Source: Amoebophrya sp. A120
Lineage: Eukaryota; Protista; Dinoflagellata
Direction of reading: 5' to 3'
Length of the DNA stretch: 64,000 nucleotides
Assembly (NCBI GenBank): GCA_905178155.1
Contig: CAJINV010000004.1
Span: 9,710,625 to 9,774,624, forward strand
The notes beneath the pieces were generated by a model. The model worked only from the letters and a program-made list of their open reading frames with translations. It was not told the DNA's origin and ran no database searches. Both the position numbers and the translations under genes were made by a program. Positions 1-64,000 of this stretch are shown here, one piece after another. How positions within the stretch are numbered: the stretch's first letter is position 1; each line of letters starts with the position of its first letter.

Positions 1-600
1 ATATTTTCCAGCTCGAAATATTTCCCAGCTCGAAATATTTTCCAGCTCGAAATATTTTCCAGCTCGAAATATTTTCCAGCGGCCATTTTGCAGCTCGCAA
101 TATTTTTGCAGCTCGCAATATTTTCAAGCCCGAAAAATTTTCAAGCTCGAAATATTTTCAAGCCCGAAATATTTTTAAGCTCGGAATATTTTCCAGCTCG
201 GAGTATTTTCAAGCTCGAAATATTTTCCAGCTCGAAACATTTCCCAGCTCGAAATATTTTCCAGCTCGAAATATTTTCCAGCTCGAGCAAATATTTTCCA
301 GCTCGAACAAATATTCCCCAGCTCGAAACATTTTCCAGCTCGAGCAAATATTTTCCAGCTCGAACAAATATTCCCCAGCTCGAAACATTTTCCAGCTCGG
401 AATATTTTCCGGCTCGAAATATTTTCCGGCTCGAAATATTTGCCGGCTCGAAATATTTTCCGGCTCGAAATCTTTTCCGGCTCGAAATATTTTCCGGCTC
501 GAAATATTTCCCGGCTCGAAATATTTTCCGGCTCGAAATATTTTCCGGCTGGAAATATTTCCCAGCTCAAAAATATTTTGCAGCGCAAAATATTTTGCAG
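1..600. repeat. 17-bp tandem satellite (consensus CCAGCTCGAAATATTTT), runs off the window edge
   Basis: GCTCGAAAT recurs at 11, 28, 45, 62 and onward with 17-bp period and variants; the ORFs called here are repeat translations. Confidence 0.95.
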
Positions 601-785
601 GGTCGCTCGGATCTGCGCGGTCGCGTGGCACTTCCTTACTGAAATCCCTAAGGAAAAAAAAACTTCAGCTGATCGCGCGTCCGAGGAGAGCAACGCGATC
701 AGGCAGCCGAAGCCCGAAGGTGGCGATCGCATCCCTGCAAGTTGTACGCACGGGGATTGTCGCCTGTCCTACTGAGAAATCCTTT

Positions 786-1345
786 CCCTGGGTAGCCAGA
801 ATTGCTGTGCTAAACACAGCAACTCGGGGAAAACAACCGAAATCCTCCCTCCCCTTACCCATACCCTCCCACTATGCCAATATCCCCACACTATCCTGAT
901 ACCCTCCCAATACCCTACTCGGAAATCTTTCCCCTGGGTAGCCAGAATTGCTGTGCTAAACGCAGCAACTCGGGCAAAAGAGCAAACTTTCCCCATCCGT
1001 TGCCAGTATCCTCCAACTATCCTGAAGACACCCTCCCACTATCCTATTGGAAATCTTTCTCCTGGGTAGCCAGAATTGTTGTGCTAAACACAGCAACTCT
1101 AGAAAAACAAACATCCTCTCACTATCCTGATACCCTCCCAGTATCGTGCTGAAAACCCGATCCCCGGGTAGCCAGAAGAGCTATGCTGAGCGCGCCAATT
1201 ACAAACAAGAAACAAACTTTTGTCATTCGGTCCCAATATCCTGGCACTAGAAAGGTAGCCCCCCATTACCCCAATGCCTTGCCATTGGGCCAATGTCTTC
1301 CCCGGGTAGCCGGAATAGCTGTGCTAAACACAGCAACTCGGGGAA
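786..1345. repeat. Degenerate tandem repeat with a ~40-bp hairpin-containing core (GGGTAGCCAGAATTGCTGTGCTAAACACAGCAACTC)
   Basis: Core copies at ~786, 932, 1061, 1162 (degenerate) and 1300; the intervening DNA is also mutually similar (CCCACTATCCTGATACCCTCCC). Confidence 0.85.
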
Positions 1346-1439
1346 AAAAACCGAAAAGCCCCGCGATCCCTCCTGGAAATCCCCTTAGGCATCTCCGCCC
1401 GGGCTTCCGCCTGGATATGCCTTGAGGTGTCTTGCTTCG

Positions 1440-2460
1440 CCTGAAGTTGCAGCAACGCCCGCGCTGCAGATGCCTTCTCAAAGTGTGTCCAGCTGGATTC
1501 CCAGATAGAAATGTATGGAGCAGGCCCCTTCGCCTTCAGCTGCAAATCCAGCTGGAAACACTTTGAACAGGCCGGGTGGGAAATGCATCGAAAAGGCGTC
1601 TGCAGCTGCGTTTCCAGGTGGAAATGCGCTGCGGATGCCTTTTCCAAATGTTTCCAGCTGGATTTCCAGCTGGAAATACACTGAAAAAGCGTGTGCCGCC
1701 GTTGGGTGGGGAACGCCACCGGCGGCCAAGCACCAGGCGAGCAGCTGCCCACCACCCTCCCCCGGCGCCCTCCCTGCTCTGTTCGCGGAGGGAAAGTCGC
1801 GCCCCAGCGCCAGGCTTGCAGGCGAGCAGCTGCCCACCACCCTTCCCCGGCGCCCTCCCTCTGTTCACGAAGAGGTCGGCAGAGGGCGCCACCATCCGCC
1901 GTCTCTGTCTTGGAGGGTGCGCGCGAGGGAAGCAGGCGGGGGCGCAAGCAACAGGCTGCATGCGGGCGAACACGGGGGGCGCCGTTGTTGTTCGGGGTGC
2001 TGGGCGAGGGTGGTGGGCCCCTGCGCCTGGAGGGCAATGTATGAATGCCCCGCCCCGGCGCCCGTCCTCCATCCACGCGCGCGGCAGGGGCCCCAGCGCG
2101 CCCCCGTTCTGCAAGGCTGCGCGCGGGAGAAGGGCGGGGGGCACCAAGGCGCACAGGGGCGGGGCACACAGGCAGGCGGCACGAACGGGCCACGCCACAA
2201 ACGCGCGAACGGGGCGTCACGCGCCAACGCCTCGCATGGCGCGGCCTGTTCCCCCGTCCACTGGCGGCCGCCCGCTGCCGCGCTTTGCGTTGTTGCTTGG
2301 GCCTAAGGCTTGCCGCCAAGCAAACGCGCGCCCAGTGCGGGCGGGGCCCTCGCGCTCGCACAACGACGGGAACCACGGGCGCCATGGCGCTCCGCCTTCG
2401 TTCTTTCAGCAGGAAGCGGCGCAGATGCCTGGCCCCGCCCTGCATCAAAAATCTTTTCCC
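1440..2460. repeat. TTTCCAGCTGGAAA palindromic repeats followed by GC-rich non-coding-looking DNA with an internal ~45-bp direct repeat
   Basis: CAGCTG/TTTCCAG-CTGGAAA cluster 1490-1680; GGCGAGCAGCTGCCCACCACCCT..CCCGGCGCCCTCCCT at ~1736 and ~1821. Confidence 0.55.
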
Positions 2461-2770
2461 TTGCCCCTCTGGCGTTTTTCTTTCCCCCCCGTCCACTCGT
2501 TCACCCTCCCACTGCGCGACATAAGTTGTTTCCTTGTAACTATAGTTTTTTTTACCCTTGATCCGGTTATCTTGCATTTTTGCGAACTCCAAATCAGAAT
2601 CGCATCCACATGTTATTCTGTGTCGCTCTTCCTCTGCGTCGATAATTGGAATTTTCTATATTTCCGCTCCTGCATGTGCATGAGCATGCTGATGCACGAG
2701 CGCCGGCACTCGATACATAGTAATGAATTGTGTTTGTGTATGGACGATGACAATTTTCGCTATAACCCAG

Positions 2771-5700
2771 GCCCGGATCCAGCAGCTGAAGGACGGTGGG
2801 GCTACACTGAAGGGTGCGAACACGGTATCACATTGAAAAATCCCCCTCCCCATACCAAAAGGAAGTTTCTGATGCTGGATTTGCGTGTGCAAATCACGTT
2901 TGTCTTGCTGTAGAGGACTGCAAGCGTCTGCCGAGCCTGAGTAGAGAGGTAGTTGTGGCCTAGGCGCTTAGCATGAGGAACGTCTATGCTGTAGGCCCAA
3001 CAGCATCACAAACTGCCTGCATAATGCGGCAGAGCCTGTGGAGTTGTCTTCTTGCAAGACAGACGTGATTTGTGGTCTCAAATTAGCAAGACAAATTTTC
3101 GGAAACATACCTTTTCGATATGTTGGGGAGGGGGGATTTTTCCTCTCAATATACGGAAGAATTCTACTCCGCTGCGGGCTCCTCCGAAGCTGGGGTTCCC
3201 AAAAAAACGCTCGACACCACCAGTCTCGATGCGTCCTATGGCGTTCTCAAACGTTACATTCTCAACTGTTACATGAATTTGTGACGCAAGGGCCGCAACA
3301 GTGAAAGGGGCAAGCTTGCAACTCTCGCATCACAAATCCGGCACAGATTTAGATGCTGTTTAGCCCTTCGGGGATTTGTCATGCGAGGCGGCTTGATTGT
3401 CTGGTGGCTCATAGTAGTTTTGCATGACACATTCATGTAACAGTTGAAAATGTAACGTTTGAGAACGCCATACGTCCCTCGACCGGGTTCGTGCGTTAAT
3501 TGACGCGGCCAAGCAGCGCATGGAGAAAAATTTACCGACGATTTTCCCCGAACTGCTGGCTGGGCAGCAAAAAAACACAACATCAACTGGAACACAACCA
3601 CAGCACTACCACCACGAGGCGGAGATGCTGGCGCACACGTTGGACGCGCTCCTGCAAAACGCGGCCCTTCTCAAGCAGGCCCTCATCGAGTTTAAAGACT
3701 ACCGAGTCCGGATCGGCTCCGTCATGTCCGAAGGGGCGAACTCAGACGCATATGAAATGCAAAAACATCGTGCTAGTAAAAATCGCTTGACAAATTTCCT
3801 CAGCATGAGAAATAGAATTTGTAATGCGGATTTACCTTGAGAACAGAATTTGTAATGCATGACTGCGATTAGTACGAGTATGATACTTTTGCAATGCATA
3901 ACGCACAGCGGATCGCAATCCACACGAAGATCGGCGAGGCGAACTTGCGGGAGCTGGAGCAGTGGATCGAACAGAATTTGTACATTTCAACACATTCAAC
4001 GACGAGGACCTCTGGAACTGGAACTACTACAGCCAAGGACATGACTATGAGAGATGGAAAGAACAACCTCCTGAACAACCGCATGAGCATGGCCTCCGCG
4101 ACTTCGAAAGCTAGTGGTCGGAACTCACAAGTAGATCAAAACGCGACTTTCACAGACAAGTTGCGGGAGAAAGCCGATCGGGAGGCGCAAAGGCTGCACG
4201 AGTGGCGGTTTATGCATTGCAAATATGTCTGGGTCTGGTTCTGGAACGCTGGAACATGGCATGCTATTTCTGGATACTGCAAAAATCTGTGTTGCATGAT
4301 TACCAAAAGCTGTCCACTTTTGACCAAGTTGAGAGGCAGTTTCTCATGCAGGTGAGGCATGACCATAGAGGTCGTGCAGAATCTCTCATGCTCGGCCATG
4401 CATGACAGACCTCATGGTGCGTCATGGAACACCTGCATTACAAGTCTCGCAGCCTTCCAGACCCTGACATATTTGCATTTGATACGGCTGAAGGAAGCGC
4501 AGTTTCTCGTTTCCGAGCAAAAGGAGGTTTTGGCCGACCATGAGCGGGTTCGAACAGTTTTGAAGACCCGGTTTGACAAATTCGAGAACCGGGTTGCGGA
4601 GTGGCGGAGGAGACAACTGGCCGAGAATTTTGACCCGACATTCGGTTCCTCGGAGCAAGAAACTTCCGCTCGTCGCAAAAACGGACAACTCTCGTCCTCT
4701 TTGATCGCAAAACCGGAGGGCGAACAGGAGTTCATCCAAGGTCTGACCACTGATTCGACCCAACTGCCCCGAGGCTCCTCCGCCTCTTCTTCCGCAACCT
4801 CCCTCTCCAGTCCCCGGCAAGCGCAGGCGATGGCGCGACGTTCGGTGGGTGGTGGGGGGAAAAACGTGATTAGCCGCGCGCTCGCACGGTCCGCCTCGCG
4901 TGAAAAAATCCGGCAACGCCAGCATATGAACTGCAAAAGTATCTTACTAGTAGTAATTGCAATACAAATTAGCTGAGCATGACAAATGGAATTTGTCATG
5001 CTGTTTTACCTTGGGATCGAGATTTGTAATGCATGATTGCGATTACAACTACGAGTGCGATACTTTTGCACAGGATACAGCACGACCGGACGCAACGGCA
5101 GGTGCCGAGGAACTTCGCGACGCCGGGGGAGTTGTTATCGGAAGCAGCGTATCAACCGCAAAAATGTCTGGGTCTGGAAGATTGCAACTTGTCATGCTGT
5201 TTTTGGACTCTAAAAAAATTTGTATTGCATGACCAGCAAGAGGGGCGCAGTTTTGCTACACGGACGGGCCATTTCTCATGCGGAAGGTGCATCAGGAAGC
5301 CCTCTAAATGTCTACGATGCTAGGCCAAGCATTACAGGCATCACGGGTCATGAGAAATATGCATGACAGATCTTGCGTTCTTCCAGACCCAGAGATTTTT
5401 GCATTTGATACAGCGGACTCGGTCGCGGGCCTGGACATGTACTCCGCAACGTCGCAACAAGGAGGAGGAGGCTCTTGCGAAATCAACAATGTGCAACAAC
5501 AAGAAGTTGTAGGAGATGGAGATGAAGAACTACAGGAGGGTGTGGGGTTACTGGAGCAAGTCAGACTCGTGTCCGGTGCTGTTGATATACACGAACAACA
5601 ACAAAAGCAGCTGCAAAATAACATCAACATCACAAACAATTTGCTGCAAATGGACCCCCACGCGGCGGATGTTGATCCAATGATTCAGACGTTCGAAGAG

Positions 5701-5874
5701 GAGTATGACAACGACCGGAGCAGCCTCGCCAGTAGAGATATCCTTCTCTTCGACGGCAGCCAGGCGGATTCCAGTCCCAGGGGCGATGGGGAGAACGTCA
5801 TTGTGCATCAGAATGATCCTTTTTCCCCGGATGAAACGGAAATAAATGGGCTCTCGTCGAGTGGGGCAACTTAA
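2771..5874 (+). CDS. Hypothetical coiled-coil/low-complexity protein, 5' end unresolved (557 aa visible), 6 introners
   Basis: From a CAG acceptor at 2770, removing six elements plus one DR each gives a continuous frame (ARIQQLKDG..TEEFYS..DRVRALIDAAKQRMEK..SDAQRIA..HEWRLKEA..EAADSVA..GAT*). Confidence 0.75.
2826..3151. mobile_element. Introner family A (TIR core GAAAAATCCCCCTCCCCATA)
   Basis: TAT..ATA; DR CACGG/TACGG. Confidence 0.88.
3237..3472. mobile_element. Introner family B (TIR TATGGCGTTCTCAAACGTTACATTCTCAACTGTT)
   Basis: ~40-bp TIR; DR CGTCC. Confidence 0.92.
3751..3900. mobile_element. Introner family C (~150 bp; TIR TATnnnnTGCAAAAGTATCGTACT)
   Basis: DR ACGCA; frame restored. 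Confidence 0.9.
4211..4484. mobile_element. Introner family D (TIR TATCAAATGCAAAAATGTCTGGGTCTGGAA)
   Basis: DR CGGTT/CGGCT. Confidence 0.88.
4925..5077. mobile_element. Introner family C
   Basis: DR CAGCA. Confidence 0.9.
5150..5410. mobile_element. Introner family D
   Basis: DR CAGCG. Confidence 0.9.
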
Positions 5875-6740
5875 GTAGATCGTGGTGCTCAACAACGTAT
5901 TCGATCTCAGCCACGACAAGAATTAATTGTGCTTGCAGCTGCTGAAAAAAGCCAGAGCCTGGCACGAGTAGCAATCCATGATTTTGATTTGATTCCTTGC
6001 GGACCTAGTATCATGTAAAGCAAAAGAACCTCTTCAAGAGCATATGATTTCGTAGCATTCCAAATTGAAAGTACGAAAAATCTGATGTCCTCGTCTACGT
6101 GAAAATTTGTTATGATAATTTCCTCGGTGAAAACTAGCAGTACTAGTCGAGATGTAAACGAAGTTTCTTCTCCTGTTACCTGTCGTGTTGTCAACACAAA
6201 GTGAAAGTATGATTGTTCACCCGTATAGGTAAAAAATCGTCGTCTCAAATTGAAAAATATGTGAATGAAGACGAAACAAAATTCCAGTTTTTGTGTGATT
6301 GTGAGTGTCAATATCCCGTGTTCTGCGTTGGACCAACAGGAATCGTCGTCAAAAAGAGCATTACCAAGCGTGTCTCGGGTGGGGTCGGGTCAAGGTCATT
6401 CTTCGCAAAAAGGAAAGATCTCTTCACGAAGCCGCAAGGTATTTCCGATGTGTGTTTTTTTGCAAAACAGGAGCGCAGGCTGGCAGCTCTGCCTCTCTGA
6501 TCAAAACTTATGTCGTGTCTTCGATTCGGTTTTGCTTCCCGGACTGCTGGTGTTGAGTCTAACCCTGTGCTGTCGAATTAGAACGAACAAGTGTAAGTTG
6601 TCCGCACAGATACATAAGTAGAAGAATCAAGTCGTGCGACCTCTTCGTCCAAGGTTTCAACCAGAAACTAATTTTTCACGAGAGACCTCTTCTGACAAGG
6701 AGAAGGAAGAGGAACTGCATCATATAAATAAATTTCCACC

Positions 6741-8146
6741 ATGCTCGCGAGCGCAACGAAGACGTTTTCCGAGCAGTCGGAAGGTCGGACGAGCAACGCC
6801 GTGACAACCAATACGGCGCTCCTCAACGGGGCAGGTCAACTACCCCAGGCGGCAGTCCCGCCCTTTCCAGCAGCTTCCGGTAGTAGTTCCTCCGCTAATA
6901 TTCCACATGTAGCACAGCCAATTCCAACGTCCTCCCAGCAATACCATCAGTCAATCGGCGCCGGCGCACCAGGAGTTTCTCCCCCTTCTGTTGTTGACCC
7001 TGCGCAGCTCTGCCTCCCGAACCCTCGGTCCTCGCAAACTGGGTTGCAGCTCCAGCAATTAGATGGGTATGAGGCAGCTGCGAGCTCTGGCGGCGGACCG
7101 CCGAACTACGCGATACAGCAGCGACAAAACGAAACGGAACACCGAGTGGGCAGGTTGCAGGATATGATGATGTGTTTGGCGAAAAGGGTTGACGACACGC
7201 AGCATCAAGTGATCGCACAGCAACAGGTATGATAGAGTTTCAGTGTGACTTTGCTATTTCTCTTGCAGCTGCTTCATCTGTTTGTGTTTCCACCGTCTGC
7301 AACTGCATGACAAAGTGCGTATACATTTTTCCTGCTGTTTGTTGGATGAAGAAAATGTCTTTCTATATCTTTCCAGTACTATATCCACTCTCACAGGCCA
7401 GCGCCGCGCAACGCCAGCAGCCGATCATCATTCAAAACCTATGAACTGCAAAAGTATCCTACTCGTATAAATACATTACAAATTTCCTCAGCATGAGAGA
7501 GAAAATTTGTAATGCGGACTTCGCTTAAGATAAAGATTTGTAATGCAAGGCTTGCATTTATACGAATGCGAGACTTTTGCACAGGATAAAACCACGCGTC
7601 GAGCAACGTGGAAAACACCGCGCCACCACCGTATGACAGTGCACAACTTCCCTTCCCCCTCATTTGTGTTGCATGAACAGCAACACAAGCGCTGGCAAAG
7701 ATGCAGCTTTTGCATGACAGATTCCTAGAGGGTTATAGTGCTGTTTGGGATTCAGGAATCTGTCATGCAAACAGTGCTAGCAGGCAAAGGGGATCCTTGA
7801 CCTGTGGCGCTGGGAGCGGGTGTCCACTACATGATGATGATGATGATGATTTGCAATTTTGCATGACAAATGGGGGGGAGGGGGAGTTGCGCACTCTCAT
7901 ACACCGCAACCGCAGAACAGTAGTTTGTTCCACAGCGGGCTGCTCGAGACCTTCCTGGTCGATCTCCGCTCCTGGTGGCGATCTCCGCTCAATAAGTTCT
8001 GCGTCTATTGCGGAATGGGGCTCGGCTTGTATCTGTGGCAGCAGCGGTTGCAGCACAGCTGGCGGTTGAGTGAAATACAGCGGAGAATCGACGCAAATAT
8101 CGTGTTAAAAGTGTCACAGTGGTTAAGCCGACACGTGGAAATGTAG
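6741..8146 (+). CDS. Hypothetical protein (~268 aa) with a C-terminal hydrophobic segment; 1 GT-AG intron (7227-7396) and 2 introners
   Basis: CACC-ATG at 6741; the spliced frame is open to TAG at 8146. Confidence 0.75.
7440..7588. mobile_element. Introner family C
   Basis: DR AAACC. Confidence 0.9.
7632..7901. mobile_element. Introner family E (singleton; TIR TATGACAGTGCACAACTTCCC)
   Basis: DR CACCG; internal GAT microsatellite. Confidence 0.88.
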
Positions 8147-9255
8147 TTGTGAGAGGGAACTGATTTTCAAGCATCAAAAGCCAGCACTCGTTGGTGTTGA
8201 TGGCTCCGCATGTTGCATCTTTAAGAACATCACCCTTCGAAAATGCACAGCTTCTTGTTTGCAGAAATAAAAAATGTCACGCGACTTCTACATGAAGGTT
8301 TTTACCGAGGTTGTTACGTTGCTCTCCACTGATAAATTCCCCACTTTGTCGTGCCTGTTCGGTTGCGACCAGTCTCGAGCAGATGACCTCTCCTGTCATC
8401 TCTTAAACACGACGCGTGTTCACTGCAAAATAAAACCTACAGAGGTAGGCGTATCAAGTTGAGCCATCTACTTCTACTACTTCAACATCTACGTGCAAGT
8501 GCAAGAACCAAGAATTGCAATTGTACTGGACTTATTTTTGTTGTGAAGACTGTGGTACGTGAAACAGTCTCCTGTTGTGAAGGAGATTTGAACATCGAGA
8601 GATGATGGTGGTATGTCTGTGAATAGCCTGAGAAGTTTTCTTGTAAATTTGATGTACACAAAGATGGTCATACTCATATACGGCCAGCACTTCGGCCTGG
8701 AGAAAAAGCGAAAGTGCAAGATGAACGTGACGAGCTTTACTTTAGTAGAAGATAGCGTAATCGTTGTTGTTGTTCCTCGTTGCTCCTCCTCCTTCTTGTT
8801 TCCGAAATGAAGTAGCGGCTGCTCACGCTTGGCGGGATTTCGCCAGCACCGCCACGGTTCTTGCTAGCACCCCTGCAAGGACCTTCTCGCCGTCAAGATG
8901 GAGGCGCAGCGCGCGGAACAGATCCGCTTGCACGGGGAAGCGCTATCCGACTGCTTCACGCGCGTCCACCGGTTCGTCCGCGATGTAAAAAAGATCGATC
9001 CCGAGAAACAAAGCTTTAAACGACGGTAGGCTTTTGATACGCCGGCGCAATTTGTCTTCACGCTAGATGTACATGCTCCTACCTGCTATTGGTTTCGATT
9101 GATTGTTTTGCCAGATATTAGCTGCATATCACGACTTTATATACGAGTTTCATCCAAAAAAGTAAAAGACCCAACTCAAAAAATACACAAACAGCATTGC
9201 GGAAAACTCCCTTTTAGACGGTGTTGGCCAGCTCGTCCGACAGCTGGAGCTTGCG

Positions 9256-12200
9256 GTGCAGGGGTTGAAGCAAGAGCAGCTTCACCAGTGCTTCGCGATC
9301 GAGACGACAGAAACTAGTAGTGCCTCTACTTCAAGCAGCAGTGCAGTTAGCACCACCACGCCACCGACGAGGACTCCGCCGACGTTGTTGTCGCACCTGG
9401 TGAATTTAAACACAGAGCTGCAGTCCTGCAAGACGGAGGAGAACCGGCAAGACGCGAGATGGACGAAGTTGGAGAAAATTTTCGGGGCCTGCCATCACGT
9501 CGTCTCTACCTTCGATCCGGAGCGGCGTGCGGGAAACAAAACGCCCAGATGGATGGCAGCGGCGCGGGAAAAAGCGGCAGGCGGCTTCATCACTTCTGGT
9601 GGGTTGGAGGGAAGTCCAGGCACCATGGGTGCTGGAGCTCTGGGTGGTCGGAACAAGAGGCTCTGGGGCGCCGGGTGGCAAGGCGGGCAGAAGTCCCCCA
9701 GAGGAAATAACACTTCGGCTGCATCAGGTTCTTCATCCGGCGCAGCATATCACCAAAATCACAAAACCTTCAAATACCGAAGACGTCACACCGGCGCGGA
9801 TAGAATTCTCCGCGACAACCACTCTGCGCCGACAGCTTTTGGCACAACTTCGTGGCAGGCAAGATCTGGAGGTGTCGTGTTTGGCCGGGGAGGCGGAGGA
9901 GCGGCCTCCAATGGAATTATTACAGGCAGAGGAGAACATCAGACCACGTCCCGCTCCGACCTCCCGATCGAAGTTCGGAATTACCAGTTAGCCGCCGCGA
10001 AGCGTGCCTTCGCGACCTCGCAGCGACGCTGGATCGATGCCTGGCTGAAGCCGTTTGGGCAGAACAGACCCGTCTCCCAGCACGTGCAGGTGCTGCTGTT
10101 TCCGGTGTTGCCTACTTCGAGTGGTTGTTCATTGCTCTTCTTTTTGCACAAGATAGCATTGGACGAAAAATTCGACGCTGTTGTCCAACACCAGAGTGCC
10201 GGTGGCACGACGACCAGCAGCAGTACAACAACTGCTAAAACAAAAACGACAAATGCGGAGAAACTAGAATATCTCGCCAACATCAACTTTTTGTCCCGGA
10301 GCCTCGGAGAAGCGAGTTTGACCACGATTGCGGACCGACAGGTCGCGGCGGATAAAGCTGCGAATGGTCGTGGGTGTGATGTGATCGAGTCGGCGATGCG
10401 GCTGTTGAAGAAACAAAAAAAGCAGATTTTAGAACTGGAGCTGCGCTCGACTGGTTGTGGTGGGGGGTCTTCAACACAAGCTTCTTCTTCTTCCGCATCC
10501 CCGTCCATCTCGGGCAAAAATTACAAATTTGAAGATGATTTTGAGCAAGACCACGACCTAGACGATACCACGTCGAATATAATTACCGACAGAAAAATTT
10601 CCGACCGCGTGGTCGCACTGCAAGAAGAGATCCACTACTACAACCTTTTCGTCCTCAACTTCGTGCGAGAACACGTCCGGGAGCTGGAGGCGGCGGTTGC
10701 GGAAGCTCTGGCCACCGAGGTAACAAAGATTGCTGTGAGGGAACAGGACAATGCGGCGATGCAGGAAATAACCGACTTGCGCGAACAGTACGAACAGGTG
10801 TTAAAAGAAGCCGCGACGTCTACTGGCGTCCTCGAGAACACTGCGGAAAAGCGCGCGGATGTCATCGCACACCTCTATGAGTTCGCGCTGGAGGAGGGTG
10901 TTTCGTGTTGCGCTGAGCAGGCTGAAGAGATCGAGGTCGTCGCGGTTGGGGGCGCGGAGGACGAGACGAGTGAACAAGCTGCATCGGTTCCTGTGGTCAC
11001 TGGAAATAGAGAACCAGACTCCGAACAAACTACTGCCGCCACGACGAAGAGTCTTTGCAGCGTTCTCGAATCCTGGCTCTCCTCCACTACTACCGCAAAT
11101 TCTACTGCGGAATCCGTGCGGCTACGGCGCGAGCTCCAGTTCTTCGCTGATAACAACAATAACGATAAGACCGCTACCGCTTCGAAGATCACAACCCCCG
11201 CGCTTCTCTTTTTTATCTACGACATCACAAGAGAAGGGCCGGCAGAGGCGGACGTGGGATCCGTTTTAGCGGAACTATTCGAGGAGTGTCTGCAGCTCCG
11301 AGACAAGGTGTCGAAGTGCAACGATGCGGGGGAGTGGCTGCAGAATTCGGAGAAATCTTTCCTGCAGTGCGTCGAGAAGGACATACTCGGGGGGAGGAGA
11401 GAGAACTGGGCGCAGTGCAAGACCAGTTTGTTCCCCCACAATGTTGAGACCAGCAAAGCGCAGGCTGCAGCAGAAACGACCGCGACTAAAGGTTGTACCT
11501 CCGGGATGAACAGTGCTCGGAAAGTGTGGCTTTCCCGGGACGCGCGCGCGTTTTTGTCCTCACTTTCGCACGCGGAGAAGTCCTATCCTGTGCAAAAGTA
11601 TCGTACTCGTAGTAATCGCAGTCATGCATTACAAATCTCCATCCCAAGGCAAAACAGCATGATAAACTCCCTTTGTCGTGCTGAGCTAATTTGTATTGCA
11701 ATTACTACTAGTACGATACTTTTGCAGTTCATAAGTCCAGTTTGTTCGACCGCGTTTGTGAGTTCAACGAGGGCATGGCACGGTATGGCGTTCTCAAACG
11801 TTACATTCTCAACTGTTACATGAGTTTGTAATGCAAGACTAGCACAGGTGAGAGGGAGAACCTTGCGCGCCTTGCATTACAGGTTTGATCCGTATTACAG
11901 TGCTATTTAGCCTTCCGAGAATTTGTCATGCGAAGCAGCTTGATCGTCTGGCGGGTCATGGTCATTTTGCATGACAAATCATGTAGCAGTTGAGAATGTA
12001 ACGTTTGGGAACCCCATACACGGACAATCCAGAGGAAAGAAGTGGAGCATTACCAGCAACGGGAGCTGCGCACGAACGTGAAGGCGCTGATCGCGGAAAA
12101 TGAGAAATTGCGGGGGAAGTTGCGGACCGAGTTGGTCGCCGCGGGCCAGAAGATTGTCGGGAAAATAAACGAGAGTGGTTCTGCTTCGTTGGCAACATCT

Positions 12201-15200
12201 TCTTCGAAAGTGAAAGACAACAACGCAGGAGCAACGGGTGGCGCAGCAGGGTCTTTCTCAGCCCCTACTGATCAAATAAAACCGCAGCAGATGAAAGTCC
12301 TCACCGACCTGTCCGAGGGCGACGCCATAATACCGCCGGCTCCCCCCATCGATCTGGCCGCGCTGGAAGCGGAAGAAGCGGGCTCGGAGAAAATTGCGTC
12401 CTTTCTTTCCATATCAAATGCAAAAATGTCTGGGTCTGGAAGAATGCATGTTTGTCATGCTTGTCTGGAATGACTCTTAAATCTGTCATGCACGTTACCC
12501 AAGAGCTCCATTTTTCTGTGATGCAGAAACGCAGTTTGTCATGCAGAATAGGCAACATCTAGAAAGAAGCTCAGAAACTTGTCATGCTTAGCCATCACTT
12601 GTGGCCTCATCATGAGACGCCACCCAGCAGCACAAGTTTCCAGACCCAGACATTTTTACACTTGATATTCCAAACTGGATAACAGCGAAGCTAGGCTGTT
12701 GGATTTGATCTCCGAAAGCAAGGAACTCGAATCCCTCGATCATTCAGGTTGTACTAGCACGGAAACGCTAGAAGTACTGGCGCAGAAAGCAGACGACAAA
12801 GTTTTTAACCTGGAACTCTTCGGCTTGCTTCTCGACAGCAACGAGGGGTTGGAGCGACGGATCCGCACATTGAACCGCGAAATGGCCGCGCAGGTGTTGG
12901 TTCAAGAGAGTGCATCTTCTTCAAACACCAGCAAAACCACATCAAACCGCGGCGTTCCTCAACACATCACTAACGATGCGAAAGACCGGAAACAGCGACT
13001 TGGGACCTTGTTAAAATCCGTGGAGCGCGGCGTTCCATCCGCGACCTGGGCGAGGCGGAAAACCGCAGATAATAATTCTAGTAAGACGCCTACCAGTTCT
13101 TGTGCATCTACTTCGAGTGCAGCTGTTTCTGCTACAACTACTTTCGAGATGAAAAAGTCGCGGTCACGGAAAGGCTCGACGTCTGAACTGCAAGACGACC
13201 ACGACGGAGTCACTAGGGGCTCCGCCTGCAATTCCACGATCTCTACGACTGCGAGTAGCAGTAGTTCTCTGAGATACAGCAACAGCTCCTCCACCGCTTC
13301 GAACAGTGTTGTGAACGCCAACAAGCTTTTCTCCCCACCATCAAGAAGTACCAGAACCGGAGGACGTGACACCACGGTTAACAATACTGCGAATAAAGAA
13401 GACGAGTGGAAAGCGCAGCTACAGAACGACTACAACGTGCCTTGCGAAAGTGTGTCAACCCTCGGAGAAGCCATCGTGAAAGTGCTGGACCTGACTCACT
13501 CGGAGTTGTTTCTCCTACCGCAACACGGGTTTGAAGAGTTCGCAAACGGCGGAATGATGTTGAGAAAAAACGCAGCTGGTGCAGCTACCCAAACTCCTGA
13601 CAGCACCGATGTCGGTGGTCGGTATGGAAGCGTCAGGATTGAAATCGTCACTCAAAGTTGAAATGATTTCTCATGCAGAAATTGCAAGGCATCAAGTGCC
13701 TCTCTTGCAGGGACGACAAGTGAGGCCGACTGTCAGCCTGTTTGGGGTCTGCGGTAATGCTGCTAAACTAGCATGACAAAAGACGCCTTCTGTTCCTAAA
13801 CTGCATGACAAACTGGATTTAGTTGGTGCAGAAATTTGTCATGCGCCGCTTGAAAATTGTGCTTCCAACTGGTATCGATTTTATGCATTACAAGTTATTT
13901 CAACCTTGTCGATTTCGATCCTGACACTCCCATAGTCGGTACCAGCGGTGTATGGACGCCAGGGTGCTGAAAAAAGTCTCAGAGTCGATTCTGGTCGAAA
14001 ACGAAGATGATCTCCTGAGAGTTTCAAGTAGAACATCTTCCTCTTCGTCGTCGGGAAGTAGCTCGTCCTCTAGTTCGTCTAGCATGATCTTCCCGGATGA
14101 AGTAGAAGATCAGGAGCCGCTAATTGCAAGGGCCGGAGCCAGAATCGAGAAGAAGTGTCTTTGCCTGTTTTCGCGGTCTTCTTTATCGACGTTCTCGGGA
14201 GGTGAAGATCGGGACGATGAACGAGAACAAATTGAAGACCACGCATTAGTCAACAAAACTCCAACAGCCTTGGCGCTGATTGAGTACGGTGGCGATGGCC
14301 TTCCTTCCTCCGCGGCATCGACCTATTCCTGGGTGGTGATGACATTGACAAACTTGCTGAACGACGAGAACAGTACGTGCAGTAGATCGAGCTCGTCGCA
14401 TCATGATCAAGATGTTCATCATGTTCTTGGTGACGAAAAAAATACTACGCCTGCCTGCTACACCGTCCTGATGAAATACCCGGTCACTTGCCTCCCAGAC
14501 GGCCTCTTCGAGCTTCCCAGCAAGTTTGACCCCGAACAAGCAGGGGTAGAAGTTGTTCCGGATAATGGTGGCGAGAGACCACGAGGACCTGATGGTCATG
14601 TTACTGCTGTTTCTCTTCCTGTCGTTTCGTGTTCTCGCCAACGTTTCGACATTGTGCAGGTGGAGAATTTCAACACCAAAAGCCCCTTCATATCCTGTGC
14701 AAAATTATCGTACTCGTACAAATGCATTACAAATTTTCTCAGCATGAGAAATAAAATTTGTAATGCTGATCTACCTCAACAAAAAGATTTGTAATGCATG
14801 ATCGCAATACGATTACGAGTGCGATACTTTTGCACAGGACACTTCACCGATATCGACATCTTCACGGACGCAGCGACCTATTAAATGCAAAAATGTCTGG
14901 GTCTGGAAGGTTGCCAGGCCTATCATGCATATTTTGCATGACCCAGGAGGTCTGTAATGCATGACCTAGCATCACAGATTTTGAGAGGCGTTACTGATGC
15001 CTATTCCGCATGGGAAATACCGTCTCCATGTGGGACAAAGTGAACTCTTCTTGCTGGTCATGCAATGCAGATTTTTTTGCAGTCCAGAGTTAGCATCACA
15101 AGTTCCAACCTTCCAGACCCAGACACCTTTGCAATCCATACGACCTATTCCCAAGCGCGAGAGCAGCAGGAGCACTTTCTGCGGGTGGACGCGCAAGTGA

Positions 15201-18200
15201 GTAAAGTGTTCGTGTGGGTGAGCAGCTACAGCAACGACTTGAGCCGGAGGTATTCGGGGGTCTACGCGAAAAACAACCATCCGGCGTTTCCGTATTTTCT
15301 TACCTTGGAGGAATCCGCAGACTCGTTAAAGGCGAAAAACTGGAGCACTGACGACGCCAAACATCGCGCGGTGGGACTGGTGCCTCACTTCATTTCATCC
15401 GGGTTCGGAACGGCGTCTGGTACTGGTGCCACGCCCCTTTCCACCCCGTCGAAGACGCCCACCAGCTCAAGCTCTTCCTCCACTTCTGCGTCGACCTCTA
15501 CATCCAAACGCACAGTTAACTGCGATTTGCGGTGGTACTTGGCGGAAATCGACCCACTGCAGGGGTATCTATCCACAGGAATTTTTTTCCCATACACGTA
15601 GAAATGTGGCTCCCGCATGACAAACTTTTCCTACGGATCCTCTTCCGCATGACAAGTTGCTTCGTCTAAGTCCGTGAAATGATTTATGATGCATTTTGTC
15701 CATGTATGGGGATAAATTTGTATTGCATAGTAGCAGCCCAATTTGAACAAGCAACCGCAGATCCAGGGTTTACTAGAAACACCCGTTTCGGCGAACAACA
15801 GCGATATCCTCTGGTTGCAAATCGACCCCGAGCACATGTTCAAACAGGACGACCTACGGCTGTCCTTTGAGGGGGACCAGCGGTGGACGCTGTTGCAGCA
15901 GTACTATGGTCCAAACGGGATCTTCCCCCGATATAACAAGACCAATTCGACGGACCAGGTGGAACAGTTGCAGAGCCAAACACCCGGACAGACCCCGACG
16001 GCGGCGGGGGGAAGGGGTGGAGGTGCTGCGTCTGGCCGGAGTAGCAGCAGCAGCGGTAATTCTAGTGCTTGTGCCTCCTCTACTTCGTCATCTTCAACGT
16101 CATCAAGTAGTTCTTCCAGCAGTAGCTCCAATAGGTCTTCGAGTAAGAAGAAGAACGGTCTACCACAGTACACGCCTTTCTGCGAGTATCCAAGAAAAAA
16201 AGTTTGTTAGTGTATTAACTATCTTCGGCTGAGGACAGCATCACAAATTTGCTCTACATGACTGAGTAATAAACCTGTCATGCGTGGCTTGTAAGGGAAA
16301 ACACACACGAAAAGACGACTACATGGTTGTCTGGCATGTTGACAGGTGTCAGAACTCTGTTGCATGTTCTGCATTTTTACAGAGTTACACTTACACAGTT
16401 TTTTTCTTGCATAGCGAGTACGACGAACGAGAATTTTTCGACCTCTACTCCGTCACCGTCGGCGTGTTTCAGGATGAGGCCGCGTATCCTGTGCAAAAGT
16501 ATCGTACTCGTACTAATTGCATTTATGCATGACAAATCTTGTCCTTAAGGTAAAGTAGCACGACTACAAATTCCATTCTTAATGCTGAGAAAATTTGTAA
16601 TGCATTTATACGAGTACGATACTTTTGCAATTCATACCGCGTGGCTGACGTTTATGCAGGGCTTCGAATCCTCCGGCGCGAAGTGCACCGCGAAAACGGT
16701 ACAAAAGAGGCTACCACCACCCTCGAAAAAAAGGAATTACTACGGGAATCTCGGAGGAGGAGGTCGTGGCGGGGACCTGCTCCAGGGAAGTAGAGGTGGC
16801 GCAAGCTCCAGGGCCAGAAATCACAATAACGCTGCTGACGATCGCGGTCGAGGAAACAGAGGACCACGTGGAGGTGGAGATCCTAGTGAAGACGATGACA
16901 GTTTCGTGAACGGCACCAGGGTTATTGTCCCAGAACAAGACCGGAAGTGCTGCGCTGGCCTACTTGGCAATATTAACAGCAAAAGAGGACCACGCGGCGC
17001 TGCTTCGCGAGGTCAACAGCAACATCAAGAAAGTGGCGACTTTCTCTCCGCTTCCCCGCCAACACACCGGTCCAGGTTGAGTCCGTTACTAGGGGGCATT
17101 TTCGGCGGCTGCGCGATTTCTACCCCCAGCCGGGAAAGAACATCAGAAGAGGTTGGGGAGTTCGAGTTGCGGGAGCATCCGCAAAGTGCGAAAAACACAC
17201 CATCGCCCGGCGCGGCGGATGGTGGTCGTGCTGGGAAGAGCAAGTCGAAGAGAGGAGCTGCTGAGGAAGTGGATCTAAGGAACAATGGCACGCGCACGCT
17301 GCAGAAATCTCACAGCGCCGAACAGAGCACTAGTCAGGAGCCGCGGAAAGACCGGCGGGCGGCGCAAGACGCGAACATCAAGCACCAGATATCCTGAGTA
17401 AAAACGTCCCCACACCATTTTCAAGATGGGGAATCGGCTAGACAAATCCACAAGTTTTGGCTGTTTTGCATGACAAATTTGGATTCGTAGTGTAGTGCTG
17501 TCTGAGCTAGCTCAGGAGCATCACAGATCTAGCATACCATGCTGATTGGAGCATGACAAATTGCAAAGCACGACTATAAAATGCTTCTCTTGGGGCTCCG
17601 CATGAGAAACATTTTCAGCATGCAGATTTGCATTACAAATACAACTATTGGGTGGGGACGTTTTTAAATAGGATACCAGAAAGAGAAGTCCAGGACGACT
17701 AGGACGAAAAGAAATCCTATCGCAAGAAAAAAGTGTTACAGTTACACATTGTGTTGCAGGCCAAGCAAGACAGACAAGCTCTGTCATGCCGGATATGCAT
17801 AGGAGCCTCGTTTCATAGGTGTTTTGCCGTAGGATTTCTGCATTACAAGTTTTCTCTCTCATGCAGGGACATTTGTGTTGCTGAATTCACTACAAATGTG
17901 TAACTGTAACACTTTTTTCGTGGGATAAATCCGGCCGATGGAGGCGGAACCACAAGAGTTCAGGCTACCGGAGATGCGCATCGTGATACTACAACCTCAA
18001 AGCCCCAGAAATACCCAAACAGCGCGTCAAAACGGTCCGGCGCACTCGCCAGCTCTCCGGCAATCGCCTGCTCCCCGAGCTCCCCCTCCCACCCCGGGGT
18101 TCTCTCGACCGTCGAGGTCGCGATTGCCAGCAAAACCGAGGAAGACTGCACCATGAACTACCTCGGCTGGAAAGCGAAGGAGCTATTTCCGCCGATAGAC

Positions 18201-19165
18201 GACACGGAACGCGTGCAGATCCGGGTCGGCGTGAGGCGACGCGCGTTGACACGATACAACGGAATCTACCGGAAAATCGTGGTTTCGACGACCCAAGATG
18301 ACTCTAGTATTCTTGGCGAAACCACATCAAGACAACTCCCCATCTTTGTCCAGGAGCTCCACGAAGCGGTGCTTCCCGACGGCAGCTCGTCTCCGAAACT
18401 GCAGGTGTTAAGACCCGGTCACGGCGCGTCGACGTGGACCACGAGTTCTCCTGCGCACGCGATGCCGGCCGCGGCGCTATTCCCCTTTTACGGGTCTGAT
18501 AGGAACGATAAGATCGGGTGGTATCTGACCCACGTGCGGTACGACAAGGAGCTGAAGCAATTCTCCTGTTACAACCCGAACAGCAAGAAGCAGCCGGCGC
18601 TCGCGAACCTTCGCGGGACGATGTGCCATGAGGATTCGCAGTACATTTTTCTGCTCGAAAACGTCGATTTCAGTGGCACGCAGGACTGGTACTGCATCCA
18701 GCAGCACTGGGACAGTAGCGGGAACCCCTTGGATGACGGGAAGAAACCGCCGAAGCGGGGACAGTACTTCGGCAGCGAACACGGGAAGAAGACGGCGACA
18801 CTGCGGGACCTGATGGGGTTCGTCACCGCGGGGTTATGAACTGCAAAAGTATCGCACTCGTATAAGTGCACTGCAAATTTCCTCAGCATGAGAAATAAAA
18901 TCTGTAATGCGGAAATGCCTCAAGAAAAAGATTTGTAATGCAAGACTTGCATTTATATATACGAATACGATACTTCTGCACAGGATAGGGGTGGGTAAGG
19001 GTCGACGTCGAGCCGATGCGAAGTAGAGCACCTGCTTCGGGCTTGAACAATAATACAACCAATAGAAGTCCATTTTCTTCGCCGGTAGCAACTGCGGGGG
19101 GTGGCGGACTTTCGGCGAAAAAAAAGACGAGCAGTCCCAGTGCGGTGCTGCAGTCGCCGAAATGA
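9256..19165 (+). CDS. Large hypothetical protein (>2,400 aa), 12 introners; true start upstream and unresolved (possible exon near 8898-9026)
   Basis: ORF-track fragments 9256, 12042, 12699, 13952, 15065, 15743, 16582 and 18153 join in one frame when the 12 elements plus one DR each are removed; stop TGA at 19163-19165. Confidence 0.75.
11584..11733. mobile_element. Introner family C
   Basis: DR AGTCC; opposite orientation to the 4925 copy. Confidence 0.9.
11784..12018. mobile_element. Introner family B
   Basis: DR CACGG. Confidence 0.9.
12412..12667. mobile_element. Introner family D
   Basis: DR TTCCA; close relative of the 25689 copy. Confidence 0.9.
13623..13934. mobile_element. Introner family F (TIR TATGGAAGCGTCAGGATTGAAATCG)
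   Basis: DR GTCGG. Confidence 0.9.
14691..14841. mobile_element. Introner family C (3' end ACA)
   Basis: DR CTTCA. Confidence 0.88.
14879..15140. mobile_element. Introner family D
   Basis: DR CGACC. Confidence 0.9.
15570..15729. mobile_element. Introner family J (singleton; TIR ..CCCATACA)
   Basis: Imperfect TIR; DR GTATC/GTAGC; frame restored only if the 5' copy is kept. Confidence 0.8.
16187..16413. mobile_element. Introner family G (TIR TATCCAAGAAAAAAA..GTGTAA)
   Basis: DR GCGAG. Confidence 0.88.
16485..16636. mobile_element. Introner family C
   Basis: DR CCGCG. Confidence 0.9.
17390..17675. mobile_element. Introner family H (TIR TATCCTGAGTAAAAACGT)
   Basis: DR CCAGA; close relative of the 37381 copy. 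Confidence 0.9.
17718..17927. mobile_element. Introner family G-like (AAAAAAGTGTTACAGTTACACATT)
   Basis: DR AATCC. Confidence 0.9.
18835..18987. mobile_element. Introner family C
   Basis: DR GGGGT. Confidence 0.9.
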
Positions 19166-21259
19166 ATCCCCTGATGAACAATCAGGCAGAGCTGCGGGTC
19201 GCGACCGAGAGGGAGCAGCCAGTCGTGTAAGAAAATTTTGTCACAAAAATAGAAACATTTGCATAGTCGTGCTACCTTTATCAATCTTAGATTAATCTCA
19301 ATGTAGAAGTGTCCAAAGCTGGAAAAGTGTTTACCTCTCGTGATTATATTTGAAAAAAAAACAATATATAATATACCAAAACTGTTGGACTTTGAACACA
19401 CCTGCCACACTGAGCGAACAAAGCTCCTACCTTCCGAGGTCTTTCAATCACCACAAACGCTTCAATCTCTCAGCAGACAGGGCGAAAGCCTCTGGCTGCG
19501 TTGCGTCCTGTGAGGATTCATCATTCAAGGCCCGCGGTCATTCGTCATACATCATCTCATCGCAGGCTCTGAGGCTTCAGGTCTCTAGGTATTCTGGGAC
19601 CTATTTCCCACTCTGCATCTTGAGACTTGACCGAGGAAGGAGATCCCTGATAGAGTTTTGATCAAGGTTTTGGCCAGATTCTGGGATCTTGGGAGGTCGG
19701 CCAGATCGATACCGTAGAAGCCTGCGTAGGTAAAGTTTCGATCTAGGGCGGCCGTCCTGGGTAAAGTTTTAGCAAGGACGGACGTCCTAAGTAAAACCCT
19801 AACCCGGGAGCTACCAAGCCTGAGGACAAAACCTGAATCATCTGAGGAGCCTGATCTGCTCCCGGATCTCCTCAGCTCATCGCTTGCATTTGGGGAGCAG
19901 GCATGTCGGGATCTCATAGAAGTTGCAGTCTTGCGTGGAGGTAGGGTTTGGATCACATGACCAACAAAAACCAAGAACAGGAATACAGCAGCAAGATGAA
20001 ACTTGAGCAAAAGCGTCGAGAATAATAAATCGTCACCATGCCGCTTTTACACGACCGACCGAGCACCTGCACCCACGAAGATGAGCAGAGAGTGACACTC
20101 ACACTCCTCGTCGTTGAAGGCCACATCTTGTAATATCAACATTAGCATACAATGCACCGGAGCTACTCAGCTGAGCGTAGGCAACACAAGTTGAGATTTT
20201 GGAGATATAGACACACAGCAAGACCAAGAGTCGCAACCTCGTTGGCTGGGTGCAGAAGGAAAATTTTTGAAAATGGAAATGAATCAATATGAAACCTTCG
20301 AGTGGCTGTATCATGTTGGTACAAAGAGAAAATCCTCCAAGAAACAAGAACCTCCTTTAATACGCAACGCTCTGTGCTGCGAAGTCTCTCACTAGTGAAG
20401 GTCTTGGCCAGTCGTTTGAAAAGTAAAAGCGACTTCGGTCCTAACATTGCCGCAGCAACAACATGTGAAATCGGTTTCTAATTCACAAGCATAATGTTAT
20501 CCGTGATGGCATTGTTGTGTCATTGGTCATGTCGGTTCTTTTATTTTGGGTAGTTCTACGTATCATGTCTTATGCGCAAAACATAGCCAGCATTCGATCT
20601 TCGTATCTCAAGAATGTCTTCCGTAAAATTACTGTCCAGGTCGTGCAGTTTTTTCCCCGGCGATTCCCACATGTCTTTAATGAAGATTTACGTGTAATCA
20701 AAAACGAAGAGCACTCCTATCTGGGAGTTCCTACTGCAGTAGTTTACCACCAACATTTTCCTTTCTTTTTCGAAGATCGTAAGAATTGCTATCAAGTGAC
20801 ACTAACGTCCCTCTATCGGTAGAGTAGTATTCGTACTCCGAATCGTCATCGGTATCGTACGCGTACTAATTCGTATCGTTCAGCAAGCTAGTCGTAATCG
20901 GTGTGCCAGCGCAATAATTATCTGTCGTGCTATCGTATATAGGTCGTGCTATGCATCGCGCCATCGCAGTAGCAGTACCATCGTTGTACCACCATGGGTC
21001 CACTCGTGAACGCATAACGTCAGGTGCCTTGAGTCAACTGGCAACTTGCATTCCCACTCTAATAAAGTCACAGCGTTCCCGCCGTTGTACGGTTCTACTT
21101 TTGGAGGGTCAGCAAGGTGTTCCCCTTCCCACATTTTCCTTACAAGAAGACTATTAGCAGTAGCATCTTCACACATCACAGCGAGCTCCAGACTGTGTTC
21201 AAGAATTTCTTCAACAGTGAGTGCTTTCTACGCAACATCGTAAACTATTCCCAAGAGCC

Positions 21260-24200
21260 ATGACCTCAAAACCCGCGCCTGGGCGTTGCACGTACTTTGA
21301 ATTCCGGAAAAAGCTGCGCGAAGACGCTGCTTGGGAGGAGGAGGCAAGACGCTTGCGCGCAACGCGGGCCCAGCTATCAAATGTAAAAATGTCTGGGCCT
21401 GGAAGAATGCAACTTGTCATGCTCAATCGGAAGCATGCAAAAATCTGTGTTGCATGATTGCCAAAAGTCGTCCAGTTTTGGCCAAGTCGGGAGGGAGTTT
21501 CTCATGCAGGATAGGCATGAGAGAGATCGCACAGAATCTTTCATGCTAGGTCCTGCATTCCAGACCTCATGGGTCATGGAAAAGCTGCATGACAAGTCGC
21601 GCACTCTTCCAGACCCAGACACTTTTACATTTGCTACCAGCACGAGGTTGACCACGACGCAGACAGGAAAAGAGAAAAGGACGCAGAAAATGACGATGGC
21701 AGCACGTTCCACAAAGACTTCTATCACAAGGAAAAATCCCCCCTCCCCATATCAAAAGGAAGTTTCTGATGCTGGATTTGCGTATACAAATCAGGTCTGT
21801 CTTGCAGTAGAGGAAAGCAGGCTCCTGCCGAGCCTGAGTAGAGAGCTTTTGGCCTAGGCGCTTAGCATGAGACACGTCTACGCTGTAGGCCCAACAGCAT
21901 CACAAAGAAACCGCCTGCATAATGCGGCAGAGCCTGTGGAGATGTCTTCTTGCAAGACAGACGTGATTTGTGGTCTCAAATCAGCAAGACAAATTTTCGC
22001 AAGCATACCTTTTCGATATGGGGCGGGGGGATTTTTCCTCTCAATAACTTGAACTTCCAGGCTTTCCTCGTTCTCAAGTGGGATGAGGATGTCCTGGACT
22101 TCGACGGCGACTTCTTAGTCACCAGCACGAACCCCTGGCTCGAGGGAATCAAAAACGAAGACCTGTATACTAACACCACCGGCGACGTATGCATTGCAAA
22201 TATGTCTGGGTCGGGAAGTAGAGTGTACACGTGTCATGCAGGTTTTCGTTTTCCACGTTGTCTGGAATGCGAGACCTAGCATGACACAGTCTGTGAGGTG
22301 GTCTCTCTCATGCCTATCCTGCATGAGAAACTCCCTCCCAACTTGGTCGAAAGTGGACAGCTTTTGGCACTCATGCAACAGAGATTTTGGCATGATTCGG
22401 ATTTAGCATGACAAGTCGCAATCTACTTCCAGACCCAGACACTTTTGCAATCCATACGACGGTCGAACGAACTATGGTGGCGCGGACGCAGCTTTGCACG
22501 CTTTGTGTCCGAAACTCGCGGATCAGAGCCGACAGGCGCTGAAGGAGCAACGGGACAGGCAGAAGCGGCGACAACGCGCCCTCCGCGACGACCGCCGCAG
22601 ATTATGCATTGCAAAAGTATCGTATTCGTATAAAGATAAATGCATTTACGAATTTCCTCAGCATCATGAGAAATAAAATTTGTAATGCGGACTTAGGTTA
22701 AGAACAAGATTTGTAATGCATGTTTGCAACTACTACGAGTGCGATACTTTTGCACAGGATACAGATCTGCGACGGGCGAATCTTTGGAAAGCGGTGTCGG
22801 ATCGTCGCCGAGGTCTATCAAATGCAAAAGTGTCTGGGTCTGGAAGGTTGGAACTTGTGATGTAAGCTTTGGACTCTAAACAAATCTGTATTGCATGACC
22901 AGCAAGGTGAGGAGTCTAGTTTGTGCTACGCAGGGAGGGCGTTTGTCATGCGGCGAAGGCAGCTTCAGCAAGCCCTCTAAAAATATGTGGTGCTAGGTCG
23001 TGCACTACAGACACCCTGGGCCAAGCAAAATATGCATGACAAACTCACGTCCCAGCCGTCCCAGGAGTTTCTGTTGCTGTCTCTCGATAGAAATCGCGCT
23101 GTCGAATTTAAATATTTCTGTCTTAGAGTTTACCGAGTGCGCGGCTTAAGTTTCTTTGTAGGCTTAATTTATTCAGGGACACCCTGCCCTTAATAGTCTC
23201 CCAACATGACAAACCCGGCAACATTCCAGACCCAGGCACTTTTGTATTTGATAGGGTCGCTCGGGGACAAGTCGATCGCAAGACTGGGGTCTGGCGACGT
23301 CGTATTCGCTTCGCCGAGAGCTGATATTTCCGAGCAGGATCATATCAGCGAGAACTCCGGAGACCCGATACAGGGAGAAAGTACAGCAAAACCGAAGAAA
23401 GCGCCGGTCGTTCGTCGCATGACGCTCGACCCCTCCGCGCTTGGCGTGGACCCTAGAGCGGGAATGAAGAAAAAACGCAGTGGCAGCAGCGGTTTCGGGG
23501 ATGTATCAACTGCAAAAATGTCTGGGTCTGGAACGAAGCAACTTGTCATGCTAAATCTGAATCATGTGCAAATCTGTGCTGCATGATTGCCGCAAGCTGT
23601 CCACTTTTGACCTAATCGAGAGGCAGTTTCTCGTGTAGGATAGGCATGGTAACACTAACGCAGTAGAATCTGTCATCATGCTCATATGTCCTACATACCA
23701 GACCTCATGGGTCATGGAGAACCTGCGTGACAAGTCTGGCATTCTTCCAGCAGACCCAGACACTTTTGCAGTTGATACGATGAAGAGGAGAACAAGACGG
23801 AGGCAGTTTTTCTGGAGAAAAAAGTCTACTCCCCGCGCGCAGGGGGCGGTCCATCGCCTTTAGCGTCGCCGCGATCAGGGCAGGGGACGATGATCTCGCC
23901 GAGAGCGTCTCCGAAGGCTTCTCCAAGGTCAATCGCATCTGGGAGCAGGTCGGGGACAGGAAGCCTTAATGTCGAAGGAAAGCACATGGCGCCTTCTCCG
24001 TCCGCTTCCCCACGGGCTTCTTCGCCTCGTCTCGTCTCCCCGCGGAACCCGCGGGATGACATACCTGCCCCGCGTGCAGGGTCTGGCGGGACCCACGTGA
24101 TCAAAAGCCGGCCGTCACAGCGGACGATGGGGATGCGGTGCGGGAGTAAGGAGTCCAACGTTACGCCGACGTACGGGACGCAAGTCAGCTACGGAAGCGT

Positions 24201-26460
24201 CAGGATTGAAATCGTCAAAGTTGAAATAATTTCGCATGCATAATTAAATTGCAAGGCATGGAGTGCCTCTCTTGCAGGGATGGCAAGTGAGGCCGACTGT
24301 CAGCCTGTTTCTTTGGGGTCTGCGATGCAGCTGCCAAAGTAGCATGACAAAGGACGCCTTCTGTCCCTAAACAGCATGACAAACTGGACTTAGAGGACGG
24401 TGCCGAAATCTGTCATGCGCCGCTTGGTAATTGGGCTTTCAACTGGTATCGATTTTATGCATTACAAGTTATATATAATTTCAACTTTGTCGATTTCAAT
24501 CCTGACACTCCCATATCAGCCCGATGGAGAGAGCGCCAGGAGGTCGCGACCAAATCACACCGACTTCTGAAGCTGCAACGAGAAGCCCACGCGGGGACAT
24601 GATGAGCCGGAGTGGCAGTCTGGAGTCCAACATGGCCGCTTCCTTCATCAACGAGTTATCCGCCGGAGATGTCGATGTGGTCGGACCACTACGATTAACC
24701 CCCGGCGAGGTCGTCGAAACCGACGCGCCGAAAGAATTGGCGAGAAGAGTAGGCGTCAACATGAACGGGCCGCCCGGGTCGAAGAAGTTACGAATCTTAC
24801 ACGTGTGTCTCCCGGTGTACCCCCAGCCTACTCTCTCCGCCCGACTCGCCCGACTGAGCAAAGCGAGCCCGAGAACTGCTGCTGGTGAACAAGGTGGCGT
24901 GAGCCCCAGAGGGGCTGGCGGGCCTGGGACAGAGGCGGAACAGCAGGCACGGATCAAAAAGGAGAAAAGAAAGAAGTACGAAGACATCGCACTGACACCG
25001 GAAGTATCAAATGCAAATAGGTCTGGGTCTGGAAAATTTCGAGATTTGTCATGCAGTTTTTCCAAGCTCTAGCTCCACCAAGTCTGGAATGCAGGAGGGC
25101 CTAGCATGATCACAGGTTCTGCAGCCCCTTGGTGATGCCTTTTCTGCATGAGAAACGGGGTCCCTCTCGGCATGGCTAGAAATGGGGACCTTTTGCAAGT
25201 CATGCAGCCCAGATTTTTGTATGATCCGCTTCCGCAACACGCATCACAAGTTCGCATCCTTCCAGACCCAGACACTTTTGCAGTTGATAGGAAGCGGCAC
25301 AACAGTGTTTGAGGGCTGTGTGCAAGGAAACACTGTTTTGGTCCGTTCTAGGGGCGACGAACCGGCTGTCCTTATCGGCCATTGCGGAAGGAGGTGGGGA
25401 ACATCAAAAGCAAAACCCCTCATCTATGGCGTTCTCAATTGTTACATTCTCAACTGTTGCATGAGTTTGTGATGCAAGAATGGCAACAGGAAAAGGCCGG
25501 ATCTTGCAACTCTTGCATTACAAATTCGGCACAGATTCCCATGCTGTTTAGCCCTGCCAAAATTTGTCATGCGAGGCAGCTTCACTGTGTGGACGTTGGT
25601 GCTCATTCTGCATGACAAACCATGTAACAGTTGAGAATGTAACACTTGCGAACGCCATATCATCTCCCCGTCCGCAAGACGACGGAGCTATCAAATGCAA
25701 AAATGTCATCTGGGTCTGCGTCTGGAAGAATATATGTTTGTCATGCTTGTCTTTCATGACTCTTAACCTTAAGTCTGTCATGCACGTTACCCAAGAGCTC
25801 CATTTTTCTGTGAGGCAGGAACGCAGTTTGTGATGCAGAATAGGCAACACCTAGAAGCTCAGAAACTTGTCATGCTGAGCCAGCATTTGTGGCCTCATCA
25901 TGAGACGCCACCCAGCATCACAAGTTTCCAGACCCAGACACTTTTACACTCGATAGGAGCCCGGTTGGTGCAACGATATACCAGGCTGTGCTACGCGCCG
26001 ATCGGTTGCGGCTGCAGGGAGTACCCACTGCAGGTCGCGGTGACGCATGCCGTCAACGGGTGGTTTGAGGCCGTGCAGACGTTGAGACACCAATCCCGGG
26101 GACGGGTCGCCGGGCAACTGATCTCGATCGAGGTGCGCTTCAAGAAGAACGTCGTCGCGTTTCGGGAGTGGGACAATATCCTGTGCAAAAGTATCGTACT
26201 CGTAGTAATCGCAGTCATGGCATGCAACACAAATTTTCATCTCAAGGAAAAACAGCATTACAAATTCCATTTGTCATGCTGAGCTAATTTGTAATGCGAT
26301 TAATACTACTAGTACGATACTTTTGCGATGCATAGACAACTTTCTCCGGCAATCCTTGCATGTTAGCACGGAAAAGGATTACAAGAACGCAGTGCGGGAA
26401 TTTACGGTGAACATGCGCGGATTCGATGGCGGCAGGTCCAAGTTGTGTTGCGGGTTTTAG
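21260..26460 (+). CDS. Hypothetical protein (~715 aa), SPR-rich, ending KLCCGF*; 11 introners
   Basis: GCC-ATG at 21260; the frame is continuous after excising 11 elements; TAG at 26458-26460. Confidence 0.75.
21375..21636. mobile_element. Introner family D (3' end CTA)
   Basis: DR CCAGC; very similar to the 51880 copy. Confidence 0.9.
21722..22046. mobile_element. Introner family A
   Basis: DR ACTTC/ACTTG; very similar to the 2826 copy. Confidence 0.88.
22188..22456. mobile_element. Introner family D
   Basis: DR CGACG. Confidence 0.9.
22603..22761. mobile_element. Introner family C
   Basis: DR CAGAT. Confidence 0.9.
22816..23253. mobile_element. Introner family D carrying a 160-bp internal insert (23045-23204)
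   Basis: DR AGGTC/GGGTC; insert flanked by duplicated CATGACAAAC. Confidence 0.85.
23504..23777. mobile_element. Introner family D
   Basis: DR GGATG/CGATG. Confidence 0.88.
24190..24515. mobile_element. Introner family F (5' end TAC)
   Basis: DR TCAGC. Confidence 0.9.
25005..25289. mobile_element. Introner family D
   Basis: DR GGAAG. Confidence 0.9.
25425..25659. mobile_element. Introner family B
   Basis: DR TCATC. Confidence 0.9.
25689..25955. mobile_element. Introner family D
   Basis: DR GGAGC. Confidence 0.9.
26177..26334. mobile_element. Introner family C
   Basis: DR GACAA. Confidence 0.9.
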
Positions 26461-28746
26461 GTGGAAGATGGGCACCAGCACGTGGTCTGTGTCCTGCTTC
26501 AATATCGAGAACTTTATGTGTAGCTGCGTTCCTATCAAAGCTTAAGCTACCAGTAGTTACATGTACAGTCTCTAATACCTCCCAGATGTAAGAACTGGAA
26601 AAGTAGTGGACGCCTGTGTCGTAGTATTTCTGTCCAATCGCGATCAGAAGTTGAAGGTGTAATTATCAGGAACTGAAACAAGAACAACTTGGAACTGACA
26701 ACGAATTTAAGTAAATGTGTGAAGCAGATCCTGCATCTTCGACACGGCACTCATCTATGGCTTGTGACATTATTGGATCGCACTTCTACGTCTAAACAAA
26801 TCAGAATTACGCGCGACAAAATCTTCAGACGCACGGTTCACGAGTTGGAATTCCAAAAACGACAAAAATTTTCCGCTGGCCGCACGATTCGGCAAGACCA
26901 AAGAACACGCTGTTCACGCTCCAAAAAAACGTCTTCGATTTGCTGAAATACTCAAACTCGTACTCGTCTCCTCCTCTATGGTTTCTGAGTCCTTCTTTTC
27001 GCCTCACAGAACGCAGCCACAAGCCCTGTGATGGTGAATTTTTACGAGCAGTTCATACAAGACACTGACAGATCGTATCTTTGAAATGAACGACAGCAAC
27101 TGTTGCAATACTCTTTGTCCCGCTACGGCTACTAGTAGATCATGACCTCTTGCTTCGCAAGCACGGCTCCAAAGATGAAAGATCAACATCATAGGTCTTT
27201 CCCGCGTTTCCAAATTAAGGTAGCAAGGCCGCCGCTCAAAGAATGATAGTGATAAATGGCGCGCCGCATGTGGTCCGCCATTATTTTGCCCGAAAACGAA
27301 AACCAAAAGTAAAGAGACCTCGATCGATTCACGCTTCTCCACCTAACACTCAGCGACCGATATTCTCTCTCAACGTTTGGGGCCTTTCGGGCTCGAAAAA
27401 GTAAGTACAAAAGCACGCTATCTTCTAGAAAATAAATGACCCTCTAGCGATAGCGTTTTGGACGATTTTTTAGCTTTACCACTGAACAACGCCGGCGCTC
27501 AGATCGGCCTGCAGTAAACAAAACTCTACTTGATATTACAGATACAGCGTACTGAAAAGTTTAAGTGAGCACCCGAATATATCTTTATCTTCTTCCGTGA
27601 TAGTATAGTGATTCTCAACAAACCTATTCTTTTTTGGCAACGGTTTTGCACCGATTTTGGTTCCTTGCCGAAGGTAGGTGCAGCACTCGTGTTTCTTTCC
27701 TGCATCAAAAACCGCCCACGTAAAACCAGTGTTTGTGTTAGTCGTGTTACTGTTCGAACCCGTGAAAGTAGTCCAAATACAAATTGTAGGACATTTTGTG
27801 TCACATTTCATAGAACTAGTCGAGGCTTCAGAAGTGTATTTGATAGAACCGCGATATCAACGTATTATTTTTGCATTCCCAGGAAAAAGTACTACAGTTT
27901 CAATTTAGCTTTTCTTTGGTCTTACGAACGCTTTTAGCGCAAAAAAGATAGACCTGACTGAACTAGTTCAAGTTCCAATCTGTGCCGTACAATTTCAGCA
28001 GCAGTTTCAGATAGAAGCAAACGCAGAATAGGGCGAAAATTGGAGCAAGCAGTCGTAAACAGTGGAGAGATGTACTACTAGAATCAAGATGGCAGGACAA
28101 CTAAACTAGACCTAGGTTTGACAGAGGCGCAACGAAGAACCGAAACGAGAAAAGACGACAAGATGGCAGCTACTTTTCATCACCGTTTGCATTGCACTAA
28201 AGCCCTGACGACCACCTTCGCGTAGAAGCTTCACCAGCTCCGTTAAAGACGCCTACACATTTTTCTCTTCGGAATCTGTGCTGGTCGGAGCAGACAGAAA
28301 TCACGCGGCGTGCAAGAATCTTTTGCGAGTATACATCGGCATCCAAACAACGACTTCAAACAGAACTTGATTCTAAAGTAACTCTCCTTGGAGAGCCTGT
28401 AACTTTATCTTCCTGGTACAGGAACGCACACGATCACGACTACAATCGTGGCGGTATCACCGGATTGCACGACGGCACCCAGAACTACAACACACAAGGA
28501 CGAAGAGAAGAGCAGTACTTACTTACGACACCGAGGAGCTGCAATCCATCGCATCTGTAGACGTCGTAGTCGAGAAATAAGCTTCGCCCGTCACCGCCGT
28601 GCAGATTATCGAGCAAAAGGAATCGGTGGGCAGGACCTGATAGGGAGCAGTAGAACTTGTGAAAACAACAACAAGAAGCTTCCAACGTTTACAACTAGTA
28701 CACCTGATACTAGCTACACCCGACTATAATTTTTATATCCTTAGCC

Positions 28747-31700
28747 ATGGCAGCAGCCGTTCAAGAGAACAACCAGCAGAAGCAAAACTGGGGGGACATG
28801 AGCAGTGACGAGGAGCACAACCTCCAGCCTCAGTCCGCGGCCCAGCAAGCCCCCGGCGGCGGTGGTCTCCAGACTGCTTCTACGGTCTTTTCCAACGCTG
28901 ACTCCACCTCTGTGCCGACAATCGCGTCCACGAAAACCGCCTTGGTGAAGGGACAGCGTTGGGCCGATGTTTCTTCCGATTCCGAAGTCGAGGAAATTGC
29001 ACCTCCCTCCCGGACTATGACACAGCTGTCCTCGTCTCCCAATGGTTTGGGGAATACCGGTTCGACCACAACGTCGTCGAACAACAATAATAATCATAAA
29101 ACAGCGTCTAAATCGGGGTGGAAAGACTGGAAATCGGATTCGAAAGGAGAGTGGAAGGATTGGGACAAGGACAACAATAGTAAACAAGCGGACTACAAGA
29201 AGAAAAAGTGGACGGACCAAGAATGGAAAGAGTGGAAGGAATGGAAAGACAGCAGTAAAGACCACAATAACTCCAGATTGTCAGAAAGGACAAGCTCTTA
29301 CTACAGCAAAAACGACACAACTTCCACCGGAGGTGGTGCCGGTGGAAATAACAGCGGCGGTGGGTACAACAATAAAACGAAAGAAGGCCGGGATTCCTTC
29401 AGCCGGCGGAGTAGGAAGGGGGAAGGGAAAGACGGTAGTTCCTCGAAAGAAGGAAAACAAGATCTTAAGCGAGTCAGCTCCTCTACTTCCAAACACGATA
29501 GTAACACTGGCAGTACTAGAAAATCCGAGGGAAAAAGTACCGAGAAAGGGAAGGGAAAGAGAAGTAGTAAGAAGGGGAGTAAGGACGGAAAAGACAACAG
29601 TAGCGCAGCTGCTGCTGACGCAAATTATGGAGGCTCCGACATGATTCCGCCGGAAAAAGATAACATTTCCCGCACCGTGTCTACGAAGCGAAAGACCCGG
29701 GAGATTGGCGAGGACGAAGATTGGTCTGCCGACGAGGAAGCGGTAATACCCGCGGCTCTGCGGCGGACAGAAACGGAAGAGCCGGCAAAGGAGACGAAAA
29801 AGGGGACTAGCGGATATTTTGGTATAGTTTGATAAAGCTAGAAGTACGTAAAACATAAAGGAGTGCTCAAATTCGTTGCCTTTATCTCCATGAGAGGACT
29901 GAGCGTCATAATTTTGCTTCATCTGCATGACAAATCTAGTAAATCGCCTTCGAAAAATTTATCAATCAAAGGTCGATTCGGGATGGTGGAATCCTCCGAT
30001 GAAGAGGACGACGAGGACGCGGAGGAGCGAGATTCCGACGGTGAATCTGAGGAAGAGCAGGAGGCTGCGTCGTCCGACGAGGTAATAGTACAAAAACTTT
30101 TTGTGTTTACTACTTTGTCATGCAGCTTGGTTCGCGAAACCGAAATATCTACGGTTTGTCTTGTCATGCGAAGAATTGGAATTCAAACTGGACGATGACG
30201 GCGACGATTCTGAGAAATCGAAATAGAAGTTCGCTCAGCACACTATCTAACAACACTACCAGGCCGAGGATGAGGATGCGGAGGAAGAGCAGGAAGCCGC
30301 TTGTTCCTCGGAAGTAGTAGAGCCAGGCGAAAATAAACAAGAAGCTGCAGTAGACACGACCACTACTTCCAGCAAGAATAACCAGGACGCTACTAGTTGT
30401 ACTACAACTTCTATCACAGGAAAAAAGTGTTACAGTTACACATTTGTTGGAGTTTGTGCATCACAAAGTTGCTCGACATAGCAAAGAAAACCTGTGATGC
30501 GCAGACTATAAGGGAAAACACGAGTGAAATGATGCTGGCAAGCATTTCCTGCATGACAGAGGTTGTCTGTCATGCTGGGCCTGCAACACAATGTGTAACT
30601 GTAACACTTTTTTCTCCGGATAACTTCGGATAACAAAAACGCCGACGCGCCGACACCCACGACTGCCGCTGGGAAGAAGAAGGGCAAGAAAGTATCAAAA
30701 GGAAAAATCCCCCCTCCCCATATCGAAAACGAAATTTGTGATGCTGTATTTGAGTACACAAATCGACTTGTAATGATAGAAGGCCAGGAGACGCACCTGT
30801 GGCCTCGGTTGCAGGCAATTTGTCATGCTGTCTCCCACTTCCAGCTGCCCCCTGTCATGCTGAAGATGCAAGGCTTTCCCACGCCAACCAGCACTACAGT
30901 CCGCATCTTTTCCCTTCTAGCATGACAAATTTGATTTGTGACCACAAATCTGCATCACAAATTTCTAGTTTGAGTATGGGGTGGGGGGATTTTTCACTTT
31001 GATAGAAAGCAAAGGCGGCAAACGAAGACGAAGATTTAGACGCGATTTTAGCGGAACTGGGGATGGAAGAACAGAAGGGTATTCGTTTGTTTCTCGTTAG
31101 TTTTTGTTTTGTTTTTTTCAGAAAATATTACTGATGCACGAATTATACGAAGTTGATGAATCAACAAAACGAAAAGAGGCTGCAAATCACAAAATAAACG
31201 ATAACTTAACTGCAAAATAACTACACCTAGGTGCTGATCCGAAGGACACTTCCACACCAAAGGCCGAGGAACAGTTGTCCACTCCTGAGCTGCTCAAGGA
31301 CAACATCGAGGACGAGACAGAAGGCGCTGGCGAGCAGGTTTCGAAAAACAAGAAAAAGAAGAACAAAAAGAAGGCCGCAGCTTCCAAGGACAATAATACA
31401 GACACCAATACGTCAACTTCCCCTGCTGACGATACCGCCGGCGGTGGTGTGGTGGAGCAGACTCCGAGCACAACTTCGGAGGCCATCGCGGCAGTAAAGG
31501 CAATATCAAATGCAAAAATGTCTGGGGGTGGAAGATTTTGAGATTTGTCACGTTTGTCTGGCATGACCAAAAAGTTTGTGATGCCTGTCCAAGAAGAGAC
31601 CCTTTTGCCTGTCATGCAAAAACGCAGTTTGTCATGCGAAAAACGCAACACAAAGAAGCGCAGATATTTCTCATGCTTGCCTGTGCATTACAGAGCATTC

Positions 31701-31862
31701 ACTATTCCCAACGCAGCATTACAAGTTTCCAGCCCCAGACATTTTTGCAGTTGATAGGCAAAGCTGAAGAAAACCAGCTCCGTGTCAAAGGAAAAATCCG
31801 CAGCGGACATAGCCAAAGAAGAGGCACTGAAGAAAAAAGCAAAAAACAAATCCAAAAAGTAG
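28747..31862 (+). CDS. Lys/Glu/Ser-rich hypothetical protein (~613 aa); GT-AG introns 29822-29971, 30082-30262, 31079-31230 and 3 introners
   Basis: ATG at 28747 (361-aa ORF); the spliced frame continues through EDLDAILAELG and KNKKKKNKKKAA to TAG at 31862. Confidence 0.7.
30412..30622. mobile_element. Introner family G-like
   Basis: DR ACTTC; opposite orientation to the 17718 copy. Confidence 0.9.
30693..31004. mobile_element. Introner family A
   Basis: DR GAAAG. Confidence 0.9.
31504..31756. mobile_element. Introner family D
   Basis: DR GGCAA. Confidence 0.9.
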
Positions 31863-33426
31863 ATGTAGCCGGCGGAACAGATGCAGCTCAAGATGAAATC
31901 AAGCTACTTTTTCTTTTTCAGTGTCGAAAAAATGAAATTGTCTCTCTATACTAGAAAGGTGAAGTGTAGTCAAGAAGCATGAAGTTATCTTGACCGCGAC
32001 CGAGAATGCGACTTCGCATTTATTTTCAAACGGTTCTATTTGTTGTCTTTCGATTTTCAGTTTACACACCTTGGTCTATTTCAATCCTGTTTGTATATCA
32101 CACTCGAACTTTAACGGTCGCATGAAATTCTGTTTTACGTTATTCTGTTTTACTGTCTTTTGCTCTTGCTCTATTACACACACTTTCTGATATTGTTTGT
32201 TTGACATTGACACCCGTCTAATTTTCAACACTTTGACTTTCACTTTCTCTAGTCGGACTAGCATTAGTATCATTGTTACACGACTTTTTTATGCTGCCAA
32301 ACAGGTTGTTATTGTTTCAACTTTTGTCGCGTATGAAACTTTATGTACTTACTTATCTACACAGGGCTTTGACGTGGCAGTTCCGCTTGTATGTATTGCC
32401 ATCTCGGGCTGTATTGCCTTTGAGACCTCGGAAATAAAACAAAACTCAAGTCGCACTCCTCCTCGTACTTGAGTACTAGTAAGTACTACTCCCTCCCTCA
32501 GAAGGGTAAAGGCCCACCCTTTACCTTTCCTATGCAATTAAACGAAGATGATCAAGATGGGGAGCAAGAAGAGCTCGCGCACCTTGATCGACTTTTACGT
32601 ATCAACATAACACTCTCCTGAAGAAGATGAAAAACAACAACACAACGGCCTCACTGGGTAAGAACTCAGAAGCTGCGGCACAGGTGCTCGGGGTCCGCCA
32701 TTGAGGAAGACAAAGAACACAAAAATGGAACAATTCTTGAAAACGCGGTGAATAAATAAAAAGAACAACTATTTAGAACACCAGACTGACAAGCTGTTTT
32801 AGTTTTTTAGGCAGCTCTGAGACAACGACATTGAAACACAAGATGACCGTACAGAGGCAGGATGTGCAATTATCTATCACTTCAAGTCATGGATGACACA
32901 CCCACCCAGGGCAGATTATTCGAGGGAAGAGTTATGCTATGTATCAGATAGGATAATTTTGATATCCGAAGCCGAACAAGCCAGTGCTCTTTTAACGAAT
33001 GAAAACTTTCAGTATAACTCAACGAAGTTCATCATCCCTCAAAAATCCGGAAAGCTTTCCAACTCTCCGAGTGGGGCAAATTGGGATTTCTGTGGTTATT
33101 GACAAGAACCTCAACCTAGAGGTTTTTGTCTGCTGCACCGTGGTCGAGGAACGAAACACGATGTTCTACCCTGGCAGGAACGCTTCGTCACAGGCATCTA
33201 CTGCTCGTGATGTTTTAGGGGTCTGGACAAACTGAATCTTTGGCAACAAGCCTTTTTTTTCGTTTTTGGTGGATGTTGTGAATCGCCAACAAGCATCGTT
33301 CCGACTTCTCCCTTCGGAGTTTCTTCAAAAAGAAAGTTCGGTCGTGGCATTCTCGTCTTCATCAGAAGAAGAAGATCAACGGATGTGAAATAAATTGGAG
33401 CGCACTTTTGAACACCACCGCCATAG

Positions 33427-33783
33427 CAGCCACAAAGACCGCTTCCAGGGCGCAAGCACAACGACCCCCCGCCGCGGGTCAAGCAGGCGCTCGAGCTGCG
33501 GGGAGCTAGTAAGGCCCTCCCGCCGGGGGTCACCTACAACAAGAAAACGCAGAAGCTGCTCGTGACGGTCCGAGTAAAGATGGATGACGATGGGGAGACC
33601 TACCCACTAAGCAAAGTGGTCGACCCGGAATTGTCTGCAACGGCCGAGGAGGCGCTGGAGGCCGCACAGCAAGCCCGCGCGGACGTGCTTGCGAACTACC
33701 GCGAGCGGGTCGACGTCATCCGGGCGCAACGCGCGCAGAAGGCTGAGGCCCCCGCCCCGCCGCTCGGGGGTCTCGCACAGTGA
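33427..33783 (+). CDS. GC-rich exon or gene fragment encoding a possible AP2-like DNA-binding domain
   Basis: Open frame reads KALPPGVTYNKKTQKLLVTVRVK..SATAEEALEAAQQAR; resembles the AP2 pattern (GV, beta strands, AEEA..A..R helix) by eye only; no start codon identified. Confidence 0.4.
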   Translation, partial: QPQRPLPGRKHNDPPPRVKQALELRGASKALPPGVTYNKKTQKLLVTVRVKMDDDGETYPLSKVVDPELSATAEEALEAAQQARADVLANYRERVDVIRAQRAQKAEAPAPPLGGLAQ

Positions 33784-34024
33784 ATTCGAAGAAAGGAAAG
33801 AATCTGTTCTGAAATTGAAATCAAGAGGTTCTTCACGTTGAAGTTCCTCAAATAGACTCCTCATTTTGAGTAGAAGTCTCGCGTACTACGCGAACGCTGT
33901 AAACTGTAAACTGTAAACGCATCCGTAGTTTCCGCTCCTTAGTTTCACCCAAAAAAGAAATCGGTGTCACCAGAAATCAAGATGTGACAAAATATATGAC
34001 GAGACCAACCCTCGACGCCCCACC

Positions 34025-37000
34025 ATGAGCAAGGGTGCAGCCGACGACGCCGGGTTAGCTGCAGCGGGGCTGAAGACCCCGCCGCGGCGGGGGAGCCTGA
34101 CCAAAATGGCGCGGCCGCTGCAGATTTGCGAAATTGATTTCGATATGTATTGCAAAAGTATCGTAATAGTATGAATTGCAATACAAATTTCCTCAGCGTG
34201 AGAAATAAAATTTGTAATGCGGATTTACGATAAGAAAAAGATTTGTAATACAAGACTTGCACATATACGAGTGCGATACTTTTGCACAGGATATTCGAGG
34301 GGAACTGCGTCAAAACCTGCCATGAAAGCTTGGAAATTATCGAGGAAAACTTGCAGGAGCTGGGTATTTTGTTTTATTTTTGTGTCTAGTACATGAGAGA
34401 CAGAGTCAGAGATCATGTTCTAGATTTTCTTGCATATGCATGGCAGCACAGCATCCTGAACCTGATTTAGCTTCACCTTGCTCGTACGAAGCTAGTTGTA
34501 ATCCACTGCATCTAGTAGTAGTATAAAAACCCACGCGAATTGAATAAAGCAGGGCCAAACAATTGCAAAACCACAGCGAAATCGATGAGCAAACCGGATT
34601 TGAAAGTCGCAGTGATTAGCGTGATGGGGATGTATATCCCACGAAAAAACTGTTTCACTGTTTTTGCAAGTTTTGCATCACAAGTTTGTTACACATGACA
34701 CTCAAAATTTCTTATGCGCGCTTCCCAAGGGAAAACACGCTTGCAAATCCAGTGTCTTGCAGGTGTAGCAAGACAAATAAGTAGTTCTGTGTCCCATTTT
34801 CTGCATCACAACTTCACACTGAAACAGTTTTTTCTTGCGATAATGTACCGAACAGGAAAGTCGTTCTTACTCGACCTGCTCTATCCCGTGCAAAAGTATC
34901 GTACTCGTGGTGATTGCATTTTTTATGCATTACAAATTTCTTTCTCAAGGTAATTCAGCATTACAAATTCAATTTGTAATGCTAGGCTAATTTGTAATGC
35001 AATTTCTACTAGTACAATGCTTTTGCACTGCATATGCTCCTCCGGTATTTGAAATCTCAAGGGCCGATCACGAAGTTTGACGCTTCGAAAATATGGCACA
35101 TGGGAGAGAAGAGCTACAACACGGACAGTTACTCGCTATGAAATGCAAAAATGTCTGGGTCTGGAAACTTGCAATGCTAAAAGTGAATGATAGACGCGCC
35201 GCAACACGCAGTCGCAGCTATGCATGACAAATTTTGTGGCTGTCATGTCTTACGTATTCCGCATGGCAAACTGCCTTTTCGCATGACAGTTAAGAGGGCT
35301 CTTTCGTGCCTTTGCAACACAGATTCTCAGGTCATGCCAGACAAGCATAGCAAACTTACATTCTTGCAGACCTTTGCATTTGATACTCGTGGTTGGGAAA
35401 CGAAACTAGGATATCGGAAGGAAGCACGAATGAGCGAGGGTTTCATTGGCGGCCGGGGATCGAAAAGTGCACCAAAGGTAGTGTTAGTATCAGTAGAATT
35501 TTCTTTGTTTGTGAAAAGTATCAACTATGATACCATCGTGCGTAAGATGATCCAGGATGGCGTCACGTCTTTTAGGAACTTGTCTTTACGGCAACACTGA
35601 TAGCAACGTGCTGAGTAATGTTACTCCGCCTGGTATAACGTAGGCGATTTTCCAATATCCATTGCACCTTCGAGAATAATGTTAAGCCTGATGGTATGAT
35701 TATTACGTTATACTTTGCACATTTTTGGTCTGAAGAACGTAGTGGTAAAGTGATGCAGCATAACATTTCATTTACAATCATCCACATCCAAATTCATCCT
35801 GTCCCAGGTATCTGGCTCTGGTCCGAACCATTCCTGATGGAAAACAACGAAACGGGCGAACCGCTAGCAGTACTCGTGATGGACACGCAGGGCGCGTGGG
35901 ACTCGCAGATGTCCTCGGAGCAATCCTCGTGCATTTTCGGCATCACCGCTTTACTTTCCTCGATATGCATTGCAAAAGTATCGTACTATTAGAAATCGCA
36001 TGACAAATTTGCGTAGCATGACAAATGAAAATATTGTAAGTAATGCAGATTTATCTTAGGAAGCAGATTTGTGTTGCATGATTGCAATTAGTACAAGTAC
36101 GATACTTTTGCAAAGCATAATCGAAACTCATTTACAACTTACAGAACCGGATATCCGAGGAAAAAGTCGATAATCTTGACTACTTCACCACCTACGCCTA
36201 TCCAGGAAAAAAACGGTGTAAGTGTAACTGTGTAGCGAGAATAGCATCACAAATTCGCTTTGCATTCTTGCAGGGAAAACCTGTCATGCGCAGCTAGTAC
36301 GTGGAAACACGTGTGGAAGTAGCCTATGAAGCAGACCCAGCATGACAAGTGTAACAGTTTCGCACTTTCTGCATCACAGACTTACACTCACATAGTTTTT
36401 TTCTTGCATAACGCCGGGATCGTGATTCAAGAAGCGCGGGAAAAAGCTACTCGAGCGCTGAACAGCGTTTCGCCACGAGGAGACCCGAACGCGGGCGATG
36501 GAAGTGGCGCCTCTTCGAAAGAGAAACCCGTTGCAGCTGCTGGCGCCGCGACGGAAACAGAAGACGAAGAGGAGGACGACGCAGCGGGGTTGGGCGATAT
36601 CCATTTTCTGGTTCGGGATTGGGAGTATTTCGAGGACCATTGGACACTCGACCAGTGCACGAAACAGGTCTCGGATCACCTGATGACGCACTTGGACCCG
36701 AATAGGGTCACGGTGGAGGAGCGAAGAGAGACGATTACCAGATTACACAACCTTTTTCGAAGTAAGTATTCATCTTACGGCTTTTCTTTCATCTGTTGGA
36801 TGATAATCACTCTGTGTAGCAAGTAGGTCAAAAAGCGATTCTTGTTCAGATGATGTATATTTTGCATGCCAATAAAAATTATACCGCATAAACAACTGTT
36901 GTTTCCAACATGATCGCAGGCGTCAACCTGTGCTGTCTCCCGCACCCTGGGCCCCGGATCCCGAAGGCGAATTGGAACGGCTCGGTGACGGATATTGACA

Positions 37001-39543
37001 CCGATTTTCTGTATTTGTTGACCCACTTCTTCGCGAACCTCTCCCACGGTGAGTACCCACTGAAAGTAGCGGCCCCACTCGGCCAGGAGCTCACCGCGAA
37101 GTCGTTTTGCCGGGTGGTGGAAACGTTAGCAACGGCGTTTAAATCCGCGAGGCCGGACGCAACCAGCTTACGGAAGGCGTTTGTCACGTGCGAGGTACAG
37201 GATTTTGTTGGGATGCTATCTTAGATGCGTCTTGTGCATGACAGCAGTTTATTTGTTTTGCATGGCAAATCCAAATTATCAACGTACCGCCTATGCCGAT
37301 CATCCAAAATCTCTAGACCCACCGCGCCAAGGAGGAGGCGCTGGATTCCTTCTCAAAAGCCGTAGGAAACACGCTCAGCGTATCCTGAGTAAAAACGTAC
37401 CCACACCATAGTCAAGTTGGGGAATCGGCTAGACAAATCCACAAGTTTTGGCTGTTTTGCATGACAAATTTGGATTCGTAGTGTAGTGCTGTTTGAGCTA
37501 GCTCAGCAGCATCACAGATCTAGTAGATCATGCTAATTGGAGCATTACAAATTCCAAAACACGACTGGAAAACGCTTGTTATCGTGCTCCGCATGAGAAA
37601 CATTTTAAGCCTGCAGATTTGCATGACAACTCTGGTGTGGGTACGTTTTTACTCAGGATACAGCGGGGACATGTTGGAGCCGGAAGTGATGTCTGAGAAG
37701 CTCGTATCCAATGTAAAAACGTCCCCACGACCCCATAGTCAAGTTGGGACCTTAGCAACACAAATCCATAAGTTTTGGGAGCCACGCATGACAAGTTGCA
37801 GTCCGGAGTGTAGTGCATGTTAGCAAGGGCAACCGCGGATCACATATCCGTCTGCTTATCCAGTTTACAGCATTACAAATTCCAAAACCCGATCGGAAAA
37901 GCCTCTAATGGAGATGCACATTACAAATCTTCCTGTAATCGCAAATCTGCATGACAACTATGGGGTAGGGACGTTTTTACTCAGGATAGCTCGCGAATGT
38001 GAAAAAAGAGCAGATGTCGCTGTTCAAAAGCAGGATAAAAACGCTGTTCACCGGTTCAAGTAAGGAGGAGGAACAGTGTATGAAAGCCTCAGGTTGGAAA
38101 TCCTCAAAGTGAAAAGAATTTGCAATGCAAAAAAACGACTCCAGTTGAAGCATCATTTCCACTCGGCGCATGACAAATTTTCCGGGCACTCGTCAAAACG
38201 TGTCTGTCATGCTAGTTGGGCAAAGGGGCGCCCTTCTCTCGTGCTAATCAGCAGCCCAATTCTGAACCCGTAGAAGCACAATAGTCGGCCTCCGTTGCGG
38301 GCTCTGCAATACAGCTTTTTTGGTGTCGCATTTCATGCATCACAAATTATTTCCACTTTGAGGATTTCCATTCTGAGGCTTTCATACAGTGGAAGGAGCA
38401 GTTGCTGGAGGAAATGCAAATCGCTTTGGAAGAAAAAGTATCCTGTGCAAGAGTATCGTACTAGTATGAAATGCATTCATGCATTACAAATTTCTTTCTC
38501 AAGCTAAATCCGCATTACAAATTTCATTTCTCATGCTCAGGAAATTTGTCATGCGATTTATACCAGTACGATGCTTTTGCAGTTCATAAAAAGCCACGGT
38601 GTTAGCCGAAAGAAACGAAACGGCCTATACGCAAGCAACGTACTATTTTTTTTTGTTCTTGTTGCGAGGTCAATTTCGATTTTCATTTTCATTACGCTGG
38701 TGCATGTGCGTGACCATGATGCTGGACATTCGTTGATAGTAGTACACTATTTTTACGCAACACGATGAAAAAATTCACAAGTCAAAAACATCTAGCATAA
38801 CAAAATTTCGAAAGAACAGGTGGAAGCTTGTTGCAACACCTGTATTGACGGTCCCGGTCTGCATGAGCATTTTATCCTTGCCGCACCTGCTGCTCTACGC
38901 CTGCGTTGCTGCGGGTGGTGCCTTCCATTTGAATACCAGAGCAGGGGACGAGGGAGTGCAAGGTATATTGAAACTCCTCATAATAATGAATTGCTGAGGT
39001 ACAACATGTACAACAAGAACAACAGCACAGCTGCAGCTCCTCCCACTTGCATGTTGTGTTGCGGATGGGGATGTATGATTTATTTTTCGCAACACTTTTT
39101 GTTTTTGTTTTTAGTCTTAGTGTTGCTGTTGATCATGCCGCATGAATTTTCTGCAATATCTATCAGGTTGGTTCGCTCCGGACGTGTTGGAGCGGGTGTT
39201 TCAGGACATCAAAGCCTTTATGACGCAGCGTTACATTATGCATTGCAAAAGTATCGTACTCGTATTGCAGTCATGCATTACAAATATTTTTCTCAAGGTA
39301 AATGCGCATTACAAATTTTATGCTGAGGGGATTTGTCATGCATTTATACGAGTGCGATACTTGGTTTTGCAGTTCATATACATCGACGTAAAACAAATGT
39401 CCTTCGTCGCCCGACGCTGCGACAAGCTCCCGCAGCAGATCACAAACACCGTATCGGGCGCCAACCTCGCCGCGGCCGGCGCCGTCGCTTCCGGGGCTGC
39501 AAAGATGGCTACCGACAAGGCGAAAAATGCAGCGGCGTTGTGA
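34025..39543 (+). CDS. Atlastin/guanylate-binding-protein family GTPase (~651 aa) with C-terminal hydrophobic segments; 11 introners and 6 conventional introns (34364-34576, 35478-35807, 36762-36919, 37195-37316, GC-AG 38631-38819, 38963-39166)
   Basis: Spliced motifs VAVISVMGMYRTGKSFLLD (P-loop), GFHWRPG..TKGIWLWSEPF, VMDTQG, LLSSKLIYN, FLVRDW and CCLPHPG match the atlastin/GBP GTPase pattern. Confidence 0.9.
34144..34293. mobile_element. Introner family C
   Basis: DR TTCGA. Confidence 0.9.
34635..34842. mobile_element. Introner family G-like, inserted inside the GTPase P-loop
   Basis: DR ATGTA; excision gives GMYRTGKS. Confidence 0.92.
34882..35034. mobile_element. Introner family C
   Basis: DR TGCTC. 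Confidence 0.9.
35137..35385. mobile_element. Introner family D (eroded 3' TIR)
   Basis: DR CTCGC/CTCGT. Confidence 0.85.
35964..36119. mobile_element. Introner family C
   Basis: DR CTCGA/ATCGA; excision gives LLSSKLIYN. Confidence 0.88.
36199..36410. mobile_element. Introner family G
   Basis: DR ACGCC. Confidence 0.9.
37381..37660. mobile_element. Introner family H
   Basis: DR CAGCG. Confidence 0.92.
37705..37988. mobile_element. Introner family H
   Basis: DR GCTCG. Confidence 0.9.
38079..38386. mobile_element. Introner family I (TIR TATGAAAGCCTCAG..GGAAATCCTCAAAGTG)
   Basis: DR CAGTG. Confidence 0.92.
38439..38588. mobile_element. Introner family C
   Basis: DR AAAAG. Confidence 0.9.
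39237..39378. mobile_element. Introner family C
   Basis: DR TACAT. Confidence 0.88.
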
Positions 39544-39580
39544 TAAGGATAACTGCAGCAGCGTTGTGATAAGGATAACT
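39528..39580. repeat. 26-bp tandem duplication spanning the GTPase stop codon
   Basis: TGCAGCGGCGTTGTGATAAGGATAAC followed by TGCAGCAGCGTTGTGATAAGGATAAC. Confidence 0.85.
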
Positions 39581-41284
39581 GGAGATTTCATCTTCACTCC
39601 TGCAGACTGTGCTTGTTCCACGGTACGATTTTTTGGAGAAAGCATCATGGTCTTGGTCATGCGTCGAGTGGCTCATTGATTTTGTCGCATTGAAACAAAA
39701 GCGCAGCTGCTCCTAATTTTTTTTTTCCAGCATAATTAAGTATATAGGGAAGAGGTAGAGGAGTAGCCTGCGTTTTTGTTGCTCGACAGATTATATGGGC
39801 ACATCAGCATACACATACTTGTCGGGAATTCGCTTTGACTAACTTATACGAATCATACACACAAATCACTAACTTGCCATGCAACTACAAAATTAATCTC
39901 TTTTCTCACAACAGCAAAGTCTTTTGAAACATGATAAGCTTGTCGAGGCTGTCGAATAGAGGAATGTCGGGCTGCTCAGGTGGCAGGCATTGAATTCGAA
40001 GCTGGCAGCATCTCCCAAGGCAACGAGTAGCACAAAAAATAAACTCGCTGCTTTATCTGCAGCGGATGTAGACAGTGAAGAGAGAGGCCTTTGCTTCAGA
40101 ATCAGAAATTGTTCAAACTCCTACACTTTCATTTTCGAATATCAATATTGATCCCTGCGGACATTGATTGTGATTGTTGCCCAAGAAGAAGCCAAAAGTT
40201 CATAAGGCCACGCATTCCCTCACTTCGGTTTTTTGATTTTTTTCTGAACTATTTTCTTGCATGGATAAGTATCAAATGAGCGCATGACCACGACGCCAAT
40301 TTCTATCGTGCGCTCCTTAGTAGCATCAACGACCACGAGCAAGGACTTCAAGAAATCGGTTCGAAGCAAATCTTCTAGAAGAACGGTTCAAAGATGTTTT
40401 TGAGCAACTTCCACTTGTTTCGGTATTGAAACTAGTACGAGAAACGCAGACAAATTGTTTCGGTCACGAGGCGATCAAATTTGAAATTTTGAGGACACGA
40501 CCGGGTCTAGAGAATTTCTGATTGAGATTCTTGCAAGCAGTAATTATGGTTATAGTTCAGACACAGGATGAATTTAGATTCACATGGACGCCGCAAGACA
40601 ACGCGGTCGCGCACCTAGTACAAGTAGCACTTGACTTGCCACTTGAACAGCACTGCGAAATTTGACAGGACCACTGCCCCAAAATGAGCATAACAGAATT
40701 ACTATAGGCTCTACATATATTGAACTAAGTTCCGATAGAGAAGAGAACATTTTTTCCATGATCACACCTTATTTTGCGAGGCCCTTTTTCTCGCTTTTCA
40801 AAGGTTTTTCTTTTCCTGAAGAGTACTGCTTTGACTTTCTGGTGCGACCTTTTTTTCTCTACCGTCTACTTACGAGGTCTTATGTCGTATTTTTGTTGAT
40901 CTAAGCACTTTCTTGGCTTTCGCATTAGTCCACGACGCAGCGCGCAGATAAATAGGAACCTGAACAAATTTAATCCTGTCCTTTATGACCTCATAATATC
41001 AGTGCGAAGTAGTTTTCACTCTGTGCTTATTTGTTTCGATTTTTTTGTCACACAAGTGAACAACATTTTACCACATCACGCATAGCACATCAACATCGCA
41101 CATGAACTACATGATAAAAAAGATGGCGAGTAACCTTTTCGGACAGGGCCGGAGAGCCAAGCACGACAAGTTGTTCCTGATTTTTATGCAGCGGCTCTAC
41201 TTGTGCCTCGAACTCGATCGAAACAACAAGTTCTGCGTCGAGAATTGTTAGTCTTCCGCATCGTCCGCGACGGCACCTGCAGCC

Positions 41285-44200
41285 ATGGAAAATGTATCTG
41301 CGGACATGGTGAAAAATTACCAGGGCCATTTAGGTCGTGATGACGAGGACCACAACGGCGAACAACCCGATGCGAAAAAACAGCGGAGAGATCATGATCT
41401 TCGGCACGTGTATTCCTCTTCCAATTCCTCCCTTCTTGGTGGGGCGTCCTCGTCCGATTTGGCGGGTAGTGGAAAAGACGCGTACGAGCAGGACTTTCTG
41501 CTAACGCACCGAGGAAAAGAGAAGGTGTATGGCAGACGAGGCAAGGAAGATGGTTCTACCTCGGCTACGGCTACGGGTCGTGTCGCACGAGGAGCCCCCC
41601 GACGGGATGAAGAGGAATCTCGTACAGGAAGAAGTGGAAGCAGCAGGTACTGGGCAGCTAGTACTCAAGACCACAAACGTGCTGCACGAGAAGGAAAAAT
41701 ATTACCAGCTGGTGCAGGAGACGAGTCTCACGCCGCACGAGAGGTCGTGGACCACGATGCGAAATCCGCCGGCGCCACTTCGAGAGTTTCCTCCAAAATC
41801 TCTTCCCGCCAGAAAATGTTTGCGCAACAAATGTTGAATATGCGGGGGCAGCCTGGACAAGTACCCGCTCCGTCTTCCCGCAGCTGGTACGACAATCTCT
41901 CCTTGTACCGCTACGAGGCCCTGTTTGAGCGGGTAGCGCGGGACCTGGAAAACAACAGAATTACTGGCATTGTGCCGGACGACGCGGTCATTCAAGACGA
42001 TCTGCACACGCAGCCGGGAAGCGAGAACAGCTCGGTGAAAGAGGAAGACGGCCTGGATGTTGGCAGCGTGTCCGCTACGGAGGAGGAAACTGTTGAAACT
42101 GGTGCTAGAAATGATGTCCTCGTAGTACGGGATCGTCAGCTTCCTCCTGGCGAGGAACAAATGAGAAACAGTACAACTAACGAGCCCACGTCGAGAGCGG
42201 TGAGTCAGAGCCGGAACATTGAAACCCCTGGAGGAGGTCCCCCGCACAATCAACATGACGGCTCAGAAATGTCCCCGGAGGAACTGGCCCGGTTGAGGAG
42301 ACTGAAGAAGCGAACGCAAAACCGGAGCAAAGAGTTCCGTTTGGACAAAAACACGAGATCCGGAAGTTCCGACTTATTCAACAGGTCCAACAGCATCAAA
42401 TTGCAAGGTCTCATGCGGAACAAAAGCAGGAGCACAACCAACAGCGATTATAATTTCTTGACAAACCAACTTGCTGTCGCGACAGGTGGAGGTGGAGCAC
42501 AATATCGAGAACCAGCGAGTGAAGATTTCCCCGACTTGCTTTCCAGGTCGGGAACGGATTTGGATGTGAGGCAGACGGACATGTTGACGCGGAGCGGCTC
42601 GAATCTGAGTCTGACTGCGGGAGGAGAACATCATGGGCTGCTCCCGCAGAGTGGTTCTTCCGATCGCGCTGGTAAAGTGCCAAAGAAAAGCAATAAGCAT
42701 AAGCTGATGAGGTTTCCCACGAATTTTCAAGCGCCGGTGCTGGGGTTGGCGATTTTGCGGTATGACGACGAAGACCAAGATGAACAGGAGGAGGATCATG
42801 TCGGCGAGCATGAGCAAACAGACAGGAACGATGTTGCAGCTCCTTCCCGGCAAGAAATGACACAGAGTGCTGGCAGTGGCACACCCCCCTCCGATGCCTT
42901 GTTTTCCTCCGGAACTTCCGCAGATGTTGCGGCCCAGCAAGATGTGGACGTGCACACACTACAACAAAGCATAACTGCGACGAATTGTGACGAGAATGCC
43001 ACCAACCTGGTTCCCACGGTGAACTCCACCGAAAGTACCAGTTTCAACTACTCCAAATCGTCACAAAAACCGCTCAAAATGGGTGTTGCAACTCCCGAAG
43101 ACGACAAGGGTTGTGGTCTCAAACCGCAGTCTGTGTATGACATTGTGGACCTCTCCTCGACTCCTGGGTTTCTGATCGACGAGTATCAACATGGCAGTAT
43201 GGAAGGAATAATGCCCAGCGACGTAGAGGAAAAGAAGAAGCACATGAAGAACTACAGTTCGGATATAGATAAAAAACCGACCTCTAGTATCTCTTCAACA
43301 TCTCCTGATGATAGCGCCGACCTTTGTTCGCGAGGTAGAGTTAGCACCGAACTCTCAGAGGGACCTGACGAAAGCGCCAGAAGTAGTGTCTCCAAGGAAG
43401 TAGGGCAAGAGATGATTATAAGCGACACGACAAACACGCCTGCTGGGACAACTGGTAGCACGACCACAACTACATCCGGCCTTACAGACCCCGCGGCTGT
43501 TGCGGCACCACATCTAAAATCCACTCTTCTCTCCACGAATCTCGCGCCCCAAAACGCGTTCGACTTCAGCCTCCGGTCTGTTTCCGCTCCGGCAAACAAG
43601 CGAAGGCTGTCGACGCCTCGCAGGTCCCGACCGGACAGCGAGCTGACGCGCACCTACAGCCGAAAATCGGTATTCCGCATGCACAGCCTGATGCGGCAAG
43701 ACAGTTTGGCCAGCGGCAGGAGTACCAGTAGGCCCGCGTCCACTACAGGAGCATTAGCCGAGGTTGACCCGATAAAATCGCTCACTTTCGGAGGCTTGGG
43801 ACTGAATTTCGCAAGTGCTGAACAAGCTGCAGACTCCAGCACTGGGACCATAGGAGCGTTTCTCGCGAACTCCGCCCCTGGTAGCGGGACCATGAGCGGT
43901 AGTTACACGACCGGAGTTGGAGATCATGATGCCTACAACACACAAGAACACGCATTCCCAGACCAGCCGAACACCTGGCATGGCGGCAGTGCGCGATTCG
44001 AGCGGCAGCTGGTGGATCTTAACGCGCTTTTCGAGCACCGAGAAGAGGACGAGGAGGGAAAAATCGTGAGTAGATCGGGTTCACAACTCGAAGGCACGAC
44101 GACGCAGCTGGATGATAAAAGTAGTGCAGGAACAAGCACTACTTCGGGAAAGAACATCCTCGCTAAGCCTGTATCAGAAGAAGCTGTACAACTATCACCA

Positions 44201-47200
44201 GTTGTATTGCCTAATAACGCAAACGTCAACGGGTCTTCTCCCGTCGTCTCCGACAAACGGGACGTTTCGACTGCGACGAATAGCACCGCGGAAGTGATGG
44301 GCGTGGTCTCCACTTCTCCGTCCGAGACGAGTAGCGCAACCGCAAGCCCAATTTTTCACAAGAAAATTGTCGCGGTTCTTTCATCCCAGCAGCAGACGCC
44401 AGCTGCAGTAGATGATGTCGGTAAGAGCACAACATCAGATAATGTTCTTGCCAACTCGCAGCAGCTTCTTTCCCCTGTCATCGAAAAAACAACCTCACTC
44501 GGAACAACTAGCACAACCGTTGTTCAACAAAATTCTCCGGCGTCCTATGGTGGTGGTAGTGGTCCTCAGCTCCTTCTTGACGGGGGTTTAATCGGAGGAC
44601 ATCAAGATGAACTGGCGCAAACTATCGTCCCGCAAGGCGTCGTGGCCGCGCAAGCAAACGCCACGCCCGCGGCGGACTACCCGCTTGTGCTCGAAAAGGT
44701 CCAGGGGCTAACGCCGGTGGTGGTGTATGAATGCAGCGTGGTAGAAGAAACAAACCGGAAGCCGTTTCCCGACGAGGTTTTGAAGGCCTTCGCGACCAGC
44801 TTGCAAAAGCTGAACAACGACGACAATGTGGGCTTCATTTCCGGCGAAGACGGGTTGATGTCCAGCCTGCAGGTCTTAGCCCACCAAGTGACGAAAAAGC
44901 CCTGCTGCATGTCGCCGCTCCTCCTATTGCCCACGTACGCGCGCTGCTACCGCCCGGGTTCGAAGTTTCTGATCTGTACCGTGGGCTTGGAAAACGACTC
45001 CGTGTATCTGAACATTGCAGATTTGGCGGAGCGCGCCGGGTACACGGAGCAAAGGTTCCGCGATTTGTTTCTCATCGAACGGTTCGAAGACATCTTGCTG
45101 CAGTCCCAGGATGATTTGGAAAAGCAGGGGGAGATGATACTGGATCGGATCTGCTCCAAGTTCCGGGGCATCTTTCGAAGATCGACAGCAAACGGCAACT
45201 CAATCCTCACCCAAGAACAACTCCCGGAAGCACAAGCAGAAGGTCCTGGTGCAACAGGCGCCGCCATCCCGTTATTTCCAAGCGTTAGATCTACTTCTGG
45301 GAGCAGAACGAGCATTGGTGCGGCGGATGGTGCAGGTGGAGTAGTACAACCAGGTGAAATGGAAAGCGAGAATGCTGCTAAAACAAAAGCAGGCATCGTG
45401 CGAGCAAGTGAAAGACCCGGGGGCGAGGGGGAAAATAATAATGAACAAGAACATCAACCGCGGAAAACAACAAGATCGTTGTATCACAGTGAAAAATGCC
45501 CCCCACACCTGAAATTGCAACAATTTGTGATGCGAAGTTTCCAAATGAAAGCTTTTTGTCATGCATGAAAGGAGTAAGAATCTTTCTGATGCAGATTCTA
45601 GTCGTGTTTCGCATCGCTTGCATGACAAGCACCGCTCTTGCTGGGATCTTTTGCAATACAAATTTTTGCTATTCACGATCGGAAATCTGTGATGCTGATA
45701 CACGCAAGAGGGCGAGTGTTTCACTTGGAAAGATTTGCAATACAAATGCTTTCAAGTTCGGGGGTGGGGGCATTTTTCATTGTAATACGTTGCCCCGTTG
45801 CTCTGGAATTTTTGTCGAGTGTGCGGAAATGATATTGTGAGGAAAAATCCCCCCATCCCATATTGAAAGCCTATGTTTCTGAAAATTTGTCTTGCTGATT
45901 TGAGGTCACAAATCGCATTCGTCTTGCAAGAAGACAAGGTGAGAAGCTTCCGCCTCATTATGGAAGCGGTTTGTCATGCTGTTGGACCTAAAGGGGAGCC
46001 GTTTGCCATGCTGAACAACTAGACCAATACGCCCCTACCGAGCCGGGGGATCTGGCCGCAATGCCTCTCTGCATCACAAAGCTGAATTGTGTACACAAAT
46101 CCAGCATCAGAAATTCCGTTTTGATATGGGGAGGGGGTATTTTTCCTTACGATAAATGACGGTGCACAGTGACCTGTTGAGGGAGGAGCTAGGGGTCCCT
46201 GTGTGGGACATGGTGTCTCTTTCCCACGCTTTGATGCTCGGGTATTTGGAAAACCCTCTTTTTGGCAGACTGGGCTGGCAGGTCCACGGGAGTGGTGGCA
46301 CTGCGACTGCTCCAGGCCTTGTTCTGACGCAGGATATGCAGCCACAACAACTCAATGACCTGAACGCAGCTGGTGGTGAAGGTTCAGAGGAGTTGCTGTC
46401 CGAAATAAATGCTGCTGACAACGACAAACCGGTGCACAACGAACCCTCGGTGGACGAAAATTATTCCATTGTTCCAGACACCACAACGATGACCACTGGC
46501 GCTGTTGATGTCGACCATTTGGTGAGGGTGAACAGACGGAAGAGCATCACTAGACATTTCTCCGTGGCAGGCAGCAGTTTTGTTCACCAAAAGGACGACC
46601 AAGTGGAACAAAATCATCTACTTCATCTTCAAAATGTTGAACTAGACTTACGACCCTCTGTTGCCCAGCTCGCTTCCTGGGCTGGGAACAAACTAGTCGA
46701 CGATGAAGACAGAGCGTGCTACGCTGCGCAGCGGGACCAAGTGAAGGCCCTGATTGATTACATCTTGGCGGAGAATAGGAAGCTTGTGTTTGATGCTGCG
46801 ACCTCTAGGCCACGGACGGCGAGTGGCAACGTGATCAATCCGGTAGTTAAGCTTTTGCCGGAAAGCGCCACGTTTTTGAGCACAACGAAAAAACAGCTGA
46901 CCAATTATGCAGTAGATGCAGGAGTGCAGCTGTCCTCCGACGTTGTTGATCATACGTCGCAAGAAGTAGGAGGTGCGGCCAACACTTCTTCTGCTACTCC
47001 TGCACCTCCAACATCTTCAGCCACTACAACTTCCTCCTTTCAGCACCCGGCGCTCGGGTGTCTCCGCCTAGACTCTCTGTACCGCCCCGCCGCCGGGGAT
47101 GTGGCCGACCCGCGGTCGCACGAGTTCGCTTTGGTGAATCGGGTGGTTCCTGGATTAACTTTCGAAATGTGCCGGTCGGGCACCTTAACGGCGGAGGTGC

Positions 47201-50200
47201 GGCGGAACTTTGCCCGGGCGGTGAAGTATCTCGACAAGCACCCGCAGGTGAAGGTGATAACCGGGGATTGCGGGTTCATGATGTTCTTCCAGGAACTGGC
47301 GCAGGCGTTTACGCGCAAACCGGTGTGCATGAGTAGCTTGATGCTGATCACGGGGCTGAACCAATTCATCCACCCGGACAAGCAGATCGCGATTTTGACG
47401 GCAAACTCCACGGACTTGGAGGATTTGATCCCCGTCGTGTCGCGCGTTTGCGGGGTCGGATTGCAGGCGTTCGAGACGGATTTGGTGAAGGAAAACCGAG
47501 ATTTGGCGAGCTTCATCTCGGCCGCAAGCTCCCAGGCGAGTTTTATCCCGAGGGGGTTGATGGGGCCAGGATGGGGTGCTGCACCAGGAGGGCCTCCAAG
47601 AACGCCGAGTGCGATCAGCGTAAGTTCGGCGACTGCAGGTGGTGGAGCTCCAGGAGTTTCAGCCAGTGCAGCGGTGGTTACGACCTCCCAGCAGCCAACG
47701 CAGGATACGGTTTTTGAGGGAAAAATTCTGGAAATCGGAGCAGCTTCAGACGGGAAAGACAAGCTGAGCAGACCACATGCGCAACATCAAGACTGGCAGG
47801 AAAAGCATGACGTCGAGAACCAGATGTACCAGCAGAGCATGCCAGACCGTGATCTTCCAGCACGTGAAGGAGTATTGAACAATCCGCCGTCGCAGCTGGC
47901 GCAATCCTGTAAGACCCCACCTCTTATTGAAGAAAATATTACCCTCGGGACGACACCAATTTCAACTCCGGGTAGAGGTGGTGCCAGGAAAAAAGTAGAA
48001 AAAGGAGCTCCTAAAAGTACTGCCTCCGCAAGCAACCCGCTTTCCCGCACCCTTTCCAACTCTTCTGACCGATCTACCTCGAGGATAAACAACAATAACG
48101 CCAGCAAAAGTGATAGTGGTTCTACTACTGCCAAAAATAATTATGCGGCGGATCCAAGTTTCCTCGACGCGGTTGCGACGAAATTGAAATCAGAACTGGG
48201 ACAGCAACTCGTGGATGAATTTTACAACAGTTTAGGGACGAATGGGAGCGACGATAAAATCTTCACACCGGACGAGCAGGGCGACCCGGTGCAGCAGCTT
48301 TCGAATGCGATATTACCTGATCAGAAGCAAAACCTGTCAATATCTTCCGCATCAAATTCAAATTCTCAGTCGGCCGGCGGCGGCACCAGCGATGAAGTAA
48401 GTTTGAATTCCTCTTCGAAGATGAAGAAGAAGGCGCTGCGTCGCATGGACTCACCGATGCCGGAAAGTTTCGTAAAGCAGACGTCTTCGTCTACTACTTT
48501 CGGGTCTTTCCGCTCTAACATTTCCGGCGTGGTGGTCCTAAACACAGCAGGTGGACAAGATCAAGAACAGCGCCCGACGTCAAACTCTTCAGGAGATTCG
48601 CTTCGTGTGCCGGCCTCGAGCCCGAGGGACGACGTTGATGAGGAGGACGATCATGAGGGTGTACTAGCACTTTCTCTACTTCGTTCTCAAAATTATTCCA
48701 CGACCAAACTGGGTAGATCTTCAAAGCAGGAGGACATCCAGACTACACTTTCCTTTTTAGCCGGAGGAACGATCTCAGGAACTGCGACCTCCTCAAGCAG
48801 TCTCTCAGGTGCTGGGACGAGCACCAGCAATACGGAACAAGAATATATCGCCGCGAAGACCAAATCCGAAAGTTCCTCGTCGACTGCTCCTCCTAAAAAT
48901 AATGTAGTAGTGGTTCATGCGATGCAAGATCGAGAAATTCTCGAGGAGCCATGCCCGGATGCAGAAGTGAATCTTTCGTTGGCGAAGCAGGAGAAAGAAA
49001 TGATCAACAGTAGCAGTAGTTCTACAAACAATAAATCCGCCGACCCGTTTGTCCGCAACATGCTGACGGAGGAGGAGGAGGAAACGATGCTGATCAAAGG
49101 AATCCTCTCCCGCTCCACCTCTCTCCAGGCCGCCGATGTCTTCGGCGAAAAGCCAACCACCATGCGAACGCTGAAGCAGCTCGCGGCGGATAGGACCACT
49201 AGTCCCTACGACAGTCCGGGGGCTGGGCAGCTGGTTCGCCAAGGCGGCGCTGGGGGAAGTAGCAGTGCAAATATGTTTACAACTTCTCCCGGCGGAGAAA
49301 CCCCTCCGTCCGAAGAGGACGATATCGTGCCGATAGAGATTGGGAACAGGAACACGAGAAGTACAGAGAGTGCTAGTAACAAAAGTAGGTCCACAGGAAA
49401 TCGTCCCACTACACGAGCGTCGTCCACGACCCCCTCCCACAAAGGACCCAGTCCTGGTCACAGTGACTCGTCTGTCGGGCGGGCTACCGGGACCGTACAT
49501 GACGGTGATTTCAGTTGTCCCGCTGACGCAACGACGAACTCAGAAGAGGACCACGCAGCTGCTTTAGTACGGACGAGTACAACAGTGGACGAGAATAAAG
49601 GGGGTGTTGACATCAAGGAGAAGTACAGAAAAAGGAAGAACCTATCCTCGACCGCCGGTTATGCAAAAAATAAAAATCCCGAGATATACATCAACACGAG
49701 CGACGGCCAAGGCTTCAAGTACATGCCGATGCCACCTGCCGATAATAATTTCAGCGGCACATCAGGCTCCTGCGATACTTTCTCCGACACGAAGACGCCG
49801 GACTACTTGCCGAGCCCGCCTTTTGAGCCGATGCGCGTGCCAAGACTGACCAAGGAAGAACGGGAGTTCTCGTTAGATCCCTTCACCATGTCTGACCTTA
49901 GCTTCTCGACCACTTCCAATTCCATTTCCGCCTACACGACAAATTCCCTTTTCTCGCAAACGAACCTCACGAATTACAATTCCCAAATCATCAACCCCAA
50001 TGTAGCTGTGAGTCCACGGGGCGGGGGCGGGCCGCCGTACGAAGCCAGCACGACCAGCAGCGGCCGCCCCAACACCACTGCCTCGGGGGCCGGCTCCACA
50101 GCCGGGACTACGAGGGGTGTGGTGGCGCGGCGGCCAGACTTCCCCGAGGAGCGGATCGAGGAAGATGTGGACATCGCTTACTCGGGTCTGAAGAACAACG

Positions 50201-53200
50201 TGCAGAGATACGATAAGTTTAATGACATTGCGCGGGTGGACACAAAAAAACTACGAGCAGTAGAGAAGCTCCGAAGTGTAGTCGCCGGTCCTGCTTCACC
50301 ATGTGGGAGTTGTGACAACAATATGGATGATCATGTTGCAGTTGCCGGCTCAGGCTTATCTTCTGCTGCAGCTGGCTCCTCTTCGACGTCGAATATATCG
50401 CCGCGGGGCGGGGTTGACATGTTTCAGCCTGGGAAATTGTTTGAAAAGGTGAAGCTGCAGGAAAACGCCACTCTCAAATTCGAGAACAAGGGGCTCGTGG
50501 TCGGGGACGTTCAACATCTTGACAACGAAATAGATTGCAAGGACAACAACAGCACTTCTACCCAAGAAGACCCTCCGCACGACACCGTTATTACGCCGCA
50601 GCGGAAGCAACTTCAGCTCATGATGCCGGGGTTCGATACCGCAGAGAGCTCTTTTGTTTCATCTAGTACCGGCGCAGGGGGAGATACAACTGATACAACT
50701 GACTTGTTGTTCCCTAACTACGTAACCGGGAAGAATATGAAACACACTACATGCAGCACCGCGACTGAGGCCGACGTGACGCCCAGCATTGTCGCCGGGC
50801 GGGTGAGCGTTTCCGAGATCGACGAAATCGACCGAAGAAGAGCGCACCAGAAGGGCTTTAGCAGCGAACACCCGCTCGTGATTCTGGATCGCGAGGAGGC
50901 CGCGCGCAGAAACGCGGCGTTGCCGACCGGCGGCATGATTGACCCGACCCGTGACTTGCCGTTTGCATTCAGTCCGCACGGGAGAACGAGGGCTGATCAA
51001 GTCGACCAGCAGCAGCAGCAGCCGGGTGCTGGCACTGTTCCTTCTTCGCTGGAAAGCAGCTCCTCATTATTTCGGGGCAACAATGTGGAGAATCCGTTCG
51101 CGAATTTGATGATCAAAACCACTTTTGGCGGTGGGAACAAGACGAAGACTCCTGACGCAGTTGATGTCCGAGCTGCTTCTACTACAGTTGTTCTCTCGCA
51201 TCAAACCACGAGTAAAAATAGTACTGCGATAGAAGCGCTTGCTGGAGCTACCCCTGCTTCTGAGGACACGACCAGCACTAATCAAGTAGACAAGCGGCTC
51301 GAAAGTTACAATAGCACAGGCACAGCAAGCTCCGTTATAGGCGCTCCGGTAGGTGGAGTTGTTGGTTCTGCTGCGTTCGTCCCTCGTGTACTTTCTTCCC
51401 CGCTGGCCGGCGTTACTCCAGTGCATGAACAAGTAGAAGATGCAGAGTCGCATGACGAGGCGCAACAACAGCACGTAGAGTCGCCGCTACACCAGACGAG
51501 AACCGACCTAGGGGTCATAAGATCAGTTGGAAATTATAACACCAAGAACAGCCCAGAACAAGAAGTTCAGAACATCAACAACAACCCCAGAACCTCCAAC
51601 CGTCGGTCAACCTTTTCGTCCTCCGACGACATCCCCTGCCTACCCCGGACCAGCGACACGACGGGTAGCAAGGTGAATTCCCCCAGTTGGGCTATCACGA
51701 CCGCGGAGATCCTCGGCGTGGACGTGGCGACAGACATTGGGCTGCAATCAGATTACACCGATGACGGGTTTTCGCCGGGGGAAAAAGCGGCGTTGCAGGT
51801 TTTGGTGCTGGAGAAGGGCGGCTTAGCGGCAATCACCGAAGATCAGGCGCTACCCGACGATTTGCCCGTGCACATGACTTATCAACTGCAAAAATGTCTG
51901 GGTCTGGAAGATTGCAACTTGTCATGCTAAATCTGAAGCATGCAAAAATCTGTGTTGCATGATTACCAAAAGTCGTCCAGTTTTAACCAAGTCGGGAGGG
52001 AGTTTCTCATGCAGGATAGGCATGAGAGAGATCGCATAGAATCTGTCATGCTAGGTCCTGCATTCCAGACCTCATGGGTCATGGAAAAGCTGCGTGACAA
52101 ATCGCGCATTCTTCCAGACCCAGACTCTTTTACATTTGATATGACAACCAGCCCGGCGATTCCACCGTTTAACCCGAAGATGAACAATATGACTGCCCTG
52201 CAGCCTGGATCATTATCTTGGACAGGTCGTGGTGCAGCCAACAAGGATTTCGATGGTGCTGCTGGCAATATCGAAACTACCTTCAACATTCCGAATGCCT
52301 TGATAGAACGAGAGCATCAACGGGAAGTAGAGCACCACATGCTAATCGAAGAGCAAGCTTTTATAGAAGACCCGCTCTTTCATCTTACAAATACAAGTCC
52401 GCCGCCGGGTGATCTTCAGATGCTCCACATGATGTCCTCACCATCCTCCCCACCGTCGCTCGCTCTATTGTCCAAAACTCCGAGCGAGCAGGCACGGGAC
52501 GCACACTTACGGGAATTTTTAGCGCGGAACCCGCACGAGCACGAACTGGCCAGACGTCAGCGTACGGACTCGCAGCAGGACCAAACAATTGCCGAAACAG
52601 GTCGGATCGCCGACTTGCCTGGGGGTGGAGCAGGAGCAGGGAACAATAAGGATGAGGATGAATTTTCTGGTCACCACGAAATAAACAGTGGCACGCAACA
52701 ACTTCCGGGGCAGCAGACGAGTGGGAACATGCAACTTCTGGACCCCAGAGTTGCCCTGGGAACGACAAGTCGAGGCGCTCCTATTTCATTTCCGGGTCAA
52801 GATGACGCACCCAAGGATCATGCGCAGGAGCAGGTGGACCGCAAGAACAGCAGCAACATGCTGTCTAGAACTTCTTCTGGGCCGCACAATGTTCATGATC
52901 AGCAGCAGCATCACAGCACGTTCATTTCACATCCCTCCACCACCATCCACTACCCTTCCCTGGCGTCGACGGAACGCGGGGGAGGTAATAATTTGTTGCA
53001 AAAGACGAAGTCGAACTTGTCCGTTGACAGCTACTCCGACGCAGAGACGATTGTGCCCGGACAAGAAGGTCCAAGCTCCGGGGGAATATTAAACAACAAC
53101 GATTATTCCAACGTGAATTACCACCTGCAAAGTGTCGACGAACTGGTGGAGCGCGCGACTGGGCAGGCACTGTCTCCGCATAGCAGCTCTCGTCCTGGGA

Positions 53201-55690
53201 GCCGGGAAGCCTCGCAGATCAGTGCTGCAACAGCTGGGGGAAATAAAGGGAAAGACCTACCATTAGCTGGCGCAAATAAAGGACAACAGATGACATCACG
53301 AGATGCAGCCAAGACCAAGAGCAAAGACGATTTACTTCTACTCGGCAGTACTTCTGAGGGTGCCGTAGTAGAGCAGTTGAAGCACGACGAGAGCCAGCAC
53401 GCGATATTCAAGGAAGAGCAAGACGATGTCGACAATGTCCTCGCCACGGGCACGGTTAATTACTGGGGCACGCTACTGGGTCCGAGTTCGGAGATGGTCC
53501 GGCAGGCACGGTTTGTAGGACAGAACAAGCCGCTGCAGGATTTTTTGTTGGAAATTGAGCAAGAGAAAGAACAGATGTTGGTGAAATCCAAATCACATGA
53601 CGAGAATTTTGCTGGTGTAGCTGATCTTCAGGGCGAGCATTTACACGCTACGCCGAGCAGAAGTCCTAGTGCCAGCCCGGCAGTTCCTGTAGTTCCACCC
53701 TTGAATCAAAGCCAAATGAAACTGCTGCCCCGGACCGTTTCCACGCAGAGCAACACTACGGCTGCTGGTGGTGATATGGATGTGTCAGAGTTGAAATCGA
53801 CAGAGTTGAAATAACTTGTAATGCATGAAATCGATACCAGTCGGAAACCCAATTTCCAAGCGGCGCATGACAAATTTGAGTAGAGCCGAAATCCAGTTTG
53901 TCATGCTCTTCGGGTGAGACAGATGCCTTTTGTCATGCTACTTTAGCAGCTCTATTTCTACCCCGAAACAGGCTTACAATCTGCCTCCTGTGCCTACTCT
54001 GCAAGACAGGCATTTTCTTTGGTGCATTTTATGCATGACAAACTATTTCAACTTTGACGATTTCAAACCTGACGCTTCCATAGGTGACCTGCACCAAACT
54101 GCCCTCCAACGCCAAGTGTCTGGCCTGGAACTGATGCTTGGAACTTCTATCAAATGTAAAAATGTCTGGGTCTGGAAGAGTGCGCGATTTCTCATGCAGC
54201 TTTTCCATGACCCACGAGGTCTGGAATGCAGGACCTAGCATGACAGATTCTGCGCGATCTCTCTCATGCCTATCCTGCATGAGAAACTCCCTTCCGACTT
54301 GGTCAAAACTCGACGATTTTTGGTAATCATGCAACACAGATTTTTGCATGCTTCAGATCTAGCATGACAAGTTGCATTCTTCCAGACCCAGACATTTTTA
54401 CATTTGATAACTTCTACACAAGGACAAGATCACCGACTACAGCACAACGTCTATGGTTCCACCTCATCACTATCCGCTCTGTACCAGCATATCCCGGTTG
54501 CGGCGCCATCCAGTGCAGGAGCAGCTGGCGCAGCTCATCTTGGCGATCACAGTTACAACCCCTATGATTTTTCCCTGTCTCCGGGTGCTTTCGGACCACC
54601 AGCCGCGACGGTTATTCCAGCGAACCTGAACATCGGTGACCCCTACCCGACGGACTTCACCAGCATGCCACTGTCCCCGACGGCCATTCTGGCTTACCAA
54701 AGACAGAAATTTATTGGAGGTTCCTCCCAACACTCCGTTTCCGGAGAAAGTTTGAATAGCTTCGGCCGGTCCACGCAGGTGCGGGGCGGGGTGACCACAG
54801 GAGCAGCTTCTTCCGTCGGAGGGGGAACTGCTCCTGGCCCACCTTTTGCTGGTTTGGTCCGCGCAGGGACAGCAGGAGCATCGAAAGGAGCTCTCTCGGA
54901 TGCAGGCATGACAAACTACACCGGTTACACTGGAGGTTTGCAGTACAACCCGGCCGCAGCACGCGAATCCCAAGTCACTACTCCGAGATACACCTATGCG
55001 GGCTTGTCGGACCAGATCAACAGCGTGGGTCCGCATTTTGGCACGGAGCTTTCGCACCTGCAAAGTAGAGCCTTTTCCACGGAGGTCCATTTGGGAGGAG
55101 GTGGGCAACATCTTGCAGGTACTACAGGAGCAGCTCCTGGTGGCGGTGCTGCTAAAACGAGCACGACATCGCAAGTTGCTGCAGTAGAGCCGGTCGCCCG
55201 GCATATTGACCGGCAGCGGTTTGTGGTGATGGGCATCGAGGACTTGCCCAACTTCGACGGCATTTCCAAGGGCTACCCGCTGCAATTTCACAACTGCGAG
55301 GAGTTGCTGATCCAGAAGATCCAGCGGCTGATGGACGCGCATCCGGACATCGACTGCTTTCTGGTCGAGTGCACGCAGTTGCCAATGTTTTCGGATTCCC
55401 TGCGGGCGTTGTTCCAAAAACCGGTGTACGACATCACTTCCGCGGCACACATGATGATGCTGGGCTTCCAAACCACGCCGAAATGTGACGACGAGCTGTA
55501 CAAAATTGAGGACGCGCAGCCGTACTGCTTCGGGATGGAACTGGGCGCGAAAGACCGGAGGAAGTGCCTGGAATTGCAACGGTTTCGCGATTTGTTCGAC
55601 GAGGCCGGGATTCCGCTCGATAAAGATGCTGAAAGTGGTGATGAAGCGGAGAACGAAACAAGGAGGGACGACAGTCGAGCAGGCTTCTAG
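41285..55690 (+). CDS. Giant (~4,306 aa) protein with two split Alma-family (DMSP lyase / Asp-Glu racemase superfamily)-like domains in low-complexity sequence; 5 introners
   Basis: ORFs 41285, 46156, 51940 and 54404 join after excision; motifs LGCLRLD..AGDVADP..RVVPGLTFEMCRSG..ITGDCGFMMFFQ..KPVCMSSL..IAILTAN and FLVECTQLPMFSDSLRALFQKPVYD; degenerate first copy ISGEDGLM..KPCCMSPL..FVECAEM..GVPVWD. Confidence 0.8.
45482..45787. mobile_element. Introner, family A-like (TIR TATCACAGTGAAAAATGCCCC)
   Basis: DR CGTTG. Confidence 0.9.
45833..46154. mobile_element. Introner family A (reverse orientation)
   Basis: DR AATGA. Confidence 0.9.
51880..52141. mobile_element. Introner family D
   Basis: DR TGACT/TGACA. 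Confidence 0.9.
53775..54082. mobile_element. Introner family F (reverse orientation)
   Basis: DR GGTGA. Confidence 0.9.
54148..54409. mobile_element. Introner family D, near reverse complement of 51880-52141
   Basis: DR ACTTC. Confidence 0.92.
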
Positions 55691-57316
55691 CTGTATTTTT
55701 TGTATTAACAACAACACGATAAAAACTGGGATTAGAACAGGAACCGGAAGAAGCTATAGCATGTCGCTTATTTTCTGTTGAACAAATGGAGACACGGCAG
55801 CTAGAGAAGTTAGTAGATGACAGGAGTTGTAGTGAACGGAACTAGTATTTTGAAACGACTAGTACATCAAGGACAAAGTCTACTTCCAGTATTAAAAGTA
55901 AAAGCTTACGAGTATTTTAGACCAAGAGGCCTTATTGAAGACAGCGGACGAGGCATGCAAGTTCATTTTGAAATCGAGGACACAAGTCCCCTGCAGCTTA
56001 CGCAAAAACAGCTTCTGCCTTGCGCCAAAGCGCTAGATGTGATTGATGAACATGGAAGATAGCAGTAGAAGACAGAGGTATTGACGAGCGAGCTTTTATT
56101 TTGGATCACTGCAAGTAGCGACCACAAGAAATCTACTTCTGTACCACGGCACCAAAGTAGAACCACGCTAAGCGACAAGTAAAAATGTACCCAGCGACAA
56201 CCTTTTCATCTCTGTATAGTGAAAATCGAAAACAAAGACATGCTCCGTGGAGAGTATGGAAGTGAAAAATGTTTCGTGTCCCGATGCTGATAGCTAGTGT
56301 GCTGGACGAAAAGAAATTATACATCTGAAAACAGCAACTTCATCAGAAAAGTTCTGACGATGAAAAAAAGCCTACCACATCGCACTTATCGCAGTAGAAG
56401 AGATGAACAAGCGAACAAGTTAGAAAAGTAGTATTTGTACGAAACCTCCGAGATGAACATAAACGTAGCTGTACCCAATTTAGTACGAACAAAGATTAGG
56501 AGAAGGAGTATCTGGATTCTGGTGTCCCCCACTGGAAGATGAGTCACTACATTTTTCTTCCACATGCTCTACAGAATTTTCACTACCTCATTTGACAAAG
56601 AGTACCAGTCCCTGTTCAGCAGGTTCGATGCGTTTGCAGCGACCTCCTACCCGCCTACAAACCTAGAATGATGTTCTTACCCGTCGTTATGCAGGTTCAT
56701 CGTTATTCTTTCTGTATTGCATGTTGAGGACAGTGGATACTGAAGCACAGCAATATTCATGTAACAACGGTAGCTAGCGGCCAAACCGCAGCGAATACAT
56801 TATCTGATGTATCTTTTGATGTCTGACTGATAGACCGAGAGTAATTGGTTGTACGTCAAAATGTCACCTCGATTTTGCTTCATCTGCACGACGTCGCACT
56901 ACGTTGCAATCGTTTCACGTGGAGAGAGGGTCGTCGTTTAATGGAAGTTTCTCGTTGTTAGCTGAAAATCAAATAAAGCGACAACGGGTGCGCCGGGCGC
57001 AACCGTTGTCGCCTCCGTCGAGATTGGATCAAGCTTGAGCGTCGTCGCTGCTGTAAGAACGAAGTTGTTGCAAGTCGAAATTCGTCTTCATCATAAACCC
57101 AGCAATCCCAATCAGGAAGGAAATCGCTTTTTTTTTTTCTTGGGGGTAAACGAAAGAAAAGCAAAACAACAAAACGATATAAACCAAAATCGAGCAGCTA
57201 GTAGTAGCTCTCTAACTTCTAAACAAAGAACTGAGAGGCGAAAACTTTTTTCGCTGAAAAACAATCTTGAAAAGAAGGACGAGTTCTGTTCATCTACTTT
57301 TTGACACAAAAATAGA

Positions 57317-60300
57317 ATGGAGCATCATCTCCGGGAAGTGGCCATGCGTTCCAACACGCGGTCGTTTTCTATGGCGTTCTCAAACGTTACATTCTCAACT
57401 GTTACACGATTTGTCATGCAAAATGAGCATCAAGCTCCGCACGGTGAAGCTAGTTCGCATGACAAATTTTGGAATAGCTAAACACCATGGATATCTGTGC
57501 CAAATTTGTAATGCAAGAGTTGCAAGCTCCGGCCTTTCCCTTTTGCCATTCCAGCATCACAAATTCATGTAACAGTTGAGAATGTAACAGTTGAGGACGC
57601 CATATTTTCCGCCGTCGCGGGCAAGCGGGCGTGGAGCGATCCGCAGACACACTGGGCCGCCGCGACCAAGCGCCCGACCACACCTTCGTACCGGACCGCG
57701 CGCATGGGCGGCTACAACACGAATCACGACGGGACCGCCCGACCGGGCACCAGTCACGGCACCGGCACCGCGCACCAGAACGCGACGCATCACGGTGGGT
57801 ACACGACCACCACGTCTGGCGGGCATTCCAACCCGACCGGGTTGCCCAGTGGACGAGCCAGTTCTTCCGGCGCGAATCACGCGGGGGCTGGTTCCCATGC
57901 GGGCGCTGCTGGTGCTGCCGCTGCGCACCAGACAAACGATAAAATCGCCAACCACCGGGTTCTGCATTTGCTCTCCAAGCGTCCGCACTCGGCCTTTAAC
58001 ACGAACCGGAAGCGCGCGGTGCGACCCGTGGCGGTAGGCGGGGAGACCACGGCGCACGGAGGTCATCATCACGGCGCGCAGCACCACGAGCGGAAAGTGC
58101 GGGAGCGACCGAAAAGTGGCGACAATTACCACCACCGGACTTTTCACCACGCGATGAACGCGACGGTGCCGGCCGATGCGACCTATGCCATGAACCAAGG
58201 AGCTGGTGCTACTGGCGTCACTGGCACTGTATCAACTGCAAATATGTCTGGGTCCGGGAAGTTTGGACTTGTAATGCTGGTCTTGCATCCCTATGGAATC
58301 TGTATTGCATGATCAACAAAAGTTGCAGCCTCTTTGTCTTTTGTCATACAAAAACGCAGCTTCTCGTGCGGGCTGTGCATGACAAAGCGTTATGGGAATA
58401 AGTTGTCATGCTTGGCTGCAGTCGGCAGTGTTTCCATCATCCATATTTTCGCATCACAAGTTTCCAGACGAGACGTCCAGGGATATTTGCATTTGATACA
58501 CCGCCGCGTTGAATAACAACACGGACAACGTGATTTCCACGGCTATGGACTACCGCCGGTACATGGACGAGAGACGCCGGATCCAGGCGGAAAAACGGCA
58601 CCGGTTGAACAACCTGCACCAAACGGAGCACTTCCACGCGGCTGGGGCGGGTGCTGCGGTGGCCAAGATGAACCACATGAACCATACTGCAGGGGGGGAA
58701 ACTATGGAAGCGTCAGGTTTGAAATCGACAAAGTTGAAATGATTTGTCATGCATAAGATGGATACCAGTTGGAAACCCAATTTCCAAGCGGCGCATGACA
58801 AATTTTCCGAGCACTGGAATTCAATTTGTCATGCTGTTTGGGCACAGACGACCGCTTTTGTCATGCTCCTTTAGCAGCTCTACTTCAAACCCTAAACAGG
58901 CTGACACTCGGCCTCACTTGCCATCCCGGCAAGACAGACACTCCACGCCTTGCATTTTATGCATGGCAAATCATTTCCGTGAGCGCAATGAGTTGGTACG
59001 TTGGCGAACGTTAAACGTACTCTGTTGGCAATAAGTTGGTTTGTTGGCGAAAAGTAAGGTTTGTTGGCGAACAATAAACGCATCCGTTGGCGCAATGTAA
59101 GGATCGTTGGCGAACGTTAAACGTACTCAGTGGGCGAAAAGTTGGACTTGTTGGCGAAAAGTATGGTTTGTTGGCGCAAAGTAAGGATCGTTGGCGAACG
59201 CTAAACGCATGTTGGCGAAGTGAGGACTGTGTGCGAAAGTAAGGAAAAGTTGGCGTAAGTGGGATCATGTGCCCGAGGATGATGGTGATGGCTTCGGTCC
59301 GCCTGACTCCACGACCTGGTGGCCGAACCATCTGCGGTGAGGTGCCCTTGCAGGTTGTGTAGTGGTTTCGGTCGGTTTAGCATGGCAAATCATTTCAACT
59401 TTGACGATATCAAACCTGACGCTTCCATAGAAACCTCGTTCGGGGGCGCGACCGCCTCTTCTCGGCCGGGGACCGCCGGGGCGAGCGGCAATGCAACCGC
59501 GAGTTCCGCGTCGAAGACGGCGGCTTTCCAGCAGCAGAGAGCGAATTCCAGTTCCGCGACGGAGGAGGACGTCGACGGGGTGTCTACGAGATCCGGCACC
59601 GTACACATGGGCAAGACCGCGTCGACATCGCTAGCGTCCTTGACGAACCTCCGGGACCAGATTTCGAACTCGAATCAGAACGCGCTCTCCACCTCTTTAA
59701 AGCACCAAAATGTCGTTCTTGGAGGTACTGCTACTGCTGACGCGGCAAGCCGGCCCAATACCGCCGGCGGGGCAGGAGGTTCTACACCGACAGGGTCGGG
59801 GGCTACGGGCACTACCGCGTTGCCATTTACCACAAATTTGGCGAGCTCTTCTTCGTCTTCCATGAACCAAGCGGGCTCCAGGACTGGTACAGGCTTGGTG
59901 GATAACGCCGCGATGGACCACCAAAACAAATCTTCCGGTAATGGTGCCCAGCAAACCACCACCGCGCAACAAGCCACCGACAGCACGGGATCCGTCCCGC
60001 CTCTCGGCTCCGGCGGACAGGGAGCGGGCGCACAGTCGAAGCAGACGCGGCAGTACGGTGAGCCGATCACGCTGCGGGCCCCGACGGGCACGTCCGGGGG
60101 TGGGCCAGCACAGTTGGACACCGGAATGGCGGCGCGGCCCACGACTGCACCCTCCGGTGCGACGAAACCCGGGAAACAGGCGGACGCGCAGGCCGCAGAG
60201 CAGCAGCAAAACCGGCAGCACGAATCCTGGCACCAGGACGACGAGCAGGGGACTTTTGGGGGCGCGCTCGCGAACATTAACACCTCTACGACGATTCACG

Positions 60301-63300
60301 ATTACATCATCGGCAAGCAGATCGGGCAGGGCGCGTACGCGACGGTCAGGCTGGCGGTGCACAAGCCGAGCGGCAAGAAGGTCGCCATCAAAATCTACGA
60401 GAAGAGTCGGCTGTTGGATCCCCAGCGACGGAAGTCGGTCAGACGCGAGATTCGAGTCATGGACCGGTTGTCGCACCCCAACATCGTGAAATTTTACGAG
60501 GTCGCGGATACCAGCAGACAGGTAGCTTAAGGTTTGTATATGCAAACCCAACAAGGACAAGCAGCTTTGCTCCTGTTGTAGTTGTTGAAAAATTTCAAGT
60601 TTTCATCTGGATGAAAAGAAAATTCAATCGTGTCACATTTTGATTTGTTTCTACTCACTCCATAAAAATTAATGCTATATATAATCAGGTTTTCCTGGTC
60701 CTCGAGTACATTAATGGTGGCTCCCTCCACTACCTGCTCAAAAAGCGCACCAACCGCCGGTTGTCGGAAATCGACGCTCGCATGATTTTCTCCCAAGTCT
60801 GCGCCGGAATCCGGTACTGCCACGAGCTATGACAGCCTCAGAATGGAAATCCTCAAAGTGGAAATGATTTGTAATGCAAAAAAGCGACTCCACTTGAAGT
60901 GGCGTTTGTAGTCGGCGCATGACAAATTTTCCGGTCACTTAGAGCATCTCTGTCATGCAGGTTGAGGCAAAGGGGTGCCCTCCTGTCGTGCTAAGCAGCA
61001 CTCCAATTCTTCACCCCTAGCAGGACAATAGTCGGCCCCCATTGCGTCCTCTGCAATACAGTCTTTTTTGCGTCGCATTTCATGCATCACAAATCATTTC
61101 CACTTTGAGGATTTCCATTCTGAGGCTTTCATACGAGCGGTTGGTGGTGCACAGAGACATCAAGCTCGAGAACGTCTTGGTACAGTACCCCGATAAAGCC
61201 GTCGCGCACAATATTGTGAGGAAAAATCCCCCCTCCCCATATCGAAAAGGTACGTCTCGAAAAATTTGTAATGCTGATTTGTGACCACAAATCGTCTCTG
61301 TCTTGCAAGAACGCAACCCCATAGGCTGCGCCGCATACTGCAGGCGGTTTGTGATGCTGTGGGCCCTACAGATTAGATGTTTCCCATGCTCAGCGCCTAG
61401 CCCAAAACCTCTCTACTCAAGCTTAGTATAGGCCTGCAGTCCTCTCCAGCAAGACAAAGCTGAATTGCGTATCCAAATCCAGCAACAGAAATTTCCGTTT
61501 CAATTAGACCAGAAAATCGGAAGAAGTACATGTTTTTTTGCGCATCCCCTTGCAACGGGGGTCGCGGGCTGAATGAGGTTGGGGGGTGCGAAGGCGCGAC
61601 CGCGTTCCGGGTTGTTTTATCCCGGAAAAATTAGCCCCCGGCATTGCGGCTGCGCGGCCGGGGCCGGGGCGGGTCGGCTTCCTTGGCGTAGATAGGAAGG
61701 CGACGACACACAGCCAACACCTCGCCACCCGCCCCCACGCTGGGCCCACGTCGGGGACACACAACAGACGCGGCGCGCATCCCGGGGCCCCAAAGCGAAG
61801 CCCTTCCGGGCCCGGAAAAGCTCCTGCTTTGGCTGCGGCCTGGCGCGCCTTTTCCCTTCGTTCCGGGGCCCCGGCCGGCGGGTGAACTGCAGGCCCCCCA
61901 AGAGGCACGCGCGCCTCCCCCTTTCGGAGGGGGGGGGAAAAGGGGGCCCGAATTGGCCCAATTCGCCTCCCTTTTTGAGGGGGGGGGTAAAATGTGCCCG
62001 ATTCTGGCTCATTTTGCCCCCCCCCTGTAGTAGCGGGGGAAGGCCATTTTTTGCCCCCCCCCTAAAAAAGGCGGCAGAATTGGGCCAATTCGGCCCCCTT
62101 TTTACCCCCCCTCCAGAAGGGGGGGCCCGCGCGCCTTCCGGGCCCCCCTTCCCGGCCCCCCAATTGTGGGGCGGCTGTTGTTGCGGCCGAAGCAGGCCCC
62201 ACCTTAGGGGCGCGCGCCCTACTTACTGCTTCGAGGGCCGGCCCCTCCGGTACGGCGGGCAGGCCCATGCGCTTCCGGCAAAAAACATGGCGGCGGCGCA
62301 CCGGCCCGACCGGGACGGGCCCGCGGGGAGGCCGCTTGGTGGGGCGGCTTTTCTCGCTCTTGGCGGGCTTCGAGGTCGGGAGGCCGCCCCGGCTCTCTTT
62401 GGCAAGCCACACCCCCCGAGCCGCTGCATGGCGCAGCGAGGTCCTCGGGCCGGGTGTACTGTCGGGGCACCCCGCCGCCCCCGAAGCGAAACGAAAGCGG
62501 CCCGCCATGCAAGCGGGTGCGCGAAAAAGTATGTACTTCTTCCGATTTTCTGGTCTAATTCAATATGGGGAGGGGGGATTTTTCAGTTTGATACACAACC
62601 AAAACCTGGCCTTGACCAGCTCGGGGCATTTGGACCCGCGGCAGTTAGTTGTCAAGCTGATTGACTTCGGATTCGCGAGCTTGGTTGTGCCGGGGAAAAA
62701 GCTGCGCGTCTTCTGCGGAACGCCCAGCTACATGGCCCCGGAGATCATTCAGAGAAGGGAATATGGCGGGTATGGAATTCATTTTGAACTGTTGTTTTTG
62801 TTATCGCTTCTGACTCGGGATGAAAGGCTGATGATACATCATGATGATAGTAGCTACAGGCACAAAAAACTGCGTGTTGATGGTGCAAGTAGAATGATCG
62901 AAAAGCAAAATATAATCTCTCCGGTGATAAACTACAGTTACTGCGTGGACATCTGGGCTTTGGGTATTCTGCTGTACGCCATGCTTTTCGGGCAGTTTCC
63001 ATTTCGTGGCCAATCGGACAAGGAACTCTACAAGAAGATCTTGAAGGTACAGAATTTTTTTGTGATGTTGCACGAAAGTAGGCATGCCGCGTTTTCATTT
63101 TCTCACTTTCCGCGAGGAGATGCATTGACAAGTTGGAAACTTCTCGAATCAACCAACAATAAATCAGGGCGCCTTCGTGTTCCCAGAGGGCCTCGAGCAG
63201 GAAGTTAGCAAGAACGCCCGTGCCCTGCTCGCCAAGGTTTTCGTCAACATGGAGGTCCGCCCCACCATTCAGAACGTGTCCATGGATCCCTTCTTCTCGG

Positions 63301-63910
63301 AGCACCTGAGTAGTCGTCCGGGCACCGCGAATCACCACCGCCCAAGCTCTTCGCACGCAACGCTGAGCGGACAACGAGACCTGAATTTTCAGCACCATCA
63401 CGAAGCAACAACGAGACCCGCCACCTCATCAGGGACCTCCTCTTCCGCGGGCGCAGGGGGAAACGTAAACATCAACATCCACAAAACCGCTTCGGGCTAC
63501 CCGTTGCGCGAAGAAGCCATTGCAAAGTTGGAAAAACTCGGGTACGCACGCGAAGACATCTTGCGGCAAATGAAGGACGAAAACTATCAAATGCAAATAT
63601 GTCTGGGTCTGCGTCTGGAAGAGTCATGCTGCGTTTGCATGACACAGAAGGTCTGGCATGGAAGCTCTAGCATCACAGGTTGCGAGAAGCTGCTTCCGCA
63701 ATGCCGAATCCGCATGACAAATGCCCCATTTTGGTGACAGAAAGTGGGCAGCTTTTGCTGCCTATGCATGAGAGACTTTTGCGTGTTGTGAAATGCGCAT
63801 CACAAGTTTGCAATCTTCCAGACCCAGACATTTTTGCAATCCATAAAAACTCACACCTCTCAAAACTCTACACCCGGTTTGTCAAAGCACTGAACGCGTG
63901 GGGGAAGTAG
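57317..63910 (+). CDS. Ser/Thr protein kinase, CAMK group (AMPK/MARK-like, ~975 aa) with a long disordered N-terminus and UBA-like tail; 6 introners and GT-AG introns 60522-60688, 62770-62937, 63047-63167
   Basis: [35 protein letters not shown] and DIWALG are all in one spliced frame; C-terminal [15 protein letters not shown]. Confidence 0.92.
57370..57604. mobile_element. Introner family B (reverse orientation)
   Basis: DR TTTTC. Confidence 0.9.
58230..58498. mobile_element. Introner family D (diverged)
   Basis: DR CACTG/CACCG. Confidence 0.85.
58703..59429. mobile_element. Introner family F carrying a 402-bp internal insert (58978-59379)
   Basis: DR GAAAC; insert flanked by a 17-bp duplication GCATGGCAAATCATTTC. 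Confidence 0.9.
58999..59260. repeat. Minisatellite with GTTGGCGAA core (~20-bp spacing) inside the captured insert
   Basis: About a dozen GTTGGCG(A/C)A-like cores; CGTTGGCGAACGTTAAACGTACTC occurs twice. Confidence 0.85.
60828..61133. mobile_element. Introner family I
   Basis: DR CGAGC; lies just before HRDIK. Confidence 0.92.
61212..62593. mobile_element. Introner family A (reverse orientation) containing a nested TIR element
   Basis: DR CACAA; sits between kinase HRD and DFG motifs. Confidence 0.9.
61504..62558. mobile_element. Nested non-autonomous DNA transposon (MITE-like, 1,055 bp, GC-rich)
   Basis: Perfect 28-bp TIR TTAGACCAGAAAATCGGAAGAAGTACAT (imperfect to ~50 bp); 5-bp target duplication TTCAA at 61499-61503 and 62559-62563. 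Confidence 0.92.
63585..63845. mobile_element. Introner family D
   Basis: DR AAAAC. Confidence 0.9.
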
Positions 63911-64000
63911 ATATTGTGGTGCTGTGAGGTTTCTATCCATGTACCTACATTTTTCAGATCGTCTATTCGTGCTGCTGTACTATTTTCCTTGTTTTTTATC

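What the first reader, a model, noticed from the sequence alone, without database searches (positions are those of the whole stretch)
2826..63845. 56 TIR-bounded transposon-like elements act as non-GT-AG introns in all eight genes
Seen: each element is [5-bp DR]-TAT...ATA-[5-bp DR] with family-specific TIRs (about 10 families). 46 of 56 DRs are perfect and 10 have one mismatch. Excising element plus one DR restores the frame every time, including inside the GTPase P-loop (GMY|RTGKS) and between kinase HRD and DFG. Only a few can be written with conventional ends in any register (53775 as GT-AG, 31504 as GC-AG). Established: non-canonical IR/DR introners were reported in Amoebophrya (Farhat et al. 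2021, BMC Biology, from memory); as far as I know the excision mechanism is unresolved. Inference: the host removes MITE-like insertions precisely by recognising element termini or hairpin rather than GT-AG.
Basis: partly seen in the sequence, partly recalled or inferred. Interest (0 to 1): 0.9.

Follow-up and report, generated by a model that had tools for sequence, protein, structure and literature searches.

The report
Transposon introns spliced without GT-AG
Fifty-six small transposon-like inserts interrupt eight genes of a marine parasite and, wherever transcripts could be checked, are removed exactly although they lack normal splice signals; the phenomenon is published for Amoebophrya, but here the cuts appear to fall at one fixed offset from the insert ends, which would give a testable splicing code.

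Summary
Observation confirmed: 56 elements [5-bp DR]-TAT...ATA-[DR], 46 perfect and 10 one-mismatch DRs, 9-12 families in both orientations, all inside eight ORFs. Transcript contigs skip element+5 nt at 12 junctions shown directly and fit by length for 18 more; 26 were not tested. DNA contigs keep the elements. These are the known Amoebophrya A120 introner elements (PMC7789003), so the phenomenon is not new. Added here: (1) all 5 mismatched DRs that a call could decide fit one cut, N-TAT...ATA-N4 (1 nt before, 4 nt after the element), which the paper's legend calls variable or unknown; (2) no selection for G+1 or AG, but U+2/A+3 match the GTA start of 14 of 14 canonical introns; (3) a shared internal motif GCATNACA in 56 of 56 elements, often 31-33 nt apart; (4) 56 of 56 in coding sequence. 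The machinery is inferred: a relaxed spliceosome guided by the paired ends (about 0.5) or a Euglena-like non-spliceosomal route (about 0.3).

The parts
2723..5874 (+). Gene 1 (573 aa, no Pfam hit in 2 exons tested); elements 2826-3151, 3237-3472, 3751-3900, 4211-4484, 4925-5077, 5150-5410
   Evidence: not tested on RNA
6741..8146 (+). Gene 2 (268 aa); elements 7440-7588, 7632-7901; GT-AG intron 7227-7396
   Evidence: not tested on RNA
8898..19165 (+). Gene 3 (2494 aa); elements starting 11584, 11784, 12412, 13623, 14691, 14879, 15570, 16187, 16485, 17390, 17718, 18835; GT-AG intron 9026-9194
   Evidence: not tested on RNA
21260..26460 (+). Gene 4 (715 aa); elements starting 21375, 21722, 22188, 22603, 22816, 23504, 24190, 25005, 25425, 25689, 26177
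   Evidence: 24190 skipped directly (331 nt) in X4; last four fit by length (370 nt); first six untested
28747..31862 (+). Gene 5 (613 aa); elements 30412-30622, 30693-31004, 31504-31756; three GT-AG introns
   Evidence: X4 contig length fits removal of all six (661 nt)
34025..39543 (+). Gene 6, atlastin-like GBP GTPase (662 aa); elements starting 34144, 34635 (P-loop), 34882, 35137, 35964, 36199, 37381, 37705, 38079, 38439, 39237; six GT-AG introns
   Evidence: X4 contig lengths fit removal of all
41285..55690 (+). Gene 7 (4306 aa); elements 45482-45787, 45833-46154, 51880-52141, 53775-54082, 54148-54409
   Evidence: 5 of 5 skipped in X1-X3, 3 of 5 in X4
57317..63910 (+). Gene 8, Ser/Thr kinase (975 aa); elements 57370-57604, 58230-58498, 58703-59429, 60828-61133, 61212-62593 (between HRD and DFG), 63585-63845; three GT-AG introns
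   Evidence: 6 of 6 elements and 3 of 3 canonical introns skipped in X1-X4; Pkinase tiling
58225..58503 (+). Register site: DR mismatch at position 4; transcript joint 58228 to 58503 keeps 4 or 5 letters of the left DR
51875..52146 (+). Register site: DR mismatch at position 5; transcript keeps the right-hand letter, so at most 4 letters of the left DR
15565..15734 (+). Register site: DR mismatch at position 4; the right-hand letter gives a stop in the 2494-aa ORF, so at least 4 letters of the left DR are kept
   Evidence: ORF inference
35132..35390 (+). Register site: DR mismatch at position 5; the right-hand letter gives Trp, invariant in 32 of 32 aligned homologs, so at most 4 letters of the left DR
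   Evidence: protein conservation
61504..62558 (.). GC-rich (68%) 1055-bp insert nested in element 61212, TTA...TAA ends, long inverted ends, 5-bp duplication
58978..59396 (.). 419-bp minisatellite-bearing insert nested in element 58703, bounded by a 17-bp duplication that includes the internal motif
23044..23214 (.). About 170-bp insert nested in element 22816, bounded by a 10-bp duplication that includes the internal motif

Best explanation
These are Amoebophrya A120-type introner elements: repeated inserts with inverted ends and a 5-bp target duplication, likely spread as non-autonomous DNA transposons, that stay in the DNA and are missing, with one duplicate copy, from transcript contigs; the cuts likely fall 1 nt before and 4 nt after the element and are likely made by a relaxed spliceosome guided by the paired element ends. 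Shown: anatomy, ORF restoration, exact removal in transcript contigs, both orientations, no G+1 or AG requirement. Inferred (about 0.75): one fixed register, intron = N-TAT...ATA-N4. Inferred (about 0.5): the donor is read as N|UA, a +1-relaxed form of the organism's own GUA donor, and the acceptor is set by distance from the element's 3' end rather than by AG. Inferred (about 0.6): the internal GCATNACA array is a DNA-binding site for the mobilising protein shared by the families rather than the splice signal. No transposase was found.
For: 11 of 11 elements in 45001-64000 skipped by exactly element+5 nt in X1-X3 (one sample) and 9 of 11 in X4 (second sample, same study), with 3 of 3 GT-AG introns skipped and a poly-A loose end at 56591. 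X5 contigs run from unique flanks into the elements at unique depth about 45. Register: 58230 (RNA, k=4 or 5), 51880 (RNA, k at most 4), 15570 (stop, k at least 4), 35137 (Trp 32 of 32, k at most 4), L045:1743 (Ala in 88 of 98 aligned Rab proteins, Asp in 0, k at least 4). 14 of 14 canonical donors start GTA, 6 of 14 GTAT. The donor-end terminal T is changed in 0 of 342 oriented elements, the acceptor-end terminal A in 5 of 342 (private-change test 0 vs 4, p=0.06). At k=4, 149 of 306 elements are phase 0 (p=8e-8). A120 keeps 83 of 89 spliceosomal proteins and U2, U4, U5, U6 (PMC7789003). Terminal pairs form with P>0.5 in 36-39 of 53 elements, positions 11-12 in 49-50 of 53. Same-direction motif neighbours are 31-33 nt apart in 54 of 114 window pairs (8 of 9 families) and 248 of 579 pairs in loci, about three helical turns of DNA.
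Against: Only 2 of the 5 register sites rest on RNA; each site bounds k from one side only, so a variable cut (k=5 in some, k below 4 in others) is not excluded, and at 58230 k=4 happens to give a GT donor. No excess of G at intron +1 (76 vs 72 expected) or AG at the last two positions (23 vs 18.5) in 237 perfect-DR elements, which a spliceosome might be expected to leave. U1 snRNA was not found in A120. G-U does not exceed A-C among TIR mismatches (222 vs 222; private changes 50 vs 35, p=0.13), and TIR positions 4-7 pair in only 25-36 of 56. The phase bias also fits k=1 or a symmetric target preference. The motif is also enriched in canonical introns (9 sites in 2.46 kb, null mean 1.2, max 3 of 30), which could mean a splicing role. 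[quoted passage not shown] RNA status of X1-X4 is a tool guess, and all four are one study.
Confidence: 0.45

Rival explanations
1. Same fixed geometry, but a non-spliceosomal activity (structure-specific endonuclease plus ligase, or a separate machinery as proposed for euglenids) would cut 1 nt before and 4 nt after the terminal stem.
For: The Euglena code is 5'-N3 CDG...CH'G N5-6|R (PMC12501133 abstract): a paired triplet with a 3' spacer 2-3 nt longer than the 5' spacer, as in N1-TAT...ATA-N4 here. No G+1/AG selection; U1 not found; ends fold together, z -3.2 and -8.2 in the two elements folded against shuffles; both orientations are spliced.
Against: U+2/A+3 coincide with 14 of 14 canonical donors; the donor-end T looks more constrained than its pairing partner (p=0.06); no significant G-U over A-C excess; purine at the first exon base is not significantly enriched (147 of 237, p=0.13).
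Confidence: 0.3
2. Removal is precise in length, but the cut slides within the duplication from element to element, taking whichever register looks most GT- or AG-like.
For: Published annotations show mixed ends within a family, e.g. fam12 gt 92, gc 21, ga 23, at 47, other 148 of 331 (PMC12130899 supplement rows); Farhat's legend says variable; 58230 gives GT at k=4.
Against: Perfect DRs cannot show a register, so annotation spread can be an aligner effect. Sites with k at least 4 include donors CT/TA (15570) and TT/TA (L045:1743). No GT or AG excess at any DR position.
Confidence: 0.17
3. The elements are removed from DNA (programmed elimination or frequent precise excision) and transcripts come from element-free templates.
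For: Termini TA...TA and precise loss recall ciliate eliminated sequences (recalled, not tested). The X5 joint table was saturated, so rare element-free DNA is not excluded.
Against: X5 contigs carry the elements with their flanks; the same X1-X4 contigs lose GT-AG introns and stop at gene ends; 394 elements stand intact in the fetched loci.
Confidence: 0.03

Closest known systems
Amoebophrya sp. A120 introner elements (Farhat et al. 2021, PMC7789003)
   Same: TAT start, A-tract at 11-14, 5-bp DR example, about 240-nt length, many families, RNA-supported non-canonical splicing; loci with these families encode a protein 100% identical over an exon to a named A120 protein.
   Different: The text and legends I saw call the borders variable or unknown, give DRs of 3-5 nt and mention no internal motif; here all 56 have a 5-bp DR and 5 of 5 decidable sites fit one register. 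[quoted passage not shown]
Euglenid nonconventional introns (PMC12501133; review PMC11282704)
   Same: Non-GT-AG ends, paired termini, DRs that hide the junction, asymmetric spacers between a paired triplet and the cuts.
   Different: CAG/CTG with N3 and N5-6 spacers and a purine exon start, released as circles; here TAT/ATA with N1 and N4, product unknown, unrelated lineage.
Fritillaria borealis non-canonical MITE-derived introns (PMC13326754 abstract; review PMC11282704)
   Same: Transposon-derived introns without GT-AG, a precedent for removal by a modified U2 spliceosome.
   Different: AG-AC/AG-AT bias, conserved U1 and duplicated U2AF; A120 has no end-dinucleotide bias here and no detected U1.
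Polarella/Symbiodinium and Aureococcus introners (10.1101/2020.10.14.339549 passages)
   Same: TIR/TSD elements that create introns in either orientation and recruit splice-site letters from the TSD; phase-0 bias.
   Different: They need GT/GC/GA and AG from the element or target; these need neither.
IS3EU/GingerRoot DNA transposons (PMC10045372 passages)
   Same: TA..TA termini.
   Different: TSD usually 6 bp against 5 bp here; no transposase available to compare.

Membership tests
Amoebophrya A120 introner elements | Inverted repeat starting TAT, 7 variable nt, then at least three A | tested here: met
   Position table of 56 elements: TAT in 55 of 56 5' ends, A at positions 11-14 in 44-53 of 56
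Amoebophrya A120 introner elements | 3-5 nt direct repeat at the exon/intron borders | tested here: met
   5-bp DR, 46 perfect and 10 with one mismatch
Amoebophrya A120 introner elements | Repeated in families across the genome | tested here: met
   9-12 families in the window; 54 of 56 have a near-full-length match in 161 fetched loci; summed X5 depth 1e3-1e5 on element bins vs about 45
Amoebophrya A120 introner elements | Spliced out in RNA with non-GT-AG ends | tested here: met
Amoebophrya A120 introner elements | Host is Amoebophrya of the A120 type | tested here: met
   Best named hit A25 at 80% for the window exon; locus exon 100% to a named A120 protein; same families and terminal repeat in loci. 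No window protein was matched to a named A120 record.
MITE (non-autonomous TIR transposon) | TIRs, constant TSD, short, non-coding, high copy, both orientations | tested here: met
MITE (non-autonomous TIR transposon) | Cognate autonomous element with transposase | tested here: inconclusive
   No 0.7-9 kb element with such ends in 607 kb of loci; none in viral contigs; genome not held
IS3EU/GingerRoot | TA..TA termini | tested here: met
IS3EU/GingerRoot | TSD usually 6 bp | tested here: not met
   5 bp; transcript skip is element+5 at 11 of 11 joints
U2-type spliceosomal intron | GT/GC donor and AG acceptor | tested here: not met
   2 of 56 in any product-equivalent register; no enrichment
U2-type spliceosomal intron | Branch point and lariat product | not testable with these tools
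   No raw reads of this strain were served (X9, X10 laid 108 and 26 partial reads)
Euglenid nonconventional intron | N3-CDG...CH'G-N5-6|R signature | tested here: not met
   Ends are TAT/ATA with N1/N4 spacers
Euglenid nonconventional intron | Release as full-length circle | not testable with these tools
   Contigs only

The most novel reading that the evidence does not exclude
Amoebophrya A120 has one simple splicing code for its thousands of transposon introns, N|UAU...AUA-N4|, read from the transposon ends with no G+1 or AG. It converges on the Euglena spacer-triplet geometry. A shared GCATNACA array, present in every family and enriched in canonical introns, marks them for a machinery that also steers them into coding exons.
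Probability: 0.3. Interest if true: 0.8.

Novelty: already known. Interest (0 to 1): 0.45.

Why it matters
The elements and their non-canonical splicing are published; how they are excised is not. A fixed register would turn tens of thousands of apparently diverse splice sites into one rule, correct gene models at mismatched repeats, and say exactly where to look for lariat or circle junctions. It also bears on how a genome makes exon insertions harmless, a route to mass intron gain. The shared internal motif is a bait for finding the missing transposase or splicing factor.

Tried and rejected
No whole genome is held. Run search: no RNA holder listed on record; X1-X4 are guessed RNA. AG or G+1 selection in target sites looked present in raw counts but vanished after codon-position correction. 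The lack of DR mismatches at positions 2-3 in the window (0 of 10) is not general: 7, 9, 6, 12, 9 across positions 1-5 in loci. G-U vs A-C test: not significant. Table S4's A120 motifs all have T second, which fits k=4, but aligner preference could give the same, so I do not count it. Of 35 mismatched-DR loci with a protein change I could decide only one (L045:1743); 28 flanking exons gave no Pfam hit above cut-off, the L046 homolog search found none and a PDB search with a 20-aa piece found none. Window sites 21722 and 22816 change a residue but were not tested; 4 others are silent. No autonomous element found. No Rfam match in the window. No earlier scan findings. My detector recovers 52 of 56 window elements with 1 false call and needs 2 motif sites, so motif presence in loci is circular and was not used as evidence. 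144 of 394 locus elements were left out of the oriented set of 250 (11 short flanks, 133 weak coding score).
Full report
Observation. A scan for TAT...ATA pairs with inverted ends and flanking 5-bp repeats gave 74 rows; 56 are non-overlapping family elements from 2826 to 63845. 46 repeats are perfect and 10 carry one mismatch; 53 strict hits compare with 0-3 in 20 simulated windows. Elements are 142-326 nt, apart from three with nested inserts, and with one repeat each they fill 24% of the window. They fall into 9-13 families by threshold, and the five largest occur in both orientations. Removing element plus one repeat, with 14 GT-AG introns, gives eight ATG-to-stop frames holding 56 of 56 junctions; retention truncates 54 of 56. 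The GTPase P-loop junction aligns without a gap to homologs, and kinase exons tile the Pfam model across element 61212.

Transcript evidence. On 45001-64000, contigs of X1-X3 (one sample) skip 11 of 11 elements and X4 (second sample, same study) 9 of 11, each by exactly element+5 nt, including the 732- and 1387-nt cases; 3 of 3 GT-AG introns are skipped too and X4 ends in a run of A at 56591. On 20501-40000, X4 skips element 24190 directly, and its contig lengths equal the predicted spliced lengths for 18 more elements (370, 661, 491 and 845 nt). So 12 of 56 are shown directly, 18 by length, and 26 are untested. The tool only guesses that X1-X4 are RNA; loss of canonical introns and ends at gene borders support it. 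X5 contigs run from unique flanks into the elements at depth about 45, with far higher summed depth on elements; X5 may be the window's own source, and its joint table was saturated. Raw-read runs X9 and X10 hold almost nothing of this stretch.

Identity. PMC7789003 (abstract, passages, section 16, last third of Results, supplement passages and part 3 of 5; figures not seen) reports over 60% non-canonical introns in Amoebophrya A25 and A120, and A120 inverted repeats of TAT + 7 nt + AAA with 3-5 nt direct repeats. It also reports no detected U1 snRNA and no transposase in A120, and a legend calls splice positions variable or unknown. The window's GTPase exon has an A25 protein as best named hit (80%). 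An end-pattern scan returned 161 loci from one assembly with the same families, one of which encodes an exon identical to a named A120 protein. The finding is therefore the known A120 introner.

Register. Perfect repeats hide the cut; mismatched ones reveal it. Let k be the number of left-repeat letters kept in the exon. RNA gives k=4 or 5 at 58230 and k at most 4 at 51880. At 15570, k below 4 puts a stop in a 2494-aa frame. At 35137 only k at most 4 gives the Trp found in 32 of 32 aligned homologs. At L045:1743 only k at least 4 gives the Ala found in 88 of 98 aligned Rab proteins, with Asp in none. All 5 decidable sites fit k=4, an intron of N-TAT...ATA-N4; 6 of the 10 window mismatches and 34 of 35 protein-changing cases in loci stayed undecided. 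Each site is a one-sided bound, so a sliding cut remains possible (about 0.17). [quoted passage not shown] In 21 of 58 A120 rows of the PMC12130899 supplement (files 13-14 not searched) annotated ends are mixed within families.

What is read. In 237 oriented perfect-repeat elements there is no excess of G at intron +1 or of AG at its end after codon-position correction, so neither is required. At k=4 the intron starts N-U-A-U, and 14 of 14 canonical introns start GTA. The donor-end T is unchanged in 342 of 342 oriented elements, while the acceptor-end A is changed in 5 (p about 0.06). 149 of 306 elements would be phase 0, which also fits a symmetric target bias. The ends are predicted to pair on either strand (z -3.2 and -8.2 for two elements), but positions 4-7 pair poorly and G-U mismatches do not significantly exceed A-C. 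I put a relaxed spliceosome guided by the paired ends at about 0.5, with Fritillaria as precedent (PMC13326754 abstract and passages; PMC11282704 section 6). A non-spliceosomal route is at about 0.3, since Euglena's tested code, N3-CDG...CH'G-N5-6|R (PMC12501133 abstract and passages), has the same asymmetric spacer geometry.

Internal motif. The plain pattern GCATNACA, either strand, occurs in 56 of 56 elements: 164 sites in 15.1 kb against 2 in 31.9 kb of exon, 1 in 14.4 kb between genes and 7 in 2.6 kb of canonical introns. With a matrix trained on elements, canonical introns hold 9 sites against a null mean of 1.2. Same-direction neighbours lie 31-33 nt apart in 54 of 114 window pairs from 8 of 9 families and in 248 of 579 pairs in loci; copies within a family are not independent. 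Such spacing suggests a DNA-binding array for a shared mobilising protein (inference). I saw no mention of it in the Farhat passages (12 of 21 places shown) or in seven paper searches (listings and abstract starts only); subscription papers and figures were out of reach.

Placement and origin. 56 of 56 elements lie in coding sequence, which is 66% of the remaining DNA (p about 1e-10), and flanks of 383 locus elements have exon-like GC (0.55-0.57), though those loci were selected by an element pattern. TA..TA ends recall IS3EU/GingerRoot, whose duplication is usually 6 bp (PMC10045372 passages); here it is 5. No autonomous copy was found in 607 kb of loci or in viral contigs. Other papers seen as passages only: 10.1101/2024.09.05.611473 (another Amoebophrya has canonical introns and U1), PMC11453091, 10.1101/2020.10.14.339549, PMC12130899 main text.

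Verdict. The feature is real and already known; its excision mechanism is open. The fixed N1/N4 register, the shared motif and the coding-exon bias were not found in what I could read, and they make the open question directly testable. Interest 0.45.

Noticed in passing
window 61504-62558: Nested 1055-bp GC-rich insert with long inverted ends TTAGACCAG and a 5-bp duplication; the end resembles the TTA-RR...G motif that PMC7789003 gives for strain A25. Other copies appear as loose ends in X1, X2, X4, one reading suggesting the end may start one base later. No match in the loci.
   Followed up: partly
window 58978-59396 and 23044-23214: Two nested inserts are each bounded by a duplication (17 and 10 bp) that contains the internal motif, as if insertion or repair occurs at the motif; the first holds a 20-bp minisatellite. 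The host element 58703 is still spliced exactly.
   Followed up: partly
window 1-1650: 34.6 copies of a 17-bp tandem repeat followed by longer repeats; a homologous stretch at up to 87% lies in L025. Possibly subtelomeric.
   Followed up: no
window 33427-33780: 118-codon open frame without elements; an X4 contig over it differs at 7 positions, suggesting a paralog elsewhere.
   Followed up: no
window 39237-39378 and 63585-63845: The only two elements whose retention keeps the frame open; both are the last in their gene. 63585 is skipped in all four contig sets.
   Followed up: partly
window 7227-7396, 29822-29971, 30082-30262, 37195-37316, 38640-38819, 63047-63167: 6 of 14 canonical introns carry the element motif, and canonical introns are 121-330 nt like the elements; they may be decayed elements or share a bound factor.
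   Followed up: partly
PMC7789003 Table S4 with window donors: Annotated A25 non-canonical introns mostly start TT and its elements start TTA, so A25, A120 at k=4 and the window's canonical donors would all have U at +2 and A at +3; annotation-dependent.
   Followed up: no
window 27364-33032 and 55690-56591: Transcript contigs extend about 1.4 kb before and 1.2 kb after gene 5 and about 0.9 kb after gene 7: long untranslated regions with no element in them.
   Followed up: no
window, exons between neighbouring introns: Exons as short as 24-40 nt lie between adjacent elements or introns; 39-nt exons are correctly joined in X1-X3.
   Followed up: no

Follow-up and report, generated by a model that had tools for sequence, protein, structure and literature searches.

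A short word recurs at preferred distances from the ends of TAT-ended introner families in Amoebophrya sp. A120

Introduction

The marine parasite Amoebophrya has non-canonical introns by the tens of thousands, and their spread and splicing pose a puzzle. Farhat et al. 2021 (PMC7789003), who distinguished about 1,950 families of these elements, considered general transposase-mediated mobilisation ruled out and reported no transposase in strain A120. In the supplement of Gozashti et al. 2025 (PMC12130899), one A120 family is labelled Ginger and is listed with TA termini, 5-bp target-site duplications (TSDs) and an ORF of integrase-like type. Among the closest described systems are transposons with binding sites inside their ends. 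The P element carries 10-bp transposase sites 9 and 21 bp inward of its 31-bp terminal inverted repeat (TIR) (PMC7776569), and in Muta1 the subterminal repeats increase both transposase binding and excision (PMC5499845).

Results

Elements of the window

The window is a stretch of 64,000 nucleotides of A120 contig CAJINV010000004.1. Elements were defined independently of any internal motif, by TAT...ATA ends, a 5-bp duplication and TIR similarity. The first pass returned 52, to which three and then one were added, giving 56 (Table 1); five simulated controls for the first pass returned 0, 1, 0, 0 and 0. The duplication, which the search demanded, was exact in 46 of the 56 elements and carried one mismatch in the others. 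Position counts over 438 ends showed TAT at the start of the inverted repeat, as the search required of at least one end, and AAA after seven variable bases. The window was assigned to A120 from end consensus, GC content and family lengths, and its elements correspond to the published introners of that strain. Both sets show exact non-canonical splicing, roughly 5-bp direct repeats and ends of the form TAT-n7-AAA, and the supplement gives matching family lengths near 106, 149, 209, 252-260, 278, 305 and 317 bp (PMC7789003; PMC12130899). A further 167 elements were taken from a metagenome assembly.

The initial annotation had described families with different TIRs. The interiors are indeed mostly non-alignable between families, but all start with TAT, a terminal AAA at about positions 11-14 is present in nine of 11 groups (it is absent from B/F/I/O and E), and 12 of 169 terminal 13-mers were found in more than one group. 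Element lengths ranged from 109 to 347 bp with no helical phasing (p=0.41), families C and K being about 150 bp long.

Table 1. Elements and motif-bearing GT-AG introns of the window. Sites are given as the position of the motif C counted from the left end; < marks a leftward and > a rightward copy.
Feature	Position	Strand	Sites	Remarks
Family A element	2826..3151	.	<49 <82 179> 230> 262>	
Family B element	3237..3472	.	<50 92> <147 187>	
Family C element	3751..3900	.	36> 54> <76 <107	
Family D element	4211..4484	.	<84 <138 <180 191> 226>	
Family C element	4925..5077	.	36> 54> <76 <107	
Family D element	5150..5410	.	<47 <78 <131 181> 213>	
GT-AG intron	7227..7396	+	<39 80>	Reading-frame inference; strong copies; no TIR discernible
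Family C element	7440..7588	.	35> 53> <75 <106	
Family E element	7632..7901	.	<40 50> 82> <136 231>	
Family C element	11584..11733	.	44> 75> <115	
Family B element	11784..12018	.	<50 92> <147 187>	
Family D element	12412..12667	.	<48 <79 <112 <132 <175	
Family F element	13623..13934	.	<53 150> 182> <221 264>	
Family C element	14691..14841	.	35> 53> <75 <106	
Family D element	14879..15140	.	<81 92> 131> 185> 216>	
Family K element	15570..15729	.	47> 79> <122	Not caught by first search
Family G element	16187..16413	.	53> <96	
Family C element	16485..16636	.	44> <118	
Family H element	17390..17675	.	80> 130> 163> 212> 242>	Single orientation
Family G element	17718..17927	.	49> 124> <146 <163	
Family C element	18835..18987	.	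53> <75 <106	
Family D element	21375..21636	.	<47 <78 <132 <171 182> 214>	
Family A element	21722..22046	.	<50 <83 177> 232> 264>	
Family D element	22188..22456	.	<51 93> 135> 189> 220>	
Family C element	22603..22761	.	<85 <116	
Family D element	22816..23253	.	<47 <78 <135 220> <261 390>	Nested insert inside
Family D element	23504..23777	.	<47 <78 223>	
Family F element	24190..24515	.	<49 <138 154> 186> <228 271>	RNA contig skips element and one TSD
Family D element	25005..25289	.	<49 <87 143> 238>	
Family B element	25425..25659	.	<50 92> <147 187>	
Family D element	25689..25955	.	<57 <94 <147 <186 228>	
Family C element	26177..26334	.	49> 80> <102 <120	
GT-AG intron	29822..29971	+		RNA joint; perfect outward copy 46 nt from 3' end; weak relic TIR at 5' end
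GT-AG intron	30082..30262	+	<41 <87	RNA joint
Family G element	30412..30622	.	48> <88 141> <163	RNA joint skips 216 (length + 5)
Family A element	30693..31004	.	<51 <135 <167 229> 261>	RNA joint skips 317
Family D element	31504..31756	.	<80 <113 <133 143> <172 183> 214>	RNA joint skips 258
Family C element	34144..34293	.	36> 54> <76 <107	
Family G element	34635..34842	.	42> 135> 170>	
Family C element	34882..35034	.	47> 78> <100 <118	
Family D element	35137..35385	.	<40 87> 126> 179>	
Family C element	35964..36119	.	36> 54> <113	
Family G element	36199..36410	.	47> <90 143> 174>	
GT-AG intron	37195..37316	+	67>	RNA joint; 3' end 56 nt from copy
Family H element	37381..37660	.	80> 130> 163> 212> 242>	RNA joint skips 285
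Family H element	37705..37988	.	52> 83> 167> 215> 246>	RNA joint skips 289
Family I element	38079..38386	.	<49 91> <133 260>	RNA joint skips 313
Family C element	38439..38588	.	44> 75> <97 <115	RNA joint skips 155
Family C element	39237..39378	.	40> 71> <104	
A-like (A2) element	45482..45787	.	<51 <82 <110 140> 173> <213 257>	
Family A element	45833..46154	.	<62 <94 <146 <178 240> 273>	
Family D element	51880..52141	.	<47 <78 <132 <171 182> 214>	
Family F element	53775..54082	.	<49 92> <131 <163 228> 260>	
Family D element	54148..54409	.	<49 <81 92> 131> 185> 216>	
Family B element	57370..57604	.	<49 89> <144 186>	
Family D element	58230..58498	.	<47 <78 149> <181 223>	
Family F element	58703..59429	.	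<49 92> <131 <163 260> 679>	Nested insert inside
Family I element	60828..61133	.	<49 91> <130 258>	
Family A element	61212..62593	.	<62 <94 <145 <177 239> 272>	Split near right end by TTA-type element
Nested 1055-bp TIR element	61504..62558	.		TTA...TAA ends, 5-bp duplication, zero motif copies; internal negative control
Family D element	63585..63845	.	54> 87> 129> 183> 214>	

Abundance and conservation of the word

Strict matches to GCATNACAAA numbered 103 on both strands of the window, against 0.85 +/- 0.90 in 100 shuffles; 98 lay within the 56 elements, four in GT-AG introns and one in an exon. Ten elements held no strict copy, and the motif is described by the matrix (T/A)GCAT(G/T/C)ACA(A/G)(A/G)T, with nine strongly fixed positions and one free wobble base, rather than by the strict pattern. 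It was found in all 11 window families, as had been claimed, and in 163 of the 167 metagenome elements. Elements contained 18.9 sites per kb and exons 0.13. The intergenic density was 0.5, from six sites over 12 kb; with 2.7 expected and up to six in simulations, this amounts to no enrichment. A scan of the TTA-ended nested element found no site. An old element, L063, retains its TIRs and duplication within an open frame and has lost every site. Copy number, order and orientation vary among families. A search of the literature did not find the motif in print, and the available parts of PMC7789003 and PMC12130899 contain neither an internal motif common to families nor a spacing for one.

In 10 clusters, counted without the pattern-bearing metagenome copies, cells off consensus made up 7.3% of motif columns, 8.7% of TIR ends, 23.0% of spacers and 24.4% of the wobble base. 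Relative to spacer in the same families, conservation of the motif columns is threefold higher, a figure somewhat inflated because the columns were set by a matrix from the same elements. Internal branches showed the stronger constraint, the motif changing at 0.25 of the spacer rate there and at 0.42 on terminal branches, and the TIRs behaved alike (0.36 and 0.55; motif versus TIR, p=0.62).

Distance from the ends and spacing between copies

The outermost copy was initially said to point outward at fixed distances from the ends. All 15 coordinates cited for this yield the claimed distance (39, 40, 49 or 50); all are right-hand ends, and only five match the strict pattern. With both ends counted in the 52 window elements of up to 350 bp, 64 of 104 first sites pointed outward, but 40 pointed inward; roughly 40-50% of ends begin with an inward copy. 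Outward first sites in the window fell at 39-40 (n=9), 47-52 (n=43, with 27 at 49-50), 62-65 (n=3) and elsewhere (n=9), outward copies as a whole clustering at 39-41, 47-52 and 62-65. The 47 and 40 classes, omitted initially, are common in family D. Using distance windows taken from the initial annotation and, among the metagenome elements, families that had no part in setting them, seven held-out clusters placed 5.2 of 7.0 outward ends in those windows, compared with 1.2-1.4 at random (p<=0.0005). Preferred classes are real, but "fixed" overstates the case, given several classes and many inward ends. The helical phase claimed for the end distances is read from two or three modes, with a sub-mode at 47. 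End classes were paired as 40/40, 50/50, 40/50 and 50/62, as well as with inward ends, and thus follow no obligatory short/long rule.

Spacing from copy to copy was also non-random, with tandem pairs 31-33 bp apart predominating. When the period was left free between 8 and 20 bp in a scan of 25 clusters, 10.4 bp came out best, and significant. In held-out clusters stripped of the selected 29-34 pairs, a period of 10.5 had p=0.002 and one of 16.25 had p=0.057. Across 10 family groups, however, the fit of a 16.2-bp lattice was about equal to that of 10.4 bp; the latter is not followed by groups H, J and L, and phasing is weak past 110 bp.

Splicing and strand orientation

RNA contigs skip the elements exactly. 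Seven joints, in contigs from four runs and two samples of one study, skip the element length plus 5, and further cases came from adjacent pieces (one) and from RNA-contig-length arithmetic (ten). Removal from mRNA occurs without GT-AG ends. On the sense strand the motif was found 405 times in one orientation and 396 times in the other (p=0.78), and of the elements with a single sense-strand orientation, 14 showed the one and 13 the other. This balance between the word and its complement argues against an RNA splicing signal; the initial annotation's alternative of a common splicing signal is accordingly disfavoured.

Discussion

On balance we lean, a little beyond an even chance, towards the reading that the elements are non-autonomous TIR transposons excised exactly from mRNA, and that GCATNACAAA marks putative subterminal double-stranded DNA binding sites for one mobilising protein, a transposase or its partner, shared by all TAT-ended families. 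This is suggested by the TIR-like conservation, the orientation-blindness, the recurring end-distance classes and the 10.4-bp best period; a short repeated word as conserved as the TIR and at a preferred end distance is what P- and MULE-type subterminal sites look like. The shared DNA-binding protein proposed initially thus gains indirect support as a sequence-specific protein on double-stranded DNA, while for the internal spacing a 16-bp lattice fits almost as well as the helical period.

Several protein subunits would bind each element, on two to seven sites. Tandem sites 31-33 bp apart would be separated by three helical turns and other spacings would lie near multiples of 10.4 bp, presenting one helix face. 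A first site about 36-52 bp from each end would place a catalytic subunit on the terminal TAT, leading to integrase-like insertion with a 5-bp stagger. Amplification would be limited to copies with intact sites, which could explain why the same word is retained amid unrelated TIR interiors. Splicing would be set by the TIR hairpin and the duplication, with no involvement of the word.

A Pfam search of nine ORFs gave no hits, and no integrase-like DDE ORF was seen in these nine or in the short elements; an autonomous partner may sit elsewhere in the genome. Eight long elements inspected by eye held nested inserts and no ORF recognisable as a transposase. The terminal-branch constraint of 0.42, the comparable fit of a 16.2-bp lattice, the departure of groups H, J and L from 10.4 bp, the weak phasing beyond 110 bp, the unphased lengths and the lack of a transposase were counted against the shared mobiliser.

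The main rival follows from the GT-AG introns, four of 14 of which, without recognisable TIRs, retain strong copies (seven sites versus 0.9 expected). A host protein, whether chromatin, architectural or transcription-coupled, may bind the word on double-stranded DNA and be exploited by the elements, either to bend the DNA in transposition or to mark these introns and so help in defining them while they are transcribed, with the word outlasting mobility. We regard this as possible, though a good deal short of probable. Outward copies in three of these introns lie 39, 41 and 46 nt from the splice site, a few GT-AG-looking stretches in metagenome loci (by eye, no RNA) show tandem pairs, constraint persists on terminal branches, no transposase is known in A120 (PMC7789003), and orientation independence and phasing fit a host protein equally well. 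However, intergenic enrichment is absent, the word is rare in exons, no site reaches the working threshold in ten of the 14 GT-AG introns, and L063 kept its ends with zero sites. The motif-bearing introns, whose similarity to the families is confined to the motif, may also be decayed elements, given their GTAT/GTAA starts and one relic TIR score. An immobile GT-AG intron would have no need of mobilisation sites, a point counted against the shared mobiliser.

It is unlikely that one protein reads GCATNACAAA arrays on DNA in two roles, mobilising the elements and, during transcription, marking as introns both the elements and the GT-AG introns descended from them. If true, tens of thousands of introns would be defined by a DNA code with helical phasing, in a eukaryote without detected U1 snRNA.

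A 10.4-bp period is a nucleosome signature too. This counts for an improbable explanation in which the word stems from common descent or from a preference for DNA shape (flexible CA/TG steps and A-tract flanks, resembling nucleosome positioning) and not from a sequence-specific protein site, as do the TAT ends common to all families, the shared terminal 13-mers and the length of about 150 bp in families C and K. Nine fixed positions around one wobble base, conserved three times better than spacer, speak against it, as do copy numbers, orders and orientations that differ among families with mostly unalignable TIR interiors, and the unphased lengths.

The least probable reading, that the word is an RNA splicing signal enabling non-canonical intron removal through a protein or small-RNA reader or hairpin pairing, can draw on the exact splicing, on inverted copies within one long stem in B-type elements, on the word's presence in some GT-AG introns and on U1 snRNA being undetected in these genomes (PMC7789003), but it is opposed by the orientation balance, by one-orientation families that insert both ways (H: six versus four), by copies in H, J and L that almost all share an orientation and could not pair with one another, by elements without an outermost site at one end that are still spliced (37381 by its joint, 35137 by length) and by the phased spacing, for which single-stranded RNA gives no reason.

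That families with unrelated TIR interiors share one spaced word suggests that one trans-acting protein serves most of them, and the 31-33-bp tandem pair offers a bait for catching the putative binding protein. The word would also separate cis-signals of mobility from those of splicing, and elements that have become ordinary GT-AG introns could be traced by it.

Comparison with known transposon systems

Ginger2/Tdd elements share long TIRs with the introners and, in TDD-4 and TDD-5, 5-bp TSDs, whereas Ginger has TGTNR termini and TSDs mostly of 4 bp (PMC2836005). Termini of the TGTNR type were rejected for the introners, in which A occupies position 2 at 435 of 438 ends, the search having selected TAT ends. 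RAG and Transib make 5-bp TSDs. RAG recombination signals likewise combine a terminal motif with an internal site, with spacers one helical turn apart (PMC7776569). RAG/Transib 12/23-type pairing was rejected, there being no obligatory pairing of short with long ends, and RAG signals end in CAC where the introners end in TAT.

Muta1 and foldback MULEs resemble the introners in carrying many short transposase-binding subterminal repeats in long imperfect TIRs, with a period of 15-16 bp that recalls the rival 16-bp lattice; Muta1 differs in its 8-9-bp TSD and in a head-to-tail array of single orientation at each end (PMC5499845). The introner sites, in contrast, are sparse, of mixed orientation and set in unrelated spacer. 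In the P element, too, a 10-bp site lies inside each end, about 40 bp from one terminus and 52 bp from the other, an offset of about one helical turn; its TSD, however, measures 8 bp, each end has a single site and the asymmetry is fixed (PMC7776569). Unlike the P element, the introners have a 5-bp TSD, two to seven sites throughout in both orientations, no pairing rule for end classes and a word common to many families.

Introner elements and the distribution of the word

The genes of the window all run in one direction on the + strand and are interrupted by numerous short inverted-repeat elements. A search based on TAT...ATA ends, a 5-bp duplication and similarity of the terminal inverted repeats (TIRs), in which the word was not used, identified 52 elements, compared with 0-1 in each of five simulated sequences. 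Relaxed searches added four, and an exact 5-bp duplication is present in 46 of the resulting 56; the 5-bp target sites show a weak lean to C-N-N-N-G. Excision in silico of each element along with one duplication restored long reading frames, the single frame listed in the table reaching 4,317 codons once five elements were removed. Seven elements were skipped by exactly their length plus 5 in assembled contigs (four runs, two samples, one study) that are presumed to represent RNA and that skip GT-AG introns too. Skipping of one further element was seen from adjacent contig pieces, and ten more are consistent by contig-length arithmetic. Two RNA runs from 2026 that carry the same species label had no coverage of these genes. 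Helical phasing of element lengths was not supported (p=0.41).

The initial annotation had noted a motif shared by families with different TIRs, and its enrichment above chance was confirmed: GCATNACAAA, the word, occurs 103 times in the window against 0.85 expected; elements contain 98 of these copies, GT-AG introns 4 and exons a single one. It is the top 8-mer class common to all window families, and the matrix learned for it reads (T/A)GCAT(G/T/C)ACA(A/G)(A/G)T. Elements carry 18.9 copies per kb, compared with 2.8 for GT-AG introns, 0.5 for intergenic sequence and 0.13 for exons. We also considered terminal bases 4-13 of the elements as a copy of the word, and rejected this, since a match was seen at no more than 20% of the C/K and 10% of the D ends, with none at threshold in other groups.

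We then scanned metagenome contigs for a pair of words 31-33 bp apart, covering 10 of 64 parts, and obtained 127 loci among the matches listed, of which 66 came from assembly JACKZZ01. From 65 JACKZZ01 loci, 172 further elements were called. They include window families, with one copy 97% identical, and JACKZZ01 therefore represents either the same organism or a very close one rather than an independent species. Families outside the window set are also among them. Two word-rich loci outside this assembly (L130 and L146) proved to be tandem repeats, and a second, distant species with the word was not found among the loci read from the 10 parts. The same word-pair scan of viral contigs gave 29 loci, mostly without further copies, which we read as chance or coding repeats; two TIR patterns had no match there.

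Distance from the element ends

The initial annotation had placed the outermost copy at fixed distances from the terminus, measured to the C of the word. All 15 distances that it cited were correct, and all 15 belong to right-hand ends; the strict pattern was fitted by only 5 of these sites. Considering both ends of the 52 window elements of up to 350 bp, the first site pointed outward at 64 of 104 ends, lying at 39-40 nt in 9, 47-52 in 43, 62-65 in 3 and elsewhere in 9. The remaining 40 first sites pointed inward, mainly at 35-36 and 44-49. The distance is therefore preferred rather than fixed, and inward first sites also occur outside family C.

Metagenome elements of up to 350 bp carried at least one site in 163 of 167 cases, and 162 of 326 first sites pointed outward (39-41, n=44; 42-46, n=9; 47-52, n=88; 53-61, n=4; 62-65, n=4; further in, n=13). 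Of two elements without a site at threshold, one (L089) has, by eye, a one-mismatch copy at 50, and the other (L063), which is E-like and decayed, has kept its TIRs and duplication within an open frame. When the distance windows were retested on seven clusters not used to set them, 5.2 of 7.0 outward ends fell in 38-41 or 48-51, compared with 1.2-1.4 on random placement (p<=0.0005); one of these clusters (K) has a window member, itself unused in setting the windows. No 12/23-like pairing of the distance classes was seen.

Spacing between copies

Spacing between copies, which the initial annotation did not mention, is a stronger pattern than end distance, and it is discrete. Of 52 window elements, 36 contain tandem copies 31-33 bp apart. 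Measured from C to C, divergent pairs concentrate at 10-11, 40-44, 53 and 62-63, and the clusters of convergent pairs are at 21-22, 39-43 and 53-55. In a scan with free period and offset (8-20 bp, 25 clusters), the top period was 10.4 bp (mean cosine 0.49), followed by a peak at 16.2-16.3 bp (0.41). Since the locus scan had selected on tandem pairs, those at 29-34 were removed from the test on the seven held-out clusters, where a period of 10.5 yielded p=0.002 and one of 16.25 yielded p=0.057. A 16-bp lattice is the rival to a helical period: it scored slightly higher than 10.4 in the window alone, groups H, J and L misfit 10.4 bp, and on merging the clusters into ten groups both periods gave p=0.002. 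Phasing was weak for pairs more than 110 bp apart. The discrete spacing stands, and the helical reading of it is likely but not proven.

Constraint on the word

Deviation from consensus, counted in ten clusters after exclusion of pattern-bearing metagenome copies, was 7.3% of cells in the core columns of the word and 8.7% in the terminal 30 bp, compared with 23.0% in spacers and 24.4% at the wobble base, a contrast somewhat inflated by a matrix derived from the same elements. On trees of nine clusters, the rate of change of the word relative to that of the spacers was 0.25 for internal and 0.42 for terminal branches; the values for the TIRs, 0.36 and 0.55, did not differ from these (p=0.62). 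This pattern is consistent with selection at amplification, and selection after insertion may act as well; in a singleton-mutation test for the latter, spacer columns were saturated and sampling was shallow.

Candidate binding partners of the word

The word could be the site on DNA of a mobilising protein, a candidate transposase. Nearly all copies of it lie in TAT-ended elements, the TAT ends and 5-bp duplication are common to all families, and no copy is present in a nested element that has TTA ends and a 5-bp duplication. TIR interiors mostly do not align, though 12 of 169 terminal 13-mers are common to more than one group. The TIR interiors of B and F appeared related by eye, but their alignment was not above chance. 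Also by eye, the TIRs of B (as at 3237-3472) and of F show an apparent internal 15-bp tandem repeat between positions 11 and 40.

Alternatively, the word could be the site of a host factor. Neither a Pfam scan of 9 ORFs nor inspection of 8 long elements revealed a transposase, and the accessible text of Farhat et al. reports none in A120 (PMC7789003). In addition, 4 of 14 GT-AG introns (6 defined by RNA joints, 3 by arithmetic and 5 inferred from frames) contain 7 sites against 0.9 expected, a number that 1,000 simulations never reached. Outward orientation is seen for three of the seven, which lie 39, 41 and 46 nt from a splice site. We found no family similarity beyond the word in these introns, which may be decayed elements; this leaves unexplained why near-perfect copies outlasted the TIRs. 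Three of the word-bearing introns start with GTAT or GTAA, as expected if the G preceding an element's TAT had turned into a normal donor, and conversion of introners into ordinary introns is possible.

The third reading is a signal in RNA. Strand was assigned by a codon-based caller, which was correct for 51 of the 56 window elements and made no call for the other 5. Across 189 stranded elements, inserted 98 versus 91 in the two orientations, the sense strand carried 405 words and 396 complements, and elements showing one orientation alone to the transcript numbered 14 versus 13. Copies in families H, J and L almost all point one way and therefore cannot pair, and the terminal stem was the only stable part of the centroid structure of a folded H element. 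Given this strand symmetry, the unpairable copies and the splicing of elements that lack the outermost site at one end, an RNA-level signal is unlikely, which also goes against the common splicing signal that the initial annotation had offered as an alternative.

Nested inserts and other features

Features of the window and of metagenome loci (L-numbers)
Feature	Position	Description
Single reading frame	41285-55690	
Nested TIR element, GC-rich, 1055 bp	61504-62558	TTA...TAA ends, 5-bp duplication
Element with CATG-junction insert	22816-23253	
Element with CATG-junction insert	58703-59429	
Element with CATG-junction insert	L094:2119-2749	
Element with CATG-junction insert	L058:632-1465	
Element with 59-bp insert	7632-7901	(ATG)n/(CAT)n run
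Element with 59-bp insert	L103:5583-6397	(ATG)n/(CAT)n run
TIR element, 323 bp	L083:2011-2333	Different ends, no word copy
Degenerate satellite	1-600	~20-bp units
GC-rich repetitive sequence	600-2450	
GT-AG intron	29822-29971	GTAT or GTAA start; weak terminal score kept, above 99th background percentile
GT-AG intron	30082-30262	GTAT or GTAA start
GT-AG intron	7227-7396	GTAT or GTAA start
GT-AG-like stretch without TIRs	L066:2264-2330	Tandem pair 31-33 bp apart (by eye)
GT-AG-like stretch without TIRs	L106:2398-2480	Tandem pair 31-33 bp apart (by eye)
GT-AG-like stretch without TIRs	L094:2915-2975	Tandem pair 31-33 bp apart (by eye)

The nested GC-rich element sits in a family A element within a kinase-like gene, its ends resemble a type described for strain A25, and its three ORFs had no Pfam match, as was the case for two ORFs of the satellite and GC-rich repeat region. 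In 4 of 8 long elements, the junction or 10-17-bp duplication of a secondary insert starts, by eye, at the CATG of the word, which suggests that these inserts are retro-type with a preference for the word. The 59-bp insert, identical in its two locations, is probably a short retro-type repeat.

Comparison with known systems

The introner elements themselves are already known, and the window elements agree in end consensus, GC content and family lengths with those described in the accessible portions of PMC7789003 and PMC12130899 (for the latter, 40 of the 58 rows that supplement file 8 gives for A120). A shared word or its spacing was not found in the available texts and supplements, figures aside, of the literature on these introners, and the accessible portions of PMC11453091, PMC11282704 and PMC9860276 contain no mention of a shared word that we could find. 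In support of a mobilising protein, the accessible records include an A120 family with integrase-like homology, a 5-bp TSD and TA termini (PMC12130899); true Ginger termini, in contrast, are given as TGTNR in the portion available of PMC2836005. Subterminal binding arrays as such are already known, and precedents for such a protein come from the P element, in which internal sites for the transposase lie at two distances that differ by one turn (PMC7776569), and from Muta1, with repeated subterminal sites (PMC5499845). What is new is that one word, in mixed orientation and at discrete spacings, recurs inside spliced introns of more than ten families whose TIR interiors are unrelated.

Follow-up and report, generated by a model that had tools for sequence, protein, structure and literature searches.

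Mismatched direct repeats suggest a common splice register for the introner elements of Amoebophrya sp. A120

Introner elements and their host genes

The window, which is the whole 64-kb stretch of Amoebophrya sp. A120 DNA analysed here, holds 56 elements with TAT...ATA inverted repeats (2826..63845), each flanked by 5-nt direct repeats. Repeat and open reading frame analysis placed them in both orientations, with the long spliced reading frames of their hosts on the + strand. The first-pass annotation had counted 56 elements and 10 mismatched repeats, and a recount gave exactly these numbers: the repeats are perfect at 46 elements and carry a single mismatch at 10, at repeat position 1 in four, position 4 in three and position 5 in three. 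When left flanks were combined with the right flanks of different elements, 8 of 3080 pairs were perfect and 78 of 3080 had a single mismatch. The elements are 142-1382 nt long, 53 of the 56 being shorter than 330 nt, and occupy 23.6% of the window.

Inverted repeats of 8-20 nt were found at both ends and start with TAT, also in one search in which TAT/ATA was not forced. The end profile of 270 elements shows this start followed, after seven variable bases, by an A-run. Among similar elements, 65 were in opposite and 63 in the same orientation. In predicted folds, computed without a shuffle control, at least 10 of the first 18 bases paired with the mirrored end in 50 of 54 elements. Repeated families, removal from transcripts, non-GT-AG borders and direct repeats (3-5 nt) overlapping these borders agree with the introners described for A120; short length, terminal inverted repeats, target duplication and lack of coding capacity are those of a MITE, or non-autonomous DNA transposon. 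The observed repeats, composition and orientation suggest that the elements spread by transposition with a 5-nt duplication. Rfam gave no matches in the window.

The host reading frame at 9166..19162 (+) has 2461 codons after removal of 12 elements and gave no Pfam match on the seven exons scanned, and that at 21221..26457 (+) has 728 codons after removal of 11 elements. The host of element 35137-35385 is an atlastin/GBP-family gene with PF02263 on a downstream exon. The window proteins gave no direct match to an A120 protein record; one window exon is 80% identical to an A25 protein, and loci retrieved by means of the window's repeat code for a stretch with 100% identity to an annotated protein of A120 (74% of the query). 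A canonical GT-AG intron for comparison (7227..7396, +) starts with GTAT and has its own 5-nt repeat, ACAGG, with GT-AG at cut +4.

Removal of the elements in transcript-like contigs

The X1 and X4 contigs come from one study and their RNA nature is a guess ('RNA?'); as contigs, they drop rare variants and hide minor registers. At the tested junctions, transcripts lose the element and one copy of the 5-nt duplication. Among the joints listed, all 19 that cross an element skip exactly the element and 5 nt: 11, from a listing of 15 of 72 joint rows, in the host frame 21221..26457, where every element is covered, and eight in X4 contigs. X4 joints were found for eight of the 12 elements examined and for none of 4211, 11584, 11784 and 13623; a single X4 contig spans 14205-15900 with three joints. 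Skipping also occurs at elements whose terminal triplet is altered (14691, 21375 and 24190), one of which, 21375, has no A at a distance of seven bases from the 3' cut. Canonical introns occur in the same transcripts as element introns. The raw-read runs X9 and X10 gave 9 and 121 aligned reads, nearly all of them partial.

The skipped form could in principle be the DNA of an element-free strain, or the mismatches could be assembly errors or products of RNA editing. The runs are flagged 'RNA?' and were compared without a DNA run as control, and possible editing has been reported near 4% of A120 intron borders (PMC7789003). The contigs, however, also skip one GT-AG intron and show no other differing letters in all but one of the long pieces listed. 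A second assembly has a similar mismatch rate (61 of 316), and the chosen bases agree with the proteins of relatives. We therefore regard this explanation as largely excluded and very improbable.

Splice register at mismatched repeats

A mismatch between the two copies of a direct repeat reveals which copy supplies a given base to the message. The first-pass annotation had proposed, from two sites, that the cut lies between repeat positions 4 and 5, and this is supported by sites that each bound one side; all of the introns below lie on the + strand. At element 15570-15729 the repeats are GTATC (15565-69) and GTAGC (15730-34), as first described. With position 4 of the 3' copy, a run of 1667 open codons would end in an in-frame stop; with that of the 5' copy, the frame stays open for 794 more. 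The X4 joint 15568->15734, with one letter of slide, takes position 4 from the 5' copy and so yields the TAT that had been predicted at 15566-68. As spliced, the intron is C + TAT...ATA + GTAG (15569..15733).

Two further predictions were borne out in the 21221..26457 frame. The joint 21716->22047, with four letters of slide and seen in both samples (X1 and X4), takes position 5 of ACTTC/ACTTG from the 3' copy and gives the expected TTG after 22046; at the proposed register the intron of element 21722-22046 is 21721..22050 and has the ends CT..TT. Position 1 of AGGTC/GGGTC comes from the 5' copy in the joint 22811->23255, with the expected AGG at 22811, around element 22816-23253, which has about 160 extra nt (proposed intron 22815..23257). 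The joint 23499->23779 likewise takes position 1 of GGATG/CGATG from the 5' copy at element 23504-23777 (proposed intron 23503..23781).

Protein comparison bears on position 5 at element 35137-35385, whose repeats are CTCGC/CTCGT as first read (proposed intron 35136..35389, ends CT..CG). The two closest relatives, the A25 orthologue P0002 and the protein P0004, have Trp at the junction, in agreement with the TGG predicted after 35385 and with position 5 being taken from the 3' copy. Trp had originally been expected as an atlastin residue; in a 36-row alignment the junction residue is W in these two, L in 23 and R in one, so that Trp is not family-wide and the earlier reason is weaker than stated, and the conclusion for this site still holds. 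In the second assembly, the A25 orthologue of locus L028 has Phe and not Val, which assigns position 4 to the 5' copy. At locus L050, Arg and not Pro in the annotated A120 protein and in 28 of 29 other homologues assigns position 5 to the 3' copy, although the query started with the Arg and the hits are therefore biased; the sole PDB relative aligned across the site has His, which is not decisive. L050 also shows position 1 from the 5' copy. Pfam matches were obtained for 3 of 26 exon pieces at the mismatched sites of this assembly.

Element 4211-4484 (proposed intron 4210..4488) has a synonymous position-4 mismatch, CGGTT/CGGCT, and a non-AG acceptor. An X4 contig (depth 2.9) begins two unaligned letters before 4485, and its one differing letter is absent from the listed differences away from contig ends; indirectly, this indicates that position 4 is taken from the 5' copy. 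The four other mismatched elements give introns predicted from sequence only: 2825..3155 (element 2826-3151, CACGG/TACGG, position 1), 35963..36123 (element 35964-36119, CTCGA/ATCGA, position 1, synonymous), 51879..52145 (element 51880-52141, TGACT/TGACA, position 5, synonymous) and 58229..58502 (element 58230-58498, CACTG/CACCG, position 4, synonymous, with a non-AG acceptor).

Taken together, these sites suggest that splicing cuts one base upstream and four bases downstream of the element, likely as a general rule that fixes only the U at intron position 2. Because each mismatched site bounds one side only, an identical register at every element is what we infer from the set. Any cut after positions 1-4 would restore the message, and the register could therefore vary among elements or molecules, with 4|5 used only where an AG is offered or a harmful codon avoided. 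In both firm position-4 cases (15570 and L028), positions 3-4 of the 3' copy read AG, so that an AG may have directed the cut; where the acceptor is not AG, the cut is directly bracketed only to after position 1 and before position 5. AG occurs in the 3' copy alone at four mismatches versus one in the 5' copy alone, a difference that is not significant. Splice sites are called variable, 1-5 nt from the repeat, in the legends of Fig. 3 and S23 of PMC7789003, and Polarella introner classes are described as splicing in several frames (10.1101/2020.10.14.339549).

Against such variation, no direct register test disagreed with 4|5, and the non-AG site 4211 supports it indirectly. In a noisy codon-plausibility test, the 5' copy was preferred 18 to 5 (p=0.011) at pooled positions 2-4; the count was 6 to 10 at position 1, against the 5' copy, and 5 to 6 at position 5. 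AG is not enriched at any repeat position, and the top motifs of Table S4 contain neither a TA donor nor a TA acceptor (PMC7789003). A variable register is thus improbable, and a cut between positions 4 and 5 is very probably the main register genome-wide.

Border sequences

At the 4|5 register, and at no other, T stands at intron position +2 in 56 of 56 elements; other registers give 0-14. A search that did not require T found it in 225 of 225 confident-frame elements, and at the mirror position in 223 of 225, the difference of 0 versus 2 exceptions not being significant. Since this T is also the terminal base of the element, its conservation may reflect transposition. All nine 'predominant' A120 motifs and all nine A25 motifs of Table S4 have T at +2 (PMC7789003). 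Of five canonical donors examined here, four are GTA.

The remaining border bases appear free. Position 5 of the left copy, the donor base +1, is C in 21, G in 17, A in 13 and T in 5 of the 56 elements, and the right copy reads AG at its positions 3-4 in 6 of 56, both as first counted. An arbitrary acceptor also holds in the larger sample of 218 perfect repeats, with AG in 19 where 15.2 are expected. The shortage of T at +1 is weaker there (30 of 218, expected 41, p=0.07) than in the window. GT donors (17 of 56) and AG acceptors never coincide at this register, any register gives at most one GT-AG pair, and the elements lack canonical U2-type borders, that is, a GT or GC donor with an AG acceptor. 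Among the perfect repeats GT-AG occurs in 4 of 218, about chance; neither AG or GT enrichment nor a dinucleotide bias was seen at any repeat position. Of the 64 possible NT-NN combinations, 61 are present and none exceeds 12. No G-G or A-C pairing bias was seen between intron +1 and -1. The next exon begins with repeat position 5, at which 55 of 218 have C and 30 have T.

BLAT scores the bases of a splice site individually. It was used for the gene models of PMC7789003, and the Table S4 motifs may have been shaped by the aligner; a single rule, N-TAT...ATA-NNNN, likely stands in place of the many published motifs.

Proposed splicing mechanism

More than 60% of A120 introns are reported as non-canonical, without a clear signature and with an unknown border, and their splicing mechanism is described as an open question (PMC7789003). 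The explanation that we consider best, with moderate confidence, is that these are transposon-derived introns cut at the fixed 4|5 offset, probably by a relaxed spliceosome that keeps only U+2, with a terminal hairpin replacing GT and AG. On insertion, in one orientation or the other, nearly any 5-nt stretch of coding sequence would be duplicated. The inverted ends are predicted to pair in the pre-mRNA and would bring the borders together. A 5' cut one base before TAT would follow, so that T and A of the element occupy intron +2 and +3 like the TA of GTA donors; U(+2) base-pairs with A51 of U6 in the spliceosome of yeast (10.1101/212811). G(+1) and the AG are recognised there by pairing with each other and with the branch A, contacts that would presumably be lost in Amoebophrya. 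The 3' cut would fall four bases after ATA, fixed by distance and not by sequence. As one plus four equals the duplication length, reading frame and original sequence are restored for any target, which would allow insertion anywhere in an exon at little cost.

With the register given, the cutting machinery might alternatively be a non-spliceosomal hairpin ruler like that of Euglena, cutting at distances of 1 and 4 nt outside the paired inverted ends, U+2 being simply the element end. The borders carry no G+1 or AG signal, and skipping is independent of element orientation, which locates the signal in the symmetric ends. Euglena introns need fixed spacers outside paired CAG/CTG, and other proteins have been proposed for them (PMC12501133). 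The A120 spliceosome is reported to be nearly complete, with U1 snRNA not detected (PMC7789003), and the latter also fits a separate route. This route is nevertheless unlikely: canonical introns share the transcripts, the canonical intron at 7227 has the same geometry, the offset sets T and A exactly where a spliceosome expects them, altered terminal triplets do not prevent skipping, and the same repeat organisation is reported in 15% of A120 canonical introns (PMC7789003).

Given the 4|5 register, removal by the spliceosome is therefore the likely route. We propose more tentatively that a spliceosome working without G+1, 3' AG and U1 may recognise the hairpin and U(+2)A(+3) in the first step, with a 4-nt ruler setting the 3' site. 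This possible rule would cover tens of thousands of 'motif-less' A120 introns, and the U+2, A+3 rule would be shared by the TT-NN introns of A25, whose repeat starts with TTA.

A single register replaces scattered borders with one rule and allows gene models to be corrected at mismatched repeats. It also makes the mechanism testable through the needed base (U+2), the branch location and the choice of the 3' site by distance. If true, it would provide a natural example of 3' splice sites being chosen without AG, and would account for elements filling a quarter of the window without target preference.

Comparison with known systems

In the open literature searched, we found no paper fixing the Amoebophrya splice register. 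The introner elements of A120 were described by Farhat et al. 2021 (PMC7789003), with no transposase found. They agree with the present elements in TAT-start inverted repeats, an A-run near positions 11-15, 5-bp direct repeats (Fig. S19 legend), lengths of 140-330 nt and non-GT-AG borders. The difference lies in the border, which is given there as unknown or variable and is bracketed here at 4|5 by mismatched repeats.

The nonconventional introns of Euglena follow 5'-N3CDG...CH'GN5-6|R (PMC12501133). They share fixed spacers outside a paired inverted motif, a longer 3' spacer, the lack of GT-AG and a proposed MITE origin. Their spacers are 3 and 5-6 and not 1 and 4, and their motif and lineage are different. 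The Euglena rule was shown by knock-in, whereas the Amoebophrya rule derives from natural mismatches only, with an invariant U at +2. Membership of the Euglena class was considered and rejected on the spacers, the TAT/ATA ends and the frequent C or T at the start of the next exon.

The introners of Micromonas, Aureococcus, Symbiodinium and Polarella are likewise DNA-transposon introns with inverted repeats and target duplication (PMC11282704; 10.1101/2020.10.14.339549). Polarella class 12 has the same 4|5 geometry, a 5-nt duplication NNAGG with the element's first base as donor (10.1101/2020.10.14.339549). Those introners, however, need G-H donors and an AG from element or target, neither of which is enriched here. 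The introns of Fritillaria borealis are also transposon-derived, involve a changed major spliceosome and had their borders set from unambiguous junctions (10.1101/2025.08.15.670264; PMC11282704), spliceosomal removal being for Amoebophrya what we infer. Fritillaria borealis retains AG donors and the penultimate A (88%), whereas in Amoebophrya the 3' end is free and U+2 is kept.

Elements and direct repeats

Searching for inverted TAT...ATA ends between flanking repeats, and then for sequences similar to those ends, identified 56 elements occupying 23.6% of the window. The flanking direct repeats are 5 nt long, perfect in 46 of the 56 elements and with a single mismatch in the other 10; when flanks were cross-paired between elements, 8 of 3080 pairs were perfect. 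Long plus-strand frames opened once each element and one repeat copy were removed, giving 2461 codons (12 elements removed), 728 codons (11 removed) and 4317 codons at 41252-55687 (five removed), the last with no Pfam match in the four large exons scanned. A protein kinase domain start (PF00069) lies at 59436-60527, and a 17-nt unit forms a tandem array at 1-640. Three long elements (22816-23253, 58703-59429 and 61212-62593) are typical members of the family, each enlarged by an insert close to one end, of about 160, 400 and 1060 nt, respectively; the largest is GC-rich with its own inverted repeats, and 22816-23253 is still skipped in transcripts despite its insert. A solitary end-like sequence was seen at 56255, and no partner was found for it.

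In anatomy, the elements correspond to the introner elements described for Amoebophrya sp. A120 in the accessible part of PMC7789003, where the legend of Fig. S23 puts the splice sites 1-5 nt from the repeat. The window's repeat, used as a query, matched 149 stretches, all in one assembly (JACKZZ01), one of them a 100% match to an annotated A120 protein; an atlastin exon of the window is 80% identical to a protein of strain A25. The window thus probably comes from A120 or a strain close to it. From 147 of the 149 stretches, a non-redundant set of 316 elements was collected, whose repeats have no mismatch (255), one (48) or two (13).

Splice register

Contigs from runs X1 and X4 (two samples of one study, whose RNA origin is a guess) skipped the element plus 5 nt at 19 of the 19 element joints listed, 11 among 15 of 72 rows listed for a 24-element stretch and 8 from the 12 elements of another stretch. 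Because the GT-AG intron at 7227-7396 is likewise missing from an X4 contig, and long contig pieces, one excepted, carry no differing letters, the contigs look like spliced transcripts from the same strain. The raw reads of runs X9 and X10 gave no coverage of the genes. Other contigs, which differ from the window at many letters, map at 33489-33838, upstream of the atlastin gene, which suggests an expressed paralogue of the short frame 33427-33783.

The first-pass annotation had placed the cut between repeat positions 4 and 5, from the mismatched repeats at 15570 (GTATC/GTAGC) and 35137 (CTCGC/CTCGT), which re-reading of the sequence returned unchanged. Joint 21716->22047, with four letters of slide, takes position 5 from the 3' copy, which gives an intron with the ends CT..TT. 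Joints 22811->23255 and 23499->23779 take position 1 from the 5' copy, and joint 15568->15734, with one letter of slide, takes position 4 from it; the 3' copy would create a stop codon there, as had been noted. At 4211, which has no joint row, a contig of depth 2.9 starts with two unaligned letters just ahead of the 3' copy; its one differing letter is absent from the list of differences away from contig ends; this fits, indirectly, the 5'-copy base at position 4.

Protein comparisons covered further mismatches. The Trp expected at 35137 was found in the two closest homologues (the A25 orthologue P0002 and P0004), but the wider family mostly departs from it, with Leu in 23 and Arg in 1 of the 36 homologues aligned (of 41; five dropped by length). 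At locus L050 of the second assembly, JACKZZ01 (ATGCC/GTGCG), the annotated A120 protein reads Met-Arg; of 29 other hits, 28 have Arg and none has Pro, a comparison biased by a query that started with Arg. At L028 (GAATT/GAAGT), the A25 orthologue has Phe, the 5'-copy residue.

With RNA and proteins pooled, position 5 comes from the 3' copy at three sites and position 4 from the 5' copy at two firm sites and one indirect. A variable register is less likely overall, although non-AG sites may still have one; in its favour, both firm position-4 sites carry AG in the 3' copy, the weak point of the bracket. Separately, four of nine position-4 mismatches (15730-15734; L015, L028, L065) give AG in the 3' copy, against a single case in which AG is confined to the 5' copy; the difference is not significant and hints that intronic repeat copies may drift toward a canonical acceptor.

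Borders, codons and orientation in the larger sample

The earlier window counts for the first intron base (C 21, G 17, A 13, T 5) and for AG acceptors (6 of 56) were reproduced, and the arbitrary acceptor held in 218 perfect repeats read in the direction of the gene (172 from the loci, 46 from the window), where AG stood at positions 3-4 in 19 (15.2 expected). Position 5 was G in 72 (62 expected) and T in 30 (41 expected; p=0.07), GT-AG occurred in only 4, 61 of the 64 NT-NN combinations were present, and dinucleotides at any repeat position showed no departure from coding background. Frames, called with the repeat masked, were confident for 214 of the 316 loci elements. Codon plausibility was a weak guide: it preferred the 5' copy at positions 2-4 by 18 to 5 (p=0.011), but at position 1 the score was 6 to 10 and at position 5 it was 5 to 6. 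Related elements lie in opposite orientation in 65 cases and the same in 63; therefore, any signal must sit in the symmetric ends. When elements were found without requiring terminal bases (225 of 345 in confident frames), T stood at intron +2 in all 225, with changed bases in 2 at the mirror base, 2 at +3 and 7 at +4. Phase at the proposed register across 251 elements of window and loci was 104/68/79 (p=0.017); the mild phase-0 excess comes from the loci, and no sequence bias accounts for it.

BLAT behaviour could shape the motifs of the published Table S4. In that table, within the portion of PMC7789003 available, each of the nine predominant A120 motifs has an N-T donor and makes up 2-3%, and every one of the nine A25 motifs is TT, which fits the proposed register, perhaps partly as an aligner effect.

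Splicing mechanism

Elements leave the transcript with 5 nt, through a bracketed cut with free acceptor and first base, independently of orientation; we infer a single register at every element. In predicted folds, 50 of 54 elements have 10 or more of their 18 terminal bases paired, so that the inverted ends would pair in the transcript. The enzyme we favour is a relaxed major spliceosome, which would cut at the proposed register, because this register alone brings T to +2 and A to +3 as in canonical donors (GTAT at 7227, from the X4 skip of 7227-7396; from sequence and homology, GTAT at 34364, GTAG at 35478, GTAA at 36762 and GTGA at 37049). It is also favoured because U(+2) pairs with U6 A51, whereas G(+1) and AG are recognised through mutual contacts and through the branch A (10.1101/212811, in part), and because the spliceosome is nearly complete, U1 snRNA not being found, in the accessible text of PMC7789003. 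The main rival would be a separate hairpin-ruler machinery, like that proposed for Euglena in the available part of PMC12501133. The canonical GT-AG intron within 7223-7397 starts GTATG, has the 5-nt repeat ACAGG on either side and is cut at +4. Its geometry is that of the elements, and it may represent either an element in decay or simply a proto-splice site of the ordinary kind.

Comparison with known introners

A few elements end in TGT or ACA (L001:2455, L026:3975 and window 14841). A 5-bp duplication with TGT/ACA-type ends resembles Ginger or LTR integrases. A TIR family of A120 with homology to Copia is described in the accessible part of PMC12130899, and this family and the TGT/ACA ends together offer a lead toward the mobilising enzyme.

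No register statement was found in the available portions of PMC12130899, PMC11282704, PMC12005148, PMC11453091, PMC12621601, PMC13149111, 10.1101/2020.10.14.339549 and 10.1101/2025.08.15.670264, and a 2024 review, in its accessible part, still describes introner borders as variable. A120 introner elements are already known; we file as the new part, provisionally, a resolved splice rule for them, which we derive from six one-sided sites at positions 4 and 5, the indirect 4211 included.

Follow-up and report, generated by a model that had tools for sequence, protein, structure and literature searches.

Inverted-repeat introner elements of Amoebophrya sp. A120 and their probable removal from transcripts in either orientation

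How can copies of one element lie in opposite orientations within protein-coding genes, even twice within a single gene, and the protein still be read? This question is raised by a 64,000-nt stretch of the genome of the marine parasite Amoebophrya sp. A120 (contig CAJINV010000004.1, positions 9,710,625 to 9,774,624; hereafter the window), 23% of which is occupied by such elements. They are the A120 "introner elements" of Farhat 2021 (PMC7789003), with which they share a TAT + 7 nt + AAA inverted repeat, direct repeats of 3-5 nt, a hairpin, non-canonical ends, a repeated nature and removal in RNA-seq. How Amoebophrya removes tens of thousands of non-GT-AG introns is left open by both the genome paper (PMC7789003) and a 2024 review, and the legend to Figure 3 of the former gives the border position as undetermined. 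In the same paper "orientation" refers to genes in all four places and "strand" occurs in none, and no report on the orientation of Amoebophrya introners was found in the literature searched, which comprised papers available without subscription.

A host gene with two opposed copies

The gene that raises the question carries five elements:

41252..55690, plus strand: host gene, a 4317-codon stop-to-stop frame once five elements and 5 nt with each are removed
45482..45787, strand unassigned: 306-nt element without a family partner in the window, duplication CGTTG
45833..46154, minus strand: family A element, 322 nt, duplication AATGA, opposite to 21722
51880..52141, plus strand: family D element, 262 nt, TAT...ATA inverted ends
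53775..54082, minus strand: family F element, 308 nt, duplication GGTGA, opposite to 24190
54148..54409, minus strand: family D element, 262 nt, orientation opposite to 51880

The first-pass annotation described the two family D copies as near reverse complements within one gene, and this was borne out: the reverse complement of 54148-54409 matches 51880-52141 at 246 of 262 bases, and both lie in one plus-strand frame. With the 22-nt ends stripped, the pair scores 388 in reverse alignment versus 32 in forward alignment, and the best of 100 shuffles reaches -12. Therefore, the copies are truly opposite and not merely palindromic. The annotation had also held that both must be removed to keep the frame. 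The need for removal stands, but the reason is not a frameshift, because the 267 nt removed is a multiple of three and each copy instead carries two in-frame stops. At the family F copy between them, removal of 313 nt does shift the frame. No Pfam match was found in the four large exons of the gene.

A single RNA-type contig of 14,417 nt, spanning 42001-56567, lacks all five elements, and a second sample's RNA-type contig lacks the three within its span. The 51880 copy has an imperfect duplication (TGACT at 51875-51879, TGACA at 52142-52146) and a predicted excised piece of 51879-52145; RNA-type contigs join 51873 to 52141 with zero letters between and take position 5 from the right-hand copy. 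At the 54148 copy (duplication ACTTC at 54143-54147 and 54410-54414, predicted excised piece 54147-54413), 59 exon letters (54083-54141) lie between the aligned pieces, as do 39 letters at 45482..45787. The four RNA-type runs come from one study with two samples, and the run type "RNA" is itself a guess. Nevertheless, they behave as mRNA, since the GT-AG introns 29820-29971 and 30079-30261 are likewise skipped and a spliced-leader-like loose end is present at 20638, before the AG at 20638-20639, in the gene at 21221..26460; the A120 leader ends in TCAAG (Farhat 2021, PMC7789003).

Removal in either orientation

The remaining features on which the argument draws are as follows:

4925..5077, plus strand: family C element, junction peptide present in public A120 protein P0001
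11584..11733, minus strand: family C element opposite to 4925, frame requires removal, not among the RNA joins listed
17718..17927, minus strand: family G element, frame requires removal, not among the RNA joins listed
21221..26460, plus strand: gene interrupted by 11 elements of mixed orientation, frame of 728 codons once they are removed
21722..22046, plus strand: family A element, duplication imperfect at position 5
22816..23253, strand unassigned: 438-nt element, duplication imperfect at position 1
23504..23777, plus strand: family D element, duplication imperfect at position 1
24190..24515, plus strand: family F element, duplication TCAGC
25425..25659, plus strand: family B element, duplication TCATC
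30412..30622, plus strand: family G element, opposite to 17718
57370..57604, minus strand: family B element, opposite to 25425, duplication TTTTC
58230..58498, plus strand: family D-like element, duplication imperfect at position 4
61212..62593, minus strand: long family A element of 1382 nt, flanked on either side by the duplication CACAA, within a protein kinase gene

Opposite-orientation pairs had been proposed for five further families, and all are opposed. With ends stripped, the reverse versus forward scores are 282 versus 106 for B, 173 versus 29 for C, 274 versus 58 for F and 163 versus 43 for G. The family A pair (21722/61212) is likewise opposite (354 versus 111 in local alignment), but the extent of 325 nt assigned to the copy at 61212 does not hold, as it runs to 62593. 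Copies of either orientation are missing from RNA-type contigs in five families: A (21722/45833), B (25425/57370), C (22603/26177), D (51880/54148, 21375/22188 and 23504/25005) and F (24190/53775). Thus neither orientation is left unspliced. Exactly the element plus 5 nt is missing from RNA-type contigs at no fewer than 20 of the 34 copies examined, and in the gene at 21221..26460 all 11 joins are present in all four runs.

For counts beyond the window a second assembly was used, represented by 125 loci that total 457,578 nt and were selected with a single 31-nt end motif. The counts of the two orientations relative to the gene were 29:22 for D, 10:9 for C, 7:5 for E, 10:4 for G and 3:5 for A, with a gene strand available for 134 of 367 elements and a family for 114 of those. 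Family B stood at 6:0 (p = 0.03, uncorrected), yet the reverse B copy of the window at 57370 is still skipped in RNA.

The reading frames agree with removal. When the element plus 5 nt is taken out, each of the five frames tested has one stop, the terminal one; taking out the element plus 0, 3, 4 or 6 nt leaves 5 to 103 stops. The translation of exon 4491-4922 matches an NCBI A120 protein at 100% identity over 144 aa, and all six same-gene junction peptides in the window are present in that protein. Removing 61212..62593 together with 60828-61133 gives an unbroken kinase frame, and a Pfam search of 14 exons gave matches in two, both kinase. These frames bear on the possibility that the joins are "falsitrons", that is, reverse-transcriptase slips at repeat-flanked hairpins with no removal in vivo. 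The anatomy, a hairpin with short direct repeats, fits such an artefact and all of the evidence for the joins is cDNA-based, but the proteins would otherwise be unencodable, given the stops in the elements and the long frames and kinase domain that appear only after removal. Eleven consecutive joins in one gene in every run also argue against it, as does the 58230 copy, at which the left-hand letter is kept at position 4 and only a single base would match in a reverse slip. We consider this explanation extremely improbable. Reverse-transcriptase slips may still contribute junction reads.

In ciliates, internal eliminated sequences are lost from somatic DNA precisely and irrespective of strand, together with one short direct repeat. 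Excision from DNA in the transcribing stage, with the duplications as pointer repeats, would equally be expected to lose the element and one direct repeat in either orientation, and the DNA and RNA runs may derive from different life stages. However, unlike those sequences, the A120 elements persist in DNA-type contigs: X1 contigs at a depth of 40-45 run into elements (46135-51905, 52106-53798, 54387-57394 and 57575-58730), and a precise skip is found at none of the 15 joints listed (there are 675 further joints), evidence that is not independent because X1 may be the assembly's own sample. The second assembly also still has elements inside genes, and since, to our knowledge, this parasite has no separate germline nucleus, a loss from DNA would pass to the descendants and clear the elements from the genome. 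The first-pass annotation had noted that sequence does not exclude DNA-level excision; with DNA-type contigs that retain the elements it is now highly improbable, although a rare allele would be invisible in contigs. Removal is very probably at the RNA level and guided by the hairpin.

Element anatomy, hairpin and cut register

A scan of the window gave 59 candidates, from which six weak ones were dropped (1484, 15585, 26982, 32963, 35526 and 58723) and to which 58703 and 61212 were added, for 55 curated copies. The dropped copy at 15585, which was included in one earlier analysis and left out of later ones, is probably a real, decayed element. In all 55 copies the inverted ends read TAT...ATA and the target duplication is 5 bp long, with no restriction on its sequence, although the scan required a TAT-like end and usually four of five repeat matches, so that the conservation of both is partly built in. 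The duplication is perfect in 46 copies and matches at four of five positions in nine, with 51 different 5-mers represented, against a background of 5-mer identity of 4/1870. TAT is found at 107 of the 110 element ends and the full TAT + 7 nt + AAA motif at 84; families B and F retain, of the A run, the A at position 13 alone. Among 407 candidates in the second assembly, 300 had perfect duplications and 69 four-of-five, and the 38 with fewer than four matches were dropped. None of its 125 loci was orthologous and could serve as an empty site.

The elements have the traits of MITEs, being short, non-coding and multicopy, with inverted ends and a target duplication. Duplications of 5 bp are typical of LTR integrases and of Transib. 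No transposase or autonomous partner was found in the window by a protein comparison of the sequence outside the long copies, viral contigs gave no element matches, and Rfam gave no match at gathering score across the whole window, group I and group II introns included. On the side of abundance, 25,177 DNA-type X1 contigs match one 20-kb stretch, with the summed depth concentrated on element bins, and in another strain's raw reads the element pieces alone were matched, at 90-95% identity.

A terminal stem of at least 10 pairs is predicted on both strands in all 53 copies folded, and the z-scores of the focus pair are -8.2 (51880) and -10.7 (54148). Folding does not differ between strands (Wilcoxon p = 0.29, n = 53), and an internal motif is present on both strands of the elements. 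Hence the symmetric features to which recognition had been ascribed (terminal hairpin, TAT/ATA ends and bidirectional motif) do exist; that they are what is recognised is plausible. In the predicted sense folds, the outermost TAT/ATA pairs close in only 34 of 53 copies. The transcribed strand shows no preference for G-U pairs (35 G-U versus 45 A-C, p = 0.31), and therefore selection on RNA pairing is unsupported.

The position of the cuts can be approached through the imperfect duplications. Where the mismatch is at position 5 (21722 and 51880) the RNA keeps the right copy, and where it is at position 1 (22816 and 23504) or position 4 (58230) it keeps the left copy; at 58230 the aligned RNA-type pieces end at 58228, with 195 letters to the next piece, in two samples. 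Which copy survives at these five points to one shared register, 4, the lower bound of which comes from 58230 only. If all copies use one register, we infer that the cuts lie 1 nt upstream of the inverted repeat and 4 nt downstream of it. In this register the first base of the excised piece is any of the four and the last two are unconserved, and there is a hint, from an exploratory test, that the two cuts shift in concert. Protein P0001 is no help on this point, because the peptide at either of its imperfect duplications is the same whatever the register. Archaeal bulge-helix-bulge introns have a geometry of 1 and 6 nt with paired flanks; the 1 and 4 nt with direct repeats seen here do not match, and that type was rejected.

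The same five duplications are all compatible with a forward slip in which the last base has to match, as would occur if the DNA extruded a hairpin and the nascent RNA realigned from the first to the second duplicated copy, so that RNA polymerase skipped the element. Such skipping would be blind to orientation and to base and would give coupled sliding, but we know of no precedent in which a 5-nt repeat supports skips of 142-1382 nt, and RNA-type contigs in which an element is joined to other flanks (loose ends) argue against it. These element-flank contigs suggest that the elements are transcribed, with the caveat that DNA carry-over could mimic them. Polymerase skipping is thus very unlikely.

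Splice signals, candidate catalysts and known systems

Conventional signals do not explain the splicing, since over all equivalent registers GT-AG or GC-AG ends can be read in 2 of 54 copies (the one readable as GT-AG is 53775..54082), and the copies accordingly do not fit the donor and acceptor of U2-type introns. The U12 type does not fit either, with AT-AC ends possible in 1 of 54 copies and the minor snRNAs reported absent in A120 (PMC7789003). In the second assembly GT/GC-AG is readable in 36 of 369 copies, either strand counted. The duplicated flanks show no base bias.

A spliceosome rewired so that U1 and the terminal GT/AG give way to the hairpin together with a binding protein, with an adenosine of the terminal ATA as branch point, would nevertheless be compatible with part of this picture. 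Neither intron end is base-constrained, which argues against it because spliceosomal 3' docking relies on terminal bases; in addition, folding places the candidate adenosines in predicted pairs of the stem and the long U run is missing from families B and F. Several observations speak for it: the inferred 3' cut is preceded by invariant A residues at 5 and 7 nt and, in most families, by a U-rich run at 15-19 nt, GT-AG introns are spliced in the same transcripts, and a review reports spliceosomal removal of non-canonical Fritillaria introns. No excised intron, lariat or circle appeared among the contigs, a type of data that does not reveal them. The spliceosome is a live candidate because A120 retains nearly all of its proteins together with U2, U4, U5 and U6, and U1 is undetected (PMC7789003). 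Taken together, a rewired spliceosome is possible but on the unlikely side, and for the catalyst we lean towards a dedicated, non-spliceosomal activity.

On balance, we favour, with some reserve, a model in which the elements are copies of a non-autonomous inverted-repeat transposon that are excised from pre-mRNA by a dedicated cut-and-rejoin activity measuring from the terminal hairpin. Insertion would be by a transposase or integrase that staggers its cut by 5 nt and has no preferred target. In the transcript the element ends would pair into a stem, TAT[C/G]...[C/G]ATA, that is identical whichever strand is transcribed, so that orientation would be irrelevant. The cuts would lie roughly 1 nt outside the stem on its 5' side and 4 nt outside it on its 3' side, and might slide jointly by a base or two inside the duplication, in which case the message would always regain its pre-insertion sequence. 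The catalyst would not use standard spliceosome chemistry dependent on a terminal G, A and G. Whether A120 has in this a second, spliceosome-independent form of nuclear mRNA splicing, which reads only a two-fold symmetric hairpin end, is blind to base and strand and arose independently of that in Euglena, seems to us evenly balanced. If so, an insertion at any site, in any phase and in any orientation would leave no trace in the protein, and the host would in effect possess an "undo" for transposition.

Several known systems share parts of this arrangement. Introns derived from DNA transposons, with target duplications and in either orientation, are known from Polarella glacialis and Aureococcus (bioRxiv 10.1101/2020.10.14.339549), so that two-way introners are not new in themselves. 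However, those carry or co-opt GT/GC/GA and AG, with constrained duplications and an orientation bias, whereas the A120 elements have an unconstrained duplication and need no splice dinucleotide; the literature searched contained no rule for Amoebophrya that is blind to both orientation and base. The non-conventional introns of Euglena, a lineage unrelated to Amoebophrya, resemble the A120 elements in their paired ends, fixed spacers longer on the 3' side, direct repeats and a MITE-like origin (PMC12501133, PMC11282704), and so offer the favoured model a precedent; the pairing there brings the cuts together, and the introns are released as circles. In the code tested there, a paired motif stands off from the cuts by the fixed spacers N3 and N5-6 (PMC12501133), with CDG/CHG and a purine at the exon start, in contrast to TAT[C/G] and inferred spacers of 1 and 4 in A120. 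A purine stands at the inferred exon start in 32 of 55 A120 copies, no preference given a background of 56%, and the N3-CDG...CHG-N5-6 code was rejected for A120. With MITEs and integrase-like elements such as A120 family 38 (PMC12130899) the window elements share short length, lack of coding capacity, inverted ends and a target duplication; they differ in that no autonomous partner was found for them, and family 38 is a candidate relative.

Beyond the description by Farhat 2021, the present analysis adds removal in both orientations, a uniform 5-bp duplication, removal that always comprises the element plus 5 nt and the proposed 1/4 register. Figures S19-S25 in the supplement of that paper may bear on the cut register. 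Blindness to orientation and to base, together with a fixed 1/4 register, makes the open question of removal accessible to concrete tests, and removal of this kind explains how elements can fill so much of the window without harm to its genes. For annotation, intron borders in A120 could be placed by rule and not by the nearest GT/AG-like pair, a practice that yields mixed border calls in the published tables.

Two opposite elements within one gene

The pair on which the first-pass annotation was based lies within a single gene:

41252-55690, + strand, gene with a 4317-codon frame
51880-52141, + strand, family D element
54148-54409, - strand, family D element

Bases are identical at 246 of 262 positions between 51880-52141 and the reverse complement of 54148-54409. 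Because each copy carries a terminal inverted repeat, we trimmed 22 nt per end before calling orientation, and the trimmed copies scored 388 in reverse alignment versus 32 in forward alignment, with 100 shuffles reaching at most -12. Forward scores also exceeded the shuffles, indicating that the elements are partly self-symmetric internally. The two copies are therefore near reverse complements, as claimed, even with their ends trimmed, and alignment likewise confirmed the opposite-orientation pairs described for families A, B, C, F and G-like elements. The further claim that both copies must go to keep the frame is correct in that removal is needed, since each contains two in-frame stops, but not through a frameshift, since the 267 nt removed is a multiple of three.

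Removal of each element with one copy of its flanking repeat gives + strand frames of 4317, 1677, 792, 728, 659 and 583 codons, and other removal lengths do not give such frames. The + gene strand is supported by the leader, GT-AG introns, a kinase domain and the long frames themselves. One window exon matches a protein of Amoebophrya sp. A120 at 100% identity, and all six in-window junctions of that gene are present in this protein. A Pfam search of four large exons of the 4317-codon frame returned no family; the transcript of this gene extends to about 56590. Positions 1-2764, with a tandem array of 17-nt units and with GC-rich repeats, resemble two loci of a second assembly (L006 and L049), and as residues 1-959 of P0001, a public A120 protein whose gene overlaps the window, are unmapped in the window, a long intron or element of at least 2.7 kb probably ends here.

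Anatomy and orientation of the elements

Scanning for inverted ends flanked by repeats yielded 59 candidates, of which six were dropped; with two additions this gave 55 copies of 142-1382 nt (median 261) that occupy 23% of the window. TAT starts 107 of 110 element ends, and TAT[C/G] 101. The 5-bp direct repeat outside the ends is perfect in 46 of 55 copies and has one mismatch in nine; it comprises 51 different 5-mers, with base bias absent at every position (p 0.14-0.74). These are the A120 introner elements of Farhat 2021 (PMC7789003), whose accessible text describes repeats of the form TAT + 7 nt + AAA together with direct repeats of 3-5 nt.

At the element ends both strands share TAT[C/G], A at position 13 and a predicted stem. 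The stem has at least 10 pairs on both strands in 53/53 copies below 450 nt, and folding energy does not differ between them (folding z = -8.2 and -10.7 for the focus copies). The transcribed strand shows no excess of G-U pairs (35 G-U vs 45 A-C), which counts against RNA-level selection on the stem. The 8-nt motif TGT[A/C/G]ATGC, 162 of whose 171 window matches fall inside elements, is mirror-placed (forward 15:1 in the first fifth of the element, 0:27 in the last), and may serve as a site for a transposase or for a splicing factor.

Using a 31-nt end motif, we drew 125 loci from the second assembly, with 407 candidates (300 perfect repeats, 69 matching at four of five bases); gene strand was assignable for 134 of 367 excised copies. 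The orientation count per family, suggested in the first-pass annotation, was run on these loci and gave 29:22 for D, 10:9 for C, 7:5 for E, 10:4 for G, 3:5 for A, 6:0 for B, 2:0 for F and 0:2 for F2. Family B alone departs from evenness (uncorrected p = 0.03), and the window has a reverse B copy that is removed. By insertion phase, the window copies divide evenly (12, 14 and 13 of 39) and those of the second assembly unevenly (33, 50 and 71 of 154), a skew that may stem from the way frames were chosen.

Elements in RNA-type and DNA-type contigs

Six of 13 listed runs were compared with the window; the four RNA-type runs represent one study and two samples. A single 14,417-nt contig of run X3 spans 42001-56567 and lacks all five focus-gene elements; its pieces are separated by 39, 0 and 59 letters, the sizes predicted for the small exons. 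In X5, from the second sample, the three focus-gene copies spanned are likewise absent. Across 11001-31000 the four runs gave at least 12 joins, each of those listed skipping an element plus 5 nt (11 further joints lie beyond those listed). Altogether at least 20 of 34 copies are joined across the compared stretches, with none retained among the joins listed. Neither orientation goes unspliced in families D, A, B, C and F, where both are joined; for family G, only 30412 is among the joins listed.

The RNA-type runs also skip two GT-AG introns, and at 20638-20639, a trans-splicing acceptor, an 11-nt leader-like loose end in X3 before the AG completes TCAAG, given as the leader end in the accessible text of Farhat 2021 (PMC7789003); these runs therefore act as mRNA. 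Since proteins require the removal, joins arising purely as reverse-transcription artefacts, of the kind treated in the available part of PMC8240250, are the most improbable explanation. DNA-type run X1 has flat depth (44-55 in unique sequence), its contigs continue into elements, and it contains no precise skips among the 15 joints listed (675 further), although the assembly may itself have been made from the X1 sample. Excision from DNA is very improbable. We consider it very probable that removal occurs at the RNA level and is measured from the hairpin.

At 11838-11921, in a family B copy, one contig of RNA-type run X4 skips 82 nt internally; the contig probably derives from a different locus, whose copy has an internal deletion. 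In another strain (X11), raw RNA reads contain element pieces matching 60828-61133 and 51880-51966 joined to other flanks, so some copies or fragments remain in that strain's transcripts.

A proposed cut register and a possible route of removal

Over all equivalent cuts in 54 copies, GT-AG is possible in one, GC-AG in one, GA-AG in two, AT-AG in two, AT-AC in one and none of these end pairs in 47; conventional signals therefore do not explain the splicing. Five of the nine copies with an imperfect repeat were seen in RNA. With a mismatch at position 5 (21722, 51880) the right repeat copy is retained; with one at position 1 (22816, 23504) or position 4 (58230, two samples) it is the left. If a single register serves all copies, the cut follows the fourth base, so that 1 nt + TAT...ATA + 4 nt is excised, based on five copies, with the lower bound from one. 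A polymerase skipping over the element fits these five data equally well, but seems very improbable overall.

In an exploratory test of the window and second assembly (37 mismatches among 193 copies with an assigned frame), mismatches were synonymous in 15/19 cases at positions 3-5 versus 7/18 at positions 1-2, with ~42% expected were one of the repeat copies free (p = 0.001 by binomial test and 0.02 by Fisher test; 17/25 and 8/24 with looser cut-offs). The split was picked after the data were seen and positions 1 and 2 are unlike (6/9, 1/9), so this is a lead only; as such it hints that the two cuts can shift in concert, in which case either repeat copy may reach the message.

A transposase or integrase making cuts staggered by 5 nt would have inserted the elements. 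We found no autonomous partner of the window elements; the accessible text of Gozashti 2025 describes an A120 inverted-repeat family with LTR-like frames. Removal by a rewired spliceosome is possible but doubtful, as bases are unconstrained at both ends of what is excised. For this reason, and from the geometry of the tested Euglena code, which in the available text of PMC12501133 similarly consists of a paired motif whose spacer is longer on the 3' side, our analysis leans slightly towards a dedicated cut-and-ligate activity.

The observation is real and the system known, the elements themselves being already published. In the accessible part of bioRxiv 2020.10.14.339549, introns of Polarella and Aureococcus also arise in either orientation, but use GT/GC/GA-AG sites, and a 2022 survey's method, as far as its available text goes, allowed opposite insertions (PMC9860276). 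In a literature search, mostly without subscription papers, neither orientation nor cut register proved to have been described for Amoebophrya; what is new is a testable rule in a known system.

Three copies are unusual. A 727-nt copy at 58703-59429 has family F ends around an array of short repeats and is removed exactly in RNA-type contigs. The family A copy at 61212-62593, whose true length is 1382 nt, contains GC-rich, internally inverted filler with low-complexity-looking frames; the kinase would still need it to be removed exactly, a hint that length is of little importance. At 15585-15714 the left end is decayed and the 5-bp repeat perfect, the frame lengthens on removal, and relatives occur in loci L012 and L071 of the second assembly, making this copy a natural test of how much of an element end is required.

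What the first reader, a model, noticed from the sequence alone, without database searches (positions are those of the whole stretch)
61504..62558. A 1,055-bp TTA-ended DNA transposon nested inside an introner within the kinase catalytic domain
Seen: perfect 28-bp TIRs, 5-bp target duplication TTCAA, and a GC-rich interior with internal inverted sub-repeats (GAATTGGCCCAATTC at ~61950, GAATTGGGCCAATTC at ~62077). It sits about 30 nt from the host element's 3' end, separating the terminal TIR from its subterminal motif, yet the kinase frame is intact. Inference: the same 5-bp duplication length links introners to a recently active DNA-transposon system; a TTA-ended relative may survive by landing inside an already removable element. 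It also tests whether the internal motif is needed for splicing.
Basis: partly seen in the sequence, partly recalled or inferred. Interest (0 to 1): 0.75.

Follow-up and report, generated by a model that had tools for sequence, protein, structure and literature searches.

The report
Transposon nested inside a spliced introner
A 1-kb, apparently non-coding jumping element, present in several copies, sits inside one of the transposon-derived introns of a kinase gene in what is likely an Amoebophrya parasite, and it is likely harmless because the whole intron appears still to be cut out of the RNA, which makes it a mostly ordinary nested insertion.

Summary
61504-62558 has perfect 28-bp inverted ends and a TTCAA duplication, inside a 1,382-nt TAT..ATA introner (61212-62593) in a kinase gene. 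Contigs of public runs show a real multi-copy family with unrelated flanks. They fix the terminus as TTAG and give an exact 1,060-nt empty site, so the duplication is 5 bp. A nanopore-artefact reading is rejected. One contig of a likely-RNA run joins the exons across the whole 1,387 nt in frame, but that sample is not shown to carry the insertion.

The proposed link to the introners is weak. The ends are no more alike than shuffles, the introner motif is absent, and another copy (L001) has no introner upstream. Introners fill about 20% of the window and 3 of 50 carry secondary inserts, so nesting needs no special strategy.

Verdict: a new, unclassified non-autonomous TIR family riding in an intron. 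Two leads remain: its TTA-purine-purine start matches the published introner ends of the other strain, A25, and relatives with different interiors share its ends and could lead to a transposase.

The parts
61504..62558 (.). Nested non-autonomous TIR element, 1,055 nt, 68% GC, TTAG..CTAA ends
   Evidence: no Pfam match in its five longest frames; no Rfam match near a gathering score
61504..61531 (+). Left TIR, 28 nt perfect; imperfect pairing continues to about 61565
62531..62558 (-). Right TIR, 28 nt perfect; imperfect pairing from about 62497
   Evidence: five other contigs leave the reference right behind 62558
61499..61503 (+). Left copy of the 5-bp target duplication TTCAA
   Evidence: 1,060-nt skip in 4 contigs of each DNA-like run
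62559..62563 (+). Right copy of the target duplication TTCAA
61908..62133 (.).
61212..62593 (.). Host introner, TAT..ATA ends, 322 nt without the insert; 63-81% identical to four sisters in the window
61207..61211 (+). Host target duplication CACAA, left copy
62594..62598 (+). Host target duplication CACAA, right copy
62564..62593 (-). Host right TIR, left intact by the insertion; predicted still to pair with the host's left TIR
60828..61133 (.). Neighbouring introner (306 nt, duplication CGAGC) in the same gene, skipped as 311 nt in run X4
60201..63584 (+). Protein kinase gene, part analysed: exons about 60201-60521, 60689-60827, 61139-61211, 62599-62769, 62938-63046, 63168-63584; three GT-AG introns and two introners
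   Evidence: Open frame after joining; Pkinase hits in three exons; joints in X4

Best explanation
It is one copy of a multi-copy repeat with 28-bp inverted ends, likely a non-autonomous cut-and-paste DNA transposon moved by an unidentified transposase, that duplicated 5 bp on inserting into an older introner and likely persists because the whole composite is spliced out as one intron. Shown: ends, duplication, empty site, several copies, no known coding domain, and an exact exon-exon joint in one contig of a likely-RNA run. Inferred: mobilisation in trans with a 5-nt staggered cut; one-step removal at the host's own ends, whose stem is predicted to survive; survival by ordinary purifying selection rather than targeting. 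The organism is inferred to be Amoebophrya A120 or a close relative from the published TAT-N7-AAA introner motif.
For: DNA-like runs X1 and X2 cover every bin of the element at depth 129-394 and 215-1011, against 23 and 41 on the unique flank (the tool warns this is no copy number). In X2, 11 of 106 laid contigs reach past the ends, and 5 go loose right behind 62558 with agreement 0.51, where unrelated flanks give 0.50 +/- 0.02. X4 has loose ends before 61504 and 61503, and L001 has G before the TIR, so the terminus is TTAG. Four contigs per DNA-like run skip exactly 1,060 nt. X4 joins 61206 to 62594 (1,387 nt, depth 99.7) and also skips the neighbouring introner and a GT-AG intron; none of these three joints is in X1 or X2. 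The predicted host end-to-end stem has 24 pairs with the insert and 25 without. 75 of 100 introner ends fit TAT-N7-AAA (motif).
Against: No transposase was found: none in the element, none in 82 other long frames of the window, and Farhat et al. report none in A120. The spliced joint rests on one contig with 25 letters on its short side, X4 is only guessed to be RNA, and no listed X4 piece shows the insertion at this locus. No listed contig spans either junction of this locus. The 5-bp length is measured at this locus only, because flanks of other copies could not be paired. At several positions no laid contig carries the window's letter (e.g. 61824, 62349, 62412, 62414), so this copy is either divergent or imperfectly polished. 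One hint of target preference is unexplained (see rival).
Confidence: 0.82

Rival explanations
1. The TTA element belongs to the lineage that made the TTA-ended introners of strain A25. It is a long, not yet intron-forming relative, and its relatives with other interiors include the transposase donor.
For: A25 introner ends start with TTA plus two purines (PMC7789003 section 11); this TIR starts TTAGA. Relatives share the end but not the interior: an X4 contig matches 36 nt exactly then diverges, and an X2 contig of 2,016 nt matches about 131 nt, with about 1.6 kb beyond that piece, of which only a short part was laid elsewhere on the element.
Against: A five-letter match is weak (1 in 256 for random letters, noticed after the fact). 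A25 non-canonical introns average 120 nt. Automated TSD calls for A25 families scatter from 2 to 11. No A25 sequence was available to compare, and the relatives' letters could not be read.
Confidence: 0.15
2. The element and the TAT introners are moved by one transposase system, as the shared 5-bp duplication suggests.
For: Both have 5-bp duplications (42 of 50 introners perfect), T-starting ends and an A-run at positions 10-15.
Against: 99 of 100 introner ends are TAT and all 100 start TA; this starts TT. Its best profile score is -10.3 against a 5th percentile of +5.0 for introner ends; best identity 15 of 28, shuffled mean 14.2; 0 introner motifs. Duplications of about 5 bp occur in several unrelated groups (Ginger2, the IS2 subgroup, LTR elements).
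Confidence: 0.1
3. The family targets introner ends, using removable introns as a safe haven.
For: The consensus of five other right flanks matches this locus's flank in register at 10 of 12 positions; simulated chance 5.6e-4, chosen after seeing it. All three secondary inserts in the window's introners lie near one end.
Against: The match stops after position 15 although the host TIR continues; overall agreement is at chance level. The three single flanks I could read (L001 and two in X4) show no such sequence. The other two inserts are unrelated elements.
Confidence: 0.12
4. The inner element is itself spliced first (a twintron), restoring the 322-nt host before it is removed.
For: It has its own long terminal stem (DNA fold) and a 5-nt duplication like the introners; removing it restores the host exactly. 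Dataset S2 lists an unclassified A120 introner family (fam74, 49 copies) spanning about 1,060 positions with an automated TSD of 5, which may or may not be this family.
Against: It lacks the TAT end and the internal motif shared by the introners here. The host's own stem is predicted to form without prior removal.
Confidence: 0.1
5. The GC-rich interior is an assembly artefact, a long palindrome garbled by nanopore base-calling.
For: 50 homopolymer runs of 4 or more per kb against a window maximum of 30; the dyad is centred on the element; the best runs hold 0.77 of the sampled words, about the non-element share.
Against: Contigs of two runs cover the whole interior; L001 matches 222 of 246 nt; the two inner arms align no better than shuffles (z about 0.2).
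Confidence: 0.02

Closest known systems
Amoebophrya A120 introner elements (Farhat et al. 2021, PMC7789003)
   Same: The host: TAT-N7-AAA ends, 5-bp direct repeat, non-canonical splice joint, predicted terminal hairpin.
   Different: The nested element has TTA ends, is 1,055 nt and 68% GC, lacks the internal motif, and is not shown to act as an intron. The word 'nested' does not occur in that paper's main text, and its intron analyses stopped at 1,000 bp, below this 1,387-nt intron.
Amoebophrya A25 introner elements (same paper)
   Same: Ends start with TTA and two purines.
   Different: A25 non-canonical introns average 120 nt and are introns themselves; sequence relationship untested.
A120 introner family 38 (Gozashti et al. 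2025, PMC12130899)
   Same: About 810-nt TIR element with a 5-bp TSD in the same likely organism.
   Different: TA/TA ends, ORFs with LTR-element homology, acts as an intron; the element here has TT/AA ends and no known domain.
Non-autonomous TIR transposons / MITEs nested in introns (general knowledge)
   Same: TIRs, TSD, no transposase, several copies, tolerated inside an intron.
   Different: Longer and apparently lower in copy number than a typical MITE (recalled); ends fit no superfamily I could test.
IS3EU / GingerRoot (PMC10045372)
   Same: T-starting TIRs; its TA..TA ends resemble the host introners.
   Different: TA..TA ends and usually 6-bp TSDs; here TT..AA and 5 bp.

Membership tests
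Non-autonomous TIR DNA transposon | Terminal inverted repeats | tested here: met
   28 nt perfect
Non-autonomous TIR DNA transposon | Target-site duplication with a matching empty site | tested here: met
   TTCAA; 1,060-nt skip in 4 contigs per DNA-like run; measured at this locus only
Non-autonomous TIR DNA transposon | Dispersed copies with unrelated flanks | tested here: met
Non-autonomous TIR DNA transposon | No transposase of its own | tested here: met
   0 Pfam families in 5 of 5 long frames scanned; 5 of the 14 frames were scanned
Non-autonomous TIR DNA transposon | An autonomous partner sharing the TIR | not testable with these tools
   No genome held; TIR-sharing relatives seen but not readable
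A120-type introner (nested element) | TAT-N7-AAA terminus | tested here: not met
   TTAG start; profile score at background
A120-type introner (nested element) | Spliced out by itself | tested here: inconclusive
   No such joint listed for X4, but contigs would not keep an intermediate
A120-type introner (host) | TAT-N7-AAA ends, 5-bp direct repeat, sister copies | tested here: met
   the right end fits exactly and so does the left (TAT, 7 nt, AAA)
A120-type introner (host) | Removed from the mRNA | tested here: met
   X4 joint 61206-62594, one contig, run guessed to be RNA
A25-type introner | IR starts TTA plus two purines | tested here: met
   TTAGA
A25-type introner | Sequence relationship to A25 families | not testable with these tools
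   No sequences found in the supplements searched
IS3EU/GingerRoot | TA..TA ends, usually 6-bp TSD | tested here: not met
   Definition; TT..AA and 5 bp here
PIF/Harbinger-like | 3-bp TSD (recalled), the TIR29/TCA register | tested here: not met
   Other copies diverge right at 62558 and 61504, so the A/T is flank, not TIR
piggyBac / Kolobok / Sola-like | 4-bp TTAA or AATT duplication (recalled) | tested here: not met
   The AATT register leaves 5 extra nt against four sisters; contigs skip 1,060, not 1,055
Transib / Ginger2 | About 5-bp TSD with CAC or TG ends (ends recalled) | tested here: not met
   TSD length fits (Ginger2 4-5 bp), ends do not

The most novel reading that the evidence does not exclude
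This TTA-ended, 5-bp-TSD family is a long surviving relative of the transposon that seeded strain A25's TTA introners, living in a TAT-introner genome, and its relatives with different interiors carry the transposase that published searches missed. It would define an unclassified TTA..TAA group, and the nested copy would show that these introns are defined by their terminal 30-nt stem alone.
Probability: 0.15. Interest if true: 0.7.

Novelty: new member of a known kind. Interest (0 to 1): 0.33.

Why it matters
As it stands, modestly. A transposon inside an intron is common. But how Amoebophrya moves and splices its introners is open: Farhat et al. found no transposase in A120 and no U1 snRNA. 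This locus is a natural insertion mutant: 1,060 nt added 30 nt from the 3' end, apparently still spliced exactly, which fits recognition of the terminal stem rather than a motif at a fixed distance. The TIR is also a handle for finding an autonomous element.

Tried and rejected
Nanopore-garbled palindrome: rejected. 4-bp AATT and 3-bp TCA registers: rejected. Structured RNA gene in the interior: 5 Rfam hits, all far below gathering scores. Transposase in the window: 0 of 82 further long frames (82 of the 92 frames, leaving out five in the tandem repeat at 1-772 and five over the element, four of which were scanned, the fifth only as far as 62557); short exons split by introners could be missed. 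Other copies in the window: only the two TIRs. Viral contigs: 0 matches. Prokaryote genomes: 26 17-mer matches, none extending (at most 5 of the next 11 letters). No whole genome was held for the window or L001. No RNA holder was listed on record; raw RNA run X9 had no reads on the kinase exons; neither is evidence on expression. X4 has no cover over most of the element's interior; not used as evidence. Idea that the right TIR supplies a branch point (CTAAT about 36-40 nt from the end): not supported, since that exact motif is in 0 of 3 neighbouring canonical introns and absent from the neighbouring introner. The TIR sequences were not found in the 12 of 14 supplementary files of PMC12130899 searched. 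Earlier findings by place and by sequence: none.

Full report
Observation. The host is 61212-62593 with TAT..ATA ends and a CACAA duplication. Without the insert and one duplication it is 322 nt and aligns end to end with four sisters at 63-81% identity.

Setting. I count 50 TAT..ATA elements with 5-bp duplications (42 perfect), covering 21.5% of the window, or 20% without the nested element (50 of the 55 rows, dropping five that pair ends of different elements). 75 of their 100 ends fit TAT-N7-AAA, the motif Farhat et al. give for Amoebophrya A120 introners. I infer that organism or a close relative; I ran no protein-based test of it. The gene is a protein kinase, open only when the introners are removed with one duplication each.

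Is it real? The interior is unusually rich in homopolymers, and the best runs held 0.77 of the sampled words of a 4.5-kb stretch, so I tested for an assembly artefact. Contigs of X1 and X2 (one sample, possibly the source of the assembly) cover every bin of the element at several times the depth of the unique flank. In X2, 106 contigs were laid: 32 at 99% or more, 23 at 95-99, 26 at 90-95 and 25 below 90; 11 reach past the ends. A metagenome-collection contig, L001, carries 246 nt of the right end at 90% identity and shares introner families with the window. The family is real and of mixed age. No listed contig spans this locus's junctions, so the placement rests on the assembly and on the exact duplication.

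Ends and duplication. One copy cannot fix the register. Five X2 contigs go loose right behind 62558, X4 contigs go loose before 61504 and 61503, and L001 has G before the TIR, so the end is TTAG. Four contigs in each DNA-like run skip exactly 1,060 nt, most likely sister introners without the insert. 1,060 minus 1,055 gives 5 bp. The readable flanks differ from each other, so there is no fixed target word.

Splicing. X4, guessed to be RNA, joins 61206 to 62594, skipping 1,387 nt with 5 ambiguous letters, in one contig at depth 99.7 with 25 letters on the short side. It also skips the neighbouring introner and a GT-AG intron, joints absent from X1 and X2, and its two listed exon pieces have no differences. 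The caveat is real: cells without the insert would give the same joint, and no listed X4 piece shows the insert here. Folding predicts the host's end-to-end stem with 24 pairs with the insert and 25 without. The host's motif copies at 61265, 61348 and 61449 remain; the last is moved from about 85 to about 1,145 nt from the end. So the locus tests spacing, not need.

Link to the introners. Beyond the 5 bp there is no measurable similarity: best identity 15 of 28 against a shuffled mean of 14.2, profile score -10.3 against +5.0 for the weakest 5% of introner ends, and none of the motif whose 121 window hits fall 107 times in introners. About 5-bp duplications are shared by unrelated groups. Nesting needs no strategy: 3 of 50 introners here carry secondary inserts, and the L001 copy sits in a duplicated stretch with no introner motif in the preceding 1.7 kb. 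Against my reading, the consensus of five other flanks matches this locus's flank in register at 10 of 12 positions, simulated chance 5.6e-4 after the fact. I cannot explain this without the assembly.

Leads. Farhat et al. say A25 introner ends start with TTA and two purines, as this TIR does. Two contigs share the end but not the interior. No transposase turned up in the element or window, and none is reported for A120.

Literature seen. PMC7789003: abstract, passages, sections 5, 10, 11, 12 and 16, and supplement legends; figures S19-S25 were not visible and bear on the A25 comparison. PMC12130899: passages, and 90 of 118 Amoebophrya rows of supplementary file 8, including 57 of 58 for A120; files 13 and 14 were not searched. 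PMC10045372 and PMC11282704: passages. Other papers: search listings only. Superfamily end motifs for Transib, Ginger2, PIF, piggyBac, Kolobok and Sola are recalled.

Verdict. A real, unclassified non-autonomous TIR family; this copy is a passenger in an introner that appears still to be spliced whole. New member of a known kind, interest 0.33.

Noticed in passing
window 58703-59429: Second introner with a secondary insert: 419 extra nt including a 17-bp direct repeat (58961, 59380) and a 20-nt tandem array, about 33 nt from the introner's end; the long duplication would fit a non-LTR insertion.
   Followed up: partly
window 22816-23253: Introner about 165 nt longer than its sisters, with a decayed first right end, about 130 nt of unrelated AT-rich DNA and a second right end.
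   Followed up: partly
window 61026-61133 (another copy of the 60828 family, run X9): About 630 raw RNA reads at 90-95% identity come from another copy; 266 carry what looks like a template-switch oligo (recalled) just before 61026 and 495 run on past 61133 into one sequence, suggesting an abundant transcript that starts inside an introner.
   Followed up: no
window 61503-61538 and 62428-62558 (contigs of X4 and X2): Relatives that share the TTA end but have other interiors; one continues into G-runs like this element's central sub-repeats. A 459-nt skip (61543 to 62003) may be a deletion derivative.
   Followed up: partly
window 62559-62573: Consensus of five other copies' right flanks matches this locus's flank in register at 10 of 12 positions; unexplained hint of target preference.
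   Followed up: partly
L001 4892-5215 and 5655-6000: A 78% direct repeat of about 330 nt; the TTA copy sits at the end of the second unit, and the first unit shows the uninterrupted site.
   Followed up: partly
window 1-600: 17-nt tandem array, about 35 copies, in both orientations.
   Followed up: no
window 41252-53811: Very long open frames (1,438, 1,924 and 625 aa) with no Pfam match, interrupted by introners.
   Followed up: no
window 63585-63845: A further introner lies right at the end of the kinase's last analysed exon, so the gene probably continues beyond it.
   Followed up: no
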